Translations under genes and position numbers: made by a program
IMG/VR virus record: IMGVR_UViG_3300042881_006586
Length of the DNA stretch: 64,000 nucleotides
Source of the DNA: a virus
Direction: 5' to 3' (one strand)
The notes under the pieces: generated by a model
Told to the model about the DNA's origin: nothing
Seen by the model: the letters and a program-made list of their open reading frames with translations, nothing else
Database searches by the model: none
Shown: piece by piece, positions 1 through 64,000 of the stretch
How the letters are laid out: every line of letters starts with the position of its first letter
Position numbering within the stretch: the first letter of the stretch is position 1

Positions 1-254
1 TTTTTTAATCCTAATTTAATATAACCTTCTGTTGCAACACTCTGATAAGTTAAAAATGTTACTAATTCTTTTTTAAATTCTTCTATTCCTATCAAAATAT
101 CAATTAAATCCTTTATAAATTTAACTGTTTTATTTTTTTTAGCAATTAAAGATTCTAATTTTTTATTTTTTTTTAATTTAGGAAATCCACTATTGATACT
201 TTTTAAAGCAGCAATTTGATTTAAAACATCAAACTTTTTTTCAAATGTACCCAT
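1..254 (-). CDS. hypothetical protein, runs off the left edge (MGTFEKKFDVLNQIAAFKS...)
   Basis: ATG at 254 overlaps the TAA of the upstream gene; frame open to the window edge; not in the ORF track. Confidence 0.6.
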   Translation of the reverse strand, partial: MGTFEKKFDVLNQIAALKSINSGFPKLKKNKKLESLIAKKNKTVKFIKDLIDILIGIEEFKKELVTFLTYQSVATEGYIKLGLK

Positions 255-640
255 TATAGACTTAAATCGTAAGTATTATCTTGTTCCATGTCTTTTAAAA
301 TATTCTCACGAAGTTTAGCAATATCCTCTTGAGAAAGAGTTGGCATTTCATGCACTTCTTGTTCTTCTTTATCGCTATTGATTTTGCTTGTTCCGATTAC
401 TTTAGCATGGATTTGAATAAGTTTGATTTTTTTGTCAATAACATCATTGAGAACTTTTCGACTCTCATTGAAATATCTTGCCAATTCCAATTCATCTTGA
501 AAGTCTTCAGGTTTTGATTTTGAAGCCCTTTCACTTATTTTTTCCAAGATAGCTTTCTTTTGTTCATCGCAATCACGATAAGCTTCACGCATTGCATCAA
601 AAAGGCTGTCTACATCTAATTTTATATTTCTCTTTGCCAT
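254..640 (-). CDS. hypothetical coiled-coil protein
   Basis: 128 aa ORF preceded by the ATATTTATA motif. Confidence 0.7.
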   Translation of the reverse strand: MAKRNIKLDVDSLFDAMREAYRDCDEQKKAILEKISERASKSKPEDFQDELELARYFNESRKVLNDVIDKKIKLIQIHAKVIGTSKINSDKEEQEVHEMPTLSQEDIAKLRENILKDMEQDNTYDLSL

Positions 641-661
641 ATATATTTTTTTATATAAATA

Positions 662-1459
662 TTATGAATTCTTTTTTTTATTCAAATTTAAAGAAATATT
701 CTGAATAGGTGTATCTTCGTTGCGATGGTTTCTTTTTAAACGTTCTTCCTTTTTCTGATAGTATAAGATTCTAAATCTTTTCAAATTATCTCTAATATCT
801 TTAGTACTTAAATCAGTCATATTTCTAAGACATTCTAAAATTTGATTTTTATTATATTTTCTACCACCATCTTCAAAGAAAGATTCCCAATTTTTCATAA
901 CTTCAAGAATTGCCAATCCAACTCTTTCTTCATTTTTCTTCAGGAACTTTTCTTCCTTTGGAAGAGCTGTATTCATTGATATCAACTCTTCCAATATTTT
1001 AACAAATTCGTTGAAAAACTCTGAAGTAAAACTGTCTTCTTCATCTATCTGATATGAATATTTTTCATCTTCTTCAATGTTTACTAAAACCGCATCATAA
1101 TTTTCTCTTTTGGTAATTTCATCTTGTTCTTTGATTCTTTTACCTAAAAGTCTATGTTTTATTATTGTACCATAATAAGAATATGCTTTTGTTCCTTGTG
1201 AAGGGTCAAATTTATCTATTTTGGTATGTAAAAAACTAAGTGTATCATTTAGCAATTCCTCAAAAGTCATTTCCTTGCTATATAAATTATATCGGTTGAT
1301 GATACTCTCAACCATTTTATATAGCGGTTCTTTTAAGAATTCCTCATAAATCTTATTTTTTTCACTTTCATCAAATGAACTTAAATAAAGTAAAGTTGCT
1401 TCTTCTTGTTCTACATCAAAATATCTTTTATGTTTTCTTTTTCTACCTCTTTTGTTCAT
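662..1459 (-). CDS. phage sigma factor, T4 gp55-like late-transcription sigma
   Basis: sigma region-2-like segment KMVESIINRY...LLNDTLSFLHTKIDKFDPSQGTKAYSYYGTII. Confidence 0.7.
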   Translation of the reverse strand: MNKRGRKRKHKRYFDVEQEEATLLYLSSFDESEKNKIYEEFLKEPLYKMVESIINRYNLYSKEMTFEELLNDTLSFLHTKIDKFDPSQGTKAYSYYGTIIKHRLLGKRIKEQDEITKRENYDAVLVNIEEDEKYSYQIDEEDSFTSEFFNEFVKILEELISMNTALPKEEKFLKKNEERVGLAILEVMKNWESFFEDGGRKYNKNQILECLRNMTDLSTKDIRDNLKRFRILYYQKKEERLKRNHRNEDTPIQNISLNLNKKKNS

Positions 1460-1465
1460 GGTAAT

Positions 1466-2233
1466 TTATGGGTAAGATATTTCACGGTCATAATCAAAGA
1501 AGTATTCTTTCCTTGACATGTTGTACCAAAATTTCTTCTCCATTTCATCCATGTTTTTTTGCATATCATGAATTGAACCCGAAATACCGTTGAAATGTTT
1601 ATATGTCATCTTAGGTATTACATATACCATTTTTCCGAAATTTAACAATCTCAATAGGAATTCAAAGTCTCCGAATTTAAGAATGGATGATTTCAATTTA
1701 CCGACAGCTTCAAATGCAGATTTTTTGATTGTAAAACAATTTACATTAAAGTTATAAAAAGCTTTTTCTTTTGTTTTAGCTAAATCAAAATAACCGAATT
1801 TTTCCATAGTTCCTGCAGACCATACTGTTTCATTTGAAAAGCCAATAGGCTTATCTTCAAAATCTACTTCATATACTAAAGGAATAAAACAATCTATATT
1901 GGTATAAGCACTGATATACTTATTAATATTTTGAACATGATTCGGGAAAATCACATCATCAAATTGAACTACTGATAAATATTCAGTTTCGATTTTAGAT
2001 GCAGCAAAATTCACTTGAGAGGCAAAATCAGTTTTTCCACTGTCATTAACTATTTGTTGATAGTCAAAATCTTTCAACAAAGACTCAAGTTCCTTATTAA
2101 ATTTAGGGGCTACAACAGCCACTTTAAAATTTTTATCGTTTTGGTTTTTGATGGATTCTAAACATCCAATAAAATATTCCTTATTAGCTTTAGTGATTTC
2201 AAAAACAGGTATAATTAAAGTTGTATTATTCAT
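1466..2233 (-). CDS. GT2-family glycosyltransferase
   Basis: LIIPVF...CLESIKNQ, VNFAA, QFDD (DxD-like), GDFEFLLR. Confidence 0.8.
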   Translation of the reverse strand: MNNTTLIIPVFEITKANKEYFIGCLESIKNQNDKNFKVAVVAPKFNKELESLLKDFDYQQIVNDSGKTDFASQVNFAASKIETEYLSVVQFDDVIFPNHVQNINKYISAYTNIDCFIPLVYEVDFEDKPIGFSNETVWSAGTMEKFGYFDLAKTKEKAFYNFNVNCFTIKKSAFEAVGKLKSSILKFGDFEFLLRLLNFGKMVYVIPKMTYKHFNGISGSIHDMQKNMDEMEKKFWYNMSRKEYFFDYDREISYP

Positions 2234-3281
2234 TGATTGTTGATTTTATTTCTTCTAATTTTTGGATTCTATTTTTCAAAAGAGTTTCAAATGTTTCAAC
2301 TGTAGCTTTTACAAAATTTTCTTTTGAATATTTTGCTGCAGTTTGTGCCATAATGTCATAGGCTTTGTTATCCAAAGTATCTACAAACCACTCATCCATA
2401 TATTGAGCAATATAATCAACCATTGTTGTATAATTCGATACCCAAATACCATTATCTGTTTCAGCATTAATCCATTCAGGAATCATATCAGGAACTTTAC
2501 CGATAACAGGCACACCTGATTTCATACATTCAAGAGGGAATGTTCCAAAAGAAGAAATCTCATCTACCCAAATAGCCAAACAACATTCTCTCAAATTGCT
2601 TGCAAATTCACTTCTATCCATATTAGAGGTTACTACAAATGGAATCCAAGAATACTGAGGATAAGTCAAATAAAATTCTTTTTGAATCTTTTCTCCTCTT
2701 GATTTATCTCTTGTGAATAAGAAGATTTTAGGATTTTGTGGTTTATCACTTGGTTTGAAATCATCATGAATATAAGGATTGATTACACTTATATCCATAT
2801 TTCTCATGAACCTTTCAATACGTTCTTTTTGGACTTCTGAAGTGGTAATTACAGTATTGATACCAAATTGTGACCATCTGATACCTGCATTCAGATTATA
2901 GAAGATTAAATCCTGTACCTGAGAAATAACCACAACTTCCCAAGGGAGTTTAATATTGTTCTCACGCATATCAGCATAGAATGATTGAACCCATGCTTCA
3001 GGTAAGAATAAAAAGTCAGATGGTTTTACAAGGATTTTCTCAAAAGGAGTATGAGGTAATTTATCATAGTTATTACCCATCCACATTGGGGTCATATATT
3101 CCTTATCGTGGAGAATATAGGCATTGTAGCCCTTTTCTCTGAGAACTGCTACCATATCATAGATATAGGCAACAGCACCGCTTGTATTACCTTTAGTGTT
3201 GGGCACATAAAAATAATATGAACCTTGATTTTCTTTCAGTTGATTTATAAAATCTTCAAAAGTTAATTTTTGATTTTCCAT
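2226..3281 (-). CDS. GT-B (GT4-like) glycosyltransferase
   Basis: SGAVAYIY, FLPEAW, SSFGTFPLECMKSGVPVIG. Confidence 0.75.
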   Translation of the reverse strand: MENQKLTFEDFINQLKENQGSYYFYVPNTKGNTSGAVAYIYDMVAVLREKGYNAYILHDKEYMTPMWMGNNYDKLPHTPFEKILVKPSDFLFLPEAWVQSFYADMRENNIKLPWEVVVISQVQDLIFYNLNAGIRWSQFGINTVITTSEVQKERIERFMRNMDISVINPYIHDDFKPSDKPQNPKIFLFTRDKSRGEKIQKEFYLTYPQYSWIPFVVTSNMDRSEFASNLRECCLAIWVDEISSFGTFPLECMKSGVPVIGKVPDMIPEWINAETDNGIWVSNYTTMVDYIAQYMDEWFVDTLDNKAYDIMAQTAAKYSKENFVKATVETFETLLKNRIQKLEEIKSTINE

Positions 3282-3361
3282 TTATTTATTTAAATTTTGT
3301 GTTGATTTTTTTGGTTCTTTAGAAATTTTTGCTTTCTTAGGGGTATTTGCAGGTTCGTTTT

Positions 3362-4174
3362 TCATCGCAAATTAGCTTTAAAGTGATTGTAAATTTCTTT
3401 TAAAGATTCAAAAGAAAATATTTTAGTTCCTTCGATATCTTTGTTTTGTTCAGTAATAACTTTCAAACAAACTTTATTATCAGGTTTTGTCTTTATAATA
3501 TATGGGTCTGCTGTAATAATTAAATCATAAAGCTCCCATATCTTAGAATAATCATAAAGAAATTTAATATTATTTCCTTTGAATTGATTTTGTGCAAGGA
3601 AAAGTAGTGTAGCTGATTTGCTATTTTCTCTTTCTTGGCTTACAATTGTGATTGTATTATTATTTCTTGATAGGAAGTTATATAGAAGGTCTAAATCCAA
3701 CATGACTTGAGGATAAGTCAATGGAGTTCTTGAGAAAATTTCAAATGATTGCTCATGGTATAGGAAATTTTCAAAATCTTCTTCATTTTGGAACATATGA
3801 AGCTTAGAAATATTCATAGGGTCATTTGATTCCTTTATATCAATTAAAGACCTTTCTACATTTAAATCAAGTTCTGTTGTAACAAAATTTTCTGAAGTAT
3901 TGAGACTATTTTCAGTTAAATCATAAACTTTAAGAGGAGTTAATTCTATTTCTGCTTTTTCTTCAAGAGAAACAAGTGTTTCTTCGTTTACAGCGTCAAT
4001 ATTGATAATTTCTTTTTTCCTTTTAGAAAGTTCCTCTTGGTCAGCCCCACTGAGTTCATCATAAAATTCTTTTGAAACTGTTTGATTGATTTCTCTTACA
4101 TACATTTCGTATGCATCTTCCACTGTATTATAATGGCTTCTAACAACTTCATTTAGAGTAATACCTATTCTCAT
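3362..4174 (-). CDS. HAD-fold 5'-nucleotidase-like protein with degenerate DxD
   Basis: MRIGITLNEVVR start and DLIITADP end resemble phage 5'(3')-deoxyribonucleotidases. Confidence 0.45.
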   Translation of the reverse strand: MRIGITLNEVVRSHYNTVEDAYEMYVREINQTVSKEFYDELSGADQEELSKRKKEIINIDAVNEETLVSLEEKAEIELTPLKVYDLTENSLNTSENFVTTELDLNVERSLIDIKESNDPMNISKLHMFQNEEDFENFLYHEQSFEIFSRTPLTYPQVMLDLDLLYNFLSRNNNTITIVSQERENSKSATLLFLAQNQFKGNNIKFLYDYSKIWELYDLIITADPYIIKTKPDNKVCLKVITEQNKDIEGTKIFSFESLKEIYNHFKANLR

Positions 4175-4221
4175 TATTAGTTTTATTAATAATATAGTTG
4201 AGAATGATAAAAAATAAAAAA

Positions 4222-4251
4222 GCGAAAAATACTGTGTTTTGTATTTTTCGC
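4222..4251 (-). terminator. intrinsic terminator hairpin
   Basis: GCGAAAAATAC...GTATTTTTCGC inverted repeat with adjacent A-run. Confidence 0.6.
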
Positions 4252-4285
4252 AATGTATTAAGTTATTATTAGGATATTTAAAAAA

Positions 4286-4834
4286 TTATTTTTCATGAAG
4301 CCAACATACTTCACTAAAGGAAAGATTTTTACCTTTAAAAAATTCATCTACAGCTTTTTCTACGCCAACATGCCCATTTCCGTAATCGTGTCCTGCAATA
4401 ATCCCCCCCTTTTTTAATTTTGGATACCAAGATTTTATATCTGAAATTACATTATTATAATCATGTGCAGCATCTATAAAAATAAAATCTAAAGTTTCAT
4501 TTTTATATAATTTACATGCTTCTATTGACTTCATTCTAATAGGATTAATAATATTTTTTACAGGTTCTATATTATTTAAAAATGTTTCCCATAATTGATA
4601 AGGTCTTTTGGGATGAGATTCTTCTTTTTTTACTTCCAACCAATCATCAACACAATCAAATTTTATATTTTTCTCAGAATTTATGATTTCTACTGCCATA
4701 AACGCAGCACTTCTTCCTTTCCAAGTACCTACTTCTACAAAATGACTTCCTGATGGGAATTTTTCAACCATATTTTTATATAAATTGGGATATGTAAACC
4801 AATTTTCTCCTAAATTTTGATAAAAGTGTTTCAT
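4286..4834 (-). CDS. class I SAM methyltransferase (Methyltransf_24-like)
   Basis: VEVGTWKGRS, DFIFIDAAHDY, LKKGGIIAGHDY. Confidence 0.85.
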   Translation of the reverse strand: MKHFYQNLGENWFTYPNLYKNMVEKFPSGSHFVEVGTWKGRSAAFMAVEIINSEKNIKFDCVDDWLEVKKEESHPKRPYQLWETFLNNIEPVKNIINPIRMKSIEACKLYKNETLDFIFIDAAHDYNNVISDIKSWYPKLKKGGIIAGHDYGNGHVGVEKAVDEFFKGKNLSFSEVCWLHEK

Positions 4835-4855
4835 TAATATTTTTTTTATTTAAGT

Positions 4856-5482
4856 TTATTTATGTTTTATGTGATATGTCGGTGTTGAATTAAATTTGCC
4901 TACTATTTTATATGGTATTTTTGCTAATATGTTTTTTATTTCAAAATCGTTTGCTTCTATAACTATATCACATTTTGTTTTTAGAATCGTTGGAATAAAA
5001 CTATTAAAAACAGTATTAGACATTTTTTCGCAATCTATTTTTAATAATTTTAAATCATGAGTATCTAAATTTTCAGGAGTAATAGATTCAATTCCTTCAT
5101 TAGATTCAATCATATCACACATCCCCATATTTTCAGGAATTATATCATATTTATATTTTTTTAATTTATCACTTAATACTTTATTAAGAGGTGTTACATT
5201 TTTTAAATTATTTTCATTTATGTTTTCAATTAATAATTTAAAATTTTCAGATACAGGTTCAATTGCTATAACTCTATCTGCACAAAACATCGAAAAAAAA
5301 CATGTATGGTTTCCTACATTTGCTCCAACATCAATGAATAATCCTCCTTTAATATTATCTTTTATATGGTTTAACAACCTCTGTTCATAAAAAACTTTAT
5401 CTTTATTGATACATTTACCTATATGGTCATTATGATGATTAATTATTACAGATTTATTATTATAACTAAAAATTGTTTTCAT
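4856..5482 (-). CDS. FkbM-family methyltransferase
   Basis: IDVGANVGNH, IAIEP, LLKIDCE. Confidence 0.85.
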   Translation of the reverse strand: MKTIFSYNNKSVIINHHNDHIGKCINKDKVFYEQRLLNHIKDNIKGGLFIDVGANVGNHTCFFSMFCADRVIAIEPVSENFKLLIENINENNLKNVTPLNKVLSDKLKKYKYDIIPENMGMCDMIESNEGIESITPENLDTHDLKLLKIDCEKMSNTVFNSFIPTILKTKCDIVIEANDFEIKNILAKIPYKIVGKFNSTPTYHIKHK

Positions 5483-5493
5483 TATTATTTTTT

Positions 5494-6180
5494 TTAATAT
5501 GTTTTATCTAAATTCCATTTTTGTTTTTCTACTAAGTATTTTAAAAAGTCTGACTTTTTATTTATCAATCCTCTAAATTGGTCTTTTCCATCATCTACAA
5601 GTGTTAATGGAACATCTATAGATTGTAATTTCCAATGTAGCTTATGTTGAGCATAAAAAGATATCCATAAATCTTCAATAAATAAATATTCTTCAGGAAA
5701 ATTAAATAAATCATCGAATTTAAATATTTCTGAATCGAGAACCATTCCACATGTACCGCAATAATTAATATTAGTATTGTTTGGCATTATTTTTCTTCTA
5801 TTCCAATAATCAGTTTTACTTACTATTTTATAACAGTGTCTTGATTTAATAGTGTGAGGTTCATAATTTTTTACCATAATTTCCACAAAATTTTCTTGAG
5901 GGAATTGGTCATCATCAAAAAATATTACAGTTTTATATTCATTTTGATATTTTTTTGCTGCATAAAATCTTCCGATACCACCAATATTTTTTTCAGATTT
6001 AATTACATCAATATCTAATTTATATTTAGATATAATATTCTCAACTTCTTTTTTTTGTTCACTGTTATCCCATATTACTAATTTAAAATTTTTATAAGTT
6101 TGATTTGATAAACATGTTAATATTTTGTCTAAATTATTAACTCTTTTCCAAATACACATTATTATTACTACCTTTTCCAT
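5494..6180 (-). CDS. GT-A (GT2-like) glycosyltransferase
   Basis: LSNQTY, IWDN, FFDDD, EDLWIS. Confidence 0.8.
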   Translation of the reverse strand: MEKVVIIMCIWKRVNNLDKILTCLSNQTYKNFKLVIWDNSEQKKEVENIISKYKLDIDVIKSEKNIGGIGRFYAAKKYQNEYKTVIFFDDDQFPQENFVEIMVKNYEPHTIKSRHCYKIVSKTDYWNRRKIMPNNTNINYCGTCGMVLDSEIFKFDDLFNFPEEYLFIEDLWISFYAQHKLHWKLQSIDVPLTLVDDGKDQFRGLINKKSDFLKYLVEKQKWNLDKTY

Positions 6181-7778
6181 TATTTTTTTAAATTTATAGT
6201 TTTTAAATGTTGTTTTTTTCTTAATTCAGTGTTCATTATTGAATCTTTATATCCTAAATGATTTACGTATGATTCTAATGGTGTATGAGTTTTAAAATTA
6301 TATTTATTTAACCTTCTACTTACTTGTTCCCATACGCCACTTCCTAAAAATTCATTTTTATGCCATCTACTTTTAGGAATTTCTTTCATATAATATCCTA
6401 TTTTATCAAAAACTATTTTAGGGTAGGCAGTTCCTCCATCAACCCAATCTTTCAACCCCCATCTTGGTTGAGATTCCATTTTTTCATTTAAATAATTTTG
6501 ATTTACTGCTAATTTAAAAATAGTTTCATCTGAATGTTGTTTTAAATTACCCATTAATGAATTTAAAAAATCATCTATGGGGTCATGGTCATCATCTAAT
6601 TGTAATAGATATTGATAATTATATCTTTTAACTTCTTGTAATAATTTATTAATACTTTCCCAATATTTTTTTTTGCCATTATTTTGAGGATTATGCAAAA
6701 TTTTTATATTTTCAAATTCTGAAAATAGTAATTTAAAATTTTCAATATCATTTCCATCGTTCAAAAGAATTATTTTAAAAGTATATTCTGTATCTTGTGA
6801 ATATATTTTTTGTATGATTGTTTTAATCATTTCATTTCTTTTATATGTTGAAAATGTTATAATAAAGTCATGGTATTCTTTTTTATTATTTATATCATTA
6901 TTAGATTGGTCATTTGAAACATTAAACTTCTTTTTAAAAATATCAATTGCACTACCGTGTTCATTATTATTATATACTTTATTACCCATAAGATTACTTT
7001 GAACTGTACTAATATCTTTTTTCATTCCCAATCCTGCACCACCTAAGCTTATCAAAACTTCTCTTATAACTCTTTTCTCCCCTGTTTTAGCATAGGCTTT
7101 TTGAATGAATCTAAAATCTCCACATTTCCACCCATCCCAACGAATTGTTTTAGCAATACCTGAATGAACCATAAAACATGGCGCACCAATTCTTGCTAAT
7201 CTTGGAGGAGTTCCTAATTCTTGAATTGAAGGTAATACTTGACCGTTAGGATATTTCATTTGCCAAAGAATCAAATCGGTTGTATTTTTGATAGCATTAA
7301 CCATCTTTTGAACAGTATTGTTATCTGCAAGATAATCATCATCATCTAAAAATAGAACCCATCCTTCTTTGACCTCATTTATTAAATGATTTAAATATAA
7401 ATTATAAATGAAACGATTTCCTGTCTTAGGGTCAGGAATATCATTTTCTTTGGAAATTGCTTCTTTGTCCATAAAGAAGTAATCAACATTGTGGCTTTTT
7501 ACATATCCTTCATCATTTAAATTATCAATAGAAACAATATGTCTTATATTTTTATAAGTTTGATTTTCTATAGACTCTCTACATCTTTTGAAGCCATTAG
7601 GTCTATTTGAAGTTCTTGTAAGAATGTTAATAAGTGGAGTTGGGGACTCAATTCTTTCAGTAACTACAACAGTTTTCTGAATAGTAATTTTAGGACTTCC
7701 TTTTTTGATAATTTCAGTAGTTGTCACTTGAGTTCCTTTATTACCTATTCTTGTGGCAAGTTTTTTTATATGCCTCAT
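6180..7778 (-). CDS. two-domain GT2-like glycosyltransferase
   Basis: N domain INILTRTSNR...FLDDDD...GDFRF; C domain ITFSTYKR...LNDG...QLDDD. Confidence 0.8.
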   Translation of the reverse strand: MRHIKKLATRIGNKGTQVTTTEIIKKGSPKITIQKTVVVTERIESPTPLINILTRTSNRPNGFKRCRESIENQTYKNIRHIVSIDNLNDEGYVKSHNVDYFFMDKEAISKENDIPDPKTGNRFIYNLYLNHLINEVKEGWVLFLDDDDYLADNNTVQKMVNAIKNTTDLILWQMKYPNGQVLPSIQELGTPPRLARIGAPCFMVHSGIAKTIRWDGWKCGDFRFIQKAYAKTGEKRVIREVLISLGGAGLGMKKDISTVQSNLMGNKVYNNNEHGSAIDIFKKKFNVSNDQSNNDINNKKEYHDFIITFSTYKRNEMIKTIIQKIYSQDTEYTFKIILLNDGNDIENFKLLFSEFENIKILHNPQNNGKKKYWESINKLLQEVKRYNYQYLLQLDDDHDPIDDFLNSLMGNLKQHSDETIFKLAVNQNYLNEKMESQPRWGLKDWVDGGTAYPKIVFDKIGYYMKEIPKSRWHKNEFLGSGVWEQVSRRLNKYNFKTHTPLESYVNHLGYKDSIMNTELRKKQHLKTINLKK

Positions 7779-7780
7779 AT

Positions 7781-9274
7781 TTAAACAAAAGTTATATAAT
7801 TTTTCAGTTTAGCGTAATTCTTGGTGAATTTAGGTAAAACATGTTCCACCATATCTTTTTTCTCATTTTCAACCTTATCAGGATTTTTCACCCTTGTAAT
7901 CGATTCATAATGATAACATACTGCTTCACCTAAATAAATATTTTTATAATTTCGAATAATGCAATCAAGATTCAATAGCACATCTTCAAAACATTCTTTT
8001 GTACCTTCATTAAATCCACCAATACCATCAAATAAAACTTTTTTAATCATCAAAAATGCACCTGTAGAACCCAACACATCAGACTTTTTGTTAAATGCTA
8101 CATTATAATAGGTTCTTATCCCTTTATGAGATAATCCAATTTGATTTTCTTTATTTTGATAAATTAAAATTCCTCCATGCTGAATTCTATTATTTCCATA
8201 ATACAATCTGCAGCCAATAGTGCCAATACCTTTTTTATTATTCAAATATTCTTCAACCATCAATGAAATTGCATCATTTACCATTTCAATATCGTCATTA
8301 CAGAATAGTAAAAGTTCAGTCTTCTTATCTATATGGTTTTTGACTACATCATTGTTTATTTTGGCAAAATTATAATAATCATATTTTATCAAAACAAACC
8401 TCTCATCAGAACCAATATAATCTTCAATTGAAGAAATTGTTGTTTCATTTGAACCTGTGTCTGCAATATAGATTTTATAGTTAGTATAAGCTGTTTTTTT
8501 CAAACTATCTAAGCATTTGCTAAGGTATTCAAAATTGTCTTTAGAAGGGATTATTATTGCTAAAGAAGGGGATTGTTTTATCTTGATTTCACGATAATTT
8601 ACAAATGGAGTTGGAATTACTGATGCAGGCAAAAATTCTTTATAATTTTCTGCAAAAACAAGTCTATTCTGATTCCATTCTTCACTTATCATTCCTACAG
8701 AATCATGTTTGATTTTTACATCTGTTATAACTCCAATTTTCACCCCTTGAAGATGATTTCTCAAACAGAAAGGAATATCATAAAAATGAAATCCTTTGAA
8801 AGTTTCATCAAAGTCTGCCTTTATTCTTTCCTTATGGATTCCTATGAATAATCCATCTACACAAACAGTTTGACAAATTTCATTTGGAACAAGCTGACTA
8901 TATTTTGATTCATACCATTTGCCTTCTTTTGACTTGTGTTGAACGATTCCTACCATCATGGTATTATTTCTCCACCACATTCCTGTATTGTCTAAATCTG
9001 TAGTCCCTGCAAAGCCTAAGATACCATAATCTGATTTTTGGAAATAATCATAGATTCTTTTATCCCAACCTTTTTCAAGATGAACATCGTCATGAACGCA
9101 AACTAATATTTCGTATTTAGATTCTTTTAAAGCAATATTATATGCTTCCGCAAGAGAATGAGTTTTTTTATTGACAAAATGAATTATTTCAACATCATTT
9201 AAAACACAAGTTTGCTTTAGATAATCTGAGTGTTCTTTTGAATCTTTTTTAGTGGAATAGAATATTGAAATCAT
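7781..9274 (-). CDS. two-domain glycosyltransferase (GT2_5-like + GT2)
   Basis: VCVHDD, VDGLF, FHFYD; IIIPSKD, ADTGS, CNDD, TGAFLM, EDV. Confidence 0.85.
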   Translation of the reverse strand: MISIFYSTKKDSKEHSDYLKQTCVLNDVEIIHFVNKKTHSLAEAYNIALKESKYEILVCVHDDVHLEKGWDKRIYDYFQKSDYGILGFAGTTDLDNTGMWWRNNTMMVGIVQHKSKEGKWYESKYSQLVPNEICQTVCVDGLFIGIHKERIKADFDETFKGFHFYDIPFCLRNHLQGVKIGVITDVKIKHDSVGMISEEWNQNRLVFAENYKEFLPASVIPTPFVNYREIKIKQSPSLAIIIPSKDNFEYLSKCLDSLKKTAYTNYKIYIADTGSNETTISSIEDYIGSDERFVLIKYDYYNFAKINNDVVKNHIDKKTELLLFCNDDIEMVNDAISLMVEEYLNNKKGIGTIGCRLYYGNNRIQHGGILIYQNKENQIGLSHKGIRTYYNVAFNKKSDVLGSTGAFLMIKKVLFDGIGGFNEGTKECFEDVLLNLDCIIRNYKNIYLGEAVCYHYESITRVKNPDKVENEKKDMVEHVLPKFTKNYAKLKNYITFV

Positions 9275-9311
9275 CTTTTTTTGTTAATATAAGGATTTTA
9301 TTGAAATAATA

Positions 9312-9336
9312 AAACCGTGATTGTGTGTCACGGTTT
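9312..9336 (-). terminator. hairpin, probable terminator
   Basis: AAACCGTGA-7nt-TCACGGTTT. Confidence 0.5.
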
Positions 9337-9840
9337 CAATTTTGATTTTATAATTTTGACATACTTTAGCAAAATATCATGACATATTCTATCTTCATTT
9401 TTCAAGTCATACTCTTTTTCATAATATTGGACAAGGGGGCTGACATCAAGTCTTAATAACCACCAATCGATAACTGTACGACCTACTGAATGATGTAAAT
9501 CAATTGCTATTGAAAAATCATCTATTTGTAAAACATTCTCAAGATTTTTTAATTTCTCAGGAGTTAGAGTTACAAGATAATCTAAAGCTTCATTAAGACT
9601 GTTTGGTATTAAATTTAAATAATAATCTAAATATTTTTTCAAAATCCCACAATTTTCATACATTTCCAACTTTTCATAAAAAGATATTGATTCTTTCAAA
9701 ATAAAATAATATTCTTCAAATGATTCTGTGATGAACATATATGATTTATGTTCCTTTGCTGCATTTAAGATATAATCGAAAAATTGTACTTCTTTCTTAT
9801 CTAAATTTAAACTGTTAAAAACATCCCCACTGATTTCCAT
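9328..9840 (-). CDS. hypothetical protein
   Basis: 170 aa ORF abutting the upstream gene. Confidence 0.65.
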   Translation of the reverse strand: MEISGDVFNSLNLDKKEVQFFDYILNAAKEHKSYMFITESFEEYYFILKESISFYEKLEMYENCGILKKYLDYYLNLIPNSLNEALDYLVTLTPEKLKNLENVLQIDDFSIAIDLHHSVGRTVIDWWLLRLDVSPLVQYYEKEYDLKNEDRICHDILLKYVKIIKSKLKP

Positions 9841-10890
9841 CTATTTATTCACTCTATTGTACGTGTCATTTGTCTTTTGTATTAATTCAGTTTCCCCTGA
9901 AACAAATGCTTCCAAATCAAAATCTCCTGTATAACTCATAGCAGTTTGTAATCTATGGTCAATATTTTTCATTAATTCTGATAAGGCAAATTCTACCTTT
10001 TGATATTTGTACATTCCTTCGCTTGGTCTTAAATTGATTTTATTCCAAGCTTTTTGAACTTCTACTGTACTCATACCTCTATAAGCTCTTTTTACTTCAA
10101 TTCCTAAGAATTTAAACACAGGAATAAGTCCATTTGCAATAGGAAAATATTTAAATACATATGGTTGTCCACAAGCTTCATTTGTTTTGTTGAAAATACT
10201 CCCCATCATAACAAAATCAGCTCCGCATGCTAATGCAATGTTAATATCTGCTGTATTAGAAATACCCCCATCTGCAATAATTTTACAAGGATTTTCATAA
10301 CGATTTGCAATTTTTCTACATTCCATTATTAGTGATGCCATTGGATAATGAACACCTGTGTGAGTTGTGGTGGTGCATACAAAACCTCCCCCTACGCCTA
10401 AACGTATATAATCTACACCAATTTCTGTAAATTCATGAAAAGCTTTTGGATTTGCTATATTGCCAACCATCAATGTCAATTGGTCTCCCCAAATACTTTT
10501 AGCAATCTTACAAGCTTCCCATAAGTCATACATATGTCCATTAGCAATATCTATCAAAATATTCCAATGAGTTATAGTGCTATTTTGCTTACAATAGACA
10601 CTGACAAACTCTTCTAAAGAAACACTTTCAAATAGCTTTTGATTTTCAAGAACTTTATACCCTGAAGCTTTGATTCCTCTTGGGAGGCAAACATTCAATC
10701 CTTCATCTAAAAACAATTGAGTGTTATTTGCATCAAGAACTGTGTCCATAGGAGCTACAAAATAAGGTTTCTGACCATTTTTGTAATATGGTAGACATTC
10801 TTTACGGCTTCTAACTTTTGATAAAGGAGCAGGAACGATGCTCAAATCTCCTAAGTTCAATTTTATTTTTGAGTTATTCAAATTTTCCAT
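9841..10890 (-). CDS. guaC: GMP reductase / IMP dehydrogenase family
   Basis: APMDTV, IDIANGH, VGNIA, GVGGGFVCTT, IIADGGI, YRGMST, SEG. Confidence 0.8.
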   Translation of the reverse strand: MENLNNSKIKLNLGDLSIVPAPLSKVRSRKECLPYYKNGQKPYFVAPMDTVLDANNTQLFLDEGLNVCLPRGIKASGYKVLENQKLFESVSLEEFVSVYCKQNSTITHWNILIDIANGHMYDLWEACKIAKSIWGDQLTLMVGNIANPKAFHEFTEIGVDYIRLGVGGGFVCTTTTHTGVHYPMASLIMECRKIANRYENPCKIIADGGISNTADINIALACGADFVMMGSIFNKTNEACGQPYVFKYFPIANGLIPVFKFLGIEVKRAYRGMSTVEVQKAWNKINLRPSEGMYKYQKVEFALSELMKNIDHRLQTAMSYTGDFDLEAFVSGETELIQKTNDTYNRVNK

Positions 10891-11461
10891 CTAATATTCT
10901 ATCGAAATTTATTGTTGAAGAATAAGTATTTGATAATTCTTTTCTAAGCTTTTTATTATATTCTGAGAATAAAATTACCTTTTTTACTTCAGGGAAATTA
11001 TAATATATGCTTTGAGGTAAATCATATGTATTAAAAATTAATTTGGCGGTATTAGACATTAAAGTATAAACTGCACTGTAAAGGCTATTAGAGAAATCAT
11101 CTGAATCAACAATGATTACATCGTAAAATTCATCAATAGCTTCTAAATCGATTTCATTGTAACAAAAAACCCCTGTAACAGAACCTTTTTCTCTTTTGGA
11201 AAAAACAATATCCTTATCTCTGCCAATACCATCAAAATGATAATATTTATGAGCTTTCAAAATATCTGAAATGATTTTTTCTTGAGCTTCTTTATTTTCA
11301 GTTAATATCAAAATGGAATAACTGTCATTTAGAAACATTTTTTCGGCAGCCCATTCTGCGATAAAGCTTGAAAAGCCAACACCTTTAGGACTTCCTGCTA
11401 TCAGGAAATCACTTTCTTGTATGGGTTTCCACAGTTGGTTTATTTGTATTCTTTCTATCAT
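10874..11461 (-). CDS. hypothetical protein with degenerate P-loop-like N-terminus
   Basis: IAGSPKGVGFS followed by ILIL and DVIIVD strands. Confidence 0.45.
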   Translation of the reverse strand: MIERIQINQLWKPIQESDFLIAGSPKGVGFSSFIAEWAAEKMFLNDSYSILILTENKEAQEKIISDILKAHKYYHFDGIGRDKDIVFSKREKGSVTGVFCYNEIDLEAIDEFYDVIIVDSDDFSNSLYSAVYTLMSNTAKLIFNTYDLPQSIYYNFPEVKKVILFSEYNKKLRKELSNTYSSTINFDRILDGKFE

Positions 11462-11560
11462 ATTTTTTAGAATCTATATAAATACAGCAGATAACTAACC
11501 ATATTGTTATTATTATCCAATTATATTTTGTTTGAAATTTATATTCTTCCATGAGGAGTA

Positions 11561-12127
11561 TTATTTTGTACCTGTAGAACCAAATCCACCTGTACGGTCT
11601 TTAGAATCAAATTCTTCAGGGGAATCAACTTGTTCCCAAATCAGTTTTTCAACTTTCATAAGAACCATTTGAGCGATTCTTTCTTTAGGTTCAATAACTT
11701 GTTCTTTACCTGAAAGATTGATAACTGCAATTTTGATTTCATCTGTATAATCATCATCAATAGTACCGATACAATTAATCAAGGTAATTCCTTTTTTAAA
11801 TGCAGTACCACTTCTTGCTCTGATTTGAAATTCATAATCATCAGGAATATCAACATAAATTCCTGTAGGAATCAATGCAATTTCCATAGGGTTCAATGTC
11901 ATAGGAACATCTATTAAAGCACATAAATCTAATCCTGAAGAACCTTTTGTTTTATATTCAGGCATAACTCCACTTCTTGAATAAATCTTCACAGTTTTTT
12001 TACCATAATCTAAAGTTGAATTAGAAAAATAAGAAGTCATATAACTTTCATATGATTTTTTTGCATTTCTAATTTCTTCATTTGCTGCATTGAGCATTTC
12101 CTCAAGATTCTTTTCGTTCTGATTCAT
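11561..12127 (-). CDS. dut: trimeric dUTPase
   Basis: SSGLDL, RARSG, GTIDDDY, ERIAQ, RTGGFGSTG. Confidence 0.95.
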   Translation of the reverse strand: MNQNEKNLEEMLNAANEEIRNAKKSYESYMTSYFSNSTLDYGKKTVKIYSRSGVMPEYKTKGSSGLDLCALIDVPMTLNPMEIALIPTGIYVDIPDDYEFQIRARSGTAFKKGITLINCIGTIDDDYTDEIKIAVINLSGKEQVIEPKERIAQMVLMKVEKLIWEQVDSPEEFDSKDRTGGFGSTGTK

Positions 12128-12389
12128 TTGAAATTTGATTTTTAATAAGATTAAATTTTTCTTGAAATTCTTCGATATCTCCCAATATAGATAGATAAGT
12201 TTGCTCTGAAATAATATTAGGATTCAAACAAACAACTTCATGTCGCTCAAAGTTAGGAAATAAAATTGAAATATATTCATCTTTTGGAATAAAATCTAAA
12301 TTTTCTGAAAAAGATTTTATCATCGTTTCCATTTCTGAAGGTGGAACGTTACTGACATTAATATAAAAAATGAGAATTGGTCTTATCAT
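12102..12389 (-). CDS. hypothetical protein
   Basis: 95 aa ORF coupled to its neighbours. Confidence 0.6.
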   Translation of the reverse strand: MIRPILIFYINVSNVPPSEMETMIKSFSENLDFIPKDEYISILFPNFERHEVVCLNPNIISEQTYLSILGDIEEFQEKFNLIKNQISNESERKES

Positions 12390-13549
12390 TAGAATAAAGA
12401 TTTATATGCCTGTGCTCTTTTTTTGCTTACGTTATTGATATCATACTTATCTTTTACTGTTTCATAAAGAGCTTCTCCCATATCAATTCTCATCTGCGGA
12501 TTTCTTAGCAATTTTTTTGCAAAATCATAAAAATCCTTATGAGATTTCTTTTCTTCCACTAAGAAGCAATTTTTCCCATGAATCCCATCAATTTCATATG
12601 GAGATATTTTGCTTGCAATTAAAGGCTTTTTGTGAAATCCTGCTTCAATAAGTTTCAATTGAGATTTCATTGTATTGAAATGAATATCTTTCAATGGCGC
12701 AAGTGCTATATCTATATAATTGTAAGAATCTGCATAGCTTTGAATAGGTTTAGTCCATATTCTTCTATAGAATTGATTTTCAATATTAGGATATTCTTCT
12801 TGTCTTGGATTTAATAGATAATGGGTGTAATCATTGTCATGCAACATGTATCTATTTGTAAAAATTAGTTCACATTCCATCCAAACTTTAGGTTTTTTGG
12901 ATTCAGTAATTTCACCTGTATCAGAATTTCTAATCAAATTATTGAATCCTGCCATAACCATTTGAACTTCATTTTTGTTATTCCCATATAACTTATTAAC
13001 CATACCGCTCAAAAGTTTCAAATCTTCCAAATGGCTTGAGCCACCAATCCATCCAATTCTTGTTCTTTCAGATTCAATTGGCTTAGGAATAAATTGTTCT
13101 TCTTCGGGATTGATTGCATTAGAAATAATTGTAACATTCTTATTGTATTTTACAATTTCTTTTGCAAGAGTTAAAGTTGTAGTAGTTATAAGGTCTGCAA
13201 TTTTTAACCTTGAAGTCAAAGTTTTCCATTGGTCTTCTAACTTTTTGTATAAAGCATGACTTGGAGGAAGTCTCCAATAATCATCTAAATCTAAAATGAT
13301 TTTCATCCCATCCTTTTTCAAGTTCTCAAGTAATGAAAAAACTGAATCATTCATAACCAAAGTGCCTTGACCTACAATGGCATCATAATTTGAAGCAAAA
13401 TCTTTTTCATGTAGAGGCGGATTTTGCATGATATCAATTAAAAAATCTTCTTTATGGTTAGATTGTAAAGCAGTGTGTGGGTCTGTAAATCTATATTTTC
13501 CTACACCTGCATTATTAACTTCTAATACCAATATTCTTATCTTCTTCAT
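12389..13549 (-). CDS. GT-B (GT4-like) glycosyltransferase
   Basis: GVGKYR, DLDDYW, IGWIGGSSH, DIALAPL, KSQLKLIEAG. Confidence 0.85.
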   Translation of the reverse strand: MKKIRILVLEVNNAGVGKYRFTDPHTALQSNHKEDFLIDIMQNPPLHEKDFASNYDAIVGQGTLVMNDSVFSLLENLKKDGMKIILDLDDYWRLPPSHALYKKLEDQWKTLTSRLKIADLITTTTLTLAKEIVKYNKNVTIISNAINPEEEQFIPKPIESERTRIGWIGGSSHLEDLKLLSGMVNKLYGNNKNEVQMVMAGFNNLIRNSDTGEITESKKPKVWMECELIFTNRYMLHDNDYTHYLLNPRQEEYPNIENQFYRRIWTKPIQSYADSYNYIDIALAPLKDIHFNTMKSQLKLIEAGFHKKPLIASKISPYEIDGIHGKNCFLVEEKKSHKDFYDFAKKLLRNPQMRIDMGEALYETVKDKYDINNVSKKRAQAYKSLF

Positions 13550-13611
13550 CTTTTTTATTTTAATATAGTCTTCAAATTTAGAAAATAAATCTATATACCT
13601 ATATTAAGATT

Positions 13612-14190
13612 ATGAATGAGAGTATTATTTTAAAATGTAGATTTGAGGTCGCAAATTGCGACCATAAATTTTATTTAGAGAAGCTTAGAAAATACTCAAA
13701 TGAAACAAAAATTATTTCTATTGAAGAGAAATATTATCATAAAGAAATAGAAGAGTATTCTTTTGAATTTGATGGATATATAACAAAAACTATAAAAATA
13801 TTTAAAGCGAAACTGAAATTCGGAAAAACCGAATTTTTGGCATTGATAGAAAACGAAGTTATCAAAATAAAAAATGCTGATGAACTTATAAAGTTAACAT
13901 CAGCAAATGATATAGAAAATTTAGGTTTCGTTTACATTATTAAATCCAAGTTAGGATATAAAATAGGTTATTCAAAAGAAATTCACAAAAGAAACAAAAT
14001 TTTTAATGTGAAACTGCCATTTCAATGGGAGTTTGCAAAAATATTTTGTTTGAAGGATTATAAGCTTTTTGAGAAATTTCTTCATGGTGCTTACAGTTTA
14101 AAAAAAATAAATGGCGAATGGTTTGATTTAAATGAAAATGATTTAGTTACTATTGAAAGATTTTATGAAAAAATCAAACTCCCCAAGTAA
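13612..14190 (+). CDS. GIY-YIG (MUG113/T5orf172-like) nuclease domain protein
   Basis: GFVYII...YKIGYS...R...EKFLH...GEWFDL. Confidence 0.8.
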   Translation: MNESIILKCRFEVANCDHKFYLEKLRKYSNETKIISIEEKYYHKEIEEYSFEFDGYITKTIKIFKAKLKFGKTEFLALIENEVIKIKNADELIKLTSANDIENLGFVYIIKSKLGYKIGYSKEIHKRNKIFNVKLPFQWEFAKIFCLKDYKLFEKFLHGAYSLKKINGEWFDLNENDLVTIERFYEKIKLPK

Positions 14191-14443
14191 ATCCATCAAC
14201 AGTAGCCCAACATATATCATCATTTGTAATAAATGAATCTAAACAATCAATACTACAGCAGACACCTAAGAATTTATTTTCTGAAGCAAAATCCATAACT
14301 AATTTAACTTTTTTAGGGTCAACTTGTTTTCCTGAATCTATATTAATGAAAACAGAATTAGTATATGGTTTCCCATTTTTAGGGGAAATTTTGTAAAAGT
14401 ATTCTAATACTGTTCCATTGTTATATGTTCGGCTTTGTATCAT
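14174..14443 (-). CDS. hypothetical protein
   Basis: 89 aa ORF, translationally coupled. Confidence 0.55.
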   Translation of the reverse strand: MIQSRTYNNGTVLEYFYKISPKNGKPYTNSVFINIDSGKQVDPKKVKLVMDFASENKFLGVCCSIDCLDSFITNDDICWATVDGFTWGV

Positions 14444-14736
14444 TATCTTTTGACAGGTGACATTTTTCCTCTGAAGTGATGACCTCCAATAACAATATCC
14501 ACAGTATCAGCACTTCCTTCTGTAATAATAGTCTTTTGAGATAGATTTTCAACTATTTCAGTAAGATATGCAATCTGTTGTTTTAACTCTTCAATTTCTG
14601 AATTAACTGCATTATTCTTTGGGCGATATTCACTTTCATTTATAAGTGAATCCTCATTCATTGATATTTTGCCTGCAATATTATTTAGAAATCTATCAAG
14701 TTTCGGGTCAGGTCTTTCGATATTATTGTTGTTCAT
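14443..14736 (-). CDS. hypothetical protein (likely start MNNNNIE)
   Basis: ORF track 14443..14766; ATG at 14736 minimises overlap. Confidence 0.55.
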   Translation of the reverse strand: MNNNNIERPDPKLDRFLNNIAGKISMNEDSLINESEYRPKNNAVNSEIEELKQQIAYLTEIVENLSQKTIITEGSADTVDIVIGGHHFRGKMSPVKR

Positions 14737-15115
14737 CGTTTTCGGTTTTATTATAATTTGAAGCATTCATTGCAATAGAAATTGCTTTTTCTATTTGATA
14801 TGAAACATTTTCTACAATAGTATCGATTGCTTCACTTATAACAGAATTCACTTCAGAATTTATTAAGTTTCTTAAATAGTCTTCATTTATCAATCCGTTT
14901 TTCTTGTTTGAATGAGTAGGAATACTATTTGTTTTTGCACGTCTTTCAGTTTCTTCAAAGATTTTAAAAATTTTATTGGAATCTATTTTTTGAAATAGTT
15001 GCTCATGATTAACAAGCTCTATTGTTTCTTCATTTTTTTCCAATTCAGTTATAGCTCCTAAGAAATCTGTATCATATTCAGTTTCAAATTCAGGATTTTC
15101 TTTTAGATTGTTCAT
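14723..15115 (-). CDS. hypothetical protein
   Basis: 130 aa acidic ORF with the upstream CTATATTA motif. Confidence 0.6.
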   Translation of the reverse strand: MNNLKENPEFETEYDTDFLGAITELEKNEETIELVNHEQLFQKIDSNKIFKIFEETERRAKTNSIPTHSNKKNGLINEDYLRNLINSEVNSVISEAIDTIVENVSYQIEKAISIAMNASNYNKTENDEQQ

Positions 15116-15157
15116 AGTTATATAATTTACAACTAATATAGATTATAAAAAATAAAA

Positions 15158-15529
15158 CTAAAATTTGGCACTATTATAAATTTGTGCCATAGATTTGTCC
15201 CCTGACTTGTTATATTTATCTCTTGGTTTATCAAATTTCTTATCCCAAAAGAATAAAGTTTTAACCACTTTCAAATCTTTTATTTTATCTTTACGGAAAG
15301 TTTTCCATTGATTGTTGCCTCTTTTTGAAGGGCCCTTCAATTGAAAAACTCTTATCAATTCATTCCCTAAATGATTCTTTCCAAATACATACATCTCTCC
15401 TTCTCTCCAATCATTTTCATTATCGTATTTAAACTTCACAAGAAGTTTCTTTTCAATAGGGTTTATGATTTGAGAATTAGCAATAGCCTCATTGAGAACT
15501 AAGTTATATGTTTCAAAAAGACTCTTCAT
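15158..15529 (-). CDS. stand-alone WYL-like domain protein
   Basis: VKFKY...REGEMYVFG...LIRVFQ...WKTFRKDKI; probable start MKSLFETY just after the upstream stop. Confidence 0.6.
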   Translation of the reverse strand: MKSLFETYNLVLNEAIANSQIINPIEKKLLVKFKYDNENDWREGEMYVFGKNHLGNELIRVFQLKGPSKRGNNQWKTFRKDKIKDLKVVKTLFFWDKKFDKPRDKYNKSGDKSMAQIYNSAKF

Positions 15530-15530
15530 A

Positions 15531-15893
15531 TTACATATTAAAAGAAAAAGGTATTGAAGGAAAACAATCGTAAGGATTTTCTCTTCTATAAATATTCTTT
15601 TGAAGCAATCTGTTTCTTCCTGAGCCATCAACATCAGGTCTTCCATTGATGTCATAATATCCGCCACCGTTCAATGTATCCAAGTAACCTGAAGTTCCTT
15701 TACCTTTGATGTTCAAACGGTCATCAGAACCTCCTTGTGCTTGAAGAGCATTAGGGTGAGTTTCATTATAAATTCTACCTGTTTGATTTTGATAGACATT
15801 TCTTATAAGAAGCTCTTGTCTTGCTTGATTGGCGATGTCCTCTAAACGAGTACAACTTCTGCCAAGTCTGTTATTATTGTCGTTAATTGCCAT
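15531..15893 (-). CDS. hypothetical, probably virion protein
   Basis: 120 aa Gly/Asn-rich ORF in the late-motif operon. Confidence 0.6.
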   Translation of the reverse strand: MAINDNNNRLGRSCTRLEDIANQARQELLIRNVYQNQTGRIYNETHPNALQAQGGSDDRLNIKGKGTSGYLDTLNGGGYYDINGRPDVDGSGRNRLLQKNIYRRENPYDCFPSIPFSFNM

Positions 15894-15916
15894 AGTTATA
15901 TTTTCTTTTAAATATC

Positions 15917-16402
15917 TTAAATTTTATTTTTTTGAATAAATCTGAATTGTTCTTCAGTAACTATTATTTTTTTTATTTTCTTATTTTCACTGTGAACAGA
16001 TAATTTTGCAGGTTTTGTTGTTACAGTTGAATTTACTGTTGAATCTTTATAATGTGTTTTTTTATAAGCGTTTTCAATGCCTGCTTTATCCTTTAAATCT
16101 TTTTTTAATTCAGAAGTAGTTCTTGCAGTTTTTAAAGTTTCGTTAATCCAAGTTTCTAAGACATTTCCACCGTTCAATTCATAAAGAACTGTATTTTCTC
16201 TATTTGTTTCTAAAATATGTTTTATATTTTTTAAATTTTCATAAGTCAATCTTCCTGTCTCAACAAGATTTTTTAACCTTGTGTAACCTTCTAAACTTTT
16301 ATCCCCATTATTATTTTCATATGAACTAAATTTTTTCTTTAATTCATCTAAAACATTTTTTGGAAGATTGTAATAATTCCCTTGGAGTTCTTGATTTGCC
16401 AT
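15917..16402 (-). CDS. hypothetical protein
   Basis: 161 aa; ends with a KKIIVTEEQF motif. Confidence 0.65.
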   Translation of the reverse strand: MANQELQGNYYNLPKNVLDELKKKFSSYENNNGDKSLEGYTRLKNLVETGRLTYENLKNIKHILETNRENTVLYELNGGNVLETWINETLKTARTTSELKKDLKDKAGIENAYKKTHYKDSTVNSTVTTKPAKLSVHSENKKIKKIIVTEEQFRFIQKNKI

Positions 16403-16956
16403 TATATTGAATTTTTTAATTCTTTTCTTTTTTTAGGACTTAAATTCTTAGTATTTAGCTTTTCAATAACGTTTTTAACTATTATTGAAACAATATCTTC
16501 ATAATTTTCATCATTTGAAAAATCATCAACATTGTCTATTAAATTTTTAACATTATCTTGCACATCATCCATATCATAACTTTTGCTAAGTTCATCAATA
16601 TCAGGAATAGAAGTTGTATCTTTGCTGATAAGTTCTTCTTCTTTAGAATTTTTAAATCTATCTAAAATAGTATCTTCTCTTAAATCATCTTCAATTATAT
16701 AGGATTCAGAAACGCTTCCTGAAGAATAACCATAACCTCTGAAATAGTAGTAGAATTTACCATCTTGATTGGCAGACCATCTTTGTTTATCAGTGTCCCA
16801 ATTCGTTCCATCTATTTTATCATCGTAGGTAGTGGTTTTGATTCGAGAAGAGCCTGGGTATTCGACCATACCCCCACTAATAATTCCACCATCAGAATTG
16901 ATGATTTCATTCATCATTTCTTCAGTTATTTTCAATCTTTTCATTTTTTTACGCAT
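16402..16956 (-). CDS. hypothetical protein
   Basis: 184 aa; LKITEE leader. Confidence 0.65.
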   Translation of the reverse strand: MRKKMKRLKITEEMMNEIINSDGGIISGGMVEYPGSSRIKTTTYDDKIDGTNWDTDKQRWSANQDGKFYYYFRGYGYSSGSVSESYIIEDDLREDTILDRFKNSKEEELISKDTTSIPDIDELSKSYDMDDVQDNVKNLIDNVDDFSNDENYEDIVSIIVKNVIEKLNTKNLSPKKRKELKNSI

Positions 16957-16963
16957 AACATAA

Positions 16964-16981
16964 ATATTTATCTATAAATAT
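16964..16981. promoter_or_regulatory. adjacent opposite-strand copies of the putative late promoter ATATTTAT
   Basis: ATATTTAT at 16964 (+) and TATAAATAT at 16973 (= ATATTTATA on -) between divergent genes. Confidence 0.55.
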
Positions 16982-16988
16982 ATACATA

Positions 16989-18779
16989 GTGAGTAATATT
17001 AAAAAAAATACAAACAAAATATTTGATATAAAATTAAACAATTGCAACTATTGGGATTTTTACCTCTCAATGGATGCATCAAGTGATTGTTTTGTTTGTG
17101 ATAATTTAATTACAGGAGATGTAGTAGCTACTTTTGATTTTGATAATATTTCAGGGTTGTGTAGTACTGTAACATGGGAAAATGCAACTTCTTTCAATAA
17201 AGACCTTTGTGATATTGGATTAACAGGTTATGATAATCGTTTTGTAGATTGGTACACAGGGGAAACTTTTAATCCTTCAGGTGATACAACTTTCTGTGTA
17301 AAAAGAGTTTCAGGAGATACATACTGTTATGAAATGAATCATATGCCTGCTTATGGAGTAGAACCTGAACATATTCAATTCTGTGGTGGTTTTTTCCAAG
17401 GATTTTACAGGCTTCATGGGTATGATTATGATGTTCTTCCGAATATGTATTATAAAGGTTGGACAAAAGAATTTTGGCTCAAAAGAACCGATTGCCCTTC
17501 AGGAGAAACTGTAACTATTACAGGTGAAACAATTACTTATGAAGAAACCGAATTAAATGTTATTGAAACCATTGAAATTTGGCAAACAGATGTCATATCA
17601 GGAGGTACTTGTACAGATAAATTTCAATTGAATGAAGTTTATCCTGATAACAAAGGGATATTTTATTTTTGGGGATTGAGAGCTGAAAATAAGTTTTGTG
17701 CCTTTTCACCTTTTTCAGAATTGACAACTTGTGAAGGATTAAGTCTTGCTCCAAAGATAACAGAAATTCCTTTTGAACCTGATGTCAATCCGTTTTTATA
17801 TTATACAAGAAGAACTGCTTATTGTACAGATGAGCCTAATTCAACTGCAGAATTGATTGATTGCTGTGATGGTATTATTAATAATGCTTTAGCTTTCAGA
17901 GTTACAGATGATGGAGAAATTGGATTGAGATTGATGACAACTACAGGTGAATGTATGTTAGTTGGGGATTCAATAATGTTCTCAGGAAGTCCTGTTGTTG
18001 AAGAATTTTATTCTAAAAAGAATCTTGTTAAAAAAGACAAATGGTATCATGTTACATATAGATTTGAGCCATATGAAAGACATCACTGTATAGGTTATAG
18101 AGTTAGTGCAGGTATCCTTTCAGTTTTTGTAGATGGATTTTTGAAATTGAAAATCGATGGATTTCCTGAATTTATTCCTTATGAATTAAATGAAATTCCT
18201 GAGAAGCAATTGGGAGTTCCATTTAATATAAGTCTTGGAGGTGGAACACAGGGTCTTTTGGAAAGTTATACTTTTTCAGGTCTTACTGAATCTTTTGATT
18301 TAACAGGATATACTTTATGTAATTATATTTCAAAGGTAATTGCACCATGTACTTTTAATGGGATTGTAATAAACGGTGAAAGGATTGTAAGCCCAAAATT
18401 CACAGTTCATGAGGCTGATTTAATAAAAGCTTGGTTAGAAATGCATGTCAAAAGTATGGGTGAAATTGAAATAGAACCTTATTATATGGGTGATAGGGAT
18501 TCTATAAAAATAACATTCAATGCAGTTATCGATAAATTAGACTATATATTATTAGAAAAAGGAGTTTCTTGTATAGTTCAAACTAATTGTATAGATGTGC
18601 CTCCTTTTAATGGTAGATGTGGCTATTTGGAAGATAACTTTGCAGGGACATTTATTGGAGGAATTGGTGAGTTTAGACTGCATGATAGACCTCTTTGTTT
18701 GCAAGAAATTAGATGTAACTTTGAATTAGAAAAAGCAAAATATAATCGTAATAGAGACAGAATAGAATGCGAAATATGA
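16989..18779 (+). CDS. Cys-rich virion protein with LamG/concanavalin-A-like domain
   Basis: KWYHVT...LSVFVDG...FIGGIGEFRLHDRPL; GTG start. Confidence 0.6.
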   Translation: MSNIKKNTNKIFDIKLNNCNYWDFYLSMDASSDCFVCDNLITGDVVATFDFDNISGLCSTVTWENATSFNKDLCDIGLTGYDNRFVDWYTGETFNPSGDTTFCVKRVSGDTYCYEMNHMPAYGVEPEHIQFCGGFFQGFYRLHGYDYDVLPNMYYKGWTKEFWLKRTDCPSGETVTITGETITYEETELNVIETIEIWQTDVISGGTCTDKFQLNEVYPDNKGIFYFWGLRAENKFCAFSPFSELTTCEGLSLAPKITEIPFEPDVNPFLYYTRRTAYCTDEPNSTAELIDCCDGIINNALAFRVTDDGEIGLRLMTTTGECMLVGDSIMFSGSPVVEEFYSKKNLVKKDKWYHVTYRFEPYERHHCIGYRVSAGILSVFVDGFLKLKIDGFPEFIPYELNEIPEKQLGVPFNISLGGGTQGLLESYTFSGLTESFDLTGYTLCNYISKVIAPCTFNGIVINGERIVSPKFTVHEADLIKAWLEMHVKSMGEIEIEPYYMGDRDSIKITFNAVIDKLDYILLEKGVSCIVQTNCIDVPPFNGRCGYLEDNFAGTFIGGIGEFRLHDRPLCLQEIRCNFELEKAKYNRNRDRIECEI

Positions 18780-18783
18780 AAAT
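18732..18783 (+). repeat. 52-bp direct repeat, copy 1 (3' end of the LamG gene)
   Basis: 49/52 identical to 19437-19488. Confidence 0.9.
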
Positions 18784-19438
18784 ATTAATAACTGAAGAAC
18801 AATATAAACTTCTAAGGGAAGTTGATAAAGATGGAATTGGGACTATTGATGATATTAATAAGAAGTTTAATTATAAAATAGGTAAGATGATTGGTTACGG
18901 TAAATATAGTTTTGTTTTTGAATACGAGGATGATAAGGTTGTTAAGATAAAGAATAATAATAATAATAATTATAATGATTATGGTTTTTTTAAAACATAT
19001 GATATAGGGGAATTTACTTTTAATGAAGATGTATTAACAGTAAATGAAAAACATTTAGCAGTTTATAACGATAAGTTATATTATGTTATAATGGAAAAAT
19101 TAAATATAGATAAAGATTTAATTAATAGCTTAGATACTGTTGAATTTGTTATTGAAAGCTTTATGGAGCATGCTAAAATAAAAAATACTACAACTAAACT
19201 GAATTGGCTGTATCAAAATTTTGAAAATGATGATATTTTAATGAAGCTTATTGATTTTTCTAAAGAAAAAATATTTAAATACCAAAGAGAAATGGATGAA
19301 TTTATTTCAATTATGACAGACCTTTATCAATTATTTTTAAAAATGAAGCAAAAAGGTTTAAATTGGAGGGATATGCATAGTGGAAATTTTGCATACAATT
19401 CGAATATGGAATTAACACCATTTGATATGGAATTTTAA
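18776..19438 (+). CDS. protein-kinase-like fold protein
   Basis: IGYGKYSFVF Gly loop, VVKI lysine, YVIMEKL, DMHSGN catalytic loop, PFDME. Confidence 0.8.
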   Translation: MKILITEEQYKLLREVDKDGIGTIDDINKKFNYKIGKMIGYGKYSFVFEYEDDKVVKIKNNNNNNYNDYGFFKTYDIGEFTFNEDVLTVNEKHLAVYNDKLYYVIMEKLNIDKDLINSLDTVEFVIESFMEHAKIKNTTTKLNWLYQNFENDDILMKLIDFSKEKIFKYQREMDEFISIMTDLYQLFLKMKQKGLNWRDMHSGNFAYNSNMELTPFDMEF

Positions 19439-19488
19439 AGAAAAATATAATCATAATAGAGACAGAATAGAATGCGAATTATGAAAAT
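19437..19488 (+). repeat. 52-bp direct repeat, copy 2
   Basis: matches 18732-18783. Confidence 0.9.
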
Positions 19489-21589
19489 GAAATCCTTAAT
19501 AGAAATTTATAACTTAGTTTTAGAATCAAAAAAAACTGAAGAACAGTCTTTAAACATATTGAATAAAGTCAATGTTCCTGATGCAAATAAAATTCTTGAA
19601 GATTTAAAATCAATCGACAAGTCTGATAATCAAAAGAATTTGCCTTTTATGGCAACTATTGTCACATGGAATCTTAATGATTCAAATATTATTAATAATA
19701 TGAATTCTATCTTTGAAAAGTATAATGAATTGTTAAAAAACAATAACATAAAACCTATGCTATTAACCCAAAATAAAATTACTATAGGTAATGATACTTT
19801 CAATAATTTTCTTAAATTGGCTGAACATATTGATGGAATACATACTGATTTTAGTTATATACAGAAAAGAAAAAAAGAGTCATTTATAGTATATGAAAAT
19901 GAAGATACTCCTTTGTTTAGTTCAAATGGAATAGATGTTTACGATGGAACTGAAGTTGGAAAATGTATAAAATACACTCAAGGGAGATTAACAGGTAAAA
20001 AATATAGTTTCTGTATTGGTCAACCAATGAATACAATATATCAATCATATAGAGATAAAAAAGTATCTACATTTTATTTTATTGTAGATAGAAATAGATT
20101 TAAAACAAATTCGGATGGTTCAGTAAATCTTGATGACCCATTACATATTGTTGTATTTGATATGACTAAGAATGGAATTCAATTGACAGATGCAGATAAT
20201 AAAACAGGAAATATTGCGAAATATGGAACAAATGTTCAAAGATATGTTTCCTATCTGAAATCAAAAGGAATCCCTGTAGATAAGCTTGTAAATAAACCTA
20301 AAACTCCTGAAGAGGAAAAAGAGGATAAACTTCTTGGTAAATCAAATAAATCATTAGAATGGTTTATAAAACTTCCATATGAGATGAAATCAAAATATAT
20401 AGGAAGAGGAAATGAGCTTACAGATAAACAATTTGATATCATATTTAAAGATAAATATTTATTAAATCAATATGTAAATATTGGTTCAGCTTTGCCTGAA
20501 TATCAGTTTAAAAAGTTATTTTATAATTTGCCTGCATTAAAATCTTATATAAGAACAAGGCAAATTGCTGTTAAAAATGGTAGTTCATATGAATTTTATG
20601 AACAAAATTTAACAGACGAGCAATTTGATATCATAATTAAAAATGATGATATATTAAAACAATATATAAATACAGGTTCAGCCATACCTGAATATCAATT
20701 TAAAAAGTTGTTTTATAATTTGCCTGCATATAAAACTTATATGAAAGCAAGAGCAATTGCCAATCAGAAATATTGGGATTATAATGATTATGAAATAAAT
20801 TTAACATCTGAACAATTTGATATTTTATTAAAAGATGAAGATGCATTAACATATTATTTTAATACAGGTGCTGCATTATCAGAAGATAATTTTAAAATAA
20901 TATCAGGGATACCATCATTATATAATACATATATGATAGCAAGAGGAAATATGATTAAAATTCCTTATACAGTTAATTATGATAATCATACTGATAATTA
21001 TACAAATAATGCTGCAATTAGTTATTATAAATCATATGAACTACCATTTGAATATATTGATAAATTAAAAAATATGGTTGAAAGAGGATTAGATTCTGCA
21101 CATAAGTATGCATCTAAATTAAAATTAGACGAAGAACAATTTATAGAAAAATATTATAAAAATATAACAAAGGCAAGAAAATATTATATAGGTTGGGTAG
21201 GAGAATTAGCGGATTTGTATAATGAAAGTTCAATTTTTTTAGAAGATAAAAATATTTCAGAAATAACAGATGATTTACTTAAATTAAAAAAAGCTGAATA
21301 CTTAAATTTAAGAAATAATAATATATCTTTTATACCTAAAGGGTTTTCTAATTTAAAATTAGAAGTTCTAAGTTTAGATGATAACAATTTATCTGAAATT
21401 TCTGAAGAAATATGTAATATGAAAACATTAATAGAGTTAACTTTAAGAAATAATAATATTTCAAAAATACCTGATTCTATAAAAAATCTAAGAAGATTAG
21501 AAGATTTAGACCTTAGAGGTAATCCTTTACCAAATGAGGAAATACAAAAAGTAAAGAGATTATTAAGAAAAACTGATATAAGAATATAA
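19487..21589 (+). CDS. leucine-rich-repeat protein, paralog 1
   Basis: C-terminal LxLxxNxI repeats; central domain shared with 21988; three 64-aa internal repeats. Confidence 0.85.
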   Translation: MKSLIEIYNLVLESKKTEEQSLNILNKVNVPDANKILEDLKSIDKSDNQKNLPFMATIVTWNLNDSNIINNMNSIFEKYNELLKNNNIKPMLLTQNKITIGNDTFNNFLKLAEHIDGIHTDFSYIQKRKKESFIVYENEDTPLFSSNGIDVYDGTEVGKCIKYTQGRLTGKKYSFCIGQPMNTIYQSYRDKKVSTFYFIVDRNRFKTNSDGSVNLDDPLHIVVFDMTKNGIQLTDADNKTGNIAKYGTNVQRYVSYLKSKGIPVDKLVNKPKTPEEEKEDKLLGKSNKSLEWFIKLPYEMKSKYIGRGNELTDKQFDIIFKDKYLLNQYVNIGSALPEYQFKKLFYNLPALKSYIRTRQIAVKNGSSYEFYEQNLTDEQFDIIIKNDDILKQYINTGSAIPEYQFKKLFYNLPAYKTYMKARAIANQKYWDYNDYEINLTSEQFDILLKDEDALTYYFNTGAALSEDNFKIISGIPSLYNTYMIARGNMIKIPYTVNYDNHTDNYTNNAAISYYKSYELPFEYIDKLKNMVERGLDSAHKYASKLKLDEEQFIEKYYKNITKARKYYIGWVGELADLYNESSIFLEDKNISEITDDLLKLKKAEYLNLRNNNISFIPKGFSNLKLEVLSLDDNNLSEISEEICNMKTLIELTLRNNNISKIPDSIKNLRRLEDLDLRGNPLPNEEIQKVKRLLRKTDIRI
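20417..20945 (+). repeat. three tandem 192-bp (64-aa) intragenic repeats
   Basis: LT(D/S)xQFDI units start at 20417, 20609 and 20801. Confidence 0.85.
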
Positions 21590-21622
21590 AAATTAAAGGC
21601 ATTAATTAAAACCTATAAAATA

Positions 21623-21985
21623 ATGGAATTTTTTATTAAACAAAAAGCCACTCTTCCTTATTTGGAATTAGAATTAGTTGAAGATGGGTATAGCGACAAA
21701 AGTAATTTCTTTGATAAACTTCAAAATGCACTTGTAACATTTTCTATGGAAAGTGTTGAAGGCTGCGTTAAGAATATTGTCTGCAGACCTATGGAAGTTA
21801 TCGAAGATGATTGCGGTAAATACTGTGCTAATTGTCAAAAGAAATTCAAAATTATTTACAAATGGAGAGAAAGAGATACTTTGAATAAAGGTAGGTTCTT
21901 AGCAAATATTGAAATTGATTTCCTTGATGGATGTGGTAAATTAATTGTACCAATACGAGAAAAATTATATGTAAGTATTATATAA
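21623..21985 (+). CDS. BppU-N-like virion/baseplate adaptor domain protein
   Basis: FFIKQKATLPYL...VTFSM...YKWRERDT...G.F...LIVPI. Confidence 0.55.
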   Translation: MEFFIKQKATLPYLELELVEDGYSDKSNFFDKLQNALVTFSMESVEGCVKNIVCRPMEVIEDDCGKYCANCQKKFKIIYKWRERDTLNKGRFLANIEIDFLDGCGKLIVPIREKLYVSII

Positions 21986-21988
21986 AAA
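21896..21988 (+). repeat. 93-bp direct repeat, copy 1 (3' end of the 21623 gene)
   Basis: 3 mismatches versus 23620-23712. Confidence 0.9.
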
Positions 21989-23583
21989 TGAAATCCTTAA
22001 TAGAAATTTATAACTTAGTTTTAGAATCAAAAAAAACTGAAGAACAAGCACAAGATATACTGCTAAAATCTAAATTTTCTGAAGAAGAAATTTTTAAAAT
22101 AATAAATGAATTAAAAAAAATTGATACTTCAGAAAATCAAAAATACCTCCCAATGATGGCAACAGTTTTTTCTTGGGGAGAAAAAAATTATGAAACAATT
22201 AAAGATATTTTTGATGATTATGATGAATTATTTTTAAATAATAATATTGGTAAAATGTTTTCATCTAATATGAGAATTAAAATCTTAGAAAAAGATGGTA
22301 AAGAAAAGGAATTTAACGATTTTCTAAAATTTACTGAATATATTCACGGAATTAGAGATAATGCTTATAAAAAGAAATATGGTTATTCTTATGAAGAATA
22401 TAAATCTGAAGATACCCCTATATTAAGTTCAAATGGAATAGATATTTATGAAGCTAATAGTGTAGGGAAATGTATAAAATACACTCAAGGAAAATTAACA
22501 GGTAAATATTATAGTTTTTGTATTGGTCAACCAATGAATACAATGTATCAATCATATAGAGATAAAAAAGTATCTACATTTTATTTTATTGTTGATAGAA
22601 ATAGATTCAAAACAAATTCAAATGGGTCTGTAAATCTTGATGACCCATTACATATTGTTGTATTGGATGTTACATCATACGGTATTGAATTAACAGATGC
22701 AAATAATACAACAGGAAAAGTGGCTGAATATGGTACAAATGTTGATGGATATGTTTCATATTTAAAATCAAAAGGAATCCCTGTAGATAGACTTGTAAAT
22801 AAACCAAAAACTCCTGAAGAAAAAGAAGAAGAAGAACTTCTTGGTAATACAAATGATTCTTTAGAGTGGTTTATGCAATTACCTTATGAAATGAAATCAA
22901 AATATATAGGAAGGGGGCATAAGCTTACAGATGAACAATTTGATATTATTTTATCTGATAAAAAATTATTAAATCAATATTTAAATATAGGTAATACTTT
23001 ATCTGATAGTCAATTTAAAATAATAGAAAATATTCCTTCTGCATTGAATAGTTATATAAAAAGTAGAAAAATTGCTATTTCAAATGGAGAAAAAGTTTCT
23101 TTAGTTGAATTGGATTATTTGCCTTTAGAAACTATAGATGATATTAAATTAATTGATTCTAATCATCCTTTTAGTGATTTTGGAAATAAAAAATTAAAAG
23201 AAATACCTGATTCTATTAGAAATTTAAGGAATTTAATAACTTTAAAATTTATATCTAATGGTATTGAAGAAATACCTGATTGGATAGATGAGTTAAAATA
23301 TTTATCATATATATATTTATCTAATAATAAAATACAGAACTTACCTGAATCAATTACTAATTTAAAATATTTAACAGAATTAGATTTGTCAAATAATAAT
23401 ATTAGAGAATTACCTAATTCGTTCAAAAAATTAACCTCTTTAAAAAAATTAATCCTTTTTGGAAATGAAATCCCTGAAGAAAAAATTATAATTTTAAAAG
23501 AATTATTACCAACGTGCGAAATAGTATATGAACAAAAAGATTTTAATCAATGGAAAAGAAAACAAAGAAGGAGGACAATTTAA
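21988..23583 (+). CDS. leucine-rich-repeat protein, paralog 2
   Basis: first ~59 nt identical to 19487; shared core; C-terminal LRRs. Confidence 0.85.
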   Translation: MKSLIEIYNLVLESKKTEEQAQDILLKSKFSEEEIFKIINELKKIDTSENQKYLPMMATVFSWGEKNYETIKDIFDDYDELFLNNNIGKMFSSNMRIKILEKDGKEKEFNDFLKFTEYIHGIRDNAYKKKYGYSYEEYKSEDTPILSSNGIDIYEANSVGKCIKYTQGKLTGKYYSFCIGQPMNTMYQSYRDKKVSTFYFIVDRNRFKTNSNGSVNLDDPLHIVVLDVTSYGIELTDANNTTGKVAEYGTNVDGYVSYLKSKGIPVDRLVNKPKTPEEKEEEELLGNTNDSLEWFMQLPYEMKSKYIGRGHKLTDEQFDIILSDKKLLNQYLNIGNTLSDSQFKIIENIPSALNSYIKSRKIAISNGEKVSLVELDYLPLETIDDIKLIDSNHPFSDFGNKKLKEIPDSIRNLRNLITLKFISNGIEEIPDWIDELKYLSYIYLSNNKIQNLPESITNLKYLTELDLSNNNIRELPNSFKKLTSLKKLILFGNEIPEEKIIILKELLPTCEIVYEQKDFNQWKRKQRRRTI

Positions 23584-23600
23584 CGAGTTACCTTTTTCAT

Positions 23601-23712
23601 TTTAAACAAAAATATAAGATTCTTAGCGAATATTGAAATTGATTTCCTTGATGGGTGTGGTAAATTAATTATACCAATACGAGAAAAATTATATGTAAGT
23701 ATTATATAAAAA
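23601..23712. pseudogene. chimeric junction scar: polB 3' end fused to the 3' end of the 21623 gene
   Basis: 23601-23618 = 24113-24130; 23620-23712 = 21896-21988. Confidence 0.8.
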
Positions 23713-23739
23713 AAACCGCTCAATTGAGCGGTTTTTTTT
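23708..23739. terminator. bidirectional intrinsic terminator
   Basis: A8-CCGCTCAATTGAGCGG-T8 between convergent genes. Confidence 0.85.
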
Positions 23740-23741
23740 GT

Positions 23742-24065
23742 TTAGTGAAATTTGATAAATTCTTCATCATCACCATAAATTTGTACACCTTTGCGCAAAT
23801 ATTCATCATTTTTTAAATCATATATAGATACAATTTCAGGTCTTTTAGATTCCATTTTTCCTTCAAACATATCATTAAGTATATCTTCTGCTTCAAAAAA
23901 AACATCACGAGAATCTGTAAATTTTTCATATATAAAAAAAGTATCATTCAATATAGATTCTTCATTACGATAAGAATATTCTACCTCATAATAAGGAGTT
24001 TTATTAGTTTCCTCTTTAATAATTCTTTTTACAAGCTGTCTGAGTTCATTTAATGTTATTTTCAT
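23742..24065 (-). CDS. small accessory protein with its own late motif
   Basis: MKITLNELRQLVKRIIKEE leader; ATATTTAT at 24083-24090 on -. Confidence 0.7.
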   Translation of the reverse strand: MKITLNELRQLVKRIIKEETNKTPYYEVEYSYRNEESILNDTFFIYEKFTDSRDVFFEAEDILNDMFEGKMESKRPEIVSIYDLKNDEYLRKGVQIYGDDEEFIKFH

Positions 24066-24113
24066 AGTATTATTTTTTAATAATAAATATTATTCAAAAT
24101 AAAAAAAAACCAT

Positions 24114-27100
24114 TTAAACAAAAATATAAGGTGGATTTTCATTGTCAATATAAAATTGTTCTCCAATGAATCTTATCAATTCTACTCCTGTATATATTTT
24201 TTCATTAGGATTCAAAATTGATTCATTTGAGAATTCTCTTACTTCTAAAGAATTACTATCAAATGTATACATTCTATCAACAAACACATCTTTATAATCA
24301 AAAGGTGAATTTGGTGAAAGGTTAGCCATATCCCAAAATTCATATTCTTCATCCGTGATAATCATCAGTTCATTCATATCTTGTTGTTTATCTTCTTTAC
24401 CATCAAGAGGATACCCATGAACCAATTGGATTTCATCATCAGTAAACCAAGCTCTTTCATTTGCTTCTCTTTTGTACATTTTGTTAGGAGAAGGTATTTT
24501 GCTTCTGATATCAGGATGGAATACAATCCATATCTGTTCCAAAGCCTTGTTTAGCTTATTGATATACTTCATTGCATTATACTTCATTTTTGCATCCAAT
24601 TTATCATTTGGTACATAAGAGCAATAAAGAACATCTTTTTCGGTAATTACTTCTATGATGGTGATTTCACCATCTTTTTTGGTTTTCTTTTTCTTTATTT
24701 TGAATTTGATAGCATCAACATCTAATATTGATTCTAAATTGGTTTGTTTTGATACCTTTGCCTTTTTGGTTAATCCGTTTATATCTGAAAATTTTTGAAA
24801 AGTTGAATTGAAAAAGAATGTATCTTCATTGTAACATTTTTCGATTACATTCTTTAAATTTTCTTTTCCATCACTCAAATATTTTTCAAGTTTTTTCTGA
24901 GCAATTTCCGCAGCTTTTTCTCCTACAATAAAATAACCGATAGTATCTTTAACAGTGGCTCTGTCAGCTTCTTCTGCAGCATCATTATCATTGATGTAAT
25001 AAATCCAATCCCCAATTTCTACTTGCAAATTATTTTTGACTGCAAGCTCCATATGAGCTTGTTTATTGTATCTTCCTTCAAAAACACCTTTTTTATAATC
25101 ATCTAATGCCTTTTTGACTTTCATTTTACTTGCAATCTTTCTTGCAATCAAATCTCCATTATAGATTTTTTTGATATAAGTGTAATAGGCATCCAAGAAT
25201 TTTGTAGGATTGTTCAAAAGCAAATCTAAAAGGTTGGCATCATAAAAATCTACGATATATTCACTTTGCTTTTTATTGACAAGTCCGCCTCCAACATGGG
25301 AAATTTTATACTTTCCTTTGGATTCTTTTACATAAGTGAAATTACCTTTAGAAAAATTGACACAGGAGACAGCAAATTCATCAATTGCAACACCTGTATA
25401 GCCAATCATAAATTTATCGTTGTATTCCGCCACGAAAGCCTCTATACCACTATAAGCTTTATCTTTTTCTGTTAACCAAGACTTGCCTGTGCCAACATAA
25501 GAATAATTTTCGATTCCTTTAGGAATAACAAAGTTTGCTCCATCTGTATGGAAATATACAATTTTAAACCCATCCTTACCGAAATATTTAATCATATGGC
25601 GCATATTCTGTCTACTTGCACATGTAATATGCCAAGCACTTTGAATATGGCAGAATGGAGAAACATCAGGAGCACCTAACATTCCATAGAAACTATTAAT
25701 AAGAATTTTCAATGGAAGCTGTTTTTTATCATAGAACTGCTCCATTTCGCTATTCTTTTCTTTCTTAGCTTTATTCTTCATGTCTTTATAATGAAGTCTA
25801 CTTCTAAGAGCATATTCAAGAACCGATTTGTACACATTTGTAATATCTATATCAGGATTTTTACAATGTGCCAAAAATGTTGCAGGATATTGAGAAGAAA
25901 AGTCGATTTTTACAATATCCTCATGATAACCTGAATCAACCATCCCAAGAAGCCCTCCTGTATATTTCTTAGGTTTTTCATAGTCAGGAATAGCTGCACA
26001 ATTCAAATATGACCAAGCTGATAATATCAATTTCCATACAGTCGCATTTCCTGTAGTTGAAACTTTCTCATAAGAAGTCGGCAACCATTTCGCAAGAGAA
26101 AATGTCGCTTGAGAATAAAGGCTATCGAGCAGATATGGTTCATCTAAGTCATCAGAAAGATATCGTTGAACAATATAAGAACCACTTACAGTTTGATGCT
26201 TGTCAAAATCAATATGCTTATAAAAACTTTTTACATCTTTTAAGTTTTCAATCAATTCTTTACAATTGGAAACAAAATATTTCCAAAGAACCGTATTTTT
26301 TAATTCTGAACCAAAATTTTCAATAGGAACAACCAATTCATCATAATCTACAATCTTTTCATAGATTTTTTCGAATTCTGTATCTAATAAATCCCCATCA
26401 GAAATCAATTTGCCATTTTCATGGATTTGAATTGTAAATACATTGAAGCATTTATCTAAGAGAGGAATATCATTATATTCATTTGAACATCTAAGATATA
26501 TTTTTTTGATATTTCCGTAAAAATGTCCTTTTTCACCCTCATGTATTTTTTCAGAAGAAAAAAGAGATTCTTTTGAGATTTCTTTGCTTGATACAAAGTA
26601 AGAACCATCCTCATCATTGAAATAATAAGGTCTTTTATCTGAAGAAATTTTTCCAATTAAATCCCCTTGAACATAAACACGATTCTTCTTAGCAAGATTG
26701 GCATGTTTGATGTTATCTTTCAATTTGGCGTTAGGCAAAGACTTATCTTGTTCTGCAGCTCTTTTTACTGCAAACATAACATCACAGAAGTTTTTACCAA
26801 ACATTTTAGTTTGAGTATATCTTTCTGTTGTACCACCAATTTTTACTACTGAATTTTCTATTTTATAGTAAGTAAAATAGTTATATACCTTTCCATAAGT
26901 TTGATAAGCTTCTGCTACAGTATTTCTTATGTATTGTAATGCAGTTTTTTTACCTGCTTCACCATTTCTTCCATTTTCTTCTGCAACACATCCTAAAAGC
27001 TCCAATCGCTTTTCCATAAAAGGAAAATCGAAATCTTCACCATTATAAGTTAGAATTAAATCAGGGTCAAGTTCTGCGATTATTTTATATGATTCTGTGA

Positions 27101-28448
27101 GAATTGCAATTTCTTCCTTGTCATTATCTGCACTCAATAATTTCAAATATCCATCGGTAGTCTTGATACCTATTTCGAAAATTCTACCAAGTTCAGGTCT
27201 TAGTGCAGCTATTTCAATTTCCTCATTACCTTTTTGAGCCTTTGTTTCAATATCTAATATTAGAACATTTAAATCCTCATAGTTTTCAATCCCTTTGAAA
27301 AGCCTTCTGCCTGTTTGAATCATATATTGCTCAAGAGGCTGCAAAGAATAGATTTGGGATTCGATATTGTAAGTAAAGGAACAACCTAAACTTTGGATAT
27401 AATATTTTAAATCGTTCTTATCTAAGTTGTCATCAAAAGTATAACAATCGATAACAAGTTTATTTAATTTATCTTCATCCAATTTTATTTTGAAAGCTTG
27501 CTTGATTGTAGGCAAATTTTCAATTAGTGCATTATAAACACTACTAAAGTCTTTATCAATTAAATCATTAATAAAGGTCTTATTTATTTTGAACGCTATG
27601 GATGGGTATATCTTTTTGTAAAGATTGATAATTGTATCAAAATTTACTGAATCTTTTGTAAATGGGTTAAAATAATCTCTAAACCTATAAAGACTTATAT
27701 AGAAATAAATTAAACTGTTTAAATCTTCAGAAATATAGTTTACAAACTCTTTTAGCTTGAAATCATCCAAATAAATGTTTCCTCTTGAAGAAAGACCTGC
27801 TTCTTTGAAGAAGTCAACTAAATTCACATAAGAACCAACGATTTTTCTTTGGAAGTAAGGATTATCACTGATGACAGGATTTTCTCTTTGGGATTTGATG
27901 GTAATTTTATACTTAAATCCCTCTTCAATACGTTTTACAATTGAATCATCAAAAGAAGTTATCTGTTCTTCGATTTGAATTCCGTATAATTTTTGCTTTT
28001 TGGTTACAATCGCAGACCATTCTTCAAAACTTTCAATTTTATATCTAATAACATATTTGTCATCAGTTTTTTCAATTATTCTTACTTCGTTGCCATCGAT
28101 ATCTTTTACTTTTCCATTTGGCAAAAGTACTTGATTTTTAGACACCTTTCTCGAATCTAAAGTAACTATATTGTATCTAAAAAAAGATGAAGTTTTGAAT
28201 TGCTTACTCCATACAAAGGGGACTAATCCATTCTTATGAGTTACTCTTGGAGTACCATTTTGAAAGGCTTTACAAAAGATAATATCGACATCGTTATTAT
28301 TTCTTGATGTTTCTATTGAACGTATGCCCAACATCTCATCACCAAAAATTTCTTTTTCATAACTACCATTCAAAAAATCAACAATTACTTGTTCATTGAT
28401 TGTAGGTTGAGTTCTTTTACTTTTTGGTTTGAAAATATTGAATTGCAT
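24114..28448 (-). CDS. polB: family B DNA polymerase with large insertions
   Basis: ExoI LDIET, ExoII YNGEDFD, ExoIII YLSDD; motif A DFSSQYP, B KILINSFYG, C YFHTDG. Confidence 0.9.
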   Translation of the reverse strand: MQFNIFKPKSKRTQPTINEQVIVDFLNGSYEKEIFGDEMLGIRSIETSRNNNDVDIIFCKAFQNGTPRVTHKNGLVPFVWSKQFKTSSFFRYNIVTLDSRKVSKNQVLLPNGKVKDIDGNEVRIIEKTDDKYVIRYKIESFEEWSAIVTKKQKLYGIQIEEQITSFDDSIVKRIEEGFKYKITIKSQRENPVISDNPYFQRKIVGSYVNLVDFFKEAGLSSRGNIYLDDFKLKEFVNYISEDLNSLIYFYISLYRFRDYFNPFTKDSVNFDTIINLYKKIYPSIAFKINKTFINDLIDKDFSSVYNALIENLPTIKQAFKIKLDEDKLNKLVIDCYTFDDNLDKNDLKYYIQSLGCSFTYNIESQIYSLQPLEQYMIQTGRRLFKGIENYEDLNVLILDIETKAQKGNEEIEIAALRPELGRIFEIGIKTTDGYLKLLSADNDKEEIAILTESYKIIAELDPDLILTYNGEDFDFPFMEKRLELLGCVAEENGRNGEAGKKTALQYIRNTVAEAYQTYGKVYNYFTYYKIENSVVKIGGTTERYTQTKMFGKNFCDVMFAVKRAAEQDKSLPNAKLKDNIKHANLAKKNRVYVQGDLIGKISSDKRPYYFNDEDGSYFVSSKEISKESLFSSEKIHEGEKGHFYGNIKKIYLRCSNEYNDIPLLDKCFNVFTIQIHENGKLISDGDLLDTEFEKIYEKIVDYDELVVPIENFGSELKNTVLWKYFVSNCKELIENLKDVKSFYKHIDFDKHQTVSGSYIVQRYLSDDLDEPYLLDSLYSQATFSLAKWLPTSYEKVSTTGNATVWKLILSAWSYLNCAAIPDYEKPKKYTGGLLGMVDSGYHEDIVKIDFSSQYPATFLAHCKNPDIDITNVYKSVLEYALRSRLHYKDMKNKAKKEKNSEMEQFYDKKQLPLKILINSFYGMLGAPDVSPFCHIQSAWHITCASRQNMRHMIKYFGKDGFKIVYFHTDGANFVIPKGIENYSYVGTGKSWLTEKDKAYSGIEAFVAEYNDKFMIGYTGVAIDEFAVSCVNFSKGNFTYVKESKGKYKISHVGGGLVNKKQSEYIVDFYDANLLDLLLNNPTKFLDAYYTYIKKIYNGDLIARKIASKMKVKKALDDYKKGVFEGRYNKQAHMELAVKNNLQVEIGDWIYYINDNDAAEEADRATVKDTIGYFIVGEKAAEIAQKKLEKYLSDGKENLKNVIEKCYNEDTFFFNSTFQKFSDINGLTKKAKVSKQTNLESILDVDAIKFKIKKKKTKKDGEITIIEVITEKDVLYCSYVPNDKLDAKMKYNAMKYINKLNKALEQIWIVFHPDIRSKIPSPNKMYKREANERAWFTDDEIQLVHGYPLDGKEDKQQDMNELMIITDEEYEFWDMANLSPNSPFDYKDVFVDRMYTFDSNSLEVREFSNESILNPNEKIYTGVELIRFIGEQFYIDNENPPYIFV

Positions 28449-28482
28449 AAGTTGGGAATGATATTAAGTTGATTAATCTTCA

Positions 28483-28513
28483 CAAAGATATAAAAAAAAC
28501 ACCAAATCTCAAA
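28483..28513 (-). promoter_or_regulatory. Bacteroidota-type primary-sigma promoter for polB
   Basis: TTTG-19nt-TATCTTTG on the minus strand. Confidence 0.6.
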
Positions 28514-28534
28514 GAAACTTGGTGTTTTTTTTTT
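28492..28534 (-). terminator. hairpin terminator after the neck gene
   Basis: A-run CACCAA...TTGGTG T-run. Confidence 0.55.
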
Positions 28535-29745
28535 CATATGACCCAAAATCCGTTTGGATTTTTACTTAGGATTTTATTTAAGTCTTCGGCTTCTTTTGCT
28601 CGTTTCTCCATTATTTTCTCTCTTGTCATTTCATCGAGCCATGCTTTGAGGGTTTCTGTTAATTTTAATTTTTCTTCTTTTCCTTCTGCAAGCAATGAAT
28701 CATAATCCAATTCTCCATCTGCTTCAGGAAATGGTAATTTTCCTTTGAATTTACCTCTTGCTCTTCCTAAAGCTTCTTTTGCAAGAGCAGTCAAAAATTT
28801 TCTCACCCATACTTTGCTTGGGCTATTTAAATCACAAAAATCTGTCATAGTCATTGGAACATCAGATGGATACTTGATAATATCTGCACATTCCTCAAGA
28901 CATTTATTTTTTTCTTCGGCATTCATTTCAGTTGTATCATAATAGTGATACCAAACTTTCATACCGTATAATTCTTTTCTGATACCGATTAAATCCTTCT
29001 TCTCAGGAGTTGAATACAAATGAATCAAGTGTGTTCCATTTGCACCTGCGGTTATCTTATAAGTCAAATCTGACCTCAATATTCTATTTTTCAATCCGAA
29101 ATCCGCAGCTCTTGCAACAATATCATAGGCAGGTGCGATATAGTATGCGCCATTTAAAATATTATAACCTGAACCACCCCATCCAACTGCACCTGTAACA
29201 CCTACTCCATTTAAAATTGTACCGTATCCTAAAGAAGCAAAAGTTGCATGAGTAATATCTGATGGAGTCAACCACATAACTTGATTGATTTCTCTTCCTG
29301 CAGGCACTTCATAAACCATTTTACCTTCTTCAAGATAAAAATAATCTTTTTTGAGTTCAAAATTACCTCTTGATTGTAATCCTACCTGTTTTGAATAGGC
29401 TTGAGCAAATTGCAATTCATAGTCGAAAGAACGTTGAGTTAAAGCAAAACACATATCGTTTTGTGTTAAAGACTTACCATTCAAAGAACTCCATTGATTT
29501 TGTATCAACCACATTTGAACATCCGAAATATATTCTTCAACTGCAAATTTTAATAATGAACACCATGCTTGAGATGTTAATTCAATTTTTACAATACCAC
29601 CGCTAAGAAGATTTTTGATATCTTCAACCAAACATTGTTTTTCTGCATTTGAAAGACAATCTTGTACGTTATAGTTCTGATGAAATTCTGATGGAGTTTT
29701 TTTATGATTTGCTCCTACAAAAGAATCAAGATTTTTGTAATCCAT
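28534..29745 (-). CDS. neck protein, T4 gp13-like
   Basis: IELTSQ...AVEEY; C-terminal LAKEALGRARGKF...LLAEGKEEK. Confidence 0.7.
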   Translation of the reverse strand: MDYKNLDSFVGANHKKTPSEFHQNYNVQDCLSNAEKQCLVEDIKNLLSGGIVKIELTSQAWCSLLKFAVEEYISDVQMWLIQNQWSSLNGKSLTQNDMCFALTQRSFDYELQFAQAYSKQVGLQSRGNFELKKDYFYLEEGKMVYEVPAGREINQVMWLTPSDITHATFASLGYGTILNGVGVTGAVGWGGSGYNILNGAYYIAPAYDIVARAADFGLKNRILRSDLTYKITAGANGTHLIHLYSTPEKKDLIGIRKELYGMKVWYHYYDTTEMNAEEKNKCLEECADIIKYPSDVPMTMTDFCDLNSPSKVWVRKFLTALAKEALGRARGKFKGKLPFPEADGELDYDSLLAEGKEEKLKLTETLKAWLDEMTREKIMEKRAKEAEDLNKILSKNPNGFWVI

Positions 29746-29759
29746 ATTTATTTTTTATT

Positions 29760-31097
29760 CTAACTTATGTTGTTTAATAATATTAGGTTGGAAAAAGCCA
29801 TATACTCATCTGTAGGACTTACTTTTATATTTTTTGCTGTTATATTAATATTTTTACCTTTTAATTTAGGCTCTAATAAATCATTGATAAATATTGCACT
29901 ATATATACTATTTATATCATAACGATTGTTTTGTATTATTTCTGACTTACATTTTTCAATGAACTCTTCACCTAAAAAACTTATTATATTTTCTATATTT
30001 TTTTCTTGCACTTGATTATTTTCTGAATTGAATCGTATATCAAGAATTTGTATTTTATTTTTTTCTTCAGATACAAACTCTTCTATGTATTTCAAAGCTT
30101 CTTCATATTGACGTTTAAATAATTCGTGTATTTTAGCTATTTCTTTTTGTTTTTCTTCTTCAGAGAAATTTTGATAAGAAAGATTTTTTAATAAGTCGTT
30201 ATCCAACCATTTTGCAGTTTCACCGTTTTCCCATTTAAAAACTATTTCTTTTGAGTCATTAAATTTTTTGTAATCATCTTTAAGTTGAGTTTTCTCATAG
30301 TCTACATATCTGTCAGGGCGATAAAAAGTAACGGTGGGTGCAATGCCTAAACTTCCATATATTTTCCATCCATCTTTATGTTTTAAAGTTACATATATAA
30401 CTCCTTCTTTTGTGGTAGTAGACTTATATCCATAACTTCTTATTTCTGTAGGTTTAGCTGAAATGTTTAAAACCTCAAAATCACCATTATATTTACTATC
30501 ACCACCTAAATCTACTTTGTTAGATTCTTTTTCAAATTTATTCCTTTCATTATATATTTTTTCGGCTAAAGATATTTGTGCTGCACTTAATGTCCCTTTA
30601 GAATATAATTGGTCTCTTAAACTTTTTGCTATTTTATGATTTGCACTCAACCATAAATCTAAATTAGGATTTACCGTAAGGATGTCTTGTATTTTTTTTA
30701 ATCTATCTGTGGTAATCCTATTCCTTAAACCCATTTTTTTTGCATCTTTAGCATCAAACGCAAATTTTAATATACTTTTAGCACAATCAAATCCTACAAA
30801 AATATACTCATCATTATTTTTATTTTTAAACAAGGTTCTATTTGTAATAGATTTATTACAAATTGCACATTTTTCTTTATCATTTTTCAATATTGCAACA
30901 CGTACATCATAATCATATCCATCATCGACAGGCTCTAAATATTTTTCACCATTACTATCAAAATCTATTAATACTGCAGCTCCTACATAATCATAATCTT
31001 CAGGATATATATTCGTTCCAACAAACTTATTTATGTTTAAATCTTCTTTTAACAATTTTATTTTATTGTATTGAGCTTCTGTAATTAGTATTTTCAT
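29760..31097 (-). CDS. accessory protein with CxxC...C zinc-binding motif
   Basis: MKILITEAQY leader; CAIC...VGFDCA; own ATATTTATA motif. Confidence 0.6.
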   Translation of the reverse strand: MKILITEAQYNKIKLLKEDLNINKFVGTNIYPEDYDYVGAAVLIDFDSNGEKYLEPVDDGYDYDVRVAILKNDKEKCAICNKSITNRTLFKNKNNDEYIFVGFDCAKSILKFAFDAKDAKKMGLRNRITTDRLKKIQDILTVNPNLDLWLSANHKIAKSLRDQLYSKGTLSAAQISLAEKIYNERNKFEKESNKVDLGGDSKYNGDFEVLNISAKPTEIRSYGYKSTTTKEGVIYVTLKHKDGWKIYGSLGIAPTVTFYRPDRYVDYEKTQLKDDYKKFNDSKEIVFKWENGETAKWLDNDLLKNLSYQNFSEEEKQKEIAKIHELFKRQYEEALKYIEEFVSEEKNKIQILDIRFNSENNQVQEKNIENIISFLGEEFIEKCKSEIIQNNRYDINSIYSAIFINDLLEPKLKGKNINITAKNIKVSPTDEYMAFSNLILLNNIS

Positions 31098-31149
31098 TTT
31101 TTATTTTTTATTATAAATATAGAAAAAATATCTATTATTAGAATATTTT

Positions 31150-31536
31150 TTAATTATCTGAAATCATTTCTCCACTGCCATCTTCTTCAATTTCTTCAGA
31201 ATCCTCCAAAGGTGGCATCATTCTCAAAAATACAAAAGGAAATGCATATATTTTATCAGCAACTTCACTTTTAATAATGAACCATTGCAATTTCTTATGG
31301 CTTTCAACCACTAAATCTCCTAAAATTTCAAAATAAGCATCGTTGGCAGGAAATATTTCTTTTGGAATTGAATAATAATCGTTAAACATAAATAATATAT
31401 AACCTGTCATTCCACTATGAATTTCAATCACTCTTCTCCCTATAACATAATTATGATAATATTCCAAATCTTGAATATACTCAACAACTTCTTTTGGAAG
31501 ATTGTATTTTTTATTATTGATTTCTATTTCTATCAT
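31150..31536 (-). CDS. hypothetical protein
   Basis: 128 aa, overlaps the helicase stop. Confidence 0.6.
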   Translation of the reverse strand: MIEIEINNKKYNLPKEVVEYIQDLEYYHNYVIGRRVIEIHSGMTGYILFMFNDYYSIPKEIFPANDAYFEILGDLVVESHKKLQWFIIKSEVADKIYAFPFVFLRMMPPLEDSEEIEEDGSGEMISDN

Positions 31537-33329
31537 GAGTTTAAATTTTGTTCTCCGTAAAATATATTTCTATTTTGTTGTTTACTATTGGACACTCTAT
31601 AAACATCTTCTTCAATTGAACCATCAAATAGACAATAGAACACTTCCACATCATTTTTCCTACCTATCCTCCAAGCTCTACCTTCAGCTTGCTCATGTTC
31701 ATCAGAACTCCAAGATGGGCTATTGAAATAAATAACATCTGCTTTGGTTATATTTAAACCTGTTCCTATTGACTTTATGTTCCCAATCAATACTTTTTTA
31801 TCAGGATTTTCCATAAATTCTTTTATCATTGCTTCCCTTCGCTTTCCATCCATTCCTGAATCAACACATACTGCATACTTACTCAATTTTTTCTTTAATC
31901 TTTCATATTCTTCAACAAAATTGGTAAATATTATACAAGTTTTATCGTCTTCTATAGTTGATAACACTGATAATACGGTATGTTCTACTTTTTGAATTGC
32001 ATAAAATTGTCTTAAAAGTATTGATTCTACTAAATCTTTTGTATCTTCTACTGAACGATTGCCTTTTTTGAGCATATACTTCTCAAATAATTCAGAGGCT
32101 TCCTGTTGCTGTTTTTTACTTAATTCAAAATAAAGTTCGCTTATTATCTTTTCAGGGAATCCTTCAATCATCTTTTCGGTTCTTCTTCTCCTTTGAATAA
32201 ACTTTATTCTCTGAGATAGTTCATATGTATTAGTATTAGCAGTTTTCCTAAGAAATTGTTTTTGACCTCCTTTCATATTTTGTTTGAAAGCTCCACAATA
32301 TCTTTTGGCATATTCTTCATATTTTGCATACCAAACATTGAAATGGTAATCATTTGCTGTATAGATTATATCGCTAACATTTAGGTTAAGATTCCTGCAA
32401 ATATCATAAAATTCTTCATTTTTTTCTATAGCAGTGGCAGACATTGCCCAAACATATTGAATATTAGGATTTGATGTTAAAGCTCTAATTACTTCACTTT
32501 TCTTAGCTTTAGGTTTTCTAAATTTTTGAACTTCATCTATTATTATGCAATCATATCCTTCATTGTATAGCGGTCTGTACGGTATTTCCTTACTTTTCCC
32601 TCTTTTAGCTTCTTCATGATATGCCATTAGAACATCGCAACCTATAATAGTATAGGTATAAGGTTCTTCAATCCAACCGTTTTCCCCCCAAATGATTTTA
32701 CAGGTTTGATTCCAATGAGCCAATTCTTTTTTCCAATCTAATTGTTTTCCTGCAATACAAACAATTAATACTTTTTTACATTTTCCTGCAATTGTGGCTG
32801 CAATAGAGGAATAAGTTTTACCTGCACCTACTGTATCCATCAAAAAGCACTTTTTTTGATGCAAAAGAAATTGTACGGCACTTTCTTGATGTTCAAACAA
32901 TTTTCCTTTGGAGAAATTTTTGTTTAGTTCTTCAAAGTCTACAGGATATCTTGTATAAATTTTTTCATACAAATCCCCTACTTCTTCTCTATAAATCCAA
33001 AAATAGGTATAATTATTAGGAGACTTTTTATATCTGACATGATACCATTCATCAGTTTCTCCTACAATACCATTGATAGTTACTTTCGGAGCAGGTCTAT
33101 CTAAATTAAAATCATTTTTTATTCTTTCTTCAGTAATCTTTCCTACTTCTATTGTTAGAGTTGAAAATTCATAGGGTTTGAATTTATAATTTTTTATAAG
33201 ATATTCATTTTCAAAATCTGAAAGCTCAAAACCTCTTTCAGTTCTATATTTTTTCTCAATTTCGAGTATAAATGGATTGTCATCTGTGTAAGACAATAAT
33301 TCTTTTATATTAAATTCAGGATATTTCAT
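31533..33329 (-). CDS. SNF2-family (SF2) helicase
   Basis: HQ, DTVGAGKT, IIDE, SAT, GTGLNIT, QAEGRAWRIG. Confidence 0.9.
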   Translation of the reverse strand: MKYPEFNIKELLSYTDDNPFILEIEKKYRTERGFELSDFENEYLIKNYKFKPYEFSTLTIEVGKITEERIKNDFNLDRPAPKVTINGIVGETDEWYHVRYKKSPNNYTYFWIYREEVGDLYEKIYTRYPVDFEELNKNFSKGKLFEHQESAVQFLLHQKKCFLMDTVGAGKTYSSIAATIAGKCKKVLIVCIAGKQLDWKKELAHWNQTCKIIWGENGWIEEPYTYTIIGCDVLMAYHEEAKRGKSKEIPYRPLYNEGYDCIIIDEVQKFRKPKAKKSEVIRALTSNPNIQYVWAMSATAIEKNEEFYDICRNLNLNVSDIIYTANDYHFNVWYAKYEEYAKRYCGAFKQNMKGGQKQFLRKTANTNTYELSQRIKFIQRRRRTEKMIEGFPEKIISELYFELSKKQQQEASELFEKYMLKKGNRSVEDTKDLVESILLRQFYAIQKVEHTVLSVLSTIEDDKTCIIFTNFVEEYERLKKKLSKYAVCVDSGMDGKRREAMIKEFMENPDKKVLIGNIKSIGTGLNITKADVIYFNSPSWSSDEHEQAEGRAWRIGRKNDVEVFYCLFDGSIEEDVYRVSNSKQQNRNIFYGEQNLNS

Positions 33330-33413
33330 ATTTCAAAATATTTATTAAAAAGCAGATATTTTATAGCGTAGTTAAACTACAGCAAATATAATAAATATAA
33401 ATCTCAAAATAAA

Positions 33414-33926
33414 ATGAATTTAGCACCTTTAAATAATAATAACAAATTCTTTTCTGATAATGAATATGATTATTATGTTAGTCAAGCAAGAGAACATTTG
33501 GCTTCTCTTGATACTAAAATTATTTTTTATAAGGTGAATAAGGCTAAATCTCAAATAGATGATTTGTACGGTGAAGCATATGAAGAAGAGGTTACATTAG
33601 ATAGTCCTATTGAAATCCCTGCAATTGTAAAAATTGAAGCTCCTGAGAATAAATCTTATATCAGTGACAAAACCATACTACGTTTTGAGGAATATGGGAA
33701 TTTGACTGCAAGCCTTTTAATTGGAGATTTAGATTTTTATAATGCAAATATTGTATATGGTGATTACATAGGATATAGACTTACTGAAACTCAAGTTTTA
33801 TATTTTCAAGTAGTAAATGATATGCAAAAATTAGGAAGTAAAAATACTTTCTTAGGATATAAGCCTTATTGGAAAACAATTACATGTGCTCCTGTGAATA
33901 AAGGAGAAGAATTCTTTCAACTGTAA
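33414..33926 (+). CDS. head-closure/neck protein, T4 gp14-like
   Basis: DDLYGEA motif; position before gp15-like and sheath genes. Confidence 0.65.
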   Translation: MNLAPLNNNNKFFSDNEYDYYVSQAREHLASLDTKIIFYKVNKAKSQIDDLYGEAYEEEVTLDSPIEIPAIVKIEAPENKSYISDKTILRFEEYGNLTASLLIGDLDFYNANIVYGDYIGYRLTETQVLYFQVVNDMQKLGSKNTFLGYKPYWKTITCAPVNKGEEFFQL

Positions 33927-34939
33927 TGAAAAGAACCATAGATGATAATATAAAATTAAATGGTAAGCAACAGCAAGTTAAACTTGTTGAAGATACTGTT
34001 AAGAATGATACTTTTTTCCCAAAAGGGGTACATATAGATGATATGGATAGGGCTGTAAGGGATAATTTCAAAGAAAAATTTGAAATTGTTTCTCAAGGAA
34101 AAGCTATTCCTTTTTTGGATATATTTTCAATTCAAAGGTTTTCTGAATTTATGAAAACTTGGCAGAATGTCGATGAGACAAATACTATCAATTTGCCATT
34201 TATTATTATGGTTCGTGAAAAAGCTGAAAAGGGTACAAATCTTGGTGGAAATTTTAATATCGCAAGTGATATAACTTTTCCTGTATGGAAAAGAAATACT
34301 GTAAGAAATGGTAGAGCAACTGTGGATTTTTACCAAATTGCGCAACCTGTTAATATTGATATGGATTATACTGTACATTTATTTACATCTCACCAAAGGG
34401 AAGTTAATATGATGGATGAGATGATGTTGCATGCTTTCAAATCTGCACAATATTATATACTTGTTAACGGACATCATATGCCTTTATTTTTAGAAGCAAT
34501 GGATGATGATTCTCAGGTAGGCGATTTAGAAAAGAGAAAATATTATCATAAAAAATATAGTTTGAAATTAAAAGGATATTTATTGAGAGAAGAGGATTTT
34601 AGAAAGCTGCCTTCTATTGATAGAATAATTTTAAAGACACATGCTTCTTATGAAAGTAATGCTTATTGTGAAGTAAAAGAAGTTGATTTTAAATGTGATT
34701 TATGTTTAAATTATAAGTTTAATAGAAAATCTCCTAATTCACAAACATATAGAATTCCTATGAGATTGGAATTTTATTATGACAATCAAAATCCTGCGAA
34801 TGATTATAGTTATTTTTTGAATGGGAATTTAGTTACTCTACCCTTTATTGCGGAAAAAGGTGATGAGTTAACAGTAAGCCATAATCTGCGCAAACAAAAC
34901 ATCATTAATATAACTGTGTGCGCAAAAAAATTAGACTAA
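33926..34939 (+). CDS. tail terminator / sheath stabilizer, T4 gp15-like
   Basis: DMDRAV, LPFI, QPVNIDMDYTV, LKLKGYL; synteny. Confidence 0.65.
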   Translation: MKRTIDDNIKLNGKQQQVKLVEDTVKNDTFFPKGVHIDDMDRAVRDNFKEKFEIVSQGKAIPFLDIFSIQRFSEFMKTWQNVDETNTINLPFIIMVREKAEKGTNLGGNFNIASDITFPVWKRNTVRNGRATVDFYQIAQPVNIDMDYTVHLFTSHQREVNMMDEMMLHAFKSAQYYILVNGHHMPLFLEAMDDDSQVGDLEKRKYYHKKYSLKLKGYLLREEDFRKLPSIDRIILKTHASYESNAYCEVKEVDFKCDLCLNYKFNRKSPNSQTYRIPMRLEFYYDNQNPANDYSYFLNGNLVTLPFIAEKGDELTVSHNLRKQNIINITVCAKKLD

Positions 34940-34964
34940 AAAAACATGTTTTCAAATAATCTAA

Positions 34965-34973
34965 ATATTTATA
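34965..34973 (+). promoter_or_regulatory. putative late promoter ATATTTATA
   Basis: 16 nt before the sheath ATG; same motif before many structural genes. Confidence 0.6.
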
Positions 34974-34989
34974 ATAAAAATAAAATACA

Positions 34990-37900
34990 ATGGCAATTCA
35001 GAAACCTAATCTTGCACCATCAATAAAATTTACTGAAACAGATTTGACTTTTACCACGAGGAATTTTGGTATTACGTCACTTGGTATTTCAGGTGAATTC
35101 CCTAAAGGTAGAGCTTTTACTCCTATAGCAATTGATAACGTAACACTTTTTAAACAAGTATTTGGGGATAGCAATCCTTGTAAGTTTGAAGGAACTCAAC
35201 AACCTATATATGAGGGAGTTTATATTGCAAAACAATTTTTAACTGAATCAGACCAACTTTTCGCTTCGAGAGTTTTAGGTTTGACAGGATATGATGCAGG
35301 TGATGCTTGGGGAATCTCTTTTGGAGCTTCTCTTGACCCATCAACTGTAGCGACAACTTCAACTTCAACTTTCACTGCTACAATTAACTATGTAAATGGT
35401 AGTGTTGGAAGCGTAACATTTAGCAACTCAGTTCTTCAAGACCTATATGATGCAGGTCAAATCGAAGATGTTTTGCTTGGTGGCAGTACTTTAGAAACAG
35501 GTGATACAGTTGTAGTAGGGAACAAATTCTTAGGAGATTGTAGCACTTTCACAGGAGCACGATTCAATATGTCTGTAACAAATAAAGTTGAAACTTTCAT
35601 TTGTATCACAGGTGAAACTTCTGTAGGAACTACTCTTGAAGTTCCAAGTGAAGTTCAAAACTGTGTCGTTCTTTACTCAGGTGGAACAATTACTTATGAT
35701 AGTACATTTGTAATTACAGTTGTAAATCCAATTGTAGTTCAAAATGTTGTTACAAATGAACTTACGGTTGTTCCTTCAGGAATTTTAACTTTAGTGGGTG
35801 GAACAATTACTCATGATTTAGATGGTTCAATTGTAATCGAAAGCGGTTCAATTTTCTTCCCTAACGGTGATGTTTTCACAGGTGGTGAATATAAAATATG
35901 TGATTTGAATGATAATGTTGCAGTTTACGATTGTGATACAATTGATGGTATCAATTATACTCTTACAACAGGAACTACAATTATATATAATACTGTAACT
36001 TCAGGTACAACTCAACAGATTGTATCACAAATTCCATCAGGACTTATACAACTTGATTTCTCAGGTACAGTGATTGAACTTTCAGGAGCTCCTTATGCAC
36101 AATATGATAATATGATTGTAGCATTGCTTCGTTCTTTTGCTTCTTATGATGGAGATGAAATTTTGAATTTCCAAGTTGAAGGTAATGTAATCTCAATTGA
36201 ATCAATTGATGGTGGCATTATCAAACCTTTGGATGACTTCTTAATAAAAGGTACTAAAACAGATGGAAGTACATTTGAATTCAATGTTTCTTTTGATAAG
36301 GCAAAATCTAACTATATCTTGAGAGTGTTTGGTAACTTTATACCTTGTTGCCCTAACAATCTACCATTATATGTAGAAGACATATTTGAAACTACTTTCA
36401 ACAATTTGTTGGCTAATAATTTGATATACTGTATCAAACCTTCAATTTGTTATATCAATACTTTGAATAACTATAAAGAACCTTATCAAGGTGCAATGAC
36501 TCCTTGGATTGTTTCTGAATTTAGAGGTAACAGAGTAAATAGATTGTTTAGAATTCATACTTTCTCTGATGGTAATGCTGCCAATACAGATATAAAAGTG
36601 TCAATTACTAACATTAGACCTGATGCAAAAACTTTTGATATTCAAGTTCGTTCTTATGGCGATACAGATAGAAAGCCTGTTATCCTTGAATCTTATTCAA
36701 GATTGACTTTAAGAGAGCAAGATAACAACTTCATTGGAAGAAGAATCGGTACTGTAGATGGTAACTATGTATTGAATAGTAAATATATCATGATTGAATT
36801 GGCTGCAGATTGTTTGGATGAATCATTCCCTGCAGGTTTCGAAGGTTATCCTGTAAGAGATTACGATTGTATGGTTAATCCTCAAATGATTTACAAAACT
36901 CAATATGCTACAACTGATAAAGTTCGTCAAACATATCTCGGTTTCAATGATGTGATTGGATATGATGCAGATTTCTTTGATTACAAGGGAAGACCTGCTA
37001 ATGCTTTGCAACCTTATTGGACAGGAACTACTCTTGGTTTCCACTTAGATGTGAATGCTTCTTCAGCTACTATTGATGGAGTAGGTGTAGTTAACTTCGA
37101 AACAGGTGCTTATGCTTTCCAAAACGAAGGTGATTTATTCGGTACGGCTTATGAACCAATTTTTGCAAGAAAATTCACTGTACTTGCCTTTGGAGGGTTT
37201 GATGGATGGGATATTCACAGAAAAACGAGAACAAATACTGACTTATATACAGTTAATGGTGCTTTAGGACAAAAAGGTCTTACTTCAGGAGCTTTTGATG
37301 TATATAGCTCTGAAAATATAGCTGAAGGTCAAACTGTAATAAATTCTGACTACTATGCTTATTTAGAAGGTATTAGAAGTTTGCGTAACAGAAATGAATT
37401 TAGAATTAATTTACTTGCAACACCAAATGTTAATACTGCTGAAAATTCAAATCTTGTCGAAGAAGCAATTGATATGTGTGAAAACGAAAGATGTGATACT
37501 TTCTATGTAACCACTACTTTGGATGCGGATAGTTCAGGTCAAGTATTACTTCCGATTGATGTTGTAAGTACAATTCAAGATTTGTATAATTCTTCTTATG
37601 CAGCTACTTACTTCCCTTGGGGACAATTCCTTGATGAAGTTAATAATGTTTTCCTTTGGTTGCCTCCAACTGCTGAAGTAATGCGTATCTTTGCTTTGAC
37701 AGATAAAATCAGAAGACCTTGGTTTGCAGGAGCAGGTTTTGTTGTAGGTGAAACTCAATTTAAACAAGCGAGAAAGAAACTTAGACAAGATGAAATGGAT
37801 GAATTGTATGAAGGTCGTATAAACCCAATTTCAACATTCAGACAAGCTGATGGGACTTCACCTGTTTTTGTCTTTGGTAACAAAACTCTTCAAATTGCAG

Positions 37901-38223
37901 AATCTGCACTTGATAGAATAAATGTAAGACGATTGTTGTTGTATGCTCAACGTTTGATTGAAGATGTAAGTTTACCACTTCTTTTCGACCAAAATGATGA
38001 AACTGTAAGACGTAAATTTGAAAATAAAGTCAATCCAATTCTTGCAAATATCAGAAATGAAAGAGGTATTTTTGCATTCGAAGTTCAACTTGACCGTTCA
38101 AATGAAGCATTCAATTCAAATGAAATGAAAGGTAAGATTGGAATTCAGCCAACAAGAACTCTTGAATACATTAACATTGAATTTGTTTTAACACCTGCAG
38201 GTGCATCATTCCAAGATATTTAA
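34990..38223 (+). CDS. contractile tail sheath protein with large insertion
   Basis: ETDLT, GEFPKG, PWFAGAG, INPI, GNKTLQ, LDRINVRRL, PTRTLEYI. Confidence 0.95.
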   Translation: MAIQKPNLAPSIKFTETDLTFTTRNFGITSLGISGEFPKGRAFTPIAIDNVTLFKQVFGDSNPCKFEGTQQPIYEGVYIAKQFLTESDQLFASRVLGLTGYDAGDAWGISFGASLDPSTVATTSTSTFTATINYVNGSVGSVTFSNSVLQDLYDAGQIEDVLLGGSTLETGDTVVVGNKFLGDCSTFTGARFNMSVTNKVETFICITGETSVGTTLEVPSEVQNCVVLYSGGTITYDSTFVITVVNPIVVQNVVTNELTVVPSGILTLVGGTITHDLDGSIVIESGSIFFPNGDVFTGGEYKICDLNDNVAVYDCDTIDGINYTLTTGTTIIYNTVTSGTTQQIVSQIPSGLIQLDFSGTVIELSGAPYAQYDNMIVALLRSFASYDGDEILNFQVEGNVISIESIDGGIIKPLDDFLIKGTKTDGSTFEFNVSFDKAKSNYILRVFGNFIPCCPNNLPLYVEDIFETTFNNLLANNLIYCIKPSICYINTLNNYKEPYQGAMTPWIVSEFRGNRVNRLFRIHTFSDGNAANTDIKVSITNIRPDAKTFDIQVRSYGDTDRKPVILESYSRLTLREQDNNFIGRRIGTVDGNYVLNSKYIMIELAADCLDESFPAGFEGYPVRDYDCMVNPQMIYKTQYATTDKVRQTYLGFNDVIGYDADFFDYKGRPANALQPYWTGTTLGFHLDVNASSATIDGVGVVNFETGAYAFQNEGDLFGTAYEPIFARKFTVLAFGGFDGWDIHRKTRTNTDLYTVNGALGQKGLTSGAFDVYSSENIAEGQTVINSDYYAYLEGIRSLRNRNEFRINLLATPNVNTAENSNLVEEAIDMCENERCDTFYVTTTLDADSSGQVLLPIDVVSTIQDLYNSSYAATYFPWGQFLDEVNNVFLWLPPTAEVMRIFALTDKIRRPWFAGAGFVVGETQFKQARKKLRQDEMDELYEGRINPISTFRQADGTSPVFVFGNKTLQIAESALDRINVRRLLLYAQRLIEDVSLPLLFDQNDETVRRKFENKVNPILANIRNERGIFAFEVQLDRSNEAFNSNEMKGKIGIQPTRTLEYINIEFVLTPAGASFQDI

Positions 38224-38231
38224 ATTAAAAT

Positions 38232-39302
38232 ATGAAAAAATTTATAATACAAGAATTAAGAGCATTAGATAAACCCCGACTTGACGAATCAGGTATGCCA
38301 TCGGGGTTTACCTATGCTATAACAAATGGATTTGAAAATTGGGCTGCAAAAAAAGAAAGCTCTGAACTTTCAAATATCTATCAAACTTCTATTGAACTCA
38401 TAGCAAGTAAATTTGATGGAGAATTTGCAGAATATCTTAGAAAATCCCTAAGAAATTTAGGTAGAAGAAGATTCTTAGGAATTAAATTTAAAACAAAAAA
38501 TTTTAGTTATGTTCAACTTTTAGCTATTATTTCAAAATATCTTGATAATCCAAAAGATGCAACTAACTATGAAAATGTTTTTGAATTAGTTGGTGTTCCA
38601 ATGATAGAATACTTTTTAAGTAAAACTTTTGGAAGAAATAGTTTTTTAGCAGGTTTAAAGCAAATGACTCCTTTTTTACAAAAAGTTTCTACAGGAAATA
38701 GTTATCTTGATGGAGTTATTTTTAGAGCTTTAAATGACGCATTAAAAGATGTTGGAGTTAGAGGTGATTTAAAAGTAAAAATGCAACCATTCCTTACTTT
38801 AAGAATAAATAATATTGCTTCAGATGCAGAATTTAGTAATTTATTTAATGAGAATTTCCTAAAAAGAATGATATATGGAAAAGAGGCTGTAGATAAAATG
38901 ACTATGATTAAGCAAATCATAAGATATTTACCTTGGTTAAAAGGCTCTCTTAGAAAGAAAATTGATGAAAGTTTAAGGAATTTAAGTTATGAAGATATGA
39001 TGAGATTGGGCTTTAACCCAAAGAATCGTTTTCCTAACGCTGCAGTAATTGATAAAGCTGCAGAATTAGCTACTAAACCTATTTTGGAACATATAATAGA
39101 TGGTTCAGCAGAATTATATTTTAGTGATAGCGGATTTGAACCATTGATGCAAGTTGTAAAAGACGTATTCAAGAGTGATTTAGTTGCAAAAGCAATAAAA
39201 GGAGCTGTAAGAAAATTCATGTATGATGGAGTTCAAAAGGCAGTAGAGCTTCAAAGGAAAAAAGAAGAAGCTAAACGGAACAGAAAATCAAGAAGAAAAT
39301 AA
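38232..39302 (+). CDS. hypothetical helical protein inserted in the tail operon
   Basis: 356 aa ORF; MKKFIIQE leader. Confidence 0.65.
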   Translation: MKKFIIQELRALDKPRLDESGMPSGFTYAITNGFENWAAKKESSELSNIYQTSIELIASKFDGEFAEYLRKSLRNLGRRRFLGIKFKTKNFSYVQLLAIISKYLDNPKDATNYENVFELVGVPMIEYFLSKTFGRNSFLAGLKQMTPFLQKVSTGNSYLDGVIFRALNDALKDVGVRGDLKVKMQPFLTLRINNIASDAEFSNLFNENFLKRMIYGKEAVDKMTMIKQIIRYLPWLKGSLRKKIDESLRNLSYEDMMRLGFNPKNRFPNAAVIDKAAELATKPILEHIIDGSAELYFSDSGFEPLMQVVKDVFKSDLVAKAIKGAVRKFMYDGVQKAVELQRKKEEAKRNRKSRRK

Positions 39303-39314
39303 AAAATTAATAAA

Positions 39315-39500
39315 ATGATAGATTGTACAAAAGTAAGAAAAATGGTTATCAATCAAATTTTGCCTAATGGTGAAGTTTTGCAATCAGTTATCTATTTTGA
39401 TATTGATTCAGGAGACCAATTGACAGAAAACCAAGTTTCAAAATGTACTAACATACAAGCATTGACTTTTTCATGTGCTGTAGTATGTAACCCTGCTTAA
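39315..39500 (+). CDS. small Cys-containing protein, paralog A
   Basis: MIDCTKVRKMVINQILPNG shared with the next gene. Confidence 0.75.
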   Translation: MIDCTKVRKMVINQILPNGEVLQSVIYFDIDSGDQLTENQVSKCTNIQALTFSCAVVCNPA

Positions 39501-39502
39501 AT

Positions 39503-39766
39503 ATGATAGATTGCACTAAGGTAAGAAAAATGGTTATAAACCAAATTCTTCCTAATGGAGATGTTTTACAATCAACGATATATTTTGATATTGATACAGG
39601 TAGTCAACTAACTGAAAGTCAAGTTTCAAAATGTAAAAATATTGAATCTATCAATTTTATTTGTGCAGATATATGTACAGATGAAGTTATAACTCCTAAT
39701 TGTTGGTCTACTCCTATTGAAGGATGTTGGGAACTACCATCAGGGGAATTTTGGGAATTACCTTAA
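39503..39766 (+). CDS. small Cys-containing protein, paralog B with CW/WELP extension
   Basis: tandem duplicate of 39315. Confidence 0.75.
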   Translation: MIDCTKVRKMVINQILPNGDVLQSTIYFDIDTGSQLTESQVSKCKNIESINFICADICTDEVITPNCWSTPIEGCWELPSGEFWELP

Positions 39767-39839
39767 AAAAATTTTCAAAAAAAATTTTTTTTTGATATTT
39801 ATTTAAAAAATTACAATAAACAAAAATAACAAATAATAT

Positions 39840-40334
39840 ATGGCAAATTTACTTCTTCAAGCACCATTAAAATATGAACCGAAAACACAGAATAGGTGGG
39901 TATTATTATTTCCTGATGATGTAGGAATTCAAACATGGGCAGTTAAAAAAGTTGATACTCCTAAAATTGAAATGGATAAGAAAACTATTCAATTTTTAAA
40001 TACTGAAACATATTTTGTTTCAAGTTATAAATGGGCAGATATGGGTGTTACTATTCGTGACTTTATTGCACCTTCTCAATCTGAAGCATTGATGGAATGG
40101 GTTCGTCTTCATGCTGAATCTGTTACAGGTCGTATGGGTTATAATGTAGGTATGGCAAAAGATATCATCCTTCAATCACTTGACCCTACAGGAGTTGCTA
40201 CTGAAGAATGGTTGTTGAAAAACACAATTGTAACAGGTTCTGTTTCTTTTGGAACATTTGATTATTCAGGTTCAGATATTCGTGAATTAGAATTCACAAT
40301 GTCTCCTCAGTATTGCGTTCACTTATTCGGTTAA
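39840..40334 (+). CDS. tail tube protein, T4 gp19-like
   Basis: YEPKTQNRW, EWVRLHAESVTGRMGY, LDPTG, EEW. Confidence 0.9.
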   Translation: MANLLLQAPLKYEPKTQNRWVLLFPDDVGIQTWAVKKVDTPKIEMDKKTIQFLNTETYFVSSYKWADMGVTIRDFIAPSQSEALMEWVRLHAESVTGRMGYNVGMAKDIILQSLDPTGVATEEWLLKNTIVTGSVSFGTFDYSGSDIRELEFTMSPQYCVHLFG

Positions 40335-40356
40335 GAAATACGAAAATATTTTTATG

Positions 40357-40396
40357 AAGTTGAGTCTATCAAAAATGATAGATTCAACTTTTTTTT
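40357..40396 (+). terminator. intrinsic terminator after the tube gene
   Basis: AAGTTGAGTCTATCA...TGATAGATTCAACTT + T-run. Confidence 0.8.
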
Positions 40397-40438
40397 ATTT
40401 TTTTATATTTATTCATACATTAATATAAAAATTATAAT

Positions 40439-41227
40439 ATGGAATTCGAAAATAAAATGCAAATGCAACAACCTAATCCTTTTCAAGGATATGAGCCTCA
40501 ATCAGAAACTTTTAATCTCCCTTCAAAGGGAATGTTTTATCCTGAAATAGATGGTAAAAGAGTTACAAGTGTACAAGTATATGATTTAGTCACTCAAGAT
40601 GAAAATATTCTTCTTTCCCAATCATTGATTGAATCAGGAGAAATGATTGATACTCTCTTGAAGAAAAAAGTTATTTCTCCATATCCTGTTGATAAATTCA
40701 CTACAGGAGACAGATTATCTCTTTTGATTTATATCAGAGCTACAATGGAACAATTCTACAAAATTCGTATAATTGACCCTGAAACAGGTACTCCTTTTGA
40801 CTATGATGTAGATTTAATGAGTTTGAATTTGAAAGAAATGAAATATCTTCCAAACCAAAATGGTCACTTTGAATTTAAACTTCCTAAAGATGGTAGAATT
40901 GTTACCTTTAGATTACTTACAGGTGAAGATGAAAAAATTATTCGCCAAAAGGAGAAAAAAGAACAGCAATTGAAAGGTAGTACTGAATCTTTTTATAAGA
41001 TTTTTAGATTGGAACAACAAATTATTTCAATTGAGGGAATCACTGATGTATTTGAAAAAGCTAAGTATATCAGAAATATGAAGATTATGGACAGTAGAAA
41101 ACTTATGAGCTTTATTGATGAATGTATGCCTACTATCGATTTTAATATTGAGGTGTCCGCTCCGAGCGGAAATCGGTTTTTTGCAAACATACCTTTCACC
41201 GCTGAATTCTTTTACCCCAATATATAA
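40439..41227 (+). CDS. baseplate-hub / tail assembly chaperone, T4 gp26-like
   Basis: LPSKGMFY, DENILLS, GDR, FRLLTGEDE, EFFYP. Confidence 0.75.
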   Translation: MEFENKMQMQQPNPFQGYEPQSETFNLPSKGMFYPEIDGKRVTSVQVYDLVTQDENILLSQSLIESGEMIDTLLKKKVISPYPVDKFTTGDRLSLLIYIRATMEQFYKIRIIDPETGTPFDYDVDLMSLNLKEMKYLPNQNGHFEFKLPKDGRIVTFRLLTGEDEKIIRQKEKKEQQLKGSTESFYKIFRLEQQIISIEGITDVFEKAKYIRNMKIMDSRKLMSFIDECMPTIDFNIEVSAPSGNRFFANIPFTAEFFYPNI

Positions 41228-41393
41228 TTCAGAAAGCGTTGAATATTATTTGATGCAAAGATTATATATTATAAAAAGAGGCGGTTTCACATGGTATGAT
41301 ATAATGATGATGCCTATTTGGGAAAAGAATTATTATTATAATAAACTAATAGAAATTCAAAAAAAAGAAGAAGAAGCTGCAACGAAAAAATAA
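41211..41393 (+). CDS. gp51-like chaperone segment, candidate frameshift extension of 40439 (or separate start near 41254)
   Basis: +1 frame open through the upstream stop; GGFTWYDIMMMPIWEKNYY. Confidence 0.55.
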   Translation, partial: FTPIYNSESVEYYLMQRLYIIKRGGFTWYDIMMMPIWEKNYYYNKLIEIQKKEEEAATKK

Positions 41394-41401
41394 AAAAAAC
41401 A

Positions 41402-41432
41402 AAGAGGCTATTTCTAAAAAAATAGTCTCTTT
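41402..41432 (+). terminator. hairpin before the tape measure gene
   Basis: AAGAGGCTATTT...AAATAGTCTCTT. Confidence 0.5.
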
Positions 41433-41460
41433 ATATTTATATAAAAAAACTAAATAAATT

Positions 41461-43524
41461 ATGAAACCTGAAGATTTAATACAAGGCGGTAAATTTGTTG
41501 GATTTCAATTATTGGATACCGCTTTAAAAGGATGGGAAGGCAAACTACAAGATGTAGTAGCTAATTTTGGATTAGGTACTATAGATACTGTAATGCAAAA
41601 AATTATCCCTGAATTTAAAATGGGTATAGAGGACTTTACAGTATTTGGCTCAATTAAATATTGGGATAAAATCTTAGGAGCGGTAAAAAAAGCGAATCAA
41701 GATTTGGGTATTGCAGGTAATCTTGGAATGAATCTACAGGATTCTTTTAAAAATTCATATTCAGCATTTGTTGAAATGGGTATAGATTCTGTAGAAGCAG
41801 CTAAAAGTGTAAATGAGTTTTTTGATAAAACAAATCGAGCTCAAATATTATCTACTAATCAAATGACTGAAATGGTAAAAATGAGTCAAACTTTAAAAGA
41901 TAGTGGAGGTGAAATTATGGCATCTTATGGAAGAATAGGTCTTAGTATAACTAATATTTCATCAAGAATGCGTAAATTAATAATAGAAAGTGACAAATTT
42001 GGTGTATTACCTTATAGAACTGCCTTAAATTTAAAAAATAATATTGAGAATTTAAATAAATTTTCATTTAAAAACGGTGTTAAAGCTTTAGAGCAGATGG
42101 CGATTTATGCTTCAAGAACTAACACTGATATGAAAAGTGCGTTTAATGTTGCAGATAAACTTCTTGATAATAGTATTGAAGGTGCAATGGAAATGAGCAC
42201 TAATTTACAACTAATGGGAGGTTCATTTGGAAATATGGGTGATATGTCAGAATTGATATATCTTGCAAGAAATGAACCTGAAAAATTTCAAGAGATGTTT
42301 TCTAAGGCTGCTGCAGGTATGGCGCAATTCAATGAGAAAACAGGTGAAATAGAATATAATGCAGAGGCAATGCAAAGATTCCGTGCAGTTTCTGCTGCTA
42401 CAGGAGCGAATATGAATGATTTAGTGGAAGGTGGTCGAGCATTGAAAAAAGAATTGATGATAAAAGATGAATTAGATGCAAGTATTAGAGGATTGAATAA
42501 CTATGATGCTTTACTTTCAAAAGTTTCAGGTGCTGCATATAGAAATGATTTAGGTGAATGGGTTGTAAATATTAAAGAAGGTGGTAAAGAAATGCAGAAA
42601 GCTGTCAGTGCTTTAACAGAAGAGCAAATTAAACAGATTTCTTTCACAGATGAAACTAAGGGGCCTGAACAGGCATTTGAGAACATAGCAAAATCTAATG
42701 AGACTTTGAATGAAACTATGAGTAGGTTAATAGAAACCATCAAAACTCAAGCATTAAGTTCTGCTCCATATGAACAATTTAGTCAAGTTGCAAGAGTAGC
42801 TGCTGATAATATAAAAGAATTAGCTGCTCCACTTGTTAAATCGTTTAGCGAGTTAAATGAAAAAGCAATGGAAAATGTTTTAAGTGTTATAAAACCTCTT
42901 TCAGAAGGAAATGTTGGCGGTGCTATGAATGCTGCCAAAGAAAATTTAACAGGGGCAGCTAATAAAGCCTATGAAGCAGGTTCGTATGCTCTTGGACAAA
43001 TGGGTACTATTCTTTACAATGTATTTACTAATGCAGCAAAATATTTAGCTGCAGGTATTGAATGGGGTTTTAGAAATTCTATTGGATTATTTCAAAATGC
43101 TTTTTATACTGTTTATGATAATACTTTTGGATTAGTAGGAATGTTTGCAAGAACTCAGGCTCAAAAAGAAGCTCAAGAAAAGAGCAGTAGGGTTAGTTTT
43201 AAAGATGTTATAAGTGGTTATGACATTAAAGGGATATTAGAAGATACAACAATGCTTGAGGATTTTAATAAAATGTTAGGATATAATACAGATACCAAAA
43301 CCTCAACAACTCCAAATGTAACAAATACAAGTGTCACTGAAACAAAAAAAGAAACTGAAGCTATTGAGAAAAAATTGACATCTGCTTCTGAAGAAAAAAC
43401 TAAAAAAGTAGAGGTATCTTTTACTAATCCAATAACTTTAGATGTTAAAGGTCAAAAATCTGAAATACCTAATAATAATATCATTGATGAAAAAATTAAA
43501 GAAGCATTAAAACCAAGAGACTAA
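41461..43524 (+). CDS. tape measure protein
   Basis: Ala/Met/Gly-rich helical sequence; follows tube and chaperone. Confidence 0.7.
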   Translation: MKPEDLIQGGKFVGFQLLDTALKGWEGKLQDVVANFGLGTIDTVMQKIIPEFKMGIEDFTVFGSIKYWDKILGAVKKANQDLGIAGNLGMNLQDSFKNSYSAFVEMGIDSVEAAKSVNEFFDKTNRAQILSTNQMTEMVKMSQTLKDSGGEIMASYGRIGLSITNISSRMRKLIIESDKFGVLPYRTALNLKNNIENLNKFSFKNGVKALEQMAIYASRTNTDMKSAFNVADKLLDNSIEGAMEMSTNLQLMGGSFGNMGDMSELIYLARNEPEKFQEMFSKAAAGMAQFNEKTGEIEYNAEAMQRFRAVSAATGANMNDLVEGGRALKKELMIKDELDASIRGLNNYDALLSKVSGAAYRNDLGEWVVNIKEGGKEMQKAVSALTEEQIKQISFTDETKGPEQAFENIAKSNETLNETMSRLIETIKTQALSSAPYEQFSQVARVAADNIKELAAPLVKSFSELNEKAMENVLSVIKPLSEGNVGGAMNAAKENLTGAANKAYEAGSYALGQMGTILYNVFTNAAKYLAAGIEWGFRNSIGLFQNAFYTVYDNTFGLVGMFARTQAQKEAQEKSSRVSFKDVISGYDIKGILEDTTMLEDFNKMLGYNTDTKTSTTPNVTNTSVTETKKETEAIEKKLTSASEEKTKKVEVSFTNPITLDVKGQKSEIPNNNIIDEKIKEALKPRD

Positions 43525-43558
43525 AAAAAACTCAAATGAAAATATTTAAATAAAAAAG

Positions 43559-46500
43559 ATGGCAACATTATTATCTTTAATAGGCGAAAGTGAAAGATTT
43601 CGTATAAAGCCAAAAAATCTGCAACCGACAGACGATGTGACTGAAAATGGATTTTCATCTTATCTTGATGATTATGGCACTGTTGCGCTTCAGGACTATA
43701 CAAATGATACAAATATAGAGTCTCCAAGTGTATTAGATATTGGTACAATTGCGATAGCAGACCGAAAGGATTATAATGTTTTTCCTCAAGATGTTTATAA
43801 CGAAGCTGAAGTAGAAAGAATTGATGTTTCTGTTATAGACATGCCTTCTATTGGAGATATAAGTGAAGATATATATCTTTCTAATGTAATATATAATAAG
43901 TATGCTAATTTAGATTATATTCCATTTGAAGTTGAAGATGCTGTAGGAGTTCAAAATCAAAGTGAAAGTTATGGTGATTATATAGCGGAAGTTTTAAGTA
44001 ATCTTGAACAAAGAGGAAATAGTTTAGCTGATATTTTTATAGGTCAATGGAATAGAGATGATTCTCCAATTGGAGTTATCGGTGGTCAAGCTTTGAATAC
44101 TGCTTTACAAAATCAATTTAAAGATGGTGTTGAAAGAAAAATATTCAGCATTGTCAATAAAAGCCTTTTAAACATTCTTGATGGTGGAGCTCTTATAAGG
44201 CAAGATTATAATATAACAACAGGAAAAACTTTCTTAGGCAGAGCTGTGGAATTTGCTGCGAAATTAGGTGGATTAGAAAATCCAATATCATATCTTCCTG
44301 AAGATGCTTTTAATTTCAATAGAACTAAAACTGTTTCTAAAAATGGAAAAGTCACTTATTTAGGCTCAGGTTTATCTTACAAGGAACAGGTAAACCTTAT
44401 GTTAGATTATACAGGAAAAGGTCAACAGAAGCAATTGTTGAACCTTTTGGAAATGAATATCTATCGTGATAAGATTGAAGGCAGAACAAAAACTCTTGAG
44501 GCAAATTTATATATTCCTTATATTATAGGTTATCCTACATCTTTGAATGCTAAAGATTTCATTGTAGCTGAAACAAAAGCTACAGGTGAATATTTTGAAC
44601 CTTATGGAGTTGTAAGTAGACATAGAAATAATGAAGGTTCTATTGGGGATATAGATAAACAAATATTTTCAGATGGATTTTGGTTTCAATGGACTTTTGA
44701 TAGTAAAAAGGAATCTATTGGATGGATTAAAAGAAATAATAATCCTTTTAGAGATAGTCCTCAATCTCTTTTATTTAAAACACAGGAACTTTTAAAAGAA
44801 AACAGTAATATAGGTGCATTTTTAGATTTAAGTGAAAAATCATTCGTTGAGGTTATTGATGGCGAAACGAGGGTTATATCAAGAAGTGATGGAACTACTG
44901 CATCTGCTACAAAAAAATATGATGATGGTACAACTATACAAGCAGGAGATTATTTTCGTGTATGGACTAAAGAAAGGGGATATAACAGGCTTTCAAGAGC
45001 GTTAAGACATAGAGCTTTAGATAATGGAGATAAAAGAAGTGTTTTAAACGAAAACGGTATTCCTAATTATGCTCCAACAACAAGAACTGCCACTGAACAA
45101 AATGGTCTTGGAACTGATGATATTATCAAGAGATATATGTTTTCTCTTGAGAATCTTGCTTGGAATGACCATATGGATGACTTACCTGAATGTGAGCAAG
45201 GCGCAGGAGACCCTTTGACAGGTACAAGAGGGAGAATTATGTGGTTTCCTCCATATAACTTGGATTTTGATGAAAGTGTTACTGTTAGTTGGAATGACCA
45301 TTCTTTTATAGGAAGAGGTGAAAAATTTTATACATATAATAACACTGAGAGAACAGGTAAACTTTCTTTTTCTATTTTAGTTGACCATCCTGATATTATT
45401 CATCTAAAGGAATTACAAGGGGCAAAAACTCAATATTGGGAAAGATATTTCAAAGGAGATAAAGCTGTAGAAGAAGATGCTATTGATAAATATAATAAAC
45501 AGAAAAAGATTTCTCAAAATGAACTTGATGCATTAAATGTAATTAAAAAACCTATTCCTCCGAAATATAAAAAAGTTACAAAAACTATAAAAACTGTTAG
45601 AAAAGTTGAGCAAGAAAAAAAGGTAGAAGTAAAGAAGAAAGAAGATGAAGGTAAAAAAGATGCAAGTAAAGGGTACGGAGACCTTATTTTAAGTGTTTAT
45701 TTTCCAAATGATGAAACAAATGTACCTTTAGCCCCTGTAACATATAATTATTCTTCAGAAGATGATGGTTATGTTGAAGATAAAGGTTTATCATTAAGAA
45801 TATTACAATTGAATAATTATGGTTATGAGGGAGGTGCTAAAATAAACGATTTAAATTTTGTTTCTACAGATAATTATGTTATAGAAAATAGTTCAGGTTT
45901 AAAATATAAAATAAAAGGTCAAAATACTGCGGTAAATGATAAATTTACTTATAAAGGGGGAACTCTTGCTTCTTGGCAATATGTGTGTAATCAAAATAAT
46001 TCTCCTCGTGGGTATAAAGATAGAAATAATAATGGATTAAATAATAAGTTTTATTTTGAATGGAAATCTACATTTTTAAAAATATTGAAAGGAGTTCAAA
46101 ATGCAGAAGTTACAATAATAGGTAATGCTTCAGGTGCAATTCCTGTTGGTATTACAAATTCAAGTTTAGCTTCAGGTAGAGCAAATAATGTAAAAGATTG
46201 GTTTAATAAAAACGTAATTAAACTTTTAAATACTCTTGGTCAAGATACTAAAGGGATTAAAATTGCAGTAGATAGCAAAGGCGATTTAGAAGATACTGAA
46301 AAAGCAAAAGAAAAAAAACCTTTTTGTCAAGATTGTGATGAATCAGATAAAGAAGAGTGCAAAAAAACAAGAAGAGTTGATATTTTTATAAAAGTGTTAA
46401 CTCCTAATCCTCAACCACAACCGCAACCTGAGCCACAACCACAACCTGAAATTACAGAAAATACCATTGAAGAGATTCAAACTTTGGAAGAATATGTTCT

Positions 46501-47767
46501 TGATACGGATGAAGGGAACACTGACCCTAACAATGATACAACTCCTAATATTGATGAGAGTGTTATCAAAAAATTGATATATACAGAATGTGACTTTTTC
46601 AAATATTTGGAAATCAATGACCCTATTGCTTATCAAACAATAAGTGAGAAAATAAAATATTTTACTCCTGCATTTCATTCAATTACTCCGCAAGGATTTA
46701 ATTCAAGGTTGACTTTTTTGCATCAATGTACAAGGCAGGGAGAATCTATAGGATTGGATGGAGTTGATAATGTAAAAAATCTTGCTTTTGGTAGACCGCC
46801 TGTTTGTATTTTAAGAATTGGTGATTTCTTTCATACTAAAATTATTATAGATAGTTTAACTATTACATATAAAAATAATAACATTATGTGGGATTTGAAC
46901 CCTGAAGGAATTGGGGTTCAACCAATGTATGCAGATATTTCTTTAGGAATAAAGATTCTCGGTGGGATGTCAATGACTGCGCCTATAAATAGGTTGCAGA
47001 ATGCTTTAAGTTTTAACTTTTATGCTAATACTGAAATGTATGATGCAAGAGCTGATAGTGTTGTATTCCAACAGCAATTTAATGCTGCAGGTGAATTAGA
47101 TGAAAATGCAACTTATGGCACTCCAAAAGCTGCTAAAATTGTAGATGGTATCAAGCTTTCTTCATTGATTAAAATTAGTGATGCTAAAAGGCAAGAAAGA
47201 TTGGCAAAATTAAGGCAGGATAGTAGATTCACTTTATCTAATTCTACAGATGCAGTTGTTCCTACTGAACAAGTTTCAACTCTTGGTACAGTAGAATCTA
47301 TATTAGAATTCAAAAAGAGAGCAGGTTTACCTTTAACTGAAAAAGAAAAAATTGATAAGAAAGTTGAAGATGAAATTAAGGATAAATTTCAATTGACAAA
47401 TTTAGCTCCGATAGATGCTACAAAAATTAAGATAACTATGTCTGAAAATTTAAAGACTGAGAATTCTTTATTAAATGAACAGAGTAAAAATTTGTATTCA
47501 AACAGATTTAATTCAAAAAATCCTGATGATGTAGCATTCTTGAATAATTTATTAAAAAAGGATGAGCCTTTTATTCCTTTTGACCCTAAAAACCCTCAAT
47601 CTGTTGCAGAATTTAATAATTTTATAGAATCTGTTAGTCAGTACTCTCAAGCAAGTTCAAGCAATCCTTCGGAAATAACAGACGAGAATAACAGAGAAAC
47701 TGCAGAAGAATATTTAAGAGCTTACGGAAAAGTTTGGATTAACCCTAATGATTTAAGAAAAAGATAA
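43559..47767 (+). CDS. large baseplate / tube-initiator protein with OmpA-like domain
   Basis: WFPPY..FDE...GRGE..YTYNNTERTG and RPPVCILRIGD tube-like domains; VYFPND...GNAS...LASGRA...RRVDI. Confidence 0.65.
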   Translation: MATLLSLIGESERFRIKPKNLQPTDDVTENGFSSYLDDYGTVALQDYTNDTNIESPSVLDIGTIAIADRKDYNVFPQDVYNEAEVERIDVSVIDMPSIGDISEDIYLSNVIYNKYANLDYIPFEVEDAVGVQNQSESYGDYIAEVLSNLEQRGNSLADIFIGQWNRDDSPIGVIGGQALNTALQNQFKDGVERKIFSIVNKSLLNILDGGALIRQDYNITTGKTFLGRAVEFAAKLGGLENPISYLPEDAFNFNRTKTVSKNGKVTYLGSGLSYKEQVNLMLDYTGKGQQKQLLNLLEMNIYRDKIEGRTKTLEANLYIPYIIGYPTSLNAKDFIVAETKATGEYFEPYGVVSRHRNNEGSIGDIDKQIFSDGFWFQWTFDSKKESIGWIKRNNNPFRDSPQSLLFKTQELLKENSNIGAFLDLSEKSFVEVIDGETRVISRSDGTTASATKKYDDGTTIQAGDYFRVWTKERGYNRLSRALRHRALDNGDKRSVLNENGIPNYAPTTRTATEQNGLGTDDIIKRYMFSLENLAWNDHMDDLPECEQGAGDPLTGTRGRIMWFPPYNLDFDESVTVSWNDHSFIGRGEKFYTYNNTERTGKLSFSILVDHPDIIHLKELQGAKTQYWERYFKGDKAVEEDAIDKYNKQKKISQNELDALNVIKKPIPPKYKKVTKTIKTVRKVEQEKKVEVKKKEDEGKKDASKGYGDLILSVYFPNDETNVPLAPVTYNYSSEDDGYVEDKGLSLRILQLNNYGYEGGAKINDLNFVSTDNYVIENSSGLKYKIKGQNTAVNDKFTYKGGTLASWQYVCNQNNSPRGYKDRNNNGLNNKFYFEWKSTFLKILKGVQNAEVTIIGNASGAIPVGITNSSLASGRANNVKDWFNKNVIKLLNTLGQDTKGIKIAVDSKGDLEDTEKAKEKKPFCQDCDESDKEECKKTRRVDIFIKVLTPNPQPQPQPEPQPQPEITENTIEEIQTLEEYVLDTDEGNTDPNNDTTPNIDESVIKKLIYTECDFFKYLEINDPIAYQTISEKIKYFTPAFHSITPQGFNSRLTFLHQCTRQGESIGLDGVDNVKNLAFGRPPVCILRIGDFFHTKIIIDSLTITYKNNNIMWDLNPEGIGVQPMYADISLGIKILGGMSMTAPINRLQNALSFNFYANTEMYDARADSVVFQQQFNAAGELDENATYGTPKAAKIVDGIKLSSLIKISDAKRQERLAKLRQDSRFTLSNSTDAVVPTEQVSTLGTVESILEFKKRAGLPLTEKEKIDKKVEDEIKDKFQLTNLAPIDATKIKITMSENLKTENSLLNEQSKNLYSNRFNSKNPDDVAFLNNLLKKDEPFIPFDPKNPQSVAEFNNFIESVSQYSQASSSNPSEITDENNRETAEEYLRAYGKVWINPNDLRKR

Positions 47768-47777
47768 AATATAATTT

Positions 47778-48095
47778 ATGGCAAATTTTAATAGATACGC
47801 AAAAATAAGTGTAAATGGTGAAACTAAATTGATGCCATTTATAAAAATAAGAGAAAAGGGAACTGATAAAACATTGGTTTGGAATAGTGAAATTCATCGC
47901 ACGGATATTTTAAGTCAAAGGTATTATGGACTTCCTACTGAAGGATGGTTGATAATGATGGCAAATCCTCAATTTGGTACAGATGAATTTGATATTCCTG
48001 ATGGAACAATCATAAGAATTCCATATCCTTATACTACTTCAATTCAATCATTTATTGATGATATGAATAGATTTGATAACAAATTTGGTTTTTAA
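47778..48095 (+). CDS. baseplate wedge protein, gp53/LysM-like
   Basis: RTDILSQRYYG...WLIMMANP...IPDGTIIRIP. Confidence 0.75.
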   Translation: MANFNRYAKISVNGETKLMPFIKIREKGTDKTLVWNSEIHRTDILSQRYYGLPTEGWLIMMANPQFGTDEFDIPDGTIIRIPYPYTTSIQSFIDDMNRFDNKFGF

Positions 48096-48123
48096 AAACT
48101 TTTCTTTAAATTAATAATAAAAA

Positions 48124-51100
48124 ATGGCAGGTTTTGAAACAATATCTAATGAGAACTTTTTTACAGTTGTAGTTGACCCTAATGGCTTAAATAAAGAAAA
48201 TGTTAGGCATGAAGATTTATTTATTTTTGTAGACTTCAGGGCTATGCCTAAAAGTCGTTCAATAGTAGAAACAGATGGGACTATAAGTAATGATGTATTT
48301 AATTCAAAAGGAATTAGTTTTATTGCTTCAACTACGCAAAATGGAAAAGAATATCTTACAACGAATTATACTAATATTGGTGGTAAACAAATGCAAGAAA
48401 AAGAGGCATTTGGTATAGATAATATAAAAATAGAATTTGGAAAAGATTTAGCTCCGATTGTTCAAATGAAATTTCTTGATGCAAGGGGTGCAGGATTGTT
48501 TAATGGGTATGAAACTGTAGATGAAAAAGGGGTTTTATCTAATGATTCATATTTTTCCACTTTTTTTAGTTTACCTTATCCTGTTTTTCAATTAACAGTA
48601 AAAGGCTATTATGGGAAAGCTATCACTTATTGTTTAAATTTGATGAAATGGAATATTACATTCAATGCAGATAAAGGTGATTTTGAAATTGATGCAACTT
48701 TTCAAGGATTTACTTTTGCATTTCTTGCAGATATTCTAATGAGTCATGTTATAGCTATAACTACATCCGAAATAGGGCAAGAGGCATTAAAAAAAGAAGG
48801 TGTAATAAGTATTACAGATTTAGTAGGAAGATTAGGTAAATTAACGCAGATAAGTGAAGACTTTAAGAAAAGTAGTTCTTCTTATGAAGAATTAAAATTC
48901 GTCAACAGTCTACTATTAGACCGAATAGATAAAATTATAGAAGTTGTAGGTCAACCTATGACTAAATCTAATTTTTCTACTTTCGGAAATAAACTTCCTA
49001 TACCTCAATTAAAATTAAATACCGACCAAATTTTCGTAAGAGACGTAGGGGTTATTTCTGAAGAAAAATCTGATATCCTTAAAATAATAATTGAAGACCT
49101 TGATAAATATATCAAAGAATACAATGATTTTATAAAAACTAATTTGACAAAATATAGTTATGGAAATCAATACAAGATTGATGATTTTAATATAAATATT
49201 CCTGCTATTTCATATTTAATTGACGATAGTAGTACAAATAAAATAATTACAGAAGCTTTAAAGGATGGTTTATCTGCAGACCCAAATATTACTACAACAG
49301 GAGCTTTAAGAAGTAGATTAGGTTTAGCAGAAGATTCTAAAAAGAAATTTTTTATTATTGATTTTCATCCGTTCAGAAAAGAACTTGCTGAAATAAAAGA
49401 TGAATTAACCAAAAAGAAAAATGAATTAGAAAAAAAGGTAAATGAAGAATTAAATGCCAATATTGAAAACCAAATTGGATTGAAATTAAATATTCAAAAC
49501 GTTTTCAATATTCTAACAGGAAATATTGATGCTTATTTAAAAGTTATTTATGACCATGCAAGAGCTGCAGATAATCCCGATATTCAAAAGGAACGTGTAA
49601 AAGCTCTTAGAAGTGGTAAAAATGATATCAATGATGGTGTTAATAGGGTATACCCTTTTCCTGCGGTTTTTGATTCAAAAGAAGATAAAGAAATTTGGAT
49701 TGGAGATATTGTAGGTGAAGATAATCCTTATTTTCCTGAAATAAATTTGGTTAGAACAACTATCAATTCATTTATTACTTCAAACGGTAAAAGTGCTAAT
49801 AAGAATACAACAGATAATTCTAAAAATACTGTCGGTATTTCGGGAGATAGTTGGATTCCTGTGAATCCCACTGATTATTCTCCTATACCTTATGAAACTA
49901 TTAATAAACTAAATTTTAATGGAAATCAAATTCCTACTGAATTAGCTACAGAAATAGTTAAAAGGGCTACTAATGCTTATAATAAAACAGGTCATAGGGA
50001 AAGTACTTTTAACCTTTTTTCTCAATTTGAAGCAGCTTTTTCTTTCAGTAAAACAACTGAATCTGTTATTAAAAATATTATAAATAATACTGATTCAAAT
50101 ACTTTTGCAGATTCTGTTATTAATAGTGCATCTACAGGTACAGATGTTACGGTAAATAATACTACTGTGACAAAAAACACTAAAGTTGAAACTACTGATA
50201 ATACAACTGTAACTACAACTACTACTCAAACTGTCACAGTTATTGAGACAGTTGAACCTGTATTGGTTTTACCTGATGACTATATAAAATATATACTTTC
50301 TTTTGAAAAGGCATATAATTATCCAAATTATGGATTAAACGCATCAGACCCTAATGGTTCTTATGGAACAAGTTTTCCTAATAATAAGATTCCAAGTAAT
50401 TTTACCGAGAATGATGCAATCAATCTTTATAAGAGTGCATTTTATATTCCATTTTTAACAGATGTTCCTGAAGGATTAGTACCCATTCTTTTGGATATTT
50501 GTGTAAATCAAGTTGACCCTTTAGGGATGTTACTTGCTGCAGCTTATAATTTATCTGAAAATGGTGCTATTCCAATACCATTAAGCACTGTAAGGGTAAT
50601 ATGGTTTGGTAAATCTGAAGGGCTTTATATTGTTCCACAAAATACTATACCTTTTCCAAGTCAATATACCACTACATCTTCTTATAGTTATTTTCAAACA
50701 TATAAGACTGCTATTATTGCTTTATATAATGCTAATCCTAAAGCATTAATTGATGAGCTTTCGAAAGTAAGATTAATGTATTATAGTCAAACAAATGGTA
50801 AAGAAAAAATAAGTAGAAATAAGGTTACTTTCTTTAATGAATGGAGTATTCGTACTTTTGCGATGGCACAATTTGCAAAAGATATTTCTATTAATAAGGC
50901 TCAAGAATATAATTATTATCATGGAATAAATTCTGAATTTTATAAAAGAGGAAGTAATTTTTCTTTTGAATTAAAAAGTGCAAAAGATTCAGAAGAAAGT
51001 TCTATTTGGTTTAATAAAGTTGCTAACACTGCTACACCTTATCTTTCCAATGTCAATCCTGAACTCAATACTAATAAAAATGTAAATACTACTTTACCTG

Positions 51101-53997
51101 TTACAGATGTAAATAAAATCATCTTCTTAGGTACAAATCGTTTTACCGATGATGATACCCAAATTGCAGCCTTTAATGCTCAAAATAAAAGAGATTTATC
51201 TTCTTTTGTGACCGATATTATAACTCCTGTTTCAAAAGCAACAGGTTTTTCAATTGAAGATTTTTTAATCCCTACGAAATTTAAAGATGTCCATAGAAGT
51301 TTAGATAAAAAGACTTATGTTATAAAAGGGGATATAACAGATTTAATTTGGAAAGACGATGTTAAAGCTTCAATAAAGAAATTTCATAAATCAAAAACAA
51401 GTAATGACTTATTACCTGATAAATCTTATGCAGGTGTAATAATTTCTCAAATAAATGATTTATGTGTATTCGATGGTCAAAGAAACCCTTTAATAGATTT
51501 TGTAAGTACTCCTGATGTAAATTCTAAATATACAAATTTGTTAAGGAAGTATATTGGATTTGGACTTCTAAAAGGTGCAGATACAGACAAACTGCTTTTT
51601 AACCAATATTATTATGTAAATTCTAATATTAATGAAAAAGCTTATATGTTTCTTTTGACTATTCCTCTTGGAAATATTTTAGATTTTTATAAGATTTTGA
51701 ATATGGGAGGAATTTATAAGATGACTAAAATTCAATTGGCGTGGGTTGCATCTCAATTTTGGAGAGCTAAAATTTTAAGAGATGAAAATAGGGATGTTTT
51801 TGATAACATAATATTAAAAATAAGTAATTTAGTTGGAACTGATTCTACAGAATTACCTCCTGAACAAATTCAGATATATTTGAATGGATTGTTTGATTTA
51901 CAACGTTCTACAAGATATAATAATAATAATAATAATAATAATTTAAGCTATTTACCAAATCTTGATGATTATAGTGAAGTATTTATTCAAAAGCTTTCAA
52001 AATATTTTGAAGATTGGATAACTAATGACTTCTTCTATCCTTCAAATTATGCATTGTCAGATTTTAATGCTTCAAAAATAAAATTGGAAGATTATGTAAC
52101 ACAATATCATACTTTTTTCCTATTATCTGCAGAATCTCCTAATTCTAAAAATCATGAGGATTTTAAATTTTATTACAATAAAGTATTGGAAACTTTAATT
52201 GAGCCTGTTGATATTCATGTGAATGATATAAATGCTGTCAAAAAGACTTTGAAGAAAGAAGATATTTTATCACAAGATATTCTAAAACAATATTTAGTTC
52301 GTTGGATAGATACATACAAGTCTTTTGTAAATGAAGAGTTAAAGAATCCAAAAAAAGAAAATACTGCAAATACAGGAACTGAAACATTTTATACAACAGA
52401 TAAAGATACTAAAGTTGCAGTTTATAGACATTATAAAAATCTATATGATAAATGGATTGGTGGAACACTTGATGGAAGAGTTTATAATCTTTGTTCAAAT
52501 AGTGGCACTGCGCAAAGTGGAAGAAAGCTTATTGACAGATTCCATTTTGTGGATGCAGCATTTAATCCAATAGGAGATAAGGCTGTTATAGACCCTAAAG
52601 CTCTTATGAAGTTATCCACACAATCTTCTGAAGATTTTCATATATTCTTAGGTTCGTTGGCAAGAGATTCAAATTTTAATTTACATTCTTTACCATCATC
52701 TATTCATTATAAAACTCCACAAGATGGACTTGATATGTGGAAGCCTTATACCACTGCTAATGATGCAAATAGTGGTGCTGCTTATATTTTACAATATAGA
52801 GGTGGAAATTCAAAACATTTAGATTTAGGGAAAAAATCTCTTTATGTGAACGATGGATTTGATTTTAGAGAAACTGATATAGGAAAAATTCCTGATGCAT
52901 TCAAAAAAAGAATTCCTATGAATGCAAATAATGTTCCAAAGGATAAAGATAAATATAATTTGGTTATATTCCGTGTTGGATATGCAGACCAAAATCAATC
53001 AATATTTAAAAGTATTTCATTAAACCAATCAGAGCATAAAGAGACTGATGAATACTATAAAGCATTTGCAGATGCTGTTGATAATAGAGGTGGGACAAAA
53101 CCAATGTATAAAAAGGTAAATTTATATAATTTATTTGCTATAAGAAGTTATAAATGTAGTGTTACTTGTTTAGGTAACATGATGGTTAATGCATTAAATT
53201 ATTTCCAATTAGATAATGTTCCTTTTTTTCATGGAGCATATCAAATTGCTAAAGTAAGTCATAGTATTTCTGTACATAATATTGAAACTACCTTTGAAGG
53301 ATATAGAATGCCAAGATATACTTATCCTTTTATTGATAGTGTAATAGCCTATGTACAAATACCTCTTTCTGAAACACTGTTTAGCGGTGAAGCAAAAACA
53401 AAACCTGTTATTAGACCTTTAGGGGGAAAAAGTTATTCTGAAGCTGAAACAACAAGTCCTAATAGTACTAATTTGGTTGGTAGTGATAAACCTTTAAGGG
53501 ATGATTTAGAAAGTACTGTTAGTATAATGCATCCAAGTGTTCAAAGTACATTTAGAGCATTTTTTCAAGATGTTGAAACTATATTAGGTTATAAAATTGT
53601 ATATGTTTCTTCGTATAGAGGTTGGGCAGATAGCGTTAAAGTTTGGAATACGAATCCTGACGTACAAAAGTGTTGTAAACCTGGGCAGGATTACCATTTC
53701 TTCGGTCTTTCAGCAGATATAACTATATCAAAAGATAATAAAGTTTTAGGTTTAAATTCTTCGAAAAAAGATTGGGAAGCTACAGGTATTAGAGAAATTG
53801 CAAGAAAATATAAAATGAGATGGGGTATTGATTTTGCATTTGGTACTGTAGGAGACCCTATTCACTTTGATATACCTTTACACACTATGGCAGATTTGGT
53901 TAAACGTGCTATTGAAAAAAATGGCAGTTTAGAAAAAACTGAAGGAAATAAAATGGATTTTACAGGATTACCCGAAAATACATGGAAAATCGCATAA
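48124..53997 (+). CDS. baseplate hub protein with lysozyme-like and C-terminal M15 peptidase domains
   Basis: YPVFQLTVKGYYG, CLGNMM..YFQL..PFFHGAY hub motifs; SYR...HFFGLSAD...WG...DPIHFD. Confidence 0.7.
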   Translation: MAGFETISNENFFTVVVDPNGLNKENVRHEDLFIFVDFRAMPKSRSIVETDGTISNDVFNSKGISFIASTTQNGKEYLTTNYTNIGGKQMQEKEAFGIDNIKIEFGKDLAPIVQMKFLDARGAGLFNGYETVDEKGVLSNDSYFSTFFSLPYPVFQLTVKGYYGKAITYCLNLMKWNITFNADKGDFEIDATFQGFTFAFLADILMSHVIAITTSEIGQEALKKEGVISITDLVGRLGKLTQISEDFKKSSSSYEELKFVNSLLLDRIDKIIEVVGQPMTKSNFSTFGNKLPIPQLKLNTDQIFVRDVGVISEEKSDILKIIIEDLDKYIKEYNDFIKTNLTKYSYGNQYKIDDFNINIPAISYLIDDSSTNKIITEALKDGLSADPNITTTGALRSRLGLAEDSKKKFFIIDFHPFRKELAEIKDELTKKKNELEKKVNEELNANIENQIGLKLNIQNVFNILTGNIDAYLKVIYDHARAADNPDIQKERVKALRSGKNDINDGVNRVYPFPAVFDSKEDKEIWIGDIVGEDNPYFPEINLVRTTINSFITSNGKSANKNTTDNSKNTVGISGDSWIPVNPTDYSPIPYETINKLNFNGNQIPTELATEIVKRATNAYNKTGHRESTFNLFSQFEAAFSFSKTTESVIKNIINNTDSNTFADSVINSASTGTDVTVNNTTVTKNTKVETTDNTTVTTTTTQTVTVIETVEPVLVLPDDYIKYILSFEKAYNYPNYGLNASDPNGSYGTSFPNNKIPSNFTENDAINLYKSAFYIPFLTDVPEGLVPILLDICVNQVDPLGMLLAAAYNLSENGAIPIPLSTVRVIWFGKSEGLYIVPQNTIPFPSQYTTTSSYSYFQTYKTAIIALYNANPKALIDELSKVRLMYYSQTNGKEKISRNKVTFFNEWSIRTFAMAQFAKDISINKAQEYNYYHGINSEFYKRGSNFSFELKSAKDSEESSIWFNKVANTATPYLSNVNPELNTNKNVNTTLPVTDVNKIIFLGTNRFTDDDTQIAAFNAQNKRDLSSFVTDIITPVSKATGFSIEDFLIPTKFKDVHRSLDKKTYVIKGDITDLIWKDDVKASIKKFHKSKTSNDLLPDKSYAGVIISQINDLCVFDGQRNPLIDFVSTPDVNSKYTNLLRKYIGFGLLKGADTDKLLFNQYYYVNSNINEKAYMFLLTIPLGNILDFYKILNMGGIYKMTKIQLAWVASQFWRAKILRDENRDVFDNIILKISNLVGTDSTELPPEQIQIYLNGLFDLQRSTRYNNNNNNNNLSYLPNLDDYSEVFIQKLSKYFEDWITNDFFYPSNYALSDFNASKIKLEDYVTQYHTFFLLSAESPNSKNHEDFKFYYNKVLETLIEPVDIHVNDINAVKKTLKKEDILSQDILKQYLVRWIDTYKSFVNEELKNPKKENTANTGTETFYTTDKDTKVAVYRHYKNLYDKWIGGTLDGRVYNLCSNSGTAQSGRKLIDRFHFVDAAFNPIGDKAVIDPKALMKLSTQSSEDFHIFLGSLARDSNFNLHSLPSSIHYKTPQDGLDMWKPYTTANDANSGAAYILQYRGGNSKHLDLGKKSLYVNDGFDFRETDIGKIPDAFKKRIPMNANNVPKDKDKYNLVIFRVGYADQNQSIFKSISLNQSEHKETDEYYKAFADAVDNRGGTKPMYKKVNLYNLFAIRSYKCSVTCLGNMMVNALNYFQLDNVPFFHGAYQIAKVSHSISVHNIETTFEGYRMPRYTYPFIDSVIAYVQIPLSETLFSGEAKTKPVIRPLGGKSYSEAETTSPNSTNLVGSDKPLRDDLESTVSIMHPSVQSTFRAFFQDVETILGYKIVYVSSYRGWADSVKVWNTNPDVQKCCKPGQDYHFFGLSADITISKDNKVLGLNSSKKDWEATGIREIARKYKMRWGIDFAFGTVGDPIHFDIPLHTMADLVKRAIEKNGSLEKTEGNKMDFTGLPENTWKIA

Positions 53998-54006
53998 AAA
54001 TATTAT

Positions 54007-54861
54007 ATGAATACACTAAAATTTTCAGATATAAATGTTAAGGATTTTAACAATTTGTTAAAAACGAATTTTAATCCTAATTCCCCTAAAAAATATAATA
54101 CAACCTCATACCAAAGTTTTGCATGGGCTAAAAGTGCTTTAAATGAACTTGGGATTACTTTTGATGATAGTATAAATTCTGCTTGGGCATTATTCTCTAA
54201 ATTGGATGATATTAATATGAGATATATTAAAAAGGCTAAATTTAGAGAAGGTATTCAAAACGGATTTGATAATAATACTCTTGCAAAAATTATTCCTAAT
54301 GGTTCAATTGTATTTGGTTACTTTGTAGGTAATCCTTATGTGTTTAGGTCGATAGATGAAATGTTTTCTTTAAATCTAAGTTTAGGAATCATTAAACAGC
54401 TTTTTTTAAAACCTTATTTGAAATTAGATGATATACCAAATGTAAACGAAGATACAAATGATTTTGGATGGTATGATTCAACTCCTATTAGTCAAATGAA
54501 ATTTTCTGAAGAAGGGTTTAAAACAAAATGGGATAAAGTTAAAAATAAAAATCTTATTGGCAAAAAACTACCTTTTGTCCCTATCAACCATATTGGTATA
54601 TTTGCAAATGGTCATTTATTGCATTATTGTTCAGATATTTTAGTAGAACCATCAGATTCTTTAAGAATTGTTGCGTATTATGATTTTAAAACCTTATTTT
54701 TGTTGGATGCCACAAAACGTTTTGGAAAGTCTGCAGTGGATTTAGCAAATAATGTAAGAGGATTTACTGATACTGCTAATAATTTGCAAAGTAGTGAAAG
54801 TCTTACTAACTTAAAAGACATTTCAGATATTATTAATATAGCTAAAAAATTTAACGTTTGA
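54007..54861 (+). CDS. hypothetical protein, possibly degenerate papain/NlpC-like fold
   Basis: GSIVFG ... NHIGIF..G..LH. Confidence 0.4.
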   Translation: MNTLKFSDINVKDFNNLLKTNFNPNSPKKYNTTSYQSFAWAKSALNELGITFDDSINSAWALFSKLDDINMRYIKKAKFREGIQNGFDNNTLAKIIPNGSIVFGYFVGNPYVFRSIDEMFSLNLSLGIIKQLFLKPYLKLDDIPNVNEDTNDFGWYDSTPISQMKFSEEGFKTKWDKVKNKNLIGKKLPFVPINHIGIFANGHLLHYCSDILVEPSDSLRIVAYYDFKTLFLLDATKRFGKSAVDLANNVRGFTDTANNLQSSESLTNLKDISDIINIAKKFNV

Positions 54862-55373
54862 TGAAAATTGGTAACATTTATAATTATGGGTTTGATATAC
54901 CTGATTTTTTTAATAACGTTAAAGAAATCCATAATGAACAAATGACTTTAATAGTAGGATGGAAAAATACTAAACAGCTTTATCCTGAAATGTCAATTTT
55001 GAATTGGAAAATAAGTGATAATATTTATTGGACAGTTGAACCTAATGAGGATAAAATCATATTTGAAAAAAATCTAATCAACTTCAAAAATGTTTGTATA
55101 AATAAAATAGTGAGTCAATATGATTATAATTACATAGATTTACTACTGAATCCTAATCCACAGCTTGATTTGAGTCCACAAACAATTATACTTTTGAGAA
55201 ATAATATATTCTATATAAAGAACTTCAAAAATATATATGGTATATCATTAGAATTAAGTACCCATCTTAATTACAGCTTAAAAAATAAACTTTTTAACCA
55301 AAAAGTGGAAATCGAAGATGAAATTCAAGAAAAATTTGATATCGAAGATAGATTTTTAGTGTGTTTTTTATAA
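54861..55373 (+). CDS. hypothetical protein
   Basis: ORF with TLIVGW motif, coupled to the previous gene. Confidence 0.55.
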   Translation: MKIGNIYNYGFDIPDFFNNVKEIHNEQMTLIVGWKNTKQLYPEMSILNWKISDNIYWTVEPNEDKIIFEKNLINFKNVCINKIVSQYDYNYIDLLLNPNPQLDLSPQTIILLRNNIFYIKNFKNIYGISLELSTHLNYSLKNKLFNQKVEIEDEIQEKFDIEDRFLVCFL

Positions 55374-55419
55374 GTCTTTGATATTTATAATAAACAATTA
55401 ACAGTTAAAAAATAAAAAA

Positions 55420-55566
55420 ATGGCTTGCACTTCAACTATTGGTCGTGTTTTTCCTTATGGATTATGCGTTACTCCTGATAAAAGAACTAACTACAAATAC
55501 CCTCAAGATGTACCATCTTTGAATGCAGTTGCATTATTTAGAAATAAGTATGGATTTAACCTGTAA
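55420..55566 (+). CDS. 48-aa small protein below the ORF-track cutoff (MACTSTIGRVFPYGLC...YGFNL)
   Basis: open frame after ATATTTATA at 55381 and an A-rich leader; stop 4 nt before the next ATG. Confidence 0.65.
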   Translation: MACTSTIGRVFPYGLCVTPDKRTNYKYPQDVPSLNAVALFRNKYGFNL

Positions 55567-55570
55567 AATT

Positions 55571-55747
55571 ATGGAAAAGGAAAAAATAGAAGCAGCATTT
55601 GATAACTTTTTGAATCCTGAAGGAACAAAAGAAGAAACTAAGACTGCTACAGTAAAAAGTAAAAAAATTAACAAAAAATCTAACGAAATCATCGAACATG
55701 TTGAAAAGAAACTTGTCGTTGAGGATGGAAGAGAATTACTACTCTAA
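55571..55747 (+). CDS. small hypothetical protein (MEKEKIE...EDGRELLL)
   Basis: internal ATG of the track ORF, following the 48-aa ORF. Confidence 0.6.
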   Translation: MEKEKIEAAFDNFLNPEGTKEETKTATVKSKKINKKSNEIIEHVEKKLVVEDGRELLL

Positions 55748-55748
55748 T

Positions 55749-56474
55749 ATGCGAAATTTAGACATTGACAAAATAAGCAAAAGATTGTTCGTTATTTCCG
55801 AATACGGTGTTCGTGAAAGCATGTATAATCCATTTAAAGATGAAACTTTAACTGAACAAGACGCAGACCCAACTGCTGAAGATACAGCATTAGCAGGTGA
55901 GCTTGATGCAATTACTGCAGGAGCTACACCTCCTGCCGAAGGTGCAGCTCCTATGCCTGATATGGGTGCAGCTCCTATGCCTGATATGGGTGCAGCTCCT
56001 ATGCCTGATATGAGTGCAACAGGTGGAACTGAAGAAGATGAGGTTGAAGTAGATGTTACAGATATTGTCAGTGGAGTAAAAAAAGCAGAAGATACTGTTG
56101 AAGAATTAGATGACAAAGTTGAAGGTTTAGGAAGTCAAGTAAATGATTATATTGAGAAACTTCTTCAAGCAAATGAAACTTTATTAAACAAAGTAAGTGA
56201 ATTGGAAAAAAACATGAACAAGCAATTTGTTCAAAGAACACCAACTCCTTATGAGCAGTTAATGCTTCGTTCAATGTCATCTTATCCTTATACTCAACAG
56301 TTGACAGATTATTGGGCAAATGGTACAAATAAAGATATGTATATTTCTAATAAGACTTTAAAGCAATCTGAAGAAGAGGAAAATATGGAAGACGAAACTC
56401 CAAAGGAATACAATTTGACTTATAAGGATATTAATGACACTTTTTCTGACGTTGATGTTAGAAAAACTTTTTAA
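55749..56474 (+). CDS. acidic coiled-coil protein, possibly head scaffold/core-like
   Basis: ISE/VRE/LTE motifs, Pro-Ala linker, EVEVDVTDIV, coiled coil. Confidence 0.5.
   Translation: MRNLDIDKISKRLFVISEYGVRESMYNPFKDETLTEQDADPTAEDTALAGELDAITAGATPPAEGAAPMPDMGAAPMPDMGAAPMPDMSATGGTEEDEVEVDVTDIVSGVKKAEDTVEELDDKVEGLGSQVNDYIEKLLQANETLLNKVSELEKNMNKQFVQRTPTPYEQLMLRSMSSYPYTQQLTDYWANGTNKDMYISNKTLKQSEEEENMEDETPKEYNLTYKDINDTFSDVDVRKTF
55941..56012 (+). repeat. 3 x 24-bp perfect tandem repeat (GAAPMPDM)
   Basis: ggtgcagctcctatgcctgatatg x3. Confidence 0.95.
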
Positions 56475-56492
56475 AAAAAATATTAGTTTTTA

Positions 56493-56524
56493 TTGCAACT
56501 TAATAAAAAAAATCATTACCTTTG
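56493..56524 (+). promoter_or_regulatory. Bacteroidota-type promoter
   Basis: TTG-21nt-TACCTTTG. Confidence 0.55.
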
Positions 56525-56575
56525 TGATGATTATACTACTTAACAATTATAAACAACTTAAATTTTTTACAACTT

Positions 56576-57688
56576 ATGGCTTTAGGAAATCCAAATGCTA
56601 CAAAAGGTAGCAAAAAAAATGAATCCCCTTTCAAAGGGTTTGAAAACTACAATGTTCAAGTTTATACAAAGAACGGAGATAACTTTTTCAAAGTTGAACG
56701 CAGTTTCATCATGAATGCGCCAACCGAAGATTACTTTGAAAATGAAGAAGATTTTCTCCGTGCAGAAGCTGAACATAAAAAGTTGATGAATAAGTACAAT
56801 AAGCACCTATCTAAATGGCTCGAAAATCCTACAGATAGAGAGAATGCTTACTACTTAAAACAGCACGAAAGAAACATGAGAATTTTATCTGAAAACGATG
56901 GTAAAGTTGCTTATGGCACATTTCCTGCTGATGCCCCCACAGTTTCAAGTTTAGATGGTGTTATTTATAACATGTCACAAAAACTTGACATCATTGTTTC
57001 AACTAATCAAAAAACTGAAAAGTTGTATTTTGATATGGTTGATTTCAATAACAAACAAATCTATAGAATCAACTCATCTTTCTCAACTGCAACTCGCAAT
57101 TGGCTTGATTGTATTATGAGACTTGATTCTTTAAAAACTCCAATTCAATTGAAATTTGAAACAGAAATGAAACCTGAAACAAATTTCAAAGAACCAAAAA
57201 TGAAAGATGGTAAACCTATTATCTCTGCAGTAATGATGAGTGAATTTAGGGATGGTTACTATCGTAAAAAAGTAAAACCTTTATACTACAACTACGATAA
57301 AGACCGCAACCACCTTTGCGAAGAGGGTGATGCAAAAGAATACAATGATGCACTTCAATTTGCAATCAAAAAAGGTTTCAATGGAGATATCATTCAGTTT
57401 TTTGTAGAAAAGGCTAATAATCTTATAATTCCAAGTCTTCAAAAGGAAATGAAATCTTTCTTTAGAGAAATGGGATTCGAAGTTGAATATCTGAAAAATG
57501 ATAAAATTGGATTGTTTGTTCCAAATTTCAAAAAAGAAGGTTCTGATGATTCTGATGAAGATTTTGAAGATTTCACTCCAACAAAAAATGAAGTATTGGA
57601 AACTCCAAAGGATACTGTAGTTGAAAAAGGAGTTAAGAAATCCAAAAAAGCTTCCTCTTCTGCAGATGATGAAGACCTACCGTTTTAA
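56576..57688 (+). CDS. probable single-stranded DNA-binding protein
   Basis: acidic tail ending DDEDLPF; heads the replication block. Confidence 0.5.
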   Translation: MALGNPNATKGSKKNESPFKGFENYNVQVYTKNGDNFFKVERSFIMNAPTEDYFENEEDFLRAEAEHKKLMNKYNKHLSKWLENPTDRENAYYLKQHERNMRILSENDGKVAYGTFPADAPTVSSLDGVIYNMSQKLDIIVSTNQKTEKLYFDMVDFNNKQIYRINSSFSTATRNWLDCIMRLDSLKTPIQLKFETEMKPETNFKEPKMKDGKPIISAVMMSEFRDGYYRKKVKPLYYNYDKDRNHLCEEGDAKEYNDALQFAIKKGFNGDIIQFFVEKANNLIIPSLQKEMKSFFREMGFEVEYLKNDKIGLFVPNFKKEGSDDSDEDFEDFTPTKNEVLETPKDTVVEKGVKKSKKASSSADDEDLPF

Positions 57689-57711
57689 TTCATGAATTTT
57701 TAACTAACCAC

Positions 57712-57739
57712 GCTCACCTCATCTTCGAGGTGAGCTTTT
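57712..57739 (+). terminator. intrinsic terminator
   Basis: GCTCACCTC-6nt-GAGGTGAGC-TTTT. Confidence 0.8.
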
Positions 57740-57753
57740 AAATTTTTCTTATT

Positions 57754-58260
57754 ATGTCATTATATGAAATAAATAATCAACTCCTAAGAGGAAAAAGTCT
57801 TGCTGATGGAGATTTTAGTAACAAAGTACTCGAAACTTTAATAAACATTTTTGAAGAAGCTGCAAACTATAATGATAAAGTTATGCACAATTCAGATTCT
57901 GATTTAGATTATATTTCTGCAGACGAAATGGGTGTCGCTGCTTATATCACAACCGTAGGAATGGCAAAATCAATTGCAAAATCTGTTCTTGAGAACAAAC
58001 TTTCAGTTGCAGATGAAAATTGGAGAAAGAATAATTTGAGCGATTATAAACAATCTTCAAAATCTTCAACCATTCATATGAATAACTTGAGAGGTTTAAC
58101 TGAAATTATGCCCTTCAATCAAATAAATGAGCTTCTCACGACACTTTATTACGATTTGAACACTAAGTTCAAGGCATTGCAATCTATTGCCTCAAATCGA
58201 AAATTTGAAATCGAAAAAGGTTTGGTAGAATATACTATTAGAAAAAGAATTACTAAATAG
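57754..58260 (+). CDS. hypothetical helical protein
   Basis: 168 aa ORF. Confidence 0.6.
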   Translation: MSLYEINNQLLRGKSLADGDFSNKVLETLINIFEEAANYNDKVMHNSDSDLDYISADEMGVAAYITTVGMAKSIAKSVLENKLSVADENWRKNNLSDYKQSSKSSTIHMNNLRGLTEIMPFNQINELLTTLYYDLNTKFKALQSIASNRKFEIEKGLVEYTIRKRITK

Positions 58261-58265
58261 TATTA

Positions 58266-58281
58266 TGTTCCACGTGGAACA
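58266..58281. promoter_or_regulatory. parS: parS-like palindrome
   Basis: TGTTCCACGTGGAACA, perfect 16-bp intergenic palindrome fitting the bacterial parS consensus. Confidence 0.75.
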
Positions 58282-58311
58282 ATTATTCAATAACTATTAA
58301 AAATAAAAATT

Positions 58312-58557
58312 ATGTTAGCAGAAATATTAGAAAAATATCCTGATGAAGAATTCCTTTCTGCTGATGGGTTTAATAATGCCATATTAGGTGTAGAAGAAAA
58401 ATCTATGAGGCTTATTTACTCTATAGCCAAATGTATAGAAATTCTAATGGAAGATATGTCAGAAGAAGAGGCTTTTGAATATTTTGATTACAATGTTAGT
58501 GGAGCTTACATGGGAGAAAAAACTCCAATTTGGTGCGATGACATTTTAAACTTCTAA
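58312..58557 (+). CDS. small phage protein of unknown function
   Basis: ADGFNNAILG...EAFEYFDYNVSGAYMGEKTP. Confidence 0.65.
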   Translation: MLAEILEKYPDEEFLSADGFNNAILGVEEKSMRLIYSIAKCIEILMEDMSEEEAFEYFDYNVSGAYMGEKTPIWCDDILNF

Positions 58558-58558
58558 T

Positions 58559-59608
58559 ATGAAAACTTTATTGGTCGATGGTAATTCTTTATTAAAAAAT
58601 TCATTTGAAGCAACGATTTCTACTGAAGAATATAAAAAGAATTTCAATGGAATCTATTTGTTTCTTTTGAAATTGAGGATTATTCTTGATTCAGATTCAT
58701 ACTCTCATTTAAAAATAGTTTTTGATGGAGAAAAAAGTGGTTCTTTGAGAAGGGAAGTTTATCCTGAGTATAAATTAAAAAGACATACAAAGGAAAAAAC
58801 TGAATTTGAAAAAGAAAAATCTTTTAAATTTAATTATCAAAAAACTGCTTTAAAAGAATATCTATCATATTTCTGCAATGTTTATGAAGATAAATGTGTT
58901 GAAGCTGATGATATCATAGCCGAATATATTAGAAGAAAATCTTCAAATGAAAGAGTTACAATAGTAACAGGTGATTTTGACATATTAAGCCAAATCTCTT
59001 CAATGGTTGACATCTATTACTTAAACAAGTCTTTTAAATATAAAACAAGAGTAGTTGAAAGATATGAAAAAGAAGGGATAAGAAAAAATTTGATAATAGA
59101 CCATAAAAATTTCAAAAAAATATTTGGATTTCCTTATGAAAATATTATATTAATAAAAACAATCTGTGGTGACAATTCAGATGAGATAAAAAATGTAAAA
59201 GGTGTAAAAGAAACAAGTTTATTTAATTGCTTCCCTGACATTCAAAAGAAGCCTCTTAAAATAGAAGATATTTTAGAACAATGTAAGATTATTAACGAAT
59301 CAGATACAACAGTTCTAAAGAAAATAAAACAAAATATTTTAGAAGGAATTACTGATGGATTACAAGGGAAAGATATATTGAAAATAAACAGTAGAATTGT
59401 AGACCTCTCAAATGAAGAATTTATCACAGAAGAATGTATTAATAATTTGAATGAAATTGGTTTTTTCTCTAAAGAAAAGTTTGTTCCTAAAGATTCAACT
59501 TTGATGGTAGAAAAAATGAAAGAAAGCGGATTATTAGATTTTATTAATTACAAGTCAAAAAATATCAAATATTTTTTTAAACCCTTTTTAAAAACATTTA
59601 ATAAATGA
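58559..59608 (+). CDS. 5'-3' exonuclease / RNase H (T4 Rnh/FEN-like)
   Basis: LLVDGNSL, VFDG, RREVYPEYK, EADDII, TGDFD, GDNSD. Confidence 0.9.
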   Translation: MKTLLVDGNSLLKNSFEATISTEEYKKNFNGIYLFLLKLRIILDSDSYSHLKIVFDGEKSGSLRREVYPEYKLKRHTKEKTEFEKEKSFKFNYQKTALKEYLSYFCNVYEDKCVEADDIIAEYIRRKSSNERVTIVTGDFDILSQISSMVDIYYLNKSFKYKTRVVERYEKEGIRKNLIIDHKNFKKIFGFPYENIILIKTICGDNSDEIKNVKGVKETSLFNCFPDIQKKPLKIEDILEQCKIINESDTTVLKKIKQNILEGITDGLQGKDILKINSRIVDLSNEEFITEECINNLNEIGFFSKEKFVPKDSTLMVEKMKESGLLDFINYKSKNIKYFFKPFLKTFNK

Positions 59609-60723
59609 GAGATTACTCAAGAAAACCGAATCGTTTTACTTTTAAATTACTTTATAATAACGAGGTAGTAACTGCAACAGATAATTATGGAAATATCAGA
59701 CCTGCAGAAAGACATTTTGATTCTCCTTTTTTCGAACCTTATAATCTAAATCCTTTCTTGGATAAGAAAATTTCTTTAAGAGATGGTGAAACTGCAATGG
59801 ATTATTTGAAATATACAAAACTGTTTGAAAATTCATGGGAATCAGTTGAACTCGGAGAAGCTGTTTCTGATATCTTCAGATTGATTTTGAGACATGGTAC
59901 AGAGCAATATCTTTATGATATGCAACGTAATGAAAAATCGATTATAATGGGGCAAATTATGGCTGTCAAAGATGCTTCCAAAAAGATAAAAGTTGAAAGC
60001 GATGCAACTCAGGATTATGAAGCTTATAAAAGTGAAATTGATAAGTGGGCTAATAGTAAGAAAAATACTTACACTTTTGTAGTTATCGACAAGAAATCCC
60101 CTATCAGAAATCAAAAAGGCTATTTCTATGATTTGAAAGAACTTGCCAATTCTGTAGATGTACTACATGAAAAAATGAAATTTGGTAAACTAACTGAAGA
60201 GGAAGAAATCACACTTTCAAATAATGAAGCAAAATTAGCTGCTCATTATATAGAAAAAGAAATTTTCAGATATTCAATCAGTGCAGATGATTTTTCTTAC
60301 AATGGAAAAGATTTCACTCCTCCGATTGCAATTATTTGGAAGGATTTCAATATTAAATTTCAATCCTCTTATGAAGATGGAAAAGGTTCTTTGGAATACC
60401 GTGATATTGGCGAATTCTCAAAGATTAGCGAACAGCACACAAACATGAAATTCAGAATTGAAACGCTGAAAAAATATATAAGTGAAATTGAAGATTCAGG
60501 AGATAATATCAAAATTGCTTCTATTGAAAAAGATGTTAGAAGATTGGAATCTGAAATGTTCAAATTGGAAAAAATCTATTTCAAAGGAATCAGAACTCTT
60601 GTCAAAGAATATTTGAATATGGATGATTATGAAAATCGTTTTTTAAATATTCGTGAAAAAAATTGTAACTATTTTGTCAATAGTTCTGAAAGAGAAATAA
60701 GTAGAGAAGCCATGTTATTGTAA
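59605..60723 (+). CDS. hypothetical protein
   Basis: 372 aa ORF. Confidence 0.65.
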   Translation: MRDYSRKPNRFTFKLLYNNEVVTATDNYGNIRPAERHFDSPFFEPYNLNPFLDKKISLRDGETAMDYLKYTKLFENSWESVELGEAVSDIFRLILRHGTEQYLYDMQRNEKSIIMGQIMAVKDASKKIKVESDATQDYEAYKSEIDKWANSKKNTYTFVVIDKKSPIRNQKGYFYDLKELANSVDVLHEKMKFGKLTEEEEITLSNNEAKLAAHYIEKEIFRYSISADDFSYNGKDFTPPIAIIWKDFNIKFQSSYEDGKGSLEYRDIGEFSKISEQHTNMKFRIETLKKYISEIEDSGDNIKIASIEKDVRRLESEMFKLEKIYFKGIRTLVKEYLNMDDYENRFLNIREKNCNYFVNSSEREISREAMLL

Positions 60724-60753
60724 TTTTTTTTAATTGTATTTTATATTTTCTTG

Positions 60754-60785
60754 AAAATGCACTCATCAAAAGGGTGCATTTTTTT
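60754..60785 (+). terminator. intrinsic terminator
   Basis: AAAATGCAC...GTGCATTTT + T-run. Confidence 0.7.
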
Positions 60786-60803
60786 ATCTTTTTTTGTGAA
60801 AAA

Positions 60804-60835
60804 TTTGGTTTTCTGATATGTATTTCATATGTTTG
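60804..60835 (+). promoter_or_regulatory. Bacteroidota-type promoter for the helicase
   Basis: TTTG-20nt-TATGTTTG. Confidence 0.65.
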
Positions 60836-60858
60836 TAGCACAATCTTAAAAAGACTCT

Positions 60859-63324
60859 ATGAAAAGTTTTGAAGACAAATCTCTTGCTTATTTTGGTAAA
60901 GATTATGAACTTAAAGTTCTAAAGAATCTTATAGGTACTTATGAACAAAAAGGGAATGGTGTTTTAAGAGATGATTCTTTCGGAAGAAAGATGATAAATA
61001 AAATGACTGCTGAACATTTCACAAATGATTTGGCAAGAAGAATTTTTGTCTTTTTGAAAAACTATTATGCTTCTAAGAATAAAATACCTTTCTATGATAC
61101 CATATCTTCTTTTGTAAGAGCTAAAGTGGAAAATGAATATGAACAAGAAATGATTTTTCAATACCTTTTAGACATTGAAAAAGTTTCTATGGAAGATTCC
61201 GAATGGGTTCAAGAGAATACTATCAGTTTCATAAATACAAAGAATCTTATTTCCTCTTGGAATAAATGTCTTGAAAATTATATCAACAAAGGAAAATATG
61301 ACAAGTATTCTGAGATATCAGAAATAATGACAGAAGCTATCGTTCAAATGAACGATGAAGCTCCTTTGGAGGCATTTGTTGCAGGTGACTATAGACACTT
61401 AGAAGAAGGAGAAAGACATCCTATTCCTACAGGAATTGAAGCACTTGATATTGATATGAATGGTGGGTTAGCCTATGGAGAATTTGCTTTGGTTATTGCT
61501 CCTTCGGGAATTGGTAAAGCTCAACCTTCTTTTTCAAAAGTTTATACTCCTGATGGGTATAAATTAATGAAAGACATAAAAGTTGGAGATAAAGTTTTTG
61601 GTTCTGATGGTAAACCTCAAACAGTATTAGGTGTTTTTCCTCAAGGTCAAAAAGAATACTATAAAGTCACAATGAATGATAATTCTTTCACATATTGTTG
61701 TAAAGAACATTTATGGACTGTTTATAAAGAAAATAAAAAGTTTACTTTACCATTAGAAAAAATAATGAATGATTTAAAGTATAATGGTAAAAGAAAGGCA
61801 TTAAAAAATAGAATACCTATAACTCCTGCAGTTGAATATGGTAAAAAAGATAATTATATTCATTCATATGTATTAGGAGTTTTATTAGGGGATGGTTGTT
61901 TATATGAAAATGGCAGTATAACTCTTTCTTGTAATGAAGATGAAGTTATAAAAGAATTTTCTTCAAAATTAAATAAAGGATGTTCTTTAAATTATAAAGA
62001 TAGATATGATTATAGAGTCATTTGTATAAAAGGATATGCAAATCCTATAAAAACTTGTTTAAGAGAATTAGGTTTATTAGGTAAAAAATCTGATACTAAA
62101 TTTATACCTGATAGTTATATGTTTACTTCTATTGAAGATAGGTTAGAATTATTAAGAGGATTAATAGATTCTGATGGATATGTTGGAAAAGGTGGGTGTA
62201 TTCAATATTCTTCAGTTTCAATAAACCTTATAAATAATATAAGAGATTTAATTAAATCGTTAGGTGGACATTGTGGTAAAATAAGAGCAAGAAATAAAAA
62301 ATATACTTATAAAGGTCAAAAAAAAGATGGCAAAATTTCTTATAATATTGCGTTTACCTTTAATGATGATATAAAATTATCTTATATTCAAAGAAAACAA
62401 GAAAGAATTAAACCAAGAAATTTATATAGTAAAAGTAAATATATTAAAGAAGTATCTTTAGAAGGTGTAGAAGAGTGTTATTGTATAAAAGTTTCCAATG
62501 AAGATAGTCTTTATGTTACAGATGATTTCATTTTAACTCATAATACCACGTTTGCCACACATACTGCAAATAACGGTGCAAAATTTGGCTATAATGTTCT
62601 TCAGATATTCTTTGAAGATACTGTTGAACAAATCAAAATGAAGCATATTTCCAAGTTAATTGGAAAACCTATCAATTTTTCTTCTAACAAAAAGAACAGA
62701 AAAACTGTTATGAAAGAAACAGATTCTAAGTTAGAGAAAATAAGAAATAGCGGAGGGTGTTTAGTACCATTATCAATGGATTCAACAGAAACAACTGTAG
62801 AAGACATTAAAAAGGTATATAAGAGAGCAATGGAACAAGGGGTTTATTTCCCTGATACAGGCGAATTGAAAAAGATAAAATTTGACTTAGTTCTTATTGA
62901 CTATATAGATTGTATTAAATCTAAAAGGCATTATGAAAAACAATGGGAAGGTCAAACTGAAATTGCAAGGGATTTAGAAAAACTTTGCGGAAAAGAAGAA
63001 TTGAATTTTGCATGTTGGGTCTTCACTCAAGGAACAAAAGGTTCTTTGAATACAAAAATAGTTACAGGTGAACAAATGGGCGGTGACTTTGGAAAGTATA
63101 AAGTAGCACATTTTGTTATGTCTTTTGCAAGAGATTTGGAACAACAATCACAAAATAAAGCAAATGTTACAATTCTAAAAAATCGTATGGGAAGAGCAGG
63201 AATTCTATATGAAGATTGTATATTTGATAATGGTAATATGTTAATAGAATTTAACAAAGAAGAATTTTTGACTGAAAAAACTGTAAATGATACGCTTGTA
63301 TCTTATTCAAATTCTTATGAATAG
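60859..63324 (+). CDS. dnaB: DnaB/gp41-like replicative helicase containing an intein
   Basis: IPTG, GGL, APSGIGK|TT split Walker A, IFFE, LIDY, KNRMG. Confidence 0.9.
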   Translation: MKSFEDKSLAYFGKDYELKVLKNLIGTYEQKGNGVLRDDSFGRKMINKMTAEHFTNDLARRIFVFLKNYYASKNKIPFYDTISSFVRAKVENEYEQEMIFQYLLDIEKVSMEDSEWVQENTISFINTKNLISSWNKCLENYINKGKYDKYSEISEIMTEAIVQMNDEAPLEAFVAGDYRHLEEGERHPIPTGIEALDIDMNGGLAYGEFALVIAPSGIGKAQPSFSKVYTPDGYKLMKDIKVGDKVFGSDGKPQTVLGVFPQGQKEYYKVTMNDNSFTYCCKEHLWTVYKENKKFTLPLEKIMNDLKYNGKRKALKNRIPITPAVEYGKKDNYIHSYVLGVLLGDGCLYENGSITLSCNEDEVIKEFSSKLNKGCSLNYKDRYDYRVICIKGYANPIKTCLRELGLLGKKSDTKFIPDSYMFTSIEDRLELLRGLIDSDGYVGKGGCIQYSSVSINLINNIRDLIKSLGGHCGKIRARNKKYTYKGQKKDGKISYNIAFTFNDDIKLSYIQRKQERIKPRNLYSKSKYIKEVSLEGVEECYCIKVSNEDSLYVTDDFILTHNTTFATHTANNGAKFGYNVLQIFFEDTVEQIKMKHISKLIGKPINFSSNKKNRKTVMKETDSKLEKIRNSGGCLVPLSMDSTETTVEDIKKVYKRAMEQGVYFPDTGELKKIKFDLVLIDYIDCIKSKRHYEKQWEGQTEIARDLEKLCGKEELNFACWVFTQGTKGSLNTKIVTGEQMGGDFGKYKVAHFVMSFARDLEQQSQNKANVTILKNRMGRAGILYEDCIFDNGNMLIEFNKEEFLTEKTVNDTLVSYSNSYE
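61519..62544 (+). mobile_element. 342-aa intein with LAGLIDADG homing endonuclease
   Basis: starts AQP after GK, ends THN before T; LGVLLGDG and LRGLIDSDG. Confidence 0.9.
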
Positions 63325-63444
63325 TTAAATAATTTTTTTATCCCCTTTTTTGAAAATTCTTTCTATATTTATAAAAACACAATTCAAAATTTAACCGAAG
63401 ATTTCCATTTCCCTATGGAAATCTTTTTAATCTAAATTAATAAC

Positions 63445-64000
63445 ATGGAAGAGAAAATTTTAACAGAAAGCAAAAACCGATTTGTATTATTTCCTATTGT
63501 ACACCAAGACATTTGGAATTTTAGAGAACTTCATTTGAATGCATTTTGGACAACAAAAGAATTAGATTTGACTAATGATATCCGTGATTGGGAGAAACTG
63601 TCTGAAAACGAAAAATTCTTCATAAAAAATGTATTATCATTCTTCGCAGCAAGTGATGGAATTGTAAATGAAAACTTAGCATTGAATTTTTATAATGAAG
63701 TTCAATATTCTGAAGCAAGGTCTTTCTATTCAATGCAAATTGCAATGGAAGATATACACTCTGAAACATATAGCTTACTTATTGATACCTATATCAAAAA
63801 TTCAGAAGAAAAAGATGATTGCTTCAATGCGATTGAAAGATTACCTGCTGTTGAAAAGAAAGCTAAATGGGCTTTAGATTGGATTCAAAATGCCTCTTTC
63901 CAAGAAAGATTGATTGCTTTTGCTGCAGTTGAAGGGATATTTTTCTCAGGTTCTTTCTGTTCAATCTTTTGGTTGAAATCAAGAGGATTGATGTCAGGAC
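63445..64000 (+). CDS. nrdB: class Ia ribonucleotide reductase beta subunit, runs off the right edge
   Basis: [40 protein letters not shown]; not in the ORF track. Confidence 0.95.

Follow-up and report, generated by a model that had tools for sequence, protein, structure and literature searches.

This study showed that at least eight short restriction-target words have been removed from the genome of an uncultured jumbo myovirus. In the window, that is, the whole 64-kb stretch analysed out of a roughly 270-kb genome, GATC, CTAG, CCGG, CCAG/CTGG, GGCC, GGNCC, GGNNCC and CTTAAG were near-absent from end to end (1–64000), on both strands and in coding and non-coding DNA alike, when counts were compared with three null models. 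All of these except CCAG/CTGG are, together with CCWGG, classic Type II palindromes and sites of known restriction-modification (R-M) systems. The pattern is probably one of extreme multi-target restriction-site avoidance, in which selection cleared the words of many different host restriction systems from this virus. Most probably the cause is a DNA-targeting defence of the restriction type. The counts, the comparison with nulls, the differences among lineages and the amino-acid replacements described below were observed directly; the identity of the agent as host restriction enzymes, and their number, are inferred.

Depletion of short words in the window

CTAG, CCGG and CCAG had 0 copies each in the window and CTGG had two (16854 and 53681), each lying within a CCTGG (16853 and 53680), and this recount agrees exactly with a preliminary description of the sequence, in which no CTAG or CCGG was seen and CTGG/CCAG occurred only at these two sites. 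For the degenerate pattern CYRG, which unites the four words, about 330 copies were expected from base or dinucleotide composition, that is, one per about 195 bp (the earlier estimate being about one per 200 bp), against 2 observed. The synonymous-codon shuffle, which preserves all proteins and the codon usage of each gene and was applied besides the base-composition and dinucleotide Markov nulls, predicted about 245 copies of the four words. By word, it gave 140.5 for CCAG/CTGG against 2 observed (z = -15.7), 88.7 for CTAG against 0 (z = -10.8) and 16.2 for CCGG against 0 (z = -4.7), so that the proposed CYRG depletion was upheld. Avoidance was equal for all four words whatever the flanks: the contexts of CCAG were all empty (observed/expected: CCAGA 0/58, CCAGT 0/50, CCAGC 0/26, ACCAG 0/52, TCCAG 0/58), CCAG/CTGG outside CCWGG stood at 0 against about 135 expected, and the survivors were the two CCTGG at conserved Pro-Gly pairs.

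The preliminary description was correct in that CYRG depletion is real and selective, but it had overlooked the other words. GATC was absent against 131–202 expected over the nulls (codon shuffle 0/133), GGCC occurred twice against 13–41 (codon shuffle 13), GGWCC was absent against 24, GGNCC being likewise purged, GGNNCC occurred twice against 39, with 14 of its 16 variants at zero, and CTTAAG was absent against 21. When 4,792 exact and degenerate patterns were ranked in a greedy search, CYRG came first (2 versus 332). A GRYC super-pattern merging GATC and GGCC was discarded, since both GACC and GGTC occur in abundance.

A compositional, mutational or assembly artefact might be considered, as CTAG is under-represented in most bacterial genomes regardless of a cognate R-M system (PMC4687349). 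However, the counts are zero rather than mildly low, the codon-preserving null is violated by 5–16 standard deviations, the same pattern occurs in independent assemblies from several samples, and the control words AGCT, CCTC, GANTC and TGCA are at normal counts. Such an artefact is extremely improbable and is refuted by the counts. The depletion is strong against a null that preserves both codons and proteins, as phage restriction-site avoidance requires.

Codon choice and protein-level consequences

Unmodified phage DNA that lacks a site would not be cuttable, and under multi-target avoidance sites would be erased through synonymous codons wherever possible. The systematic synonymous choice noted in the preliminary description was borne out by the counts: threonine before glycine was written ACA in 70/70 cases, though ACT is the most frequent Thr codon, alanine before glycine GCA in 42/42, proline before Glu or Asp CCT in 84/87, and Pro-Arg as CCA AGA. 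Where no synonymous escape exists the protein itself would be altered, at Pro-Gly for CCNGG, at Gly-Pro for GGNCC and at Met/Trp-[GVADE]-Pro for GGNNCC.

The depletion does reach the protein level. Pro-Gly occurs twice in the window against 31.7 expected, at nt 16857 (YPGSS) and 53680 (KPGQ), which are the two pairs in all that had been reported; Gly-Pro is depleted to the same degree (2 versus 31.7), Asp-Gln stands at 11 versus 39.6, and [MW][GVADE]P at 0 versus 5.4 in the window and 0 versus 3.0 in its relative G003, with controls normal. The loss of Gly-Pro follows from that of GGNCC, which this dipeptide forces, and the loss of Pro-Gly from that of CCNGG (CCGG plus CCWGG), which alone forbids it. 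Pro-Gly loss had been offered as evidence for a CYRG target, and it does not serve as such: five related lineages (L032–L036) have CCWGG, CCGG, Pro-Gly and Gly-Pro all at 0, with CCAG at a normal 52–81 versus 59–92 expected.

The first surviving CCTGG (16853–16857, minus strand) encodes the Pro-Gly in YPGSS of ORF 16402–16956, a pair that is probably indispensable, because it is conserved as FPGNS in the relative G002. The second (53680–53684, plus strand) encodes that in KPGQD of a 1957-aa ORF (48124–53997); this Pro-Gly is retained in G003, where it is the sole CCAG/CTGG word of the contig.

The motif strings cited in the preliminary description (NCIGTID, IEPKER, EIKNV, TPN, GVGGG, LKKGG and GLMSG) were all found, and PDB homologues do have Pro-Gly in R2 (GLMPG) and in motif III of dUTPase (PGTID). 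The ribonucleotide reductase (RNR) small subunit has GLMSG (63985–63999, plus strand; aligned to 3olj_A) in place of the GLMPG of human R2, and motif III of the dUTPase reads NCIGTID (11756–11776, minus strand) against (A/S)PGTID in solved dUTPases. Among the motifs for which relatives could be compared (dUTPase, exonuclease, sheath and GMP reductase), the changes either recur in lineages with CCAG retained or are ambiguous against such lineages. Both NCIGTID and IEPKER occur in G002, a relative that keeps CCAG, and so NCIGTID is older than the clade-specific CCAG purge and neither motif speaks for CYRG. In the tail sheath, TPN (37420–37428, plus strand) corresponds to TPG in G002 and VPN in G001, a change of ambiguous direction in which PN is probably ancestral. 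EQGAGDP (45194–45214, plus strand; ORF 43559–47767) is EQGPGDP in both G002 and G001, and therefore the window's clade lost a Gly-Pro-Gly; GYFVGNP (54316–54336, plus strand; ORF 54007–54861) faces FPG in both and is therefore a derived Pro-to-Val change that removed a CCNGG.

Avoided words among relatives and the number of targets

The comparison covered eleven related lineages of an uncultured jumbo myovirus family, with the P0002 lineage (81% sheath identity) left out; one relative's 184.5-kb contig was rated 68% complete, and nucleotide searches of the INPHARED phage collection with the window gave no match. The set of avoided words is particular to each of the 11 lineages; words were gained and lost independently, with no co-variation among the four CYRG words. 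Almost the whole family avoids CCGG and CCWGG, and about half of the lineages avoid GATC, which is at 0 in G001, L032, L033 and L036 and normal in L035, L037 and L038. CCGG alone is absent in G002 and L035–L037; in the G002 clade it stands at 0/15 beside CCAG at 130/149, and Pro-Gly is written only as CCW GGN. L034 has lost CTAG on its own (0/34). G001, which encodes a C5 DNA methyltransferase, tolerates CCGG (257/179, over-represented) and has GATC at 0/628 and ATGCAT at 0/75; its CCAG is at 0.38 of the codon-shuffle expectation (2.6-fold depleted, z = -20), and a strand bias of CCAG versus CTGG, as in a Type III-like escape, was looked for in G001 and not found (116 versus 126).

Only in one clade (the window, G003, L010, L012 and L030) do all four CYRG words stand at or near zero. 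What sets this clade apart is that it lost CCAG/CTGG outside CCWGG along with CTAG; of about 10 other lineages, two (L034 and the phage Mel-JY01) are also entirely without CTAG. Between the window and G003, which share 85.6% DNA identity, about 100–140 new CYRG words were expected neutrally and none arose, and selection against these words is ongoing.

CYRG would accordingly not be one historical unit under multi-target avoidance. The avoidance of CCGG and CCWGG would be old, nearly family-wide and sufficient to remove Pro-Gly; the window's clade would then have gained total avoidance of GATC-type words, as already in its cousins, and it alone would further have gained that of CTAG and of CCAG/CTGG outside CCWGG. 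This last step would call for at least one more host nuclease with a 4-bp target (CCAG, CYAG or CYRG). A 4-bp target including CCAG is needed because MspI-, BfaI- and EcoRII-type sites leave the empty ACTGG and CCAGA contexts unexplained, as the preliminary description had rightly argued.

Its preference for one CYRG target over three systems holds as far as this 4-bp word is concerned, but not beyond, because many targets are avoided and CCGG (G002), CTAG (L034) and CCAG (G001) vary singly; of the restriction or DNA-targeting defence that it placed behind that target, the type of cause is retained and the single target is not favoured. One such system in the clade's host, with a palindromic CYRG or asymmetric CYAG target that keeps CTAG, CCAG/CTGG and CCGG at zero, is possible though unlikely. 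The joint loss of the four words, the first place of CYRG in the greedy search and the rarity of CTAG loss alone elsewhere argue for it, and one new system would cover both clade-specific novelties, CTAG and CCAGH. Pyrimidine-purine centres are, moreover, a known recognition mode, HincII (GTYRAC) and SmlI (CTYRAG) being examples. However, the independent variation among relatives demonstrates that separate CCGG, CCWGG, CTAG and CCAG pressures exist in the family's hosts, the avoidance of CCGG and CCWGG is older than the clade and adds no support, Pro-Gly loss is accounted for without CYRG, the four-word pattern occurs in one clade with no independent second lineage, and a full-text literature search returned no paper with CYRG as a recognition site. 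Since many independent targets are avoided (GATC, GGCC, GGNCC, GGNNCC, CTTAAG), the economy of one target is a weak argument. It is a tentative proposal that a nuclease defence of an uncultured, probably freshwater bacterium targets CYRG (or CYAG), with a specificity equivalent to about 2.5 bases, its sole visible trace being one jumbo-phage clade without avoidable CTAG, CCGG, CCAG and CTGG. To our knowledge, a CYRG or CYAG cutter has no characterised counterpart.

Separate CTAG- and CCAG-directed activities are somewhat favoured over one CYRG enzyme, with several points to the contrary. A separate CCAG activity needs a new specificity just as CYRG does, the joint absence of the four words in the clade is simpler with one enzyme, total CTAG loss is uncommon, and G001 and Mel-JY01 show only a partial, context-dependent depletion of CCAG (CCAGA 0.27 in G001, CCAGC 0.12 in Mel-JY01), which may reflect longer sites instead of a CCAG target. 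As far as we know, no enzyme that recognises the 4-bp word CCAG outside CCWGG has been characterised, and no paper on this word as a recognition site was found in the literature.

These partial depletions, with CCAGT at 0.53 in G002, could also suggest that CCAG/CTGG was emptied by stacked 5-bp systems (CCWGG, ACTGG of the BsrI type, CCAGA of the BspNCI type, and CCAGC) with no 4-bp target, in a phage that already avoids many sites. This is improbable, as three further systems would be needed that together cover every context exactly, and the 5-mer depletions of the cousins are incomplete, whereas true targets stand at zero, as GATC and ATGCAT do in G001.

Slightly less probable again is that frequent-cutting nucleases encoded by the phage shred host DNA, the phage being spared because its own DNA has no such sites. 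Comparable enzymes (CviJI, Nt.CviPII) are known in chloroviruses, which protect themselves by methylation. In favour of this, no DNA methyltransferase was found in the window; two methyltransferases at 4286–5482 are FkbM/O-methyltransferase-like and lie inside a glycosyltransferase cluster. A T5orf172/MUG113-domain protein (13612–14190, plus strand; Pfam), suggested earlier as a possible cause, has an orthologue (52% identity) in G002 and therefore does not explain the purge, since CCAG, GATC and GGNNCC are all retained there. A 445-aa ORF (29760–31097, minus strand) is unmatched in G002 and G001 and is missing from the gp13-to-helicase gap of L032 and L034; however, no Pfam, PHROG or PADLOC family was found for it. 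It has 46 homologues, a poor Atlas model and an AlphaFold model (pLDDT 72.7) with a predicted Cys-rich ribbon, beta-barrel and helices, for which a Foldseek search of the PDB yielded nothing beyond weak OB-fold matches (E ≥ 0.05); it was dropped as a candidate nuclease, having no predicted nuclease fold or family. A weak TaqI_C match (E = 0.006, under the cut-off) was seen in ORF 14723–15115. Eight or more unrelated words would require many nucleases, the avoided words shift between close relatives while gene order is constant, and no restriction-like nuclease gene tracking avoidance was recognised within the 64-kb window.

As regards the host, psbA was sought in the relatives and not found. 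The nearest cellular homologues of the G001 C5 methyltransferase comprised one at 82%, on a 1.3-kb contig that had been binned to a Salinivirgaceae MAG, and others near 50% in many phyla, a scatter that is uninformative for host inference.

Multi-target avoidance of host restriction would illustrate the extent to which a virus can be reshaped by defences that act on its DNA: across a whole jumbo-phage family the proteome has been almost emptied of two of the 400 dipeptides, and near-universal catalytic motifs (dUTPase PGTID, RNR R2 GLMPG) are rewritten and apparently still working. The avoided-word list may be taken as a readout of the host's restriction repertoire and predicts at least one specificity (CCAG, CYAG or CYRG) outside the enzymes known to us, which, if true, would provide a useful frequent cutter. 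The family also offers a natural series for the rate of site return after a constraint is lifted, Pro-Gly having been regained in the G002 clade only in its CCW GGN form and CCGG being tolerated in the methyltransferase-carrying G001.

Comparison with known systems

The Type II enzymes CviJI (RGCY) and FaiI (YATR) recognise degenerate palindromes of 4 bp, and a CYRG enzyme would share their architecture of an R/Y-degenerate pair plus two fixed outer bases; in random DNA it would cut about once per 64 bp. Unlike these, it is deduced only from words missing in one phage clade, and we know of no enzyme, gene or methylation motif for CYRG. EcoRII/BstNI cut at CCWGG, ScrFI/SsoII at CCNGG and Sau96I/AsuI at GGNCC. 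Their sites are absent in the window and most of the family, CCNGG and GGNCC being the words forced by Pro-Gly and Gly-Pro, but these types leave CTAG and the empty CCAGA, CCAGC and CCAGT unexplained.

Phages commonly counter restriction by site avoidance, which was surveyed in virulent dsDNA phages by Rusinov et al. 2018 (PMC6286503). Like the surveyed phages, the window eliminated Type II recognition words in a lineage- and host-specific pattern. Unlike them, it lost unusually many at once (at least eight, five of them of 4–5 bp), its purge extends to conserved protein motifs, and its CCAG/CTGG is non-palindromic and matches no enzyme known to us.

Bloom-forming cyanobacteria have exceptional numbers of R-M systems (PMC8262939). 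By sheath (31.7% identity), the nearest cultured relative is the Microcystis phage Mel-JY01 (PP395634). It is likewise an AT-shifted jumbo myovirus, in which many words have fallen to zero (GATC 0/369, CTAG 0/126, CCWGG 0/83, GGWCC 0/112, RCATGY 0/134, TTCGAA 0/67), and has the same cluster of GuaB-like, glycosyltransferase and methyltransferase genes. Unlike the window, it over-represents CCGG (688/288) and is only partly depleted of CCAG (99/373); it is very distant, and its Microcystis host is not transferable to the window.

Staphylococcus phage K (Kayvirus), measured over 50 kb, has GATC at 0/125, GGNCC at 0/37 and Gly-Pro at 0/36, and, as in the window, Gly-Pro loss is a forced consequence of GGNCC loss. 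The enzymes of its host for GATC and GGNCC are Sau3AI and Sau96I. In contrast to the window, phage K keeps CTAG (197/217), CCGG, CCWGG and Pro-Gly (22/36), only two targets having been purged.

Avoided words and their mark on codon choice

At a G+C content of 28.6%, the window contained zero CTAG, zero CCGG and zero CCAG, and CTGG occurred only twice, at 16854 and 53681, each time inside CCTGG. Counting thus reproduced exactly the preliminary description, made by eye, of a near-total avoidance of CYRG (CTAG, CCGG and CCAG/CTGG), including both CCTGG positions. Base or dinucleotide composition predicts about 330 CYRG words, i.e., one per ~195 bp. The depletion also held under a stricter null, in which synonymous codons were permuted gene by gene with protein sequence and codon usage preserved: CCAG/CTGG was found 2 times against 140.5 expected (z = -15.7), CTAG 0 against 88.7 (z = -10.8) and CCGG 0 against 16.2 (z = -4.7). 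CCAG was empty in every flanking context (observed/expected: CCAGA 0/58, CCAGT 0/50, CCAGC 0/26, ACCAG 0/52, TCCAG 0/58). The codon rules noticed earlier were exact: Thr-Gly was written ACA GGN in 70 of 70 pairs, despite ACT being the commonest Thr codon, Ala-Gly used GCA in 42 of 42, Pro-Glu/Asp used CCT in 84 of 87, and Pro-Arg was written CCA AGA. The suspected shortage of Pro-Gly was also borne out, with two dipeptides, both at the CCTGG sites, against 31.7 expected. The CYRG depletion is confirmed, and it is stronger and broader than first stated.

The preliminary description was right about CYRG and overlooked the empty or nearly empty words GATC (0 vs 131–202 expected), GGCC (2 vs 13–41), GGWCC (0 vs 24), GGNNCC (2 vs 39, zero for 14 of 16 variants) and CTTAAG (0 vs 21). 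These additional words indicate that CYRG is only one part of the avoided set, which comprises at least eight different short words. Peptides forced to contain them are also affected. GGNCC is present in every Gly-Pro codon pair (GGN CCN), and Gly-Pro is depleted to the same extent as Pro-Gly (2 vs 31.7); Asp-Gln (GAT CAR) occurs 11 times against 39.6 expected. Met/Trp-[GVADE]-Pro tripeptides, unwritable without GGNNCC, are absent from both the window (5.4 expected) and the related contig G003 (3.0 expected), whereas the control [MW]-other-Pro is normal. The control words AGCT, CCTC, GANTC and TGCA occurred as expected.

Further words depleted in the window are AAGGAC/GTCCTT (1 vs 20.5), GCTTAA/TTAAGC (7 vs 44.5) and GGAC/GTCC (55 vs 89, codon shuffle). 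CTGCAG is enriched, with 30 sites (e.g., 1813, 36803, 36830, 39040 and 39058) against 12 by codon shuffle and about 5 by composition, 28 of them in the frame NCT GCA GNN, and TGCAG counts 174 against 102; the related phage G001 has CTGCAG at 0/20. The excess is probably a by-product of codon constraints.

Gain and loss of avoided words among related phages

The sheath family was assembled and DNA was obtained for eleven lineages. From the window outward, the sheath tree places G003, the G002 clade, G001, L032/L034 with L033, and L036 with L035; L037 and L038 branch outside the other lineages. Near the sheath module, L033 has an inserted Cas12f1/TnpB-like gene (16100–17362), and L037 carries an RF-1-domain protein, a LAGLIDADG endonuclease and an ART-PolyVal-like ORF (4482–6355).

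Observed/expected counts, with expectations from dinucleotides, were compared among lineages. In the window clade (window, G003, L010, L012 and L030), GATC, CTAG and CCGG are zero and CCAG is near zero (2 in the window, 1 in G003). The G002 clade has GATC 83/152, CTAG 17/98, CCGG 0/15, CCAG 130/149, CCWGG 20/27 and GGNNCC 37/33. The counts in G001 are GATC 0/628, CTAG 180/354, CCGG 257/179 and CCAG 242/785, together with ATGCAT 0/75, CATATG 0/52, CTGCAG 0/20 and GRCGYC 1/31. Farther out, L032 shows GATC 0/56, CTAG 32/49, CCGG 0/11, CCAG 81/91 and CCWGG 0/17; L034 shows GATC 34/54, CTAG 0/34, CCGG 0/5, CCAG 52/59 and CCWGG 0/11; and L035 shows GATC 53/55, CTAG 24/24, CCGG 0/20, CCAG 75/69 and CCWGG 0/15. 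These counts indicate that the avoided words behave as separate modules, gained and lost independently: CCGG and CCWGG avoidance is nearly family-wide, CTAG avoidance can stand alone, and GATC toggles. Among the lineages compared, CCAG/CTGG is missing outside CCWGG only in the window's clade.

The loss of Pro-Gly had been taken as evidence for CYRG. Every Pro-Gly codon pair contains CCNGG, that is, CCWGG plus CCGG, and L032–L036 each have zero Pro-Gly and zero Gly-Pro (9–16 expected for each) with normal CCAG; therefore, Pro-Gly loss is no evidence for CYRG. Both dipeptides are present at normal counts in more distant sheath homologues (about 930–970 aa). Pro-Gly codon usage tracks the permitted word: all 15 pairs in G002 are written CCW GGN, and half of those in G001 are CCS GGN, though CCS makes up 27% of its Pro codons.

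Of the conserved motifs reported as altered, GLMSG in R2 (GLMPG in human R2) and NCIGTID in dUTPase ((A/S)PGTID in solved dUTPases) are real differences from homologues. However, NCIGTID and IEPKER are the same in G002, which keeps CCAG, and the sheath motif, TPN in the window, corresponds to TPG in G002 and VPN in G001, so the dUTPase and sheath changes are old or ambiguous. Clear derived losses in the window clade were seen at 45194–45214 (GPG to GAG) and 54316–54336 (FPG to FVG), with Pro kept in both outgroups. Of the 11 aligned Pro-Gly positions of G002, one is PG in the window too; three read PN, two PS, and one each AG, SG, VG, TE and AS.

The window and G003 share 85.6% DNA identity over 29 kb. 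Although 5,879 single-substitution routes lead to CYRG words in the window, no new one is found, against about 100–140 expected without selection, indicating that selection against these words is still acting. Each of the two surviving words encodes a Pro-Gly pair that is conserved in G002 or in G003, suggesting that neither pair can be replaced.

One recognition target or several

A single enzyme with the target CYRG, the one target that the preliminary description proposed, or with CYAG would cover both clade-specific additions, CTAG and CCAG/CTGG outside CCWGG, with one new system, but CCGG and CCWGG avoidance is inherited, and avoidance of CTAG alone occurs in L034 and Microcystis phage Mel-JY01. 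The four words stand jointly at or near zero in the window clade only, and an unbiased pattern search puts CYRG at rank 1, which speak for this enzyme; the pattern is repeated in no second lineage and thus has no independent replicate. Further, against the codon-shuffle null, G001 has observed/expected ratios of 1.24 for CCGG and 0.62 for CTAG compared with 0.38 for CCAG/CTGG (z = -20), a deficit present in every flanking context and on either strand, and Mel-JY01 has CCAG 99/373 with CCGG 688/288. These data show that pressure on CCAG-containing words exists in this phage group without CCGG involvement. As the partial depletions are context-dependent, they may reflect longer sites. We consider separate CTAG- and CCAG-directed activities the somewhat more probable reading, and a single enzyme a less probable but live one for CCAG/CTGG outside CCWGG, the sole truly unassigned part. 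To our knowledge, no characterised enzyme has CYRG or bare CCAG as its specificity, and a literature search for either found nothing.

Source of the pressure and comparison with known systems

The window encodes a tail sheath (1077 aa), a T4 gp13-like and a T4-type baseplate protein, a family-B DNA polymerase (1444 aa), an SNF2 helicase, a 5'-3' exonuclease, dUTPase, a GMP-reductase-like enzyme, the RNR small subunit and a DnaB-like helicase (60859–63324, 821 aa), whose intein, around residues 235–502, comprises a Hint domain and a LAGLIDADG homing endonuclease. About eight glycosyltransferases, FkbM-type and O-methyltransferase-type methyltransferases (small-molecule type) and the GMP-reductase-like gene lie at 1466–10890 and 12389–13549; a similar block, with GuaB-like, glycosyltransferase and methyltransferase genes, is found in Mel-JY01 (L041, a stretch of its genome, 27868–35287). 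Several metagenome contigs carry genes identical to those of the window; cultured phages gave no nucleotide match, and the closest by sheath protein are Mel-JY01 (31.7% identity) and Flavobacterium phage immuto. One relative's contig of 184.5 kb, with a completeness rating of 68%, and another contig of 271.7 kb mark this as a jumbo phage.

Neither a DNA methyltransferase nor a restriction-like nuclease was recognised within the window. The T5orf172 gene at 13612, put forward earlier as a phage nuclease, loses its candidacy, since G002 has an orthologue and keeps CCAG, GATC and GGNNCC. The only sizeable ORF missing from G002, G001, L032 and L034 lies at 29760–31097 (445 aa); the gp13-to-helicase gap of L032 and L034 lacks it. 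It was rejected as a phage nuclease, having neither a nuclease family nor a nuclease fold; its 46 homologues are mostly 270–340 aa with invariant C77, C80 and C105, and the predicted model is a beta-barrel with helices. Separately, the 130-aa ORF at 14723–15115, with an orthologue in G002, gave a sub-threshold match to a TaqI-like C-terminal specificity domain (E = 0.006, 17 bits vs a cut-off of 26.5). Gene order is conserved among relatives while the avoided set changes; therefore, changing host repertoires fit better than changing phage genes.

The CCGG-tolerant close relative G001 (257/179) encodes a C5 cytosine DNA methyltransferase (contig 164611–165648; 4611–5648 of its stretch L022) that has the PC and ENV motifs and whose best PDB match is M.HhaI, and Mel-JY01, likewise CCGG-rich, has a weak homologue. 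Self-methylation in place of avoidance would be consistent with this gene in G001.

Concerning the host, the words avoided by G001 (ATGCAT, GRCGYC, CTTAAG, GGWCC, TGCGCA and CCTNAGG) resemble the sites of enzymes first found in filamentous cyanobacteria. A search of relatives for psbA as a host clue found none. Restriction-modification systems are reported to be far more numerous in bloom-forming cyanobacteria than in most prokaryotes (PMC8262939). G+C content and methyltransferase homologues would fit Bacteroidota equally well.

Bacterial genomes in general are poor in CTAG (PMC4687349), though the word does not fall to zero in them. A 50-kb stretch of Staphylococcus phage K (L039, 40000–89999) has GATC at 0/125 and GGNCC at 0/37, and because GGNCC is absent, Gly-Pro is 0/36 over 16,146 translated residues. 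Avoidance of an N-containing 5-bp site therefore entails a dipeptide purge, even in a classic phage, a consequence of GGNCC-type site loss stated in no paper found by our literature search. The purge in Mel-JY01 is similar in breadth to that in the window. Losing recognition sites is a well-documented way for phages to escape restriction (PMC6286503), and the mechanism in this phage is most likely an extreme form of it.

Follow-up and report, generated by a model that had tools for sequence, protein, structure and literature searches.

The locus described in Table 1 raises the question of how a one-gene slot between two core genes came to hold two genes. It lies in a 64,000-nt stretch of DNA (the window) from an uncultured jumbo phage, for which no cultured close relative was found in the phage collection searched. 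The left wall of the slot, gene A, has 51 homologues and adjoins polB in all close relatives; here, LRR2 and a 107-aa gene stand between the two, and each wall has left a second copy of its end in the middle of the slot. In the first-pass annotation, an 18-nt copy of the polB 3' end including the stop codon was linked through a single base to a 93-bp copy of the gene A end with 3 mismatches (21896-21988 against 23620-23712). Both copies were confirmed, and the linking base is present, but the copies really overlap by 2 nt, since base 23619 is a standing gene A allele (found in the relatives L010, L026, and L028) and not a joining base. In its full extent, the gene A repeat starts at 21893 and 23617 and spans 96 bp with 4 mismatches (E = 3e-38), the longest perfect run being 41 nt.

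Table 1. Positions in the window of the features of the stacked slot and the neighbouring slot.
Feature	Position	Strand	Remarks
596-aa core gene 3' end, copy 1	18732..18783	+	52-bp repeat
220-aa kinase-like cargo	18776..19438	+	assigned by motifs only
596-aa gene end, copy 2	19437..19488	+	fused to stop of kinase-like gene
LRR1	19487..21589	+	LRR2 paralogue in neighbouring slot
gene A	21623..21985	+	conserved 120-aa core gene; left wall of slot
gene A 3' end, copy 1	21893..21988	+	96-bp repeat
LRR2	21988..23583	+	531-aa cargo: leader, conserved phage domain, leucine-rich repeats (Pfam LRR)
spacer	23584..23600		precedes polB stop in LRR2-only genomes; identical in L001, L200, L202
stranded polB 3' tip with stop codon	23601..23618	-	exact match to 24113-24130 and to polB tip of L200/L202
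crossover point	23617..23618		2-nt overlap (AG) of polB tip and gene A copy
gene A 3' end, copy 2	23617..23712	+	non-coding; derived from another allele
hairpin, bidirectional terminator-like	23708-23739		symmetric, ~-20 kcal/mol
107-aa cargo	23742..24065	-	N-terminal leader; homologue of 157-aa slot gene of L198
TATTTAT motif	24083..24089	-	24 nt upstream of 107-aa gene; putative late promoter
polB true 3' tip	24113..24130	-	matches stranded copy exactly
polB ORF	24114-28448	-	right wall of slot

Three of the four differences between the gene A copies are synonymous, lie at third positions, and are also present in other strains; the fourth, private to the window, is the one change (Val to Ile) among the 30 residues that the second copy would encode. 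Neutral decay of the resident gene was rejected as the source of this copy, because the differences are standing alleles. Exact 18-20-mers are shared elsewhere in the AT-rich window by three unrelated pairs. For the polB-tip region, the longest match ending at any other of the ~64,000 window positions is 12 nt, and therefore the 18-nt match that abuts the second repeat is not due to chance. As read from the sequence, the true microhomology at the joint is only 2 nt within a patchy similarity, the polB tip resembling the gene A segment at the joint more closely than 99.4% of control windows do. A microhomology of 4 nt, obtained with the window's own alleles, was rejected, because the joint carries the other allele.

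The junction was found letter for letter in L003, L004, L005, and L006, which come from four different samples, and in L198, which comes from another project; L003 is a single 8.6-kb contig leading from gene A through the joint to the 107-aa gene. LRR2 is common to co-occurring lineages and breaks several contigs, as might be expected of a strain-chimeric assembly, but such an artefact is very unlikely indeed, because the joint recurs in the assemblies of four other samples; altogether, it is contained, with private SNPs nearby, in five assemblies that are independent of one another and differ in sample and pipeline. The contigs L199 and L201 stop exactly at the joint, which suggests that two forms exist within one sample. 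L198 represents a second lineage, in which polB is 74.8% and LRR2 98.1% identical in nucleotides to the window, while 689 nt to the left and 39 nt to the right of the joint are without a difference. In the window, the gene A copy starts with the L010/L026 allele instead of the window's own. Behind the same joint, the copy in L198 continues with L033-type alleles and is followed by a 157-aa homologue of the 107-aa gene. This combination of an identical joint with another allele and a homologous gene indicates that the joint moves and that its second slot is probably exchanged. A single origin is suggested by the absence of any difference around the joint.

Alternative cargo between the same core genes had been proposed, and this was borne out by the relatives, in which the slot is empty in 19 loci and elsewhere contains LRR520, LRR505, LRR531, a 330-aa gene, or three genes. 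Comparison of relatives also indicated that foreign tracts extend only ~20-75 nt into the flanks of the slot. Relatives with LRR2 only, which the first-pass annotation had suggested looking for, were found: in L200 and L202, the left half of the joint is present exactly, spacer and 18-nt polB tip alike, and the tip continues into polB. LRR2 of L198 differs by 1-3 nt from that of the LRR2-only L200-L202, and the polB tips of L200 and L202 are unlike the product expected from L198. Exact look-up, a search for homologues, a viral scan, and two DNA patterns all failed to reveal a counterpart with only the 107-aa gene, and they detected no genome with only the 157-aa gene either. Thus, of the out-of-register microhomology recombination between two genomes that had been put forward, the joint and its left half were recovered but the right-hand parent was not.

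We are confident that an illegitimate joint was formed and was followed by ordinary recombination, which is the core common to the readings discussed here. The reading that we prefer, with a probability of roughly 0.55, is that a single out-of-register crossover at short homology between two genomes came first and that ordinary homologous recombination then acted on its product. Comparison of relatives shows that the interval from gene A to polB is a cargo slot, which they fill or empty through recombination in the core-gene ends on either side. During a co-infection, an out-of-register crossover would once have linked a genome carrying LRR2 to another one, leading from the 18th base of polB over the 2-nt overlap to a point in gene A that lies 93 nt from its end; besides LRR2 and the slot content of the other genome, the product would have retained the tip of polB and the end of gene A, both of them dead. 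T4 forms such joints at homologies of 2-13 nt (PMC9391042, PMC8262927), and no dedicated enzyme would be needed for the founding joint. Later, the joint would have behaved like any other DNA and passed between lineages by homologous recombination, the left arm being provided by LRR2 and the right arm by the polB tip. The second gene A end is probably a second landing site for homologous exchange; if this dead end recombines with incoming alleles, the one slot would therefore in effect now be two. The presence of the left parent type in L200 and L202 supports the two-genome route. Against it, no parent with only the 107-aa or 157-aa gene was found, the start of the gene A copy matches most closely an allele of empty-slot strains, a search of the 184-kb partial relative yielded no RecA/UvsX homologue, and the allele patterns are too shuffled for the flanks to be assigned to parents.

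The allele of empty-slot strains at the start of the copy would be expected if sister genomes had undergone a T4-style tandem duplication, with the duplicated slot empty or holding one cargo gene, and the copies had been refilled later by allelic exchange. This would be a true accordion, and T4 and T6 amplify anti-defence genes likewise. It also agrees with the difference in second cargo between the window and L198, with the terminator hairpin of the window, which is unlike that of empty-slot strains, and with the fact that exchange at the polB tip needs only ~20 nt. However, in close relatives the slot was not found to hold two copies of one kind, to be empty in its second half, or to comprise more than two units, and refilling of the first unit demands a crossover inside 18 nt; this origin is therefore regarded as unlikely. 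As for the collapse to either cargo that the repeats were said to allow, both products would be intact genes, but no collapsed form that differs from a never-stacked parent was found; on the preferred reading, loss of LRR2 through the 96-bp repeat would be easier than that of the 107-aa gene, which depends on the 18-bp repeat.

The neighbouring slot bears a similar scar, in which the end of a 596-aa core gene is repeated behind the kinase-like gene; this joint (19437-19488) recurs in L203 with other alleles. For the kinase-like protein there was no Pfam or PDB sequence match, its predicted model had a pLDDT of 56, and the fold search was uninformative. A kinase-like body combined with an LRR-type leader is encoded by P0101, on an 867-bp contig. 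A parent with only this gene was searched for and not found. The possibility that its junction is another polB tip (18 of 20 nt match the LRR2 joint) was largely rejected, because distant homologues natively end in the same last codons, and the remaining bases are supplied by an allele of the 596-aa gene. Besides 23617-23712 and 19437-19488, a displaced dead gene end is located at 903-982 of L191. Such scars number none in 184 kb or 49 kb of relatives and one in 41 kb, and no clear scar was seen in distant loci (~1.4 Mb); the repeats in L077 and G001 were rejected as scars, being tandem paralogues. Duplicated gene ends do occur elsewhere, but in the window and its relatives they are rare, comprising the kinase junction and that of one other phage, L191. 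Since scars are rare, stacking is better regarded as an accident that happens now and then, and whose product persists and spreads, than as an accordion system, and the earlier description of an accordion for accumulating genes was overstated, with neither copy-number expansion nor repeat collapse seen.

The kinase-like gene and L191 have one-sided scars, with the old gene end after the cargo, as in the circle entry proposed for rhs loci. A segment comprising a gene A end, LRR2, and a polB tip could have left an LRR2-only genome as a loop closed at the 2-nt overlap, and one crossover within the 96-bp gene A end could then have integrated this circle into a genome with a 107-type gene, which would yield exactly the observed layout. 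Encapsidated mini-circles with cargo genes are known from T4-type phages (PMC2839356), but these PeSL circles arise between repeats that are long and conserved, none of which is present here, and two rare steps are required instead of one, so that we consider capture of a circle possible but not probable. Alternatively, a dedicated, sequence-directed cassette system similar to integrons might repeatedly place genes with leaders at the ends of core genes. Such a system would fit the recurrence of the joint in two lineages, the presence of two scars within 5 kb and of a third in L191, and the leader on every cargo. It is nevertheless very unlikely, because the joints at LRR2, the kinase-like gene, and L191 have no common motif beyond A-rich sequence once it is allowed for how the kinase-like gene natively ends, Rfam gave no match, the distances from breakpoint to stop vary, scars are rare, and the perfect identity around the LRR2 joint suggests one origin. 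Furthermore, the suggestion that the process is integrase-free agreed with the searches: a scan of 40 window proteins and of the partial relatives G001-G003 detected no integrase or resolvase. In the partial relatives, profiles of RecA, tyrosine integrase, and resolvase had no match.

The cargo itself has common traits. A leader ending in (I/L/F/V)-x-E is found on all slot cargo, and among homologues of the LRR2 domain it is present in 86 of 131, vs 7% of control windows. The phage domain family of LRR2 comprises 385 clusters, in which it is fused to LRR or ankyrin repeats; it had no clear match among solved structures, and the predicted model of the LRR2 core (pLDDT 91) reached a best Z of 3.9 vs solved chains. 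The 107-aa protein has only weak look-alikes in the Atlas, while the slot of L040 holds a 152-aa gene similar to it in leader and sequence. The TATTTAT motif also precedes the tail sheath gene, likewise at -24; LRR2 has no promoter motif of its own and no TATTTAT directly before it, and a sigma-70 promoter scan gave hits at chance level only. Based on the leaders and the putative late-type promoter, the cargo probably consists of proteins that are loaded into the capsid and injected into the host, and the slots point to candidate packaged anti-host proteins. It is doubtful that the clade routinely builds arrays of such effectors by an integrase-free cycle, with cargo travelling together with a core-gene end piece, perhaps as small circles. 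Each entry would then leave a spare end as a new transferable landing site, leader-coding sequences would provide extra crossover points, and slots would increase in number and be filled and emptied even between species.

The change from a one-gene slot to a two-gene slot is usually inferred from old mosaics. Here, public data contain, at base resolution, the empty slot, the single-cargo parent, the stacked state, and the same joint with other cargo, and because all of these states are visible, the long-standing idea of modular exchange with occasional illegitimate accretion becomes directly testable in a natural population. The suggested route leads from one accident to a lasting new slot. 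The joint chemistry is already known from T4, modular exchange in phages is likewise known, and the mechanism is ordinary; the locus is a clear illustration of how phages add extra genes without an integrase.

Among known systems, the segmental amplifications of dmd-tifA in T4 and of tRNA-Tyr/segB in T6, termed phage genomic accordions (PMC9391042, PMC13096335), share with this locus a novel joint at very short homology (2 nt here, with direct repeats of 96 and 18 bp), the lack of an integrase, and cargo suspected to be of anti-defence type. In contrast, they amplify identical units to many copies with reversible collapse and carry an endonuclease gene inside the unit, whereas here two different genes were stacked once, no tandem copies of one unit are present, and the unit contains no endonuclease gene. 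In the modular exchange of RB49 and phi1 through PeSL cassettes and mini-circles (PMC2839356), cargo is likewise swapped at fixed positions by way of short conserved linker homology, possibly through circles. Our locus resembles it in the alternative slot contents, the crossovers in the flanks, the contrast between LRR2 and polB identity, and the promoter motif and terminator that the 107-aa gene has of its own. However, PeSL homology is a repeated promoter-terminator element, whereas here it is the coding ends of two core genes; no such element recurs at the borders, where hairpins vary between alleles, and the duplicate end is accidental and local.

The internal-protein loci of T-even phages with their capsid targeting sequence (PMC3012670; Repoila 1994, cited in PMC2839356) are also hypervariable slots for unrelated proteins sharing only a short leader that ends in hydrophobic-x-Glu. 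Our slots differ from these in cargo of up to 700 aa with LRRs and in their position among structural and replication genes. The lambdoid morons, in the summary of PMC2839356, are single genes with their own promoter and terminator, which the 107-aa gene resembles in lying on the opposite strand between conserved genes; LRR2 is without such signals, and movement here uses flanking homology. Finally, in the C-terminal displacement of rhs loci (PMC2935791), the incoming unit likewise brings a fresh 3' end and pushes the old one downstream as a dead direct repeat, which makes it the best match for the scars of the kinase-like gene and L191. The new tip of an rhs locus belongs to the protein, whereas here the core protein is almost unchanged, the gene A copy involves no swap of a functional C-terminal domain, and the payload is a separate gene.

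The first-pass annotation placed two cargo genes, LRR2 and the 107-aa gene, around a chimeric joint between gene A and polB, and recomputation upheld all of its junction coordinates. The polB repeat is 18 bp long and exact, stop included. The two copies of the 96-bp gene A repeat differ at four positions; at three of these the change is synonymous, and other strains carry it as a standing gene A allele. The single base said to link the two repeats is itself a standing gene A allele in other strains, and therefore there is no linker and the polB-tip and gene A copies overlap by 2 nt. At all other positions in the window the longest match to the polB-tip region is at most 12 nt, and an isolated 18-mer repeat alone could be due to chance here. 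The joint was also found in contigs of four other samples, two of which have their own SNPs close by, and a chimeric assembly is therefore very unlikely. Two further contigs (L199 and L201) end exactly at the joint, a pattern that assembly behaviour would be expected to produce if stacked and unstacked forms co-occur in the sample.

Coordinates of features in the window and in loci of relatives (L-numbers)
Feature	Sequence	Coordinates	Strand	Remark
T5orf172/MUG113 gene	window	13612-14190		GIY-YIG-like
596-aa gene, end	window	18732-18783	+	
Kinase-like gene	window	18776-19438	+	
Copied 596-aa gene end	window	19437-19488	+	
LRR1	window	19487-21589	+	
Spacer after LRR1	window	21590-21622		start resembles first terminator arm of empty A-polB slot; end resembles empty upstream slot of L033
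Gene A	window	21623-21985	+	120-aa core gene
LRR2	window	21988-23583	+	531 aa
LRR2 core	window	22285-22980		
polB-tip copy	window	23601-23618		
Gene A 3'-end copy	window	23617-23712		
107-aa gene	window	23742-24065	-	
polB	window	24114-28448	-	family B polymerase
Matching stretches of the two junctions	window	19432-19451; 23599-23618		18/20 bases
11-nt leader match	window	18791; 19535; 22036		
Short paralogous genes	window	39312-39489; 39500-39677		tandem, 76% identical
DnaB-like helicase gene	window	60859-63324		with intein (Hint and LAGLIDADG domains)
TnpB element	L019	1727-2872		IS200/IS605-type, at stop of 596-aa gene homologue, upstream slot
Remnant of 107-type upstream region	L033	8878-8910		~23 nt
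Leader-only stub	L040	6381-6424		~11 codons, LRR cargo genes on both sides, joined to 18-nt near-copy of gene A start region
Putative decayed scar	L145	5726-5855; 6243-6372		~45 nt like upstream gene's end
80-bp repeat	L191	903-982; 1634-1713		

Relatives with LRR2 alone, which the first-pass annotation suggested seeking, were found in L200 and L202, where LRR2 is followed by the identical spacer and the identical 18-nt tip running into polB; by sequence, these loci represent the joint's left half without stacking. The other parent that it called for, with the 107-aa gene alone, was not found by exact look-up, homologue search, viral scan or two DNA patterns. Indirect support for such a parent comes from L040, which has a similar 152-aa gene in the same slot and orientation, and from L033, in which an LRR gene is followed by the remnant of a 107-type upstream region without the gene itself. 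The best reading, with a probability of roughly 55%, is a single out-of-register crossover at the 2-nt overlap between two co-infecting genomes, which would have been followed by ordinary homologous recombination. Around the joint, the polB tip resembles the gene A segment in patches, with a similarity score exceeded by 0.6% of control windows. This similarity may have helped pairing; the crossover lies 4 nt away from the register of its alignment. Circle capture, which is unlikely, and duplication followed by a swap, which is quite unlikely, yield the same joint as the two-genome crossover, and only the partners differ.

L198, of a second lineage, has an identical joint: the match is perfect over 689 nt on its left and 39 nt on its right. 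Past these 39 nt, the gene A copy has L033 alleles, with neither stop nor terminator. The next gene is a 157-aa homologue of the 107-aa gene and shares its leader and upstream region. LRR2 of L198 differs by 1-3 nt from that of the unstacked L200-L202. In the simplest reading, the joint would have arisen once and been passed on by homologous recombination, with LRR2 as the left arm and ~20 nt of polB as the right, and later exchange would have used the spare gene A end. Alternatively, gene conversion of the gene A copy and independent cargo divergence are possible.

In 19 loci of close relatives with both walls visible, the A-polB slot is empty, with just a hairpin separating gene A from polB; many loci in this tally are repeated samples of one strain. 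In other relatives the slot is occupied by LRR2 alone, by an LRR paralogue of 520 or 505 aa, by a 330-aa gene or by three genes. Variation is as great in the neighbouring gap, which the 596-aa gene and gene A delimit: it is empty or holds genes of 150, 172-178 or 219 aa, two LRR genes or an extra TnpB element. Between the window and the second lineage, identity is 98% for LRR2 but 75% for polB, and foreign sequence penetrates only ~70 nt of gene A and 20-55 nt of polB; therefore, cargo moves by recombination in the extreme ends of the core genes. Over its first kilobase, LRR1 shares 94% identity with the LRR gene that L033 has in the A-polB slot, so transfer of cargo between neighbouring slots has occurred as well, and the mixed spacer after LRR1 hints that this gene shifted from one slot to the other. 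Cargo-bearing alleles (the LRR2-polB gap of L001 and L200; L033; L198) often have no strong hairpin where the LRR and polB genes converge, and the stack in the window restores one. The 184-kb partial relative G001 carries several tandem arrays of LRR paralogues with leaders (in L002 and elsewhere), and in it the block containing the 596-aa gene has the opposite orientation to that in the window.

The proposed scan for other duplicated gene ends retained the kinase-like repeat as a second scar, and the window has just these two. Here the stop of the kinase-like gene, a 220-aa cargo gene whose putative label is motif-based, is joined directly to a 52-bp copy of the end of the 596-aa gene; no gene A piece precedes the copy, so this scar is one-sided. 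L203 has the same joint, and its copy carries four differences, some matching its own resident gene end, suggesting that spare gene ends recombine. The 18/20 match between the two junctions, which within the window only the polB tip shares, is probably a coincidence of native codons. Duplicated gene ends were absent from 184 kb and from 49 kb of sequence from relatives; a 41-kb phage fragment had one, and ~1.4 Mb of distant loci yielded one decayed case at most. In the fragment (L191), the insert is a leader-bearing 152-aa gene that has a promoter motif and hairpin of its own; it sits behind a small gene, and the old 3' end of that gene has been pushed to the far side of the insert. In L145, a distant relative, the possible decayed scar lies ahead of the second of two paralogues. 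Judged from these sequences, such events are recurrent but rare. Collapse via the 96-bp repeat is predicted to remove 1,724 bp including LRR2 and to alter gene A by one residue, and collapse via the 18-bp repeat to remove 512 bp; the claim that the repeats allow a return to either cargo is supported in that both products would be intact, but neither was identified as such. Classical homologous recombination requires ~50 nt or more (PMC8262927), and therefore the two routes should be unequal. The persistence of short duplications only may reflect survivor bias.

Every slot gene begins with a short leader ending in hydrophobic-x-Glu, a motif found near the start of 86 of the 131 LRR2-core homologues versus 7% of control windows, and the upstream motif of the tail sheath gene is also present before the 107-aa gene. 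In P0101, an ENA protein from an 867-bp contig, a kinase-like body is joined to an LRR-type leader at an 11-nt match common to both leader types, and the DNA that codes for the leaders appears to act as a site of crossover. The LRR2 core has a confident predicted fold with no clear solved-structure match; this domain is common to 385 protein clusters and in phage proteins is fused to LRR, ankyrin or other repeats. In this the slot genes resemble T-even internal proteins, which act against host defences and have nothing in common but a capsid targeting sequence (PMC3012670), and we infer that the slot cargo may be effectors. The source is a T4-like jumbo phage: the window (24-34% GC) encodes tail sheath, tube, baseplate and head-tail proteins, a family B polymerase and helicases, its proteins lie on a 163,922-bp contig, and close relatives are on contigs of 272-276 kb. 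No cultured close relative was found in the phage collection; one relative's record is labelled freshwater. The T5orf172/MUG113 gene, ~8 kb from the slot and kept in all close relatives, is a possible source of breaks.

Neither an integrase nor a resolvase turned up among the 40 window proteins scanned or in partial relatives, and searches of the latter, profiles included, gave no RecA. A dedicated system is highly improbable, since the scar joints share no common site and the sequence searched yielded no integrase or resolvase; of the "integrase-free accordion" first proposed, the former part stands to that extent, but "accordion" goes too far, as no repeated like units were found at this slot in close relatives. 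Likewise, in contrast to PeSL cassettes and integrons, the slot has no conserved border element. The way in which the joint would form resembles T4 short-homology recombination (PMC9391042; PMC13096335), acting here on a locus of the modular-exchange type (PMC2839356), and the kind of scar left resembles that of rhs displacement (PMC2935791). To these the present case adds the set of natural states of the slot, and a joint that crossed into a lineage 25% divergent with different second cargo.
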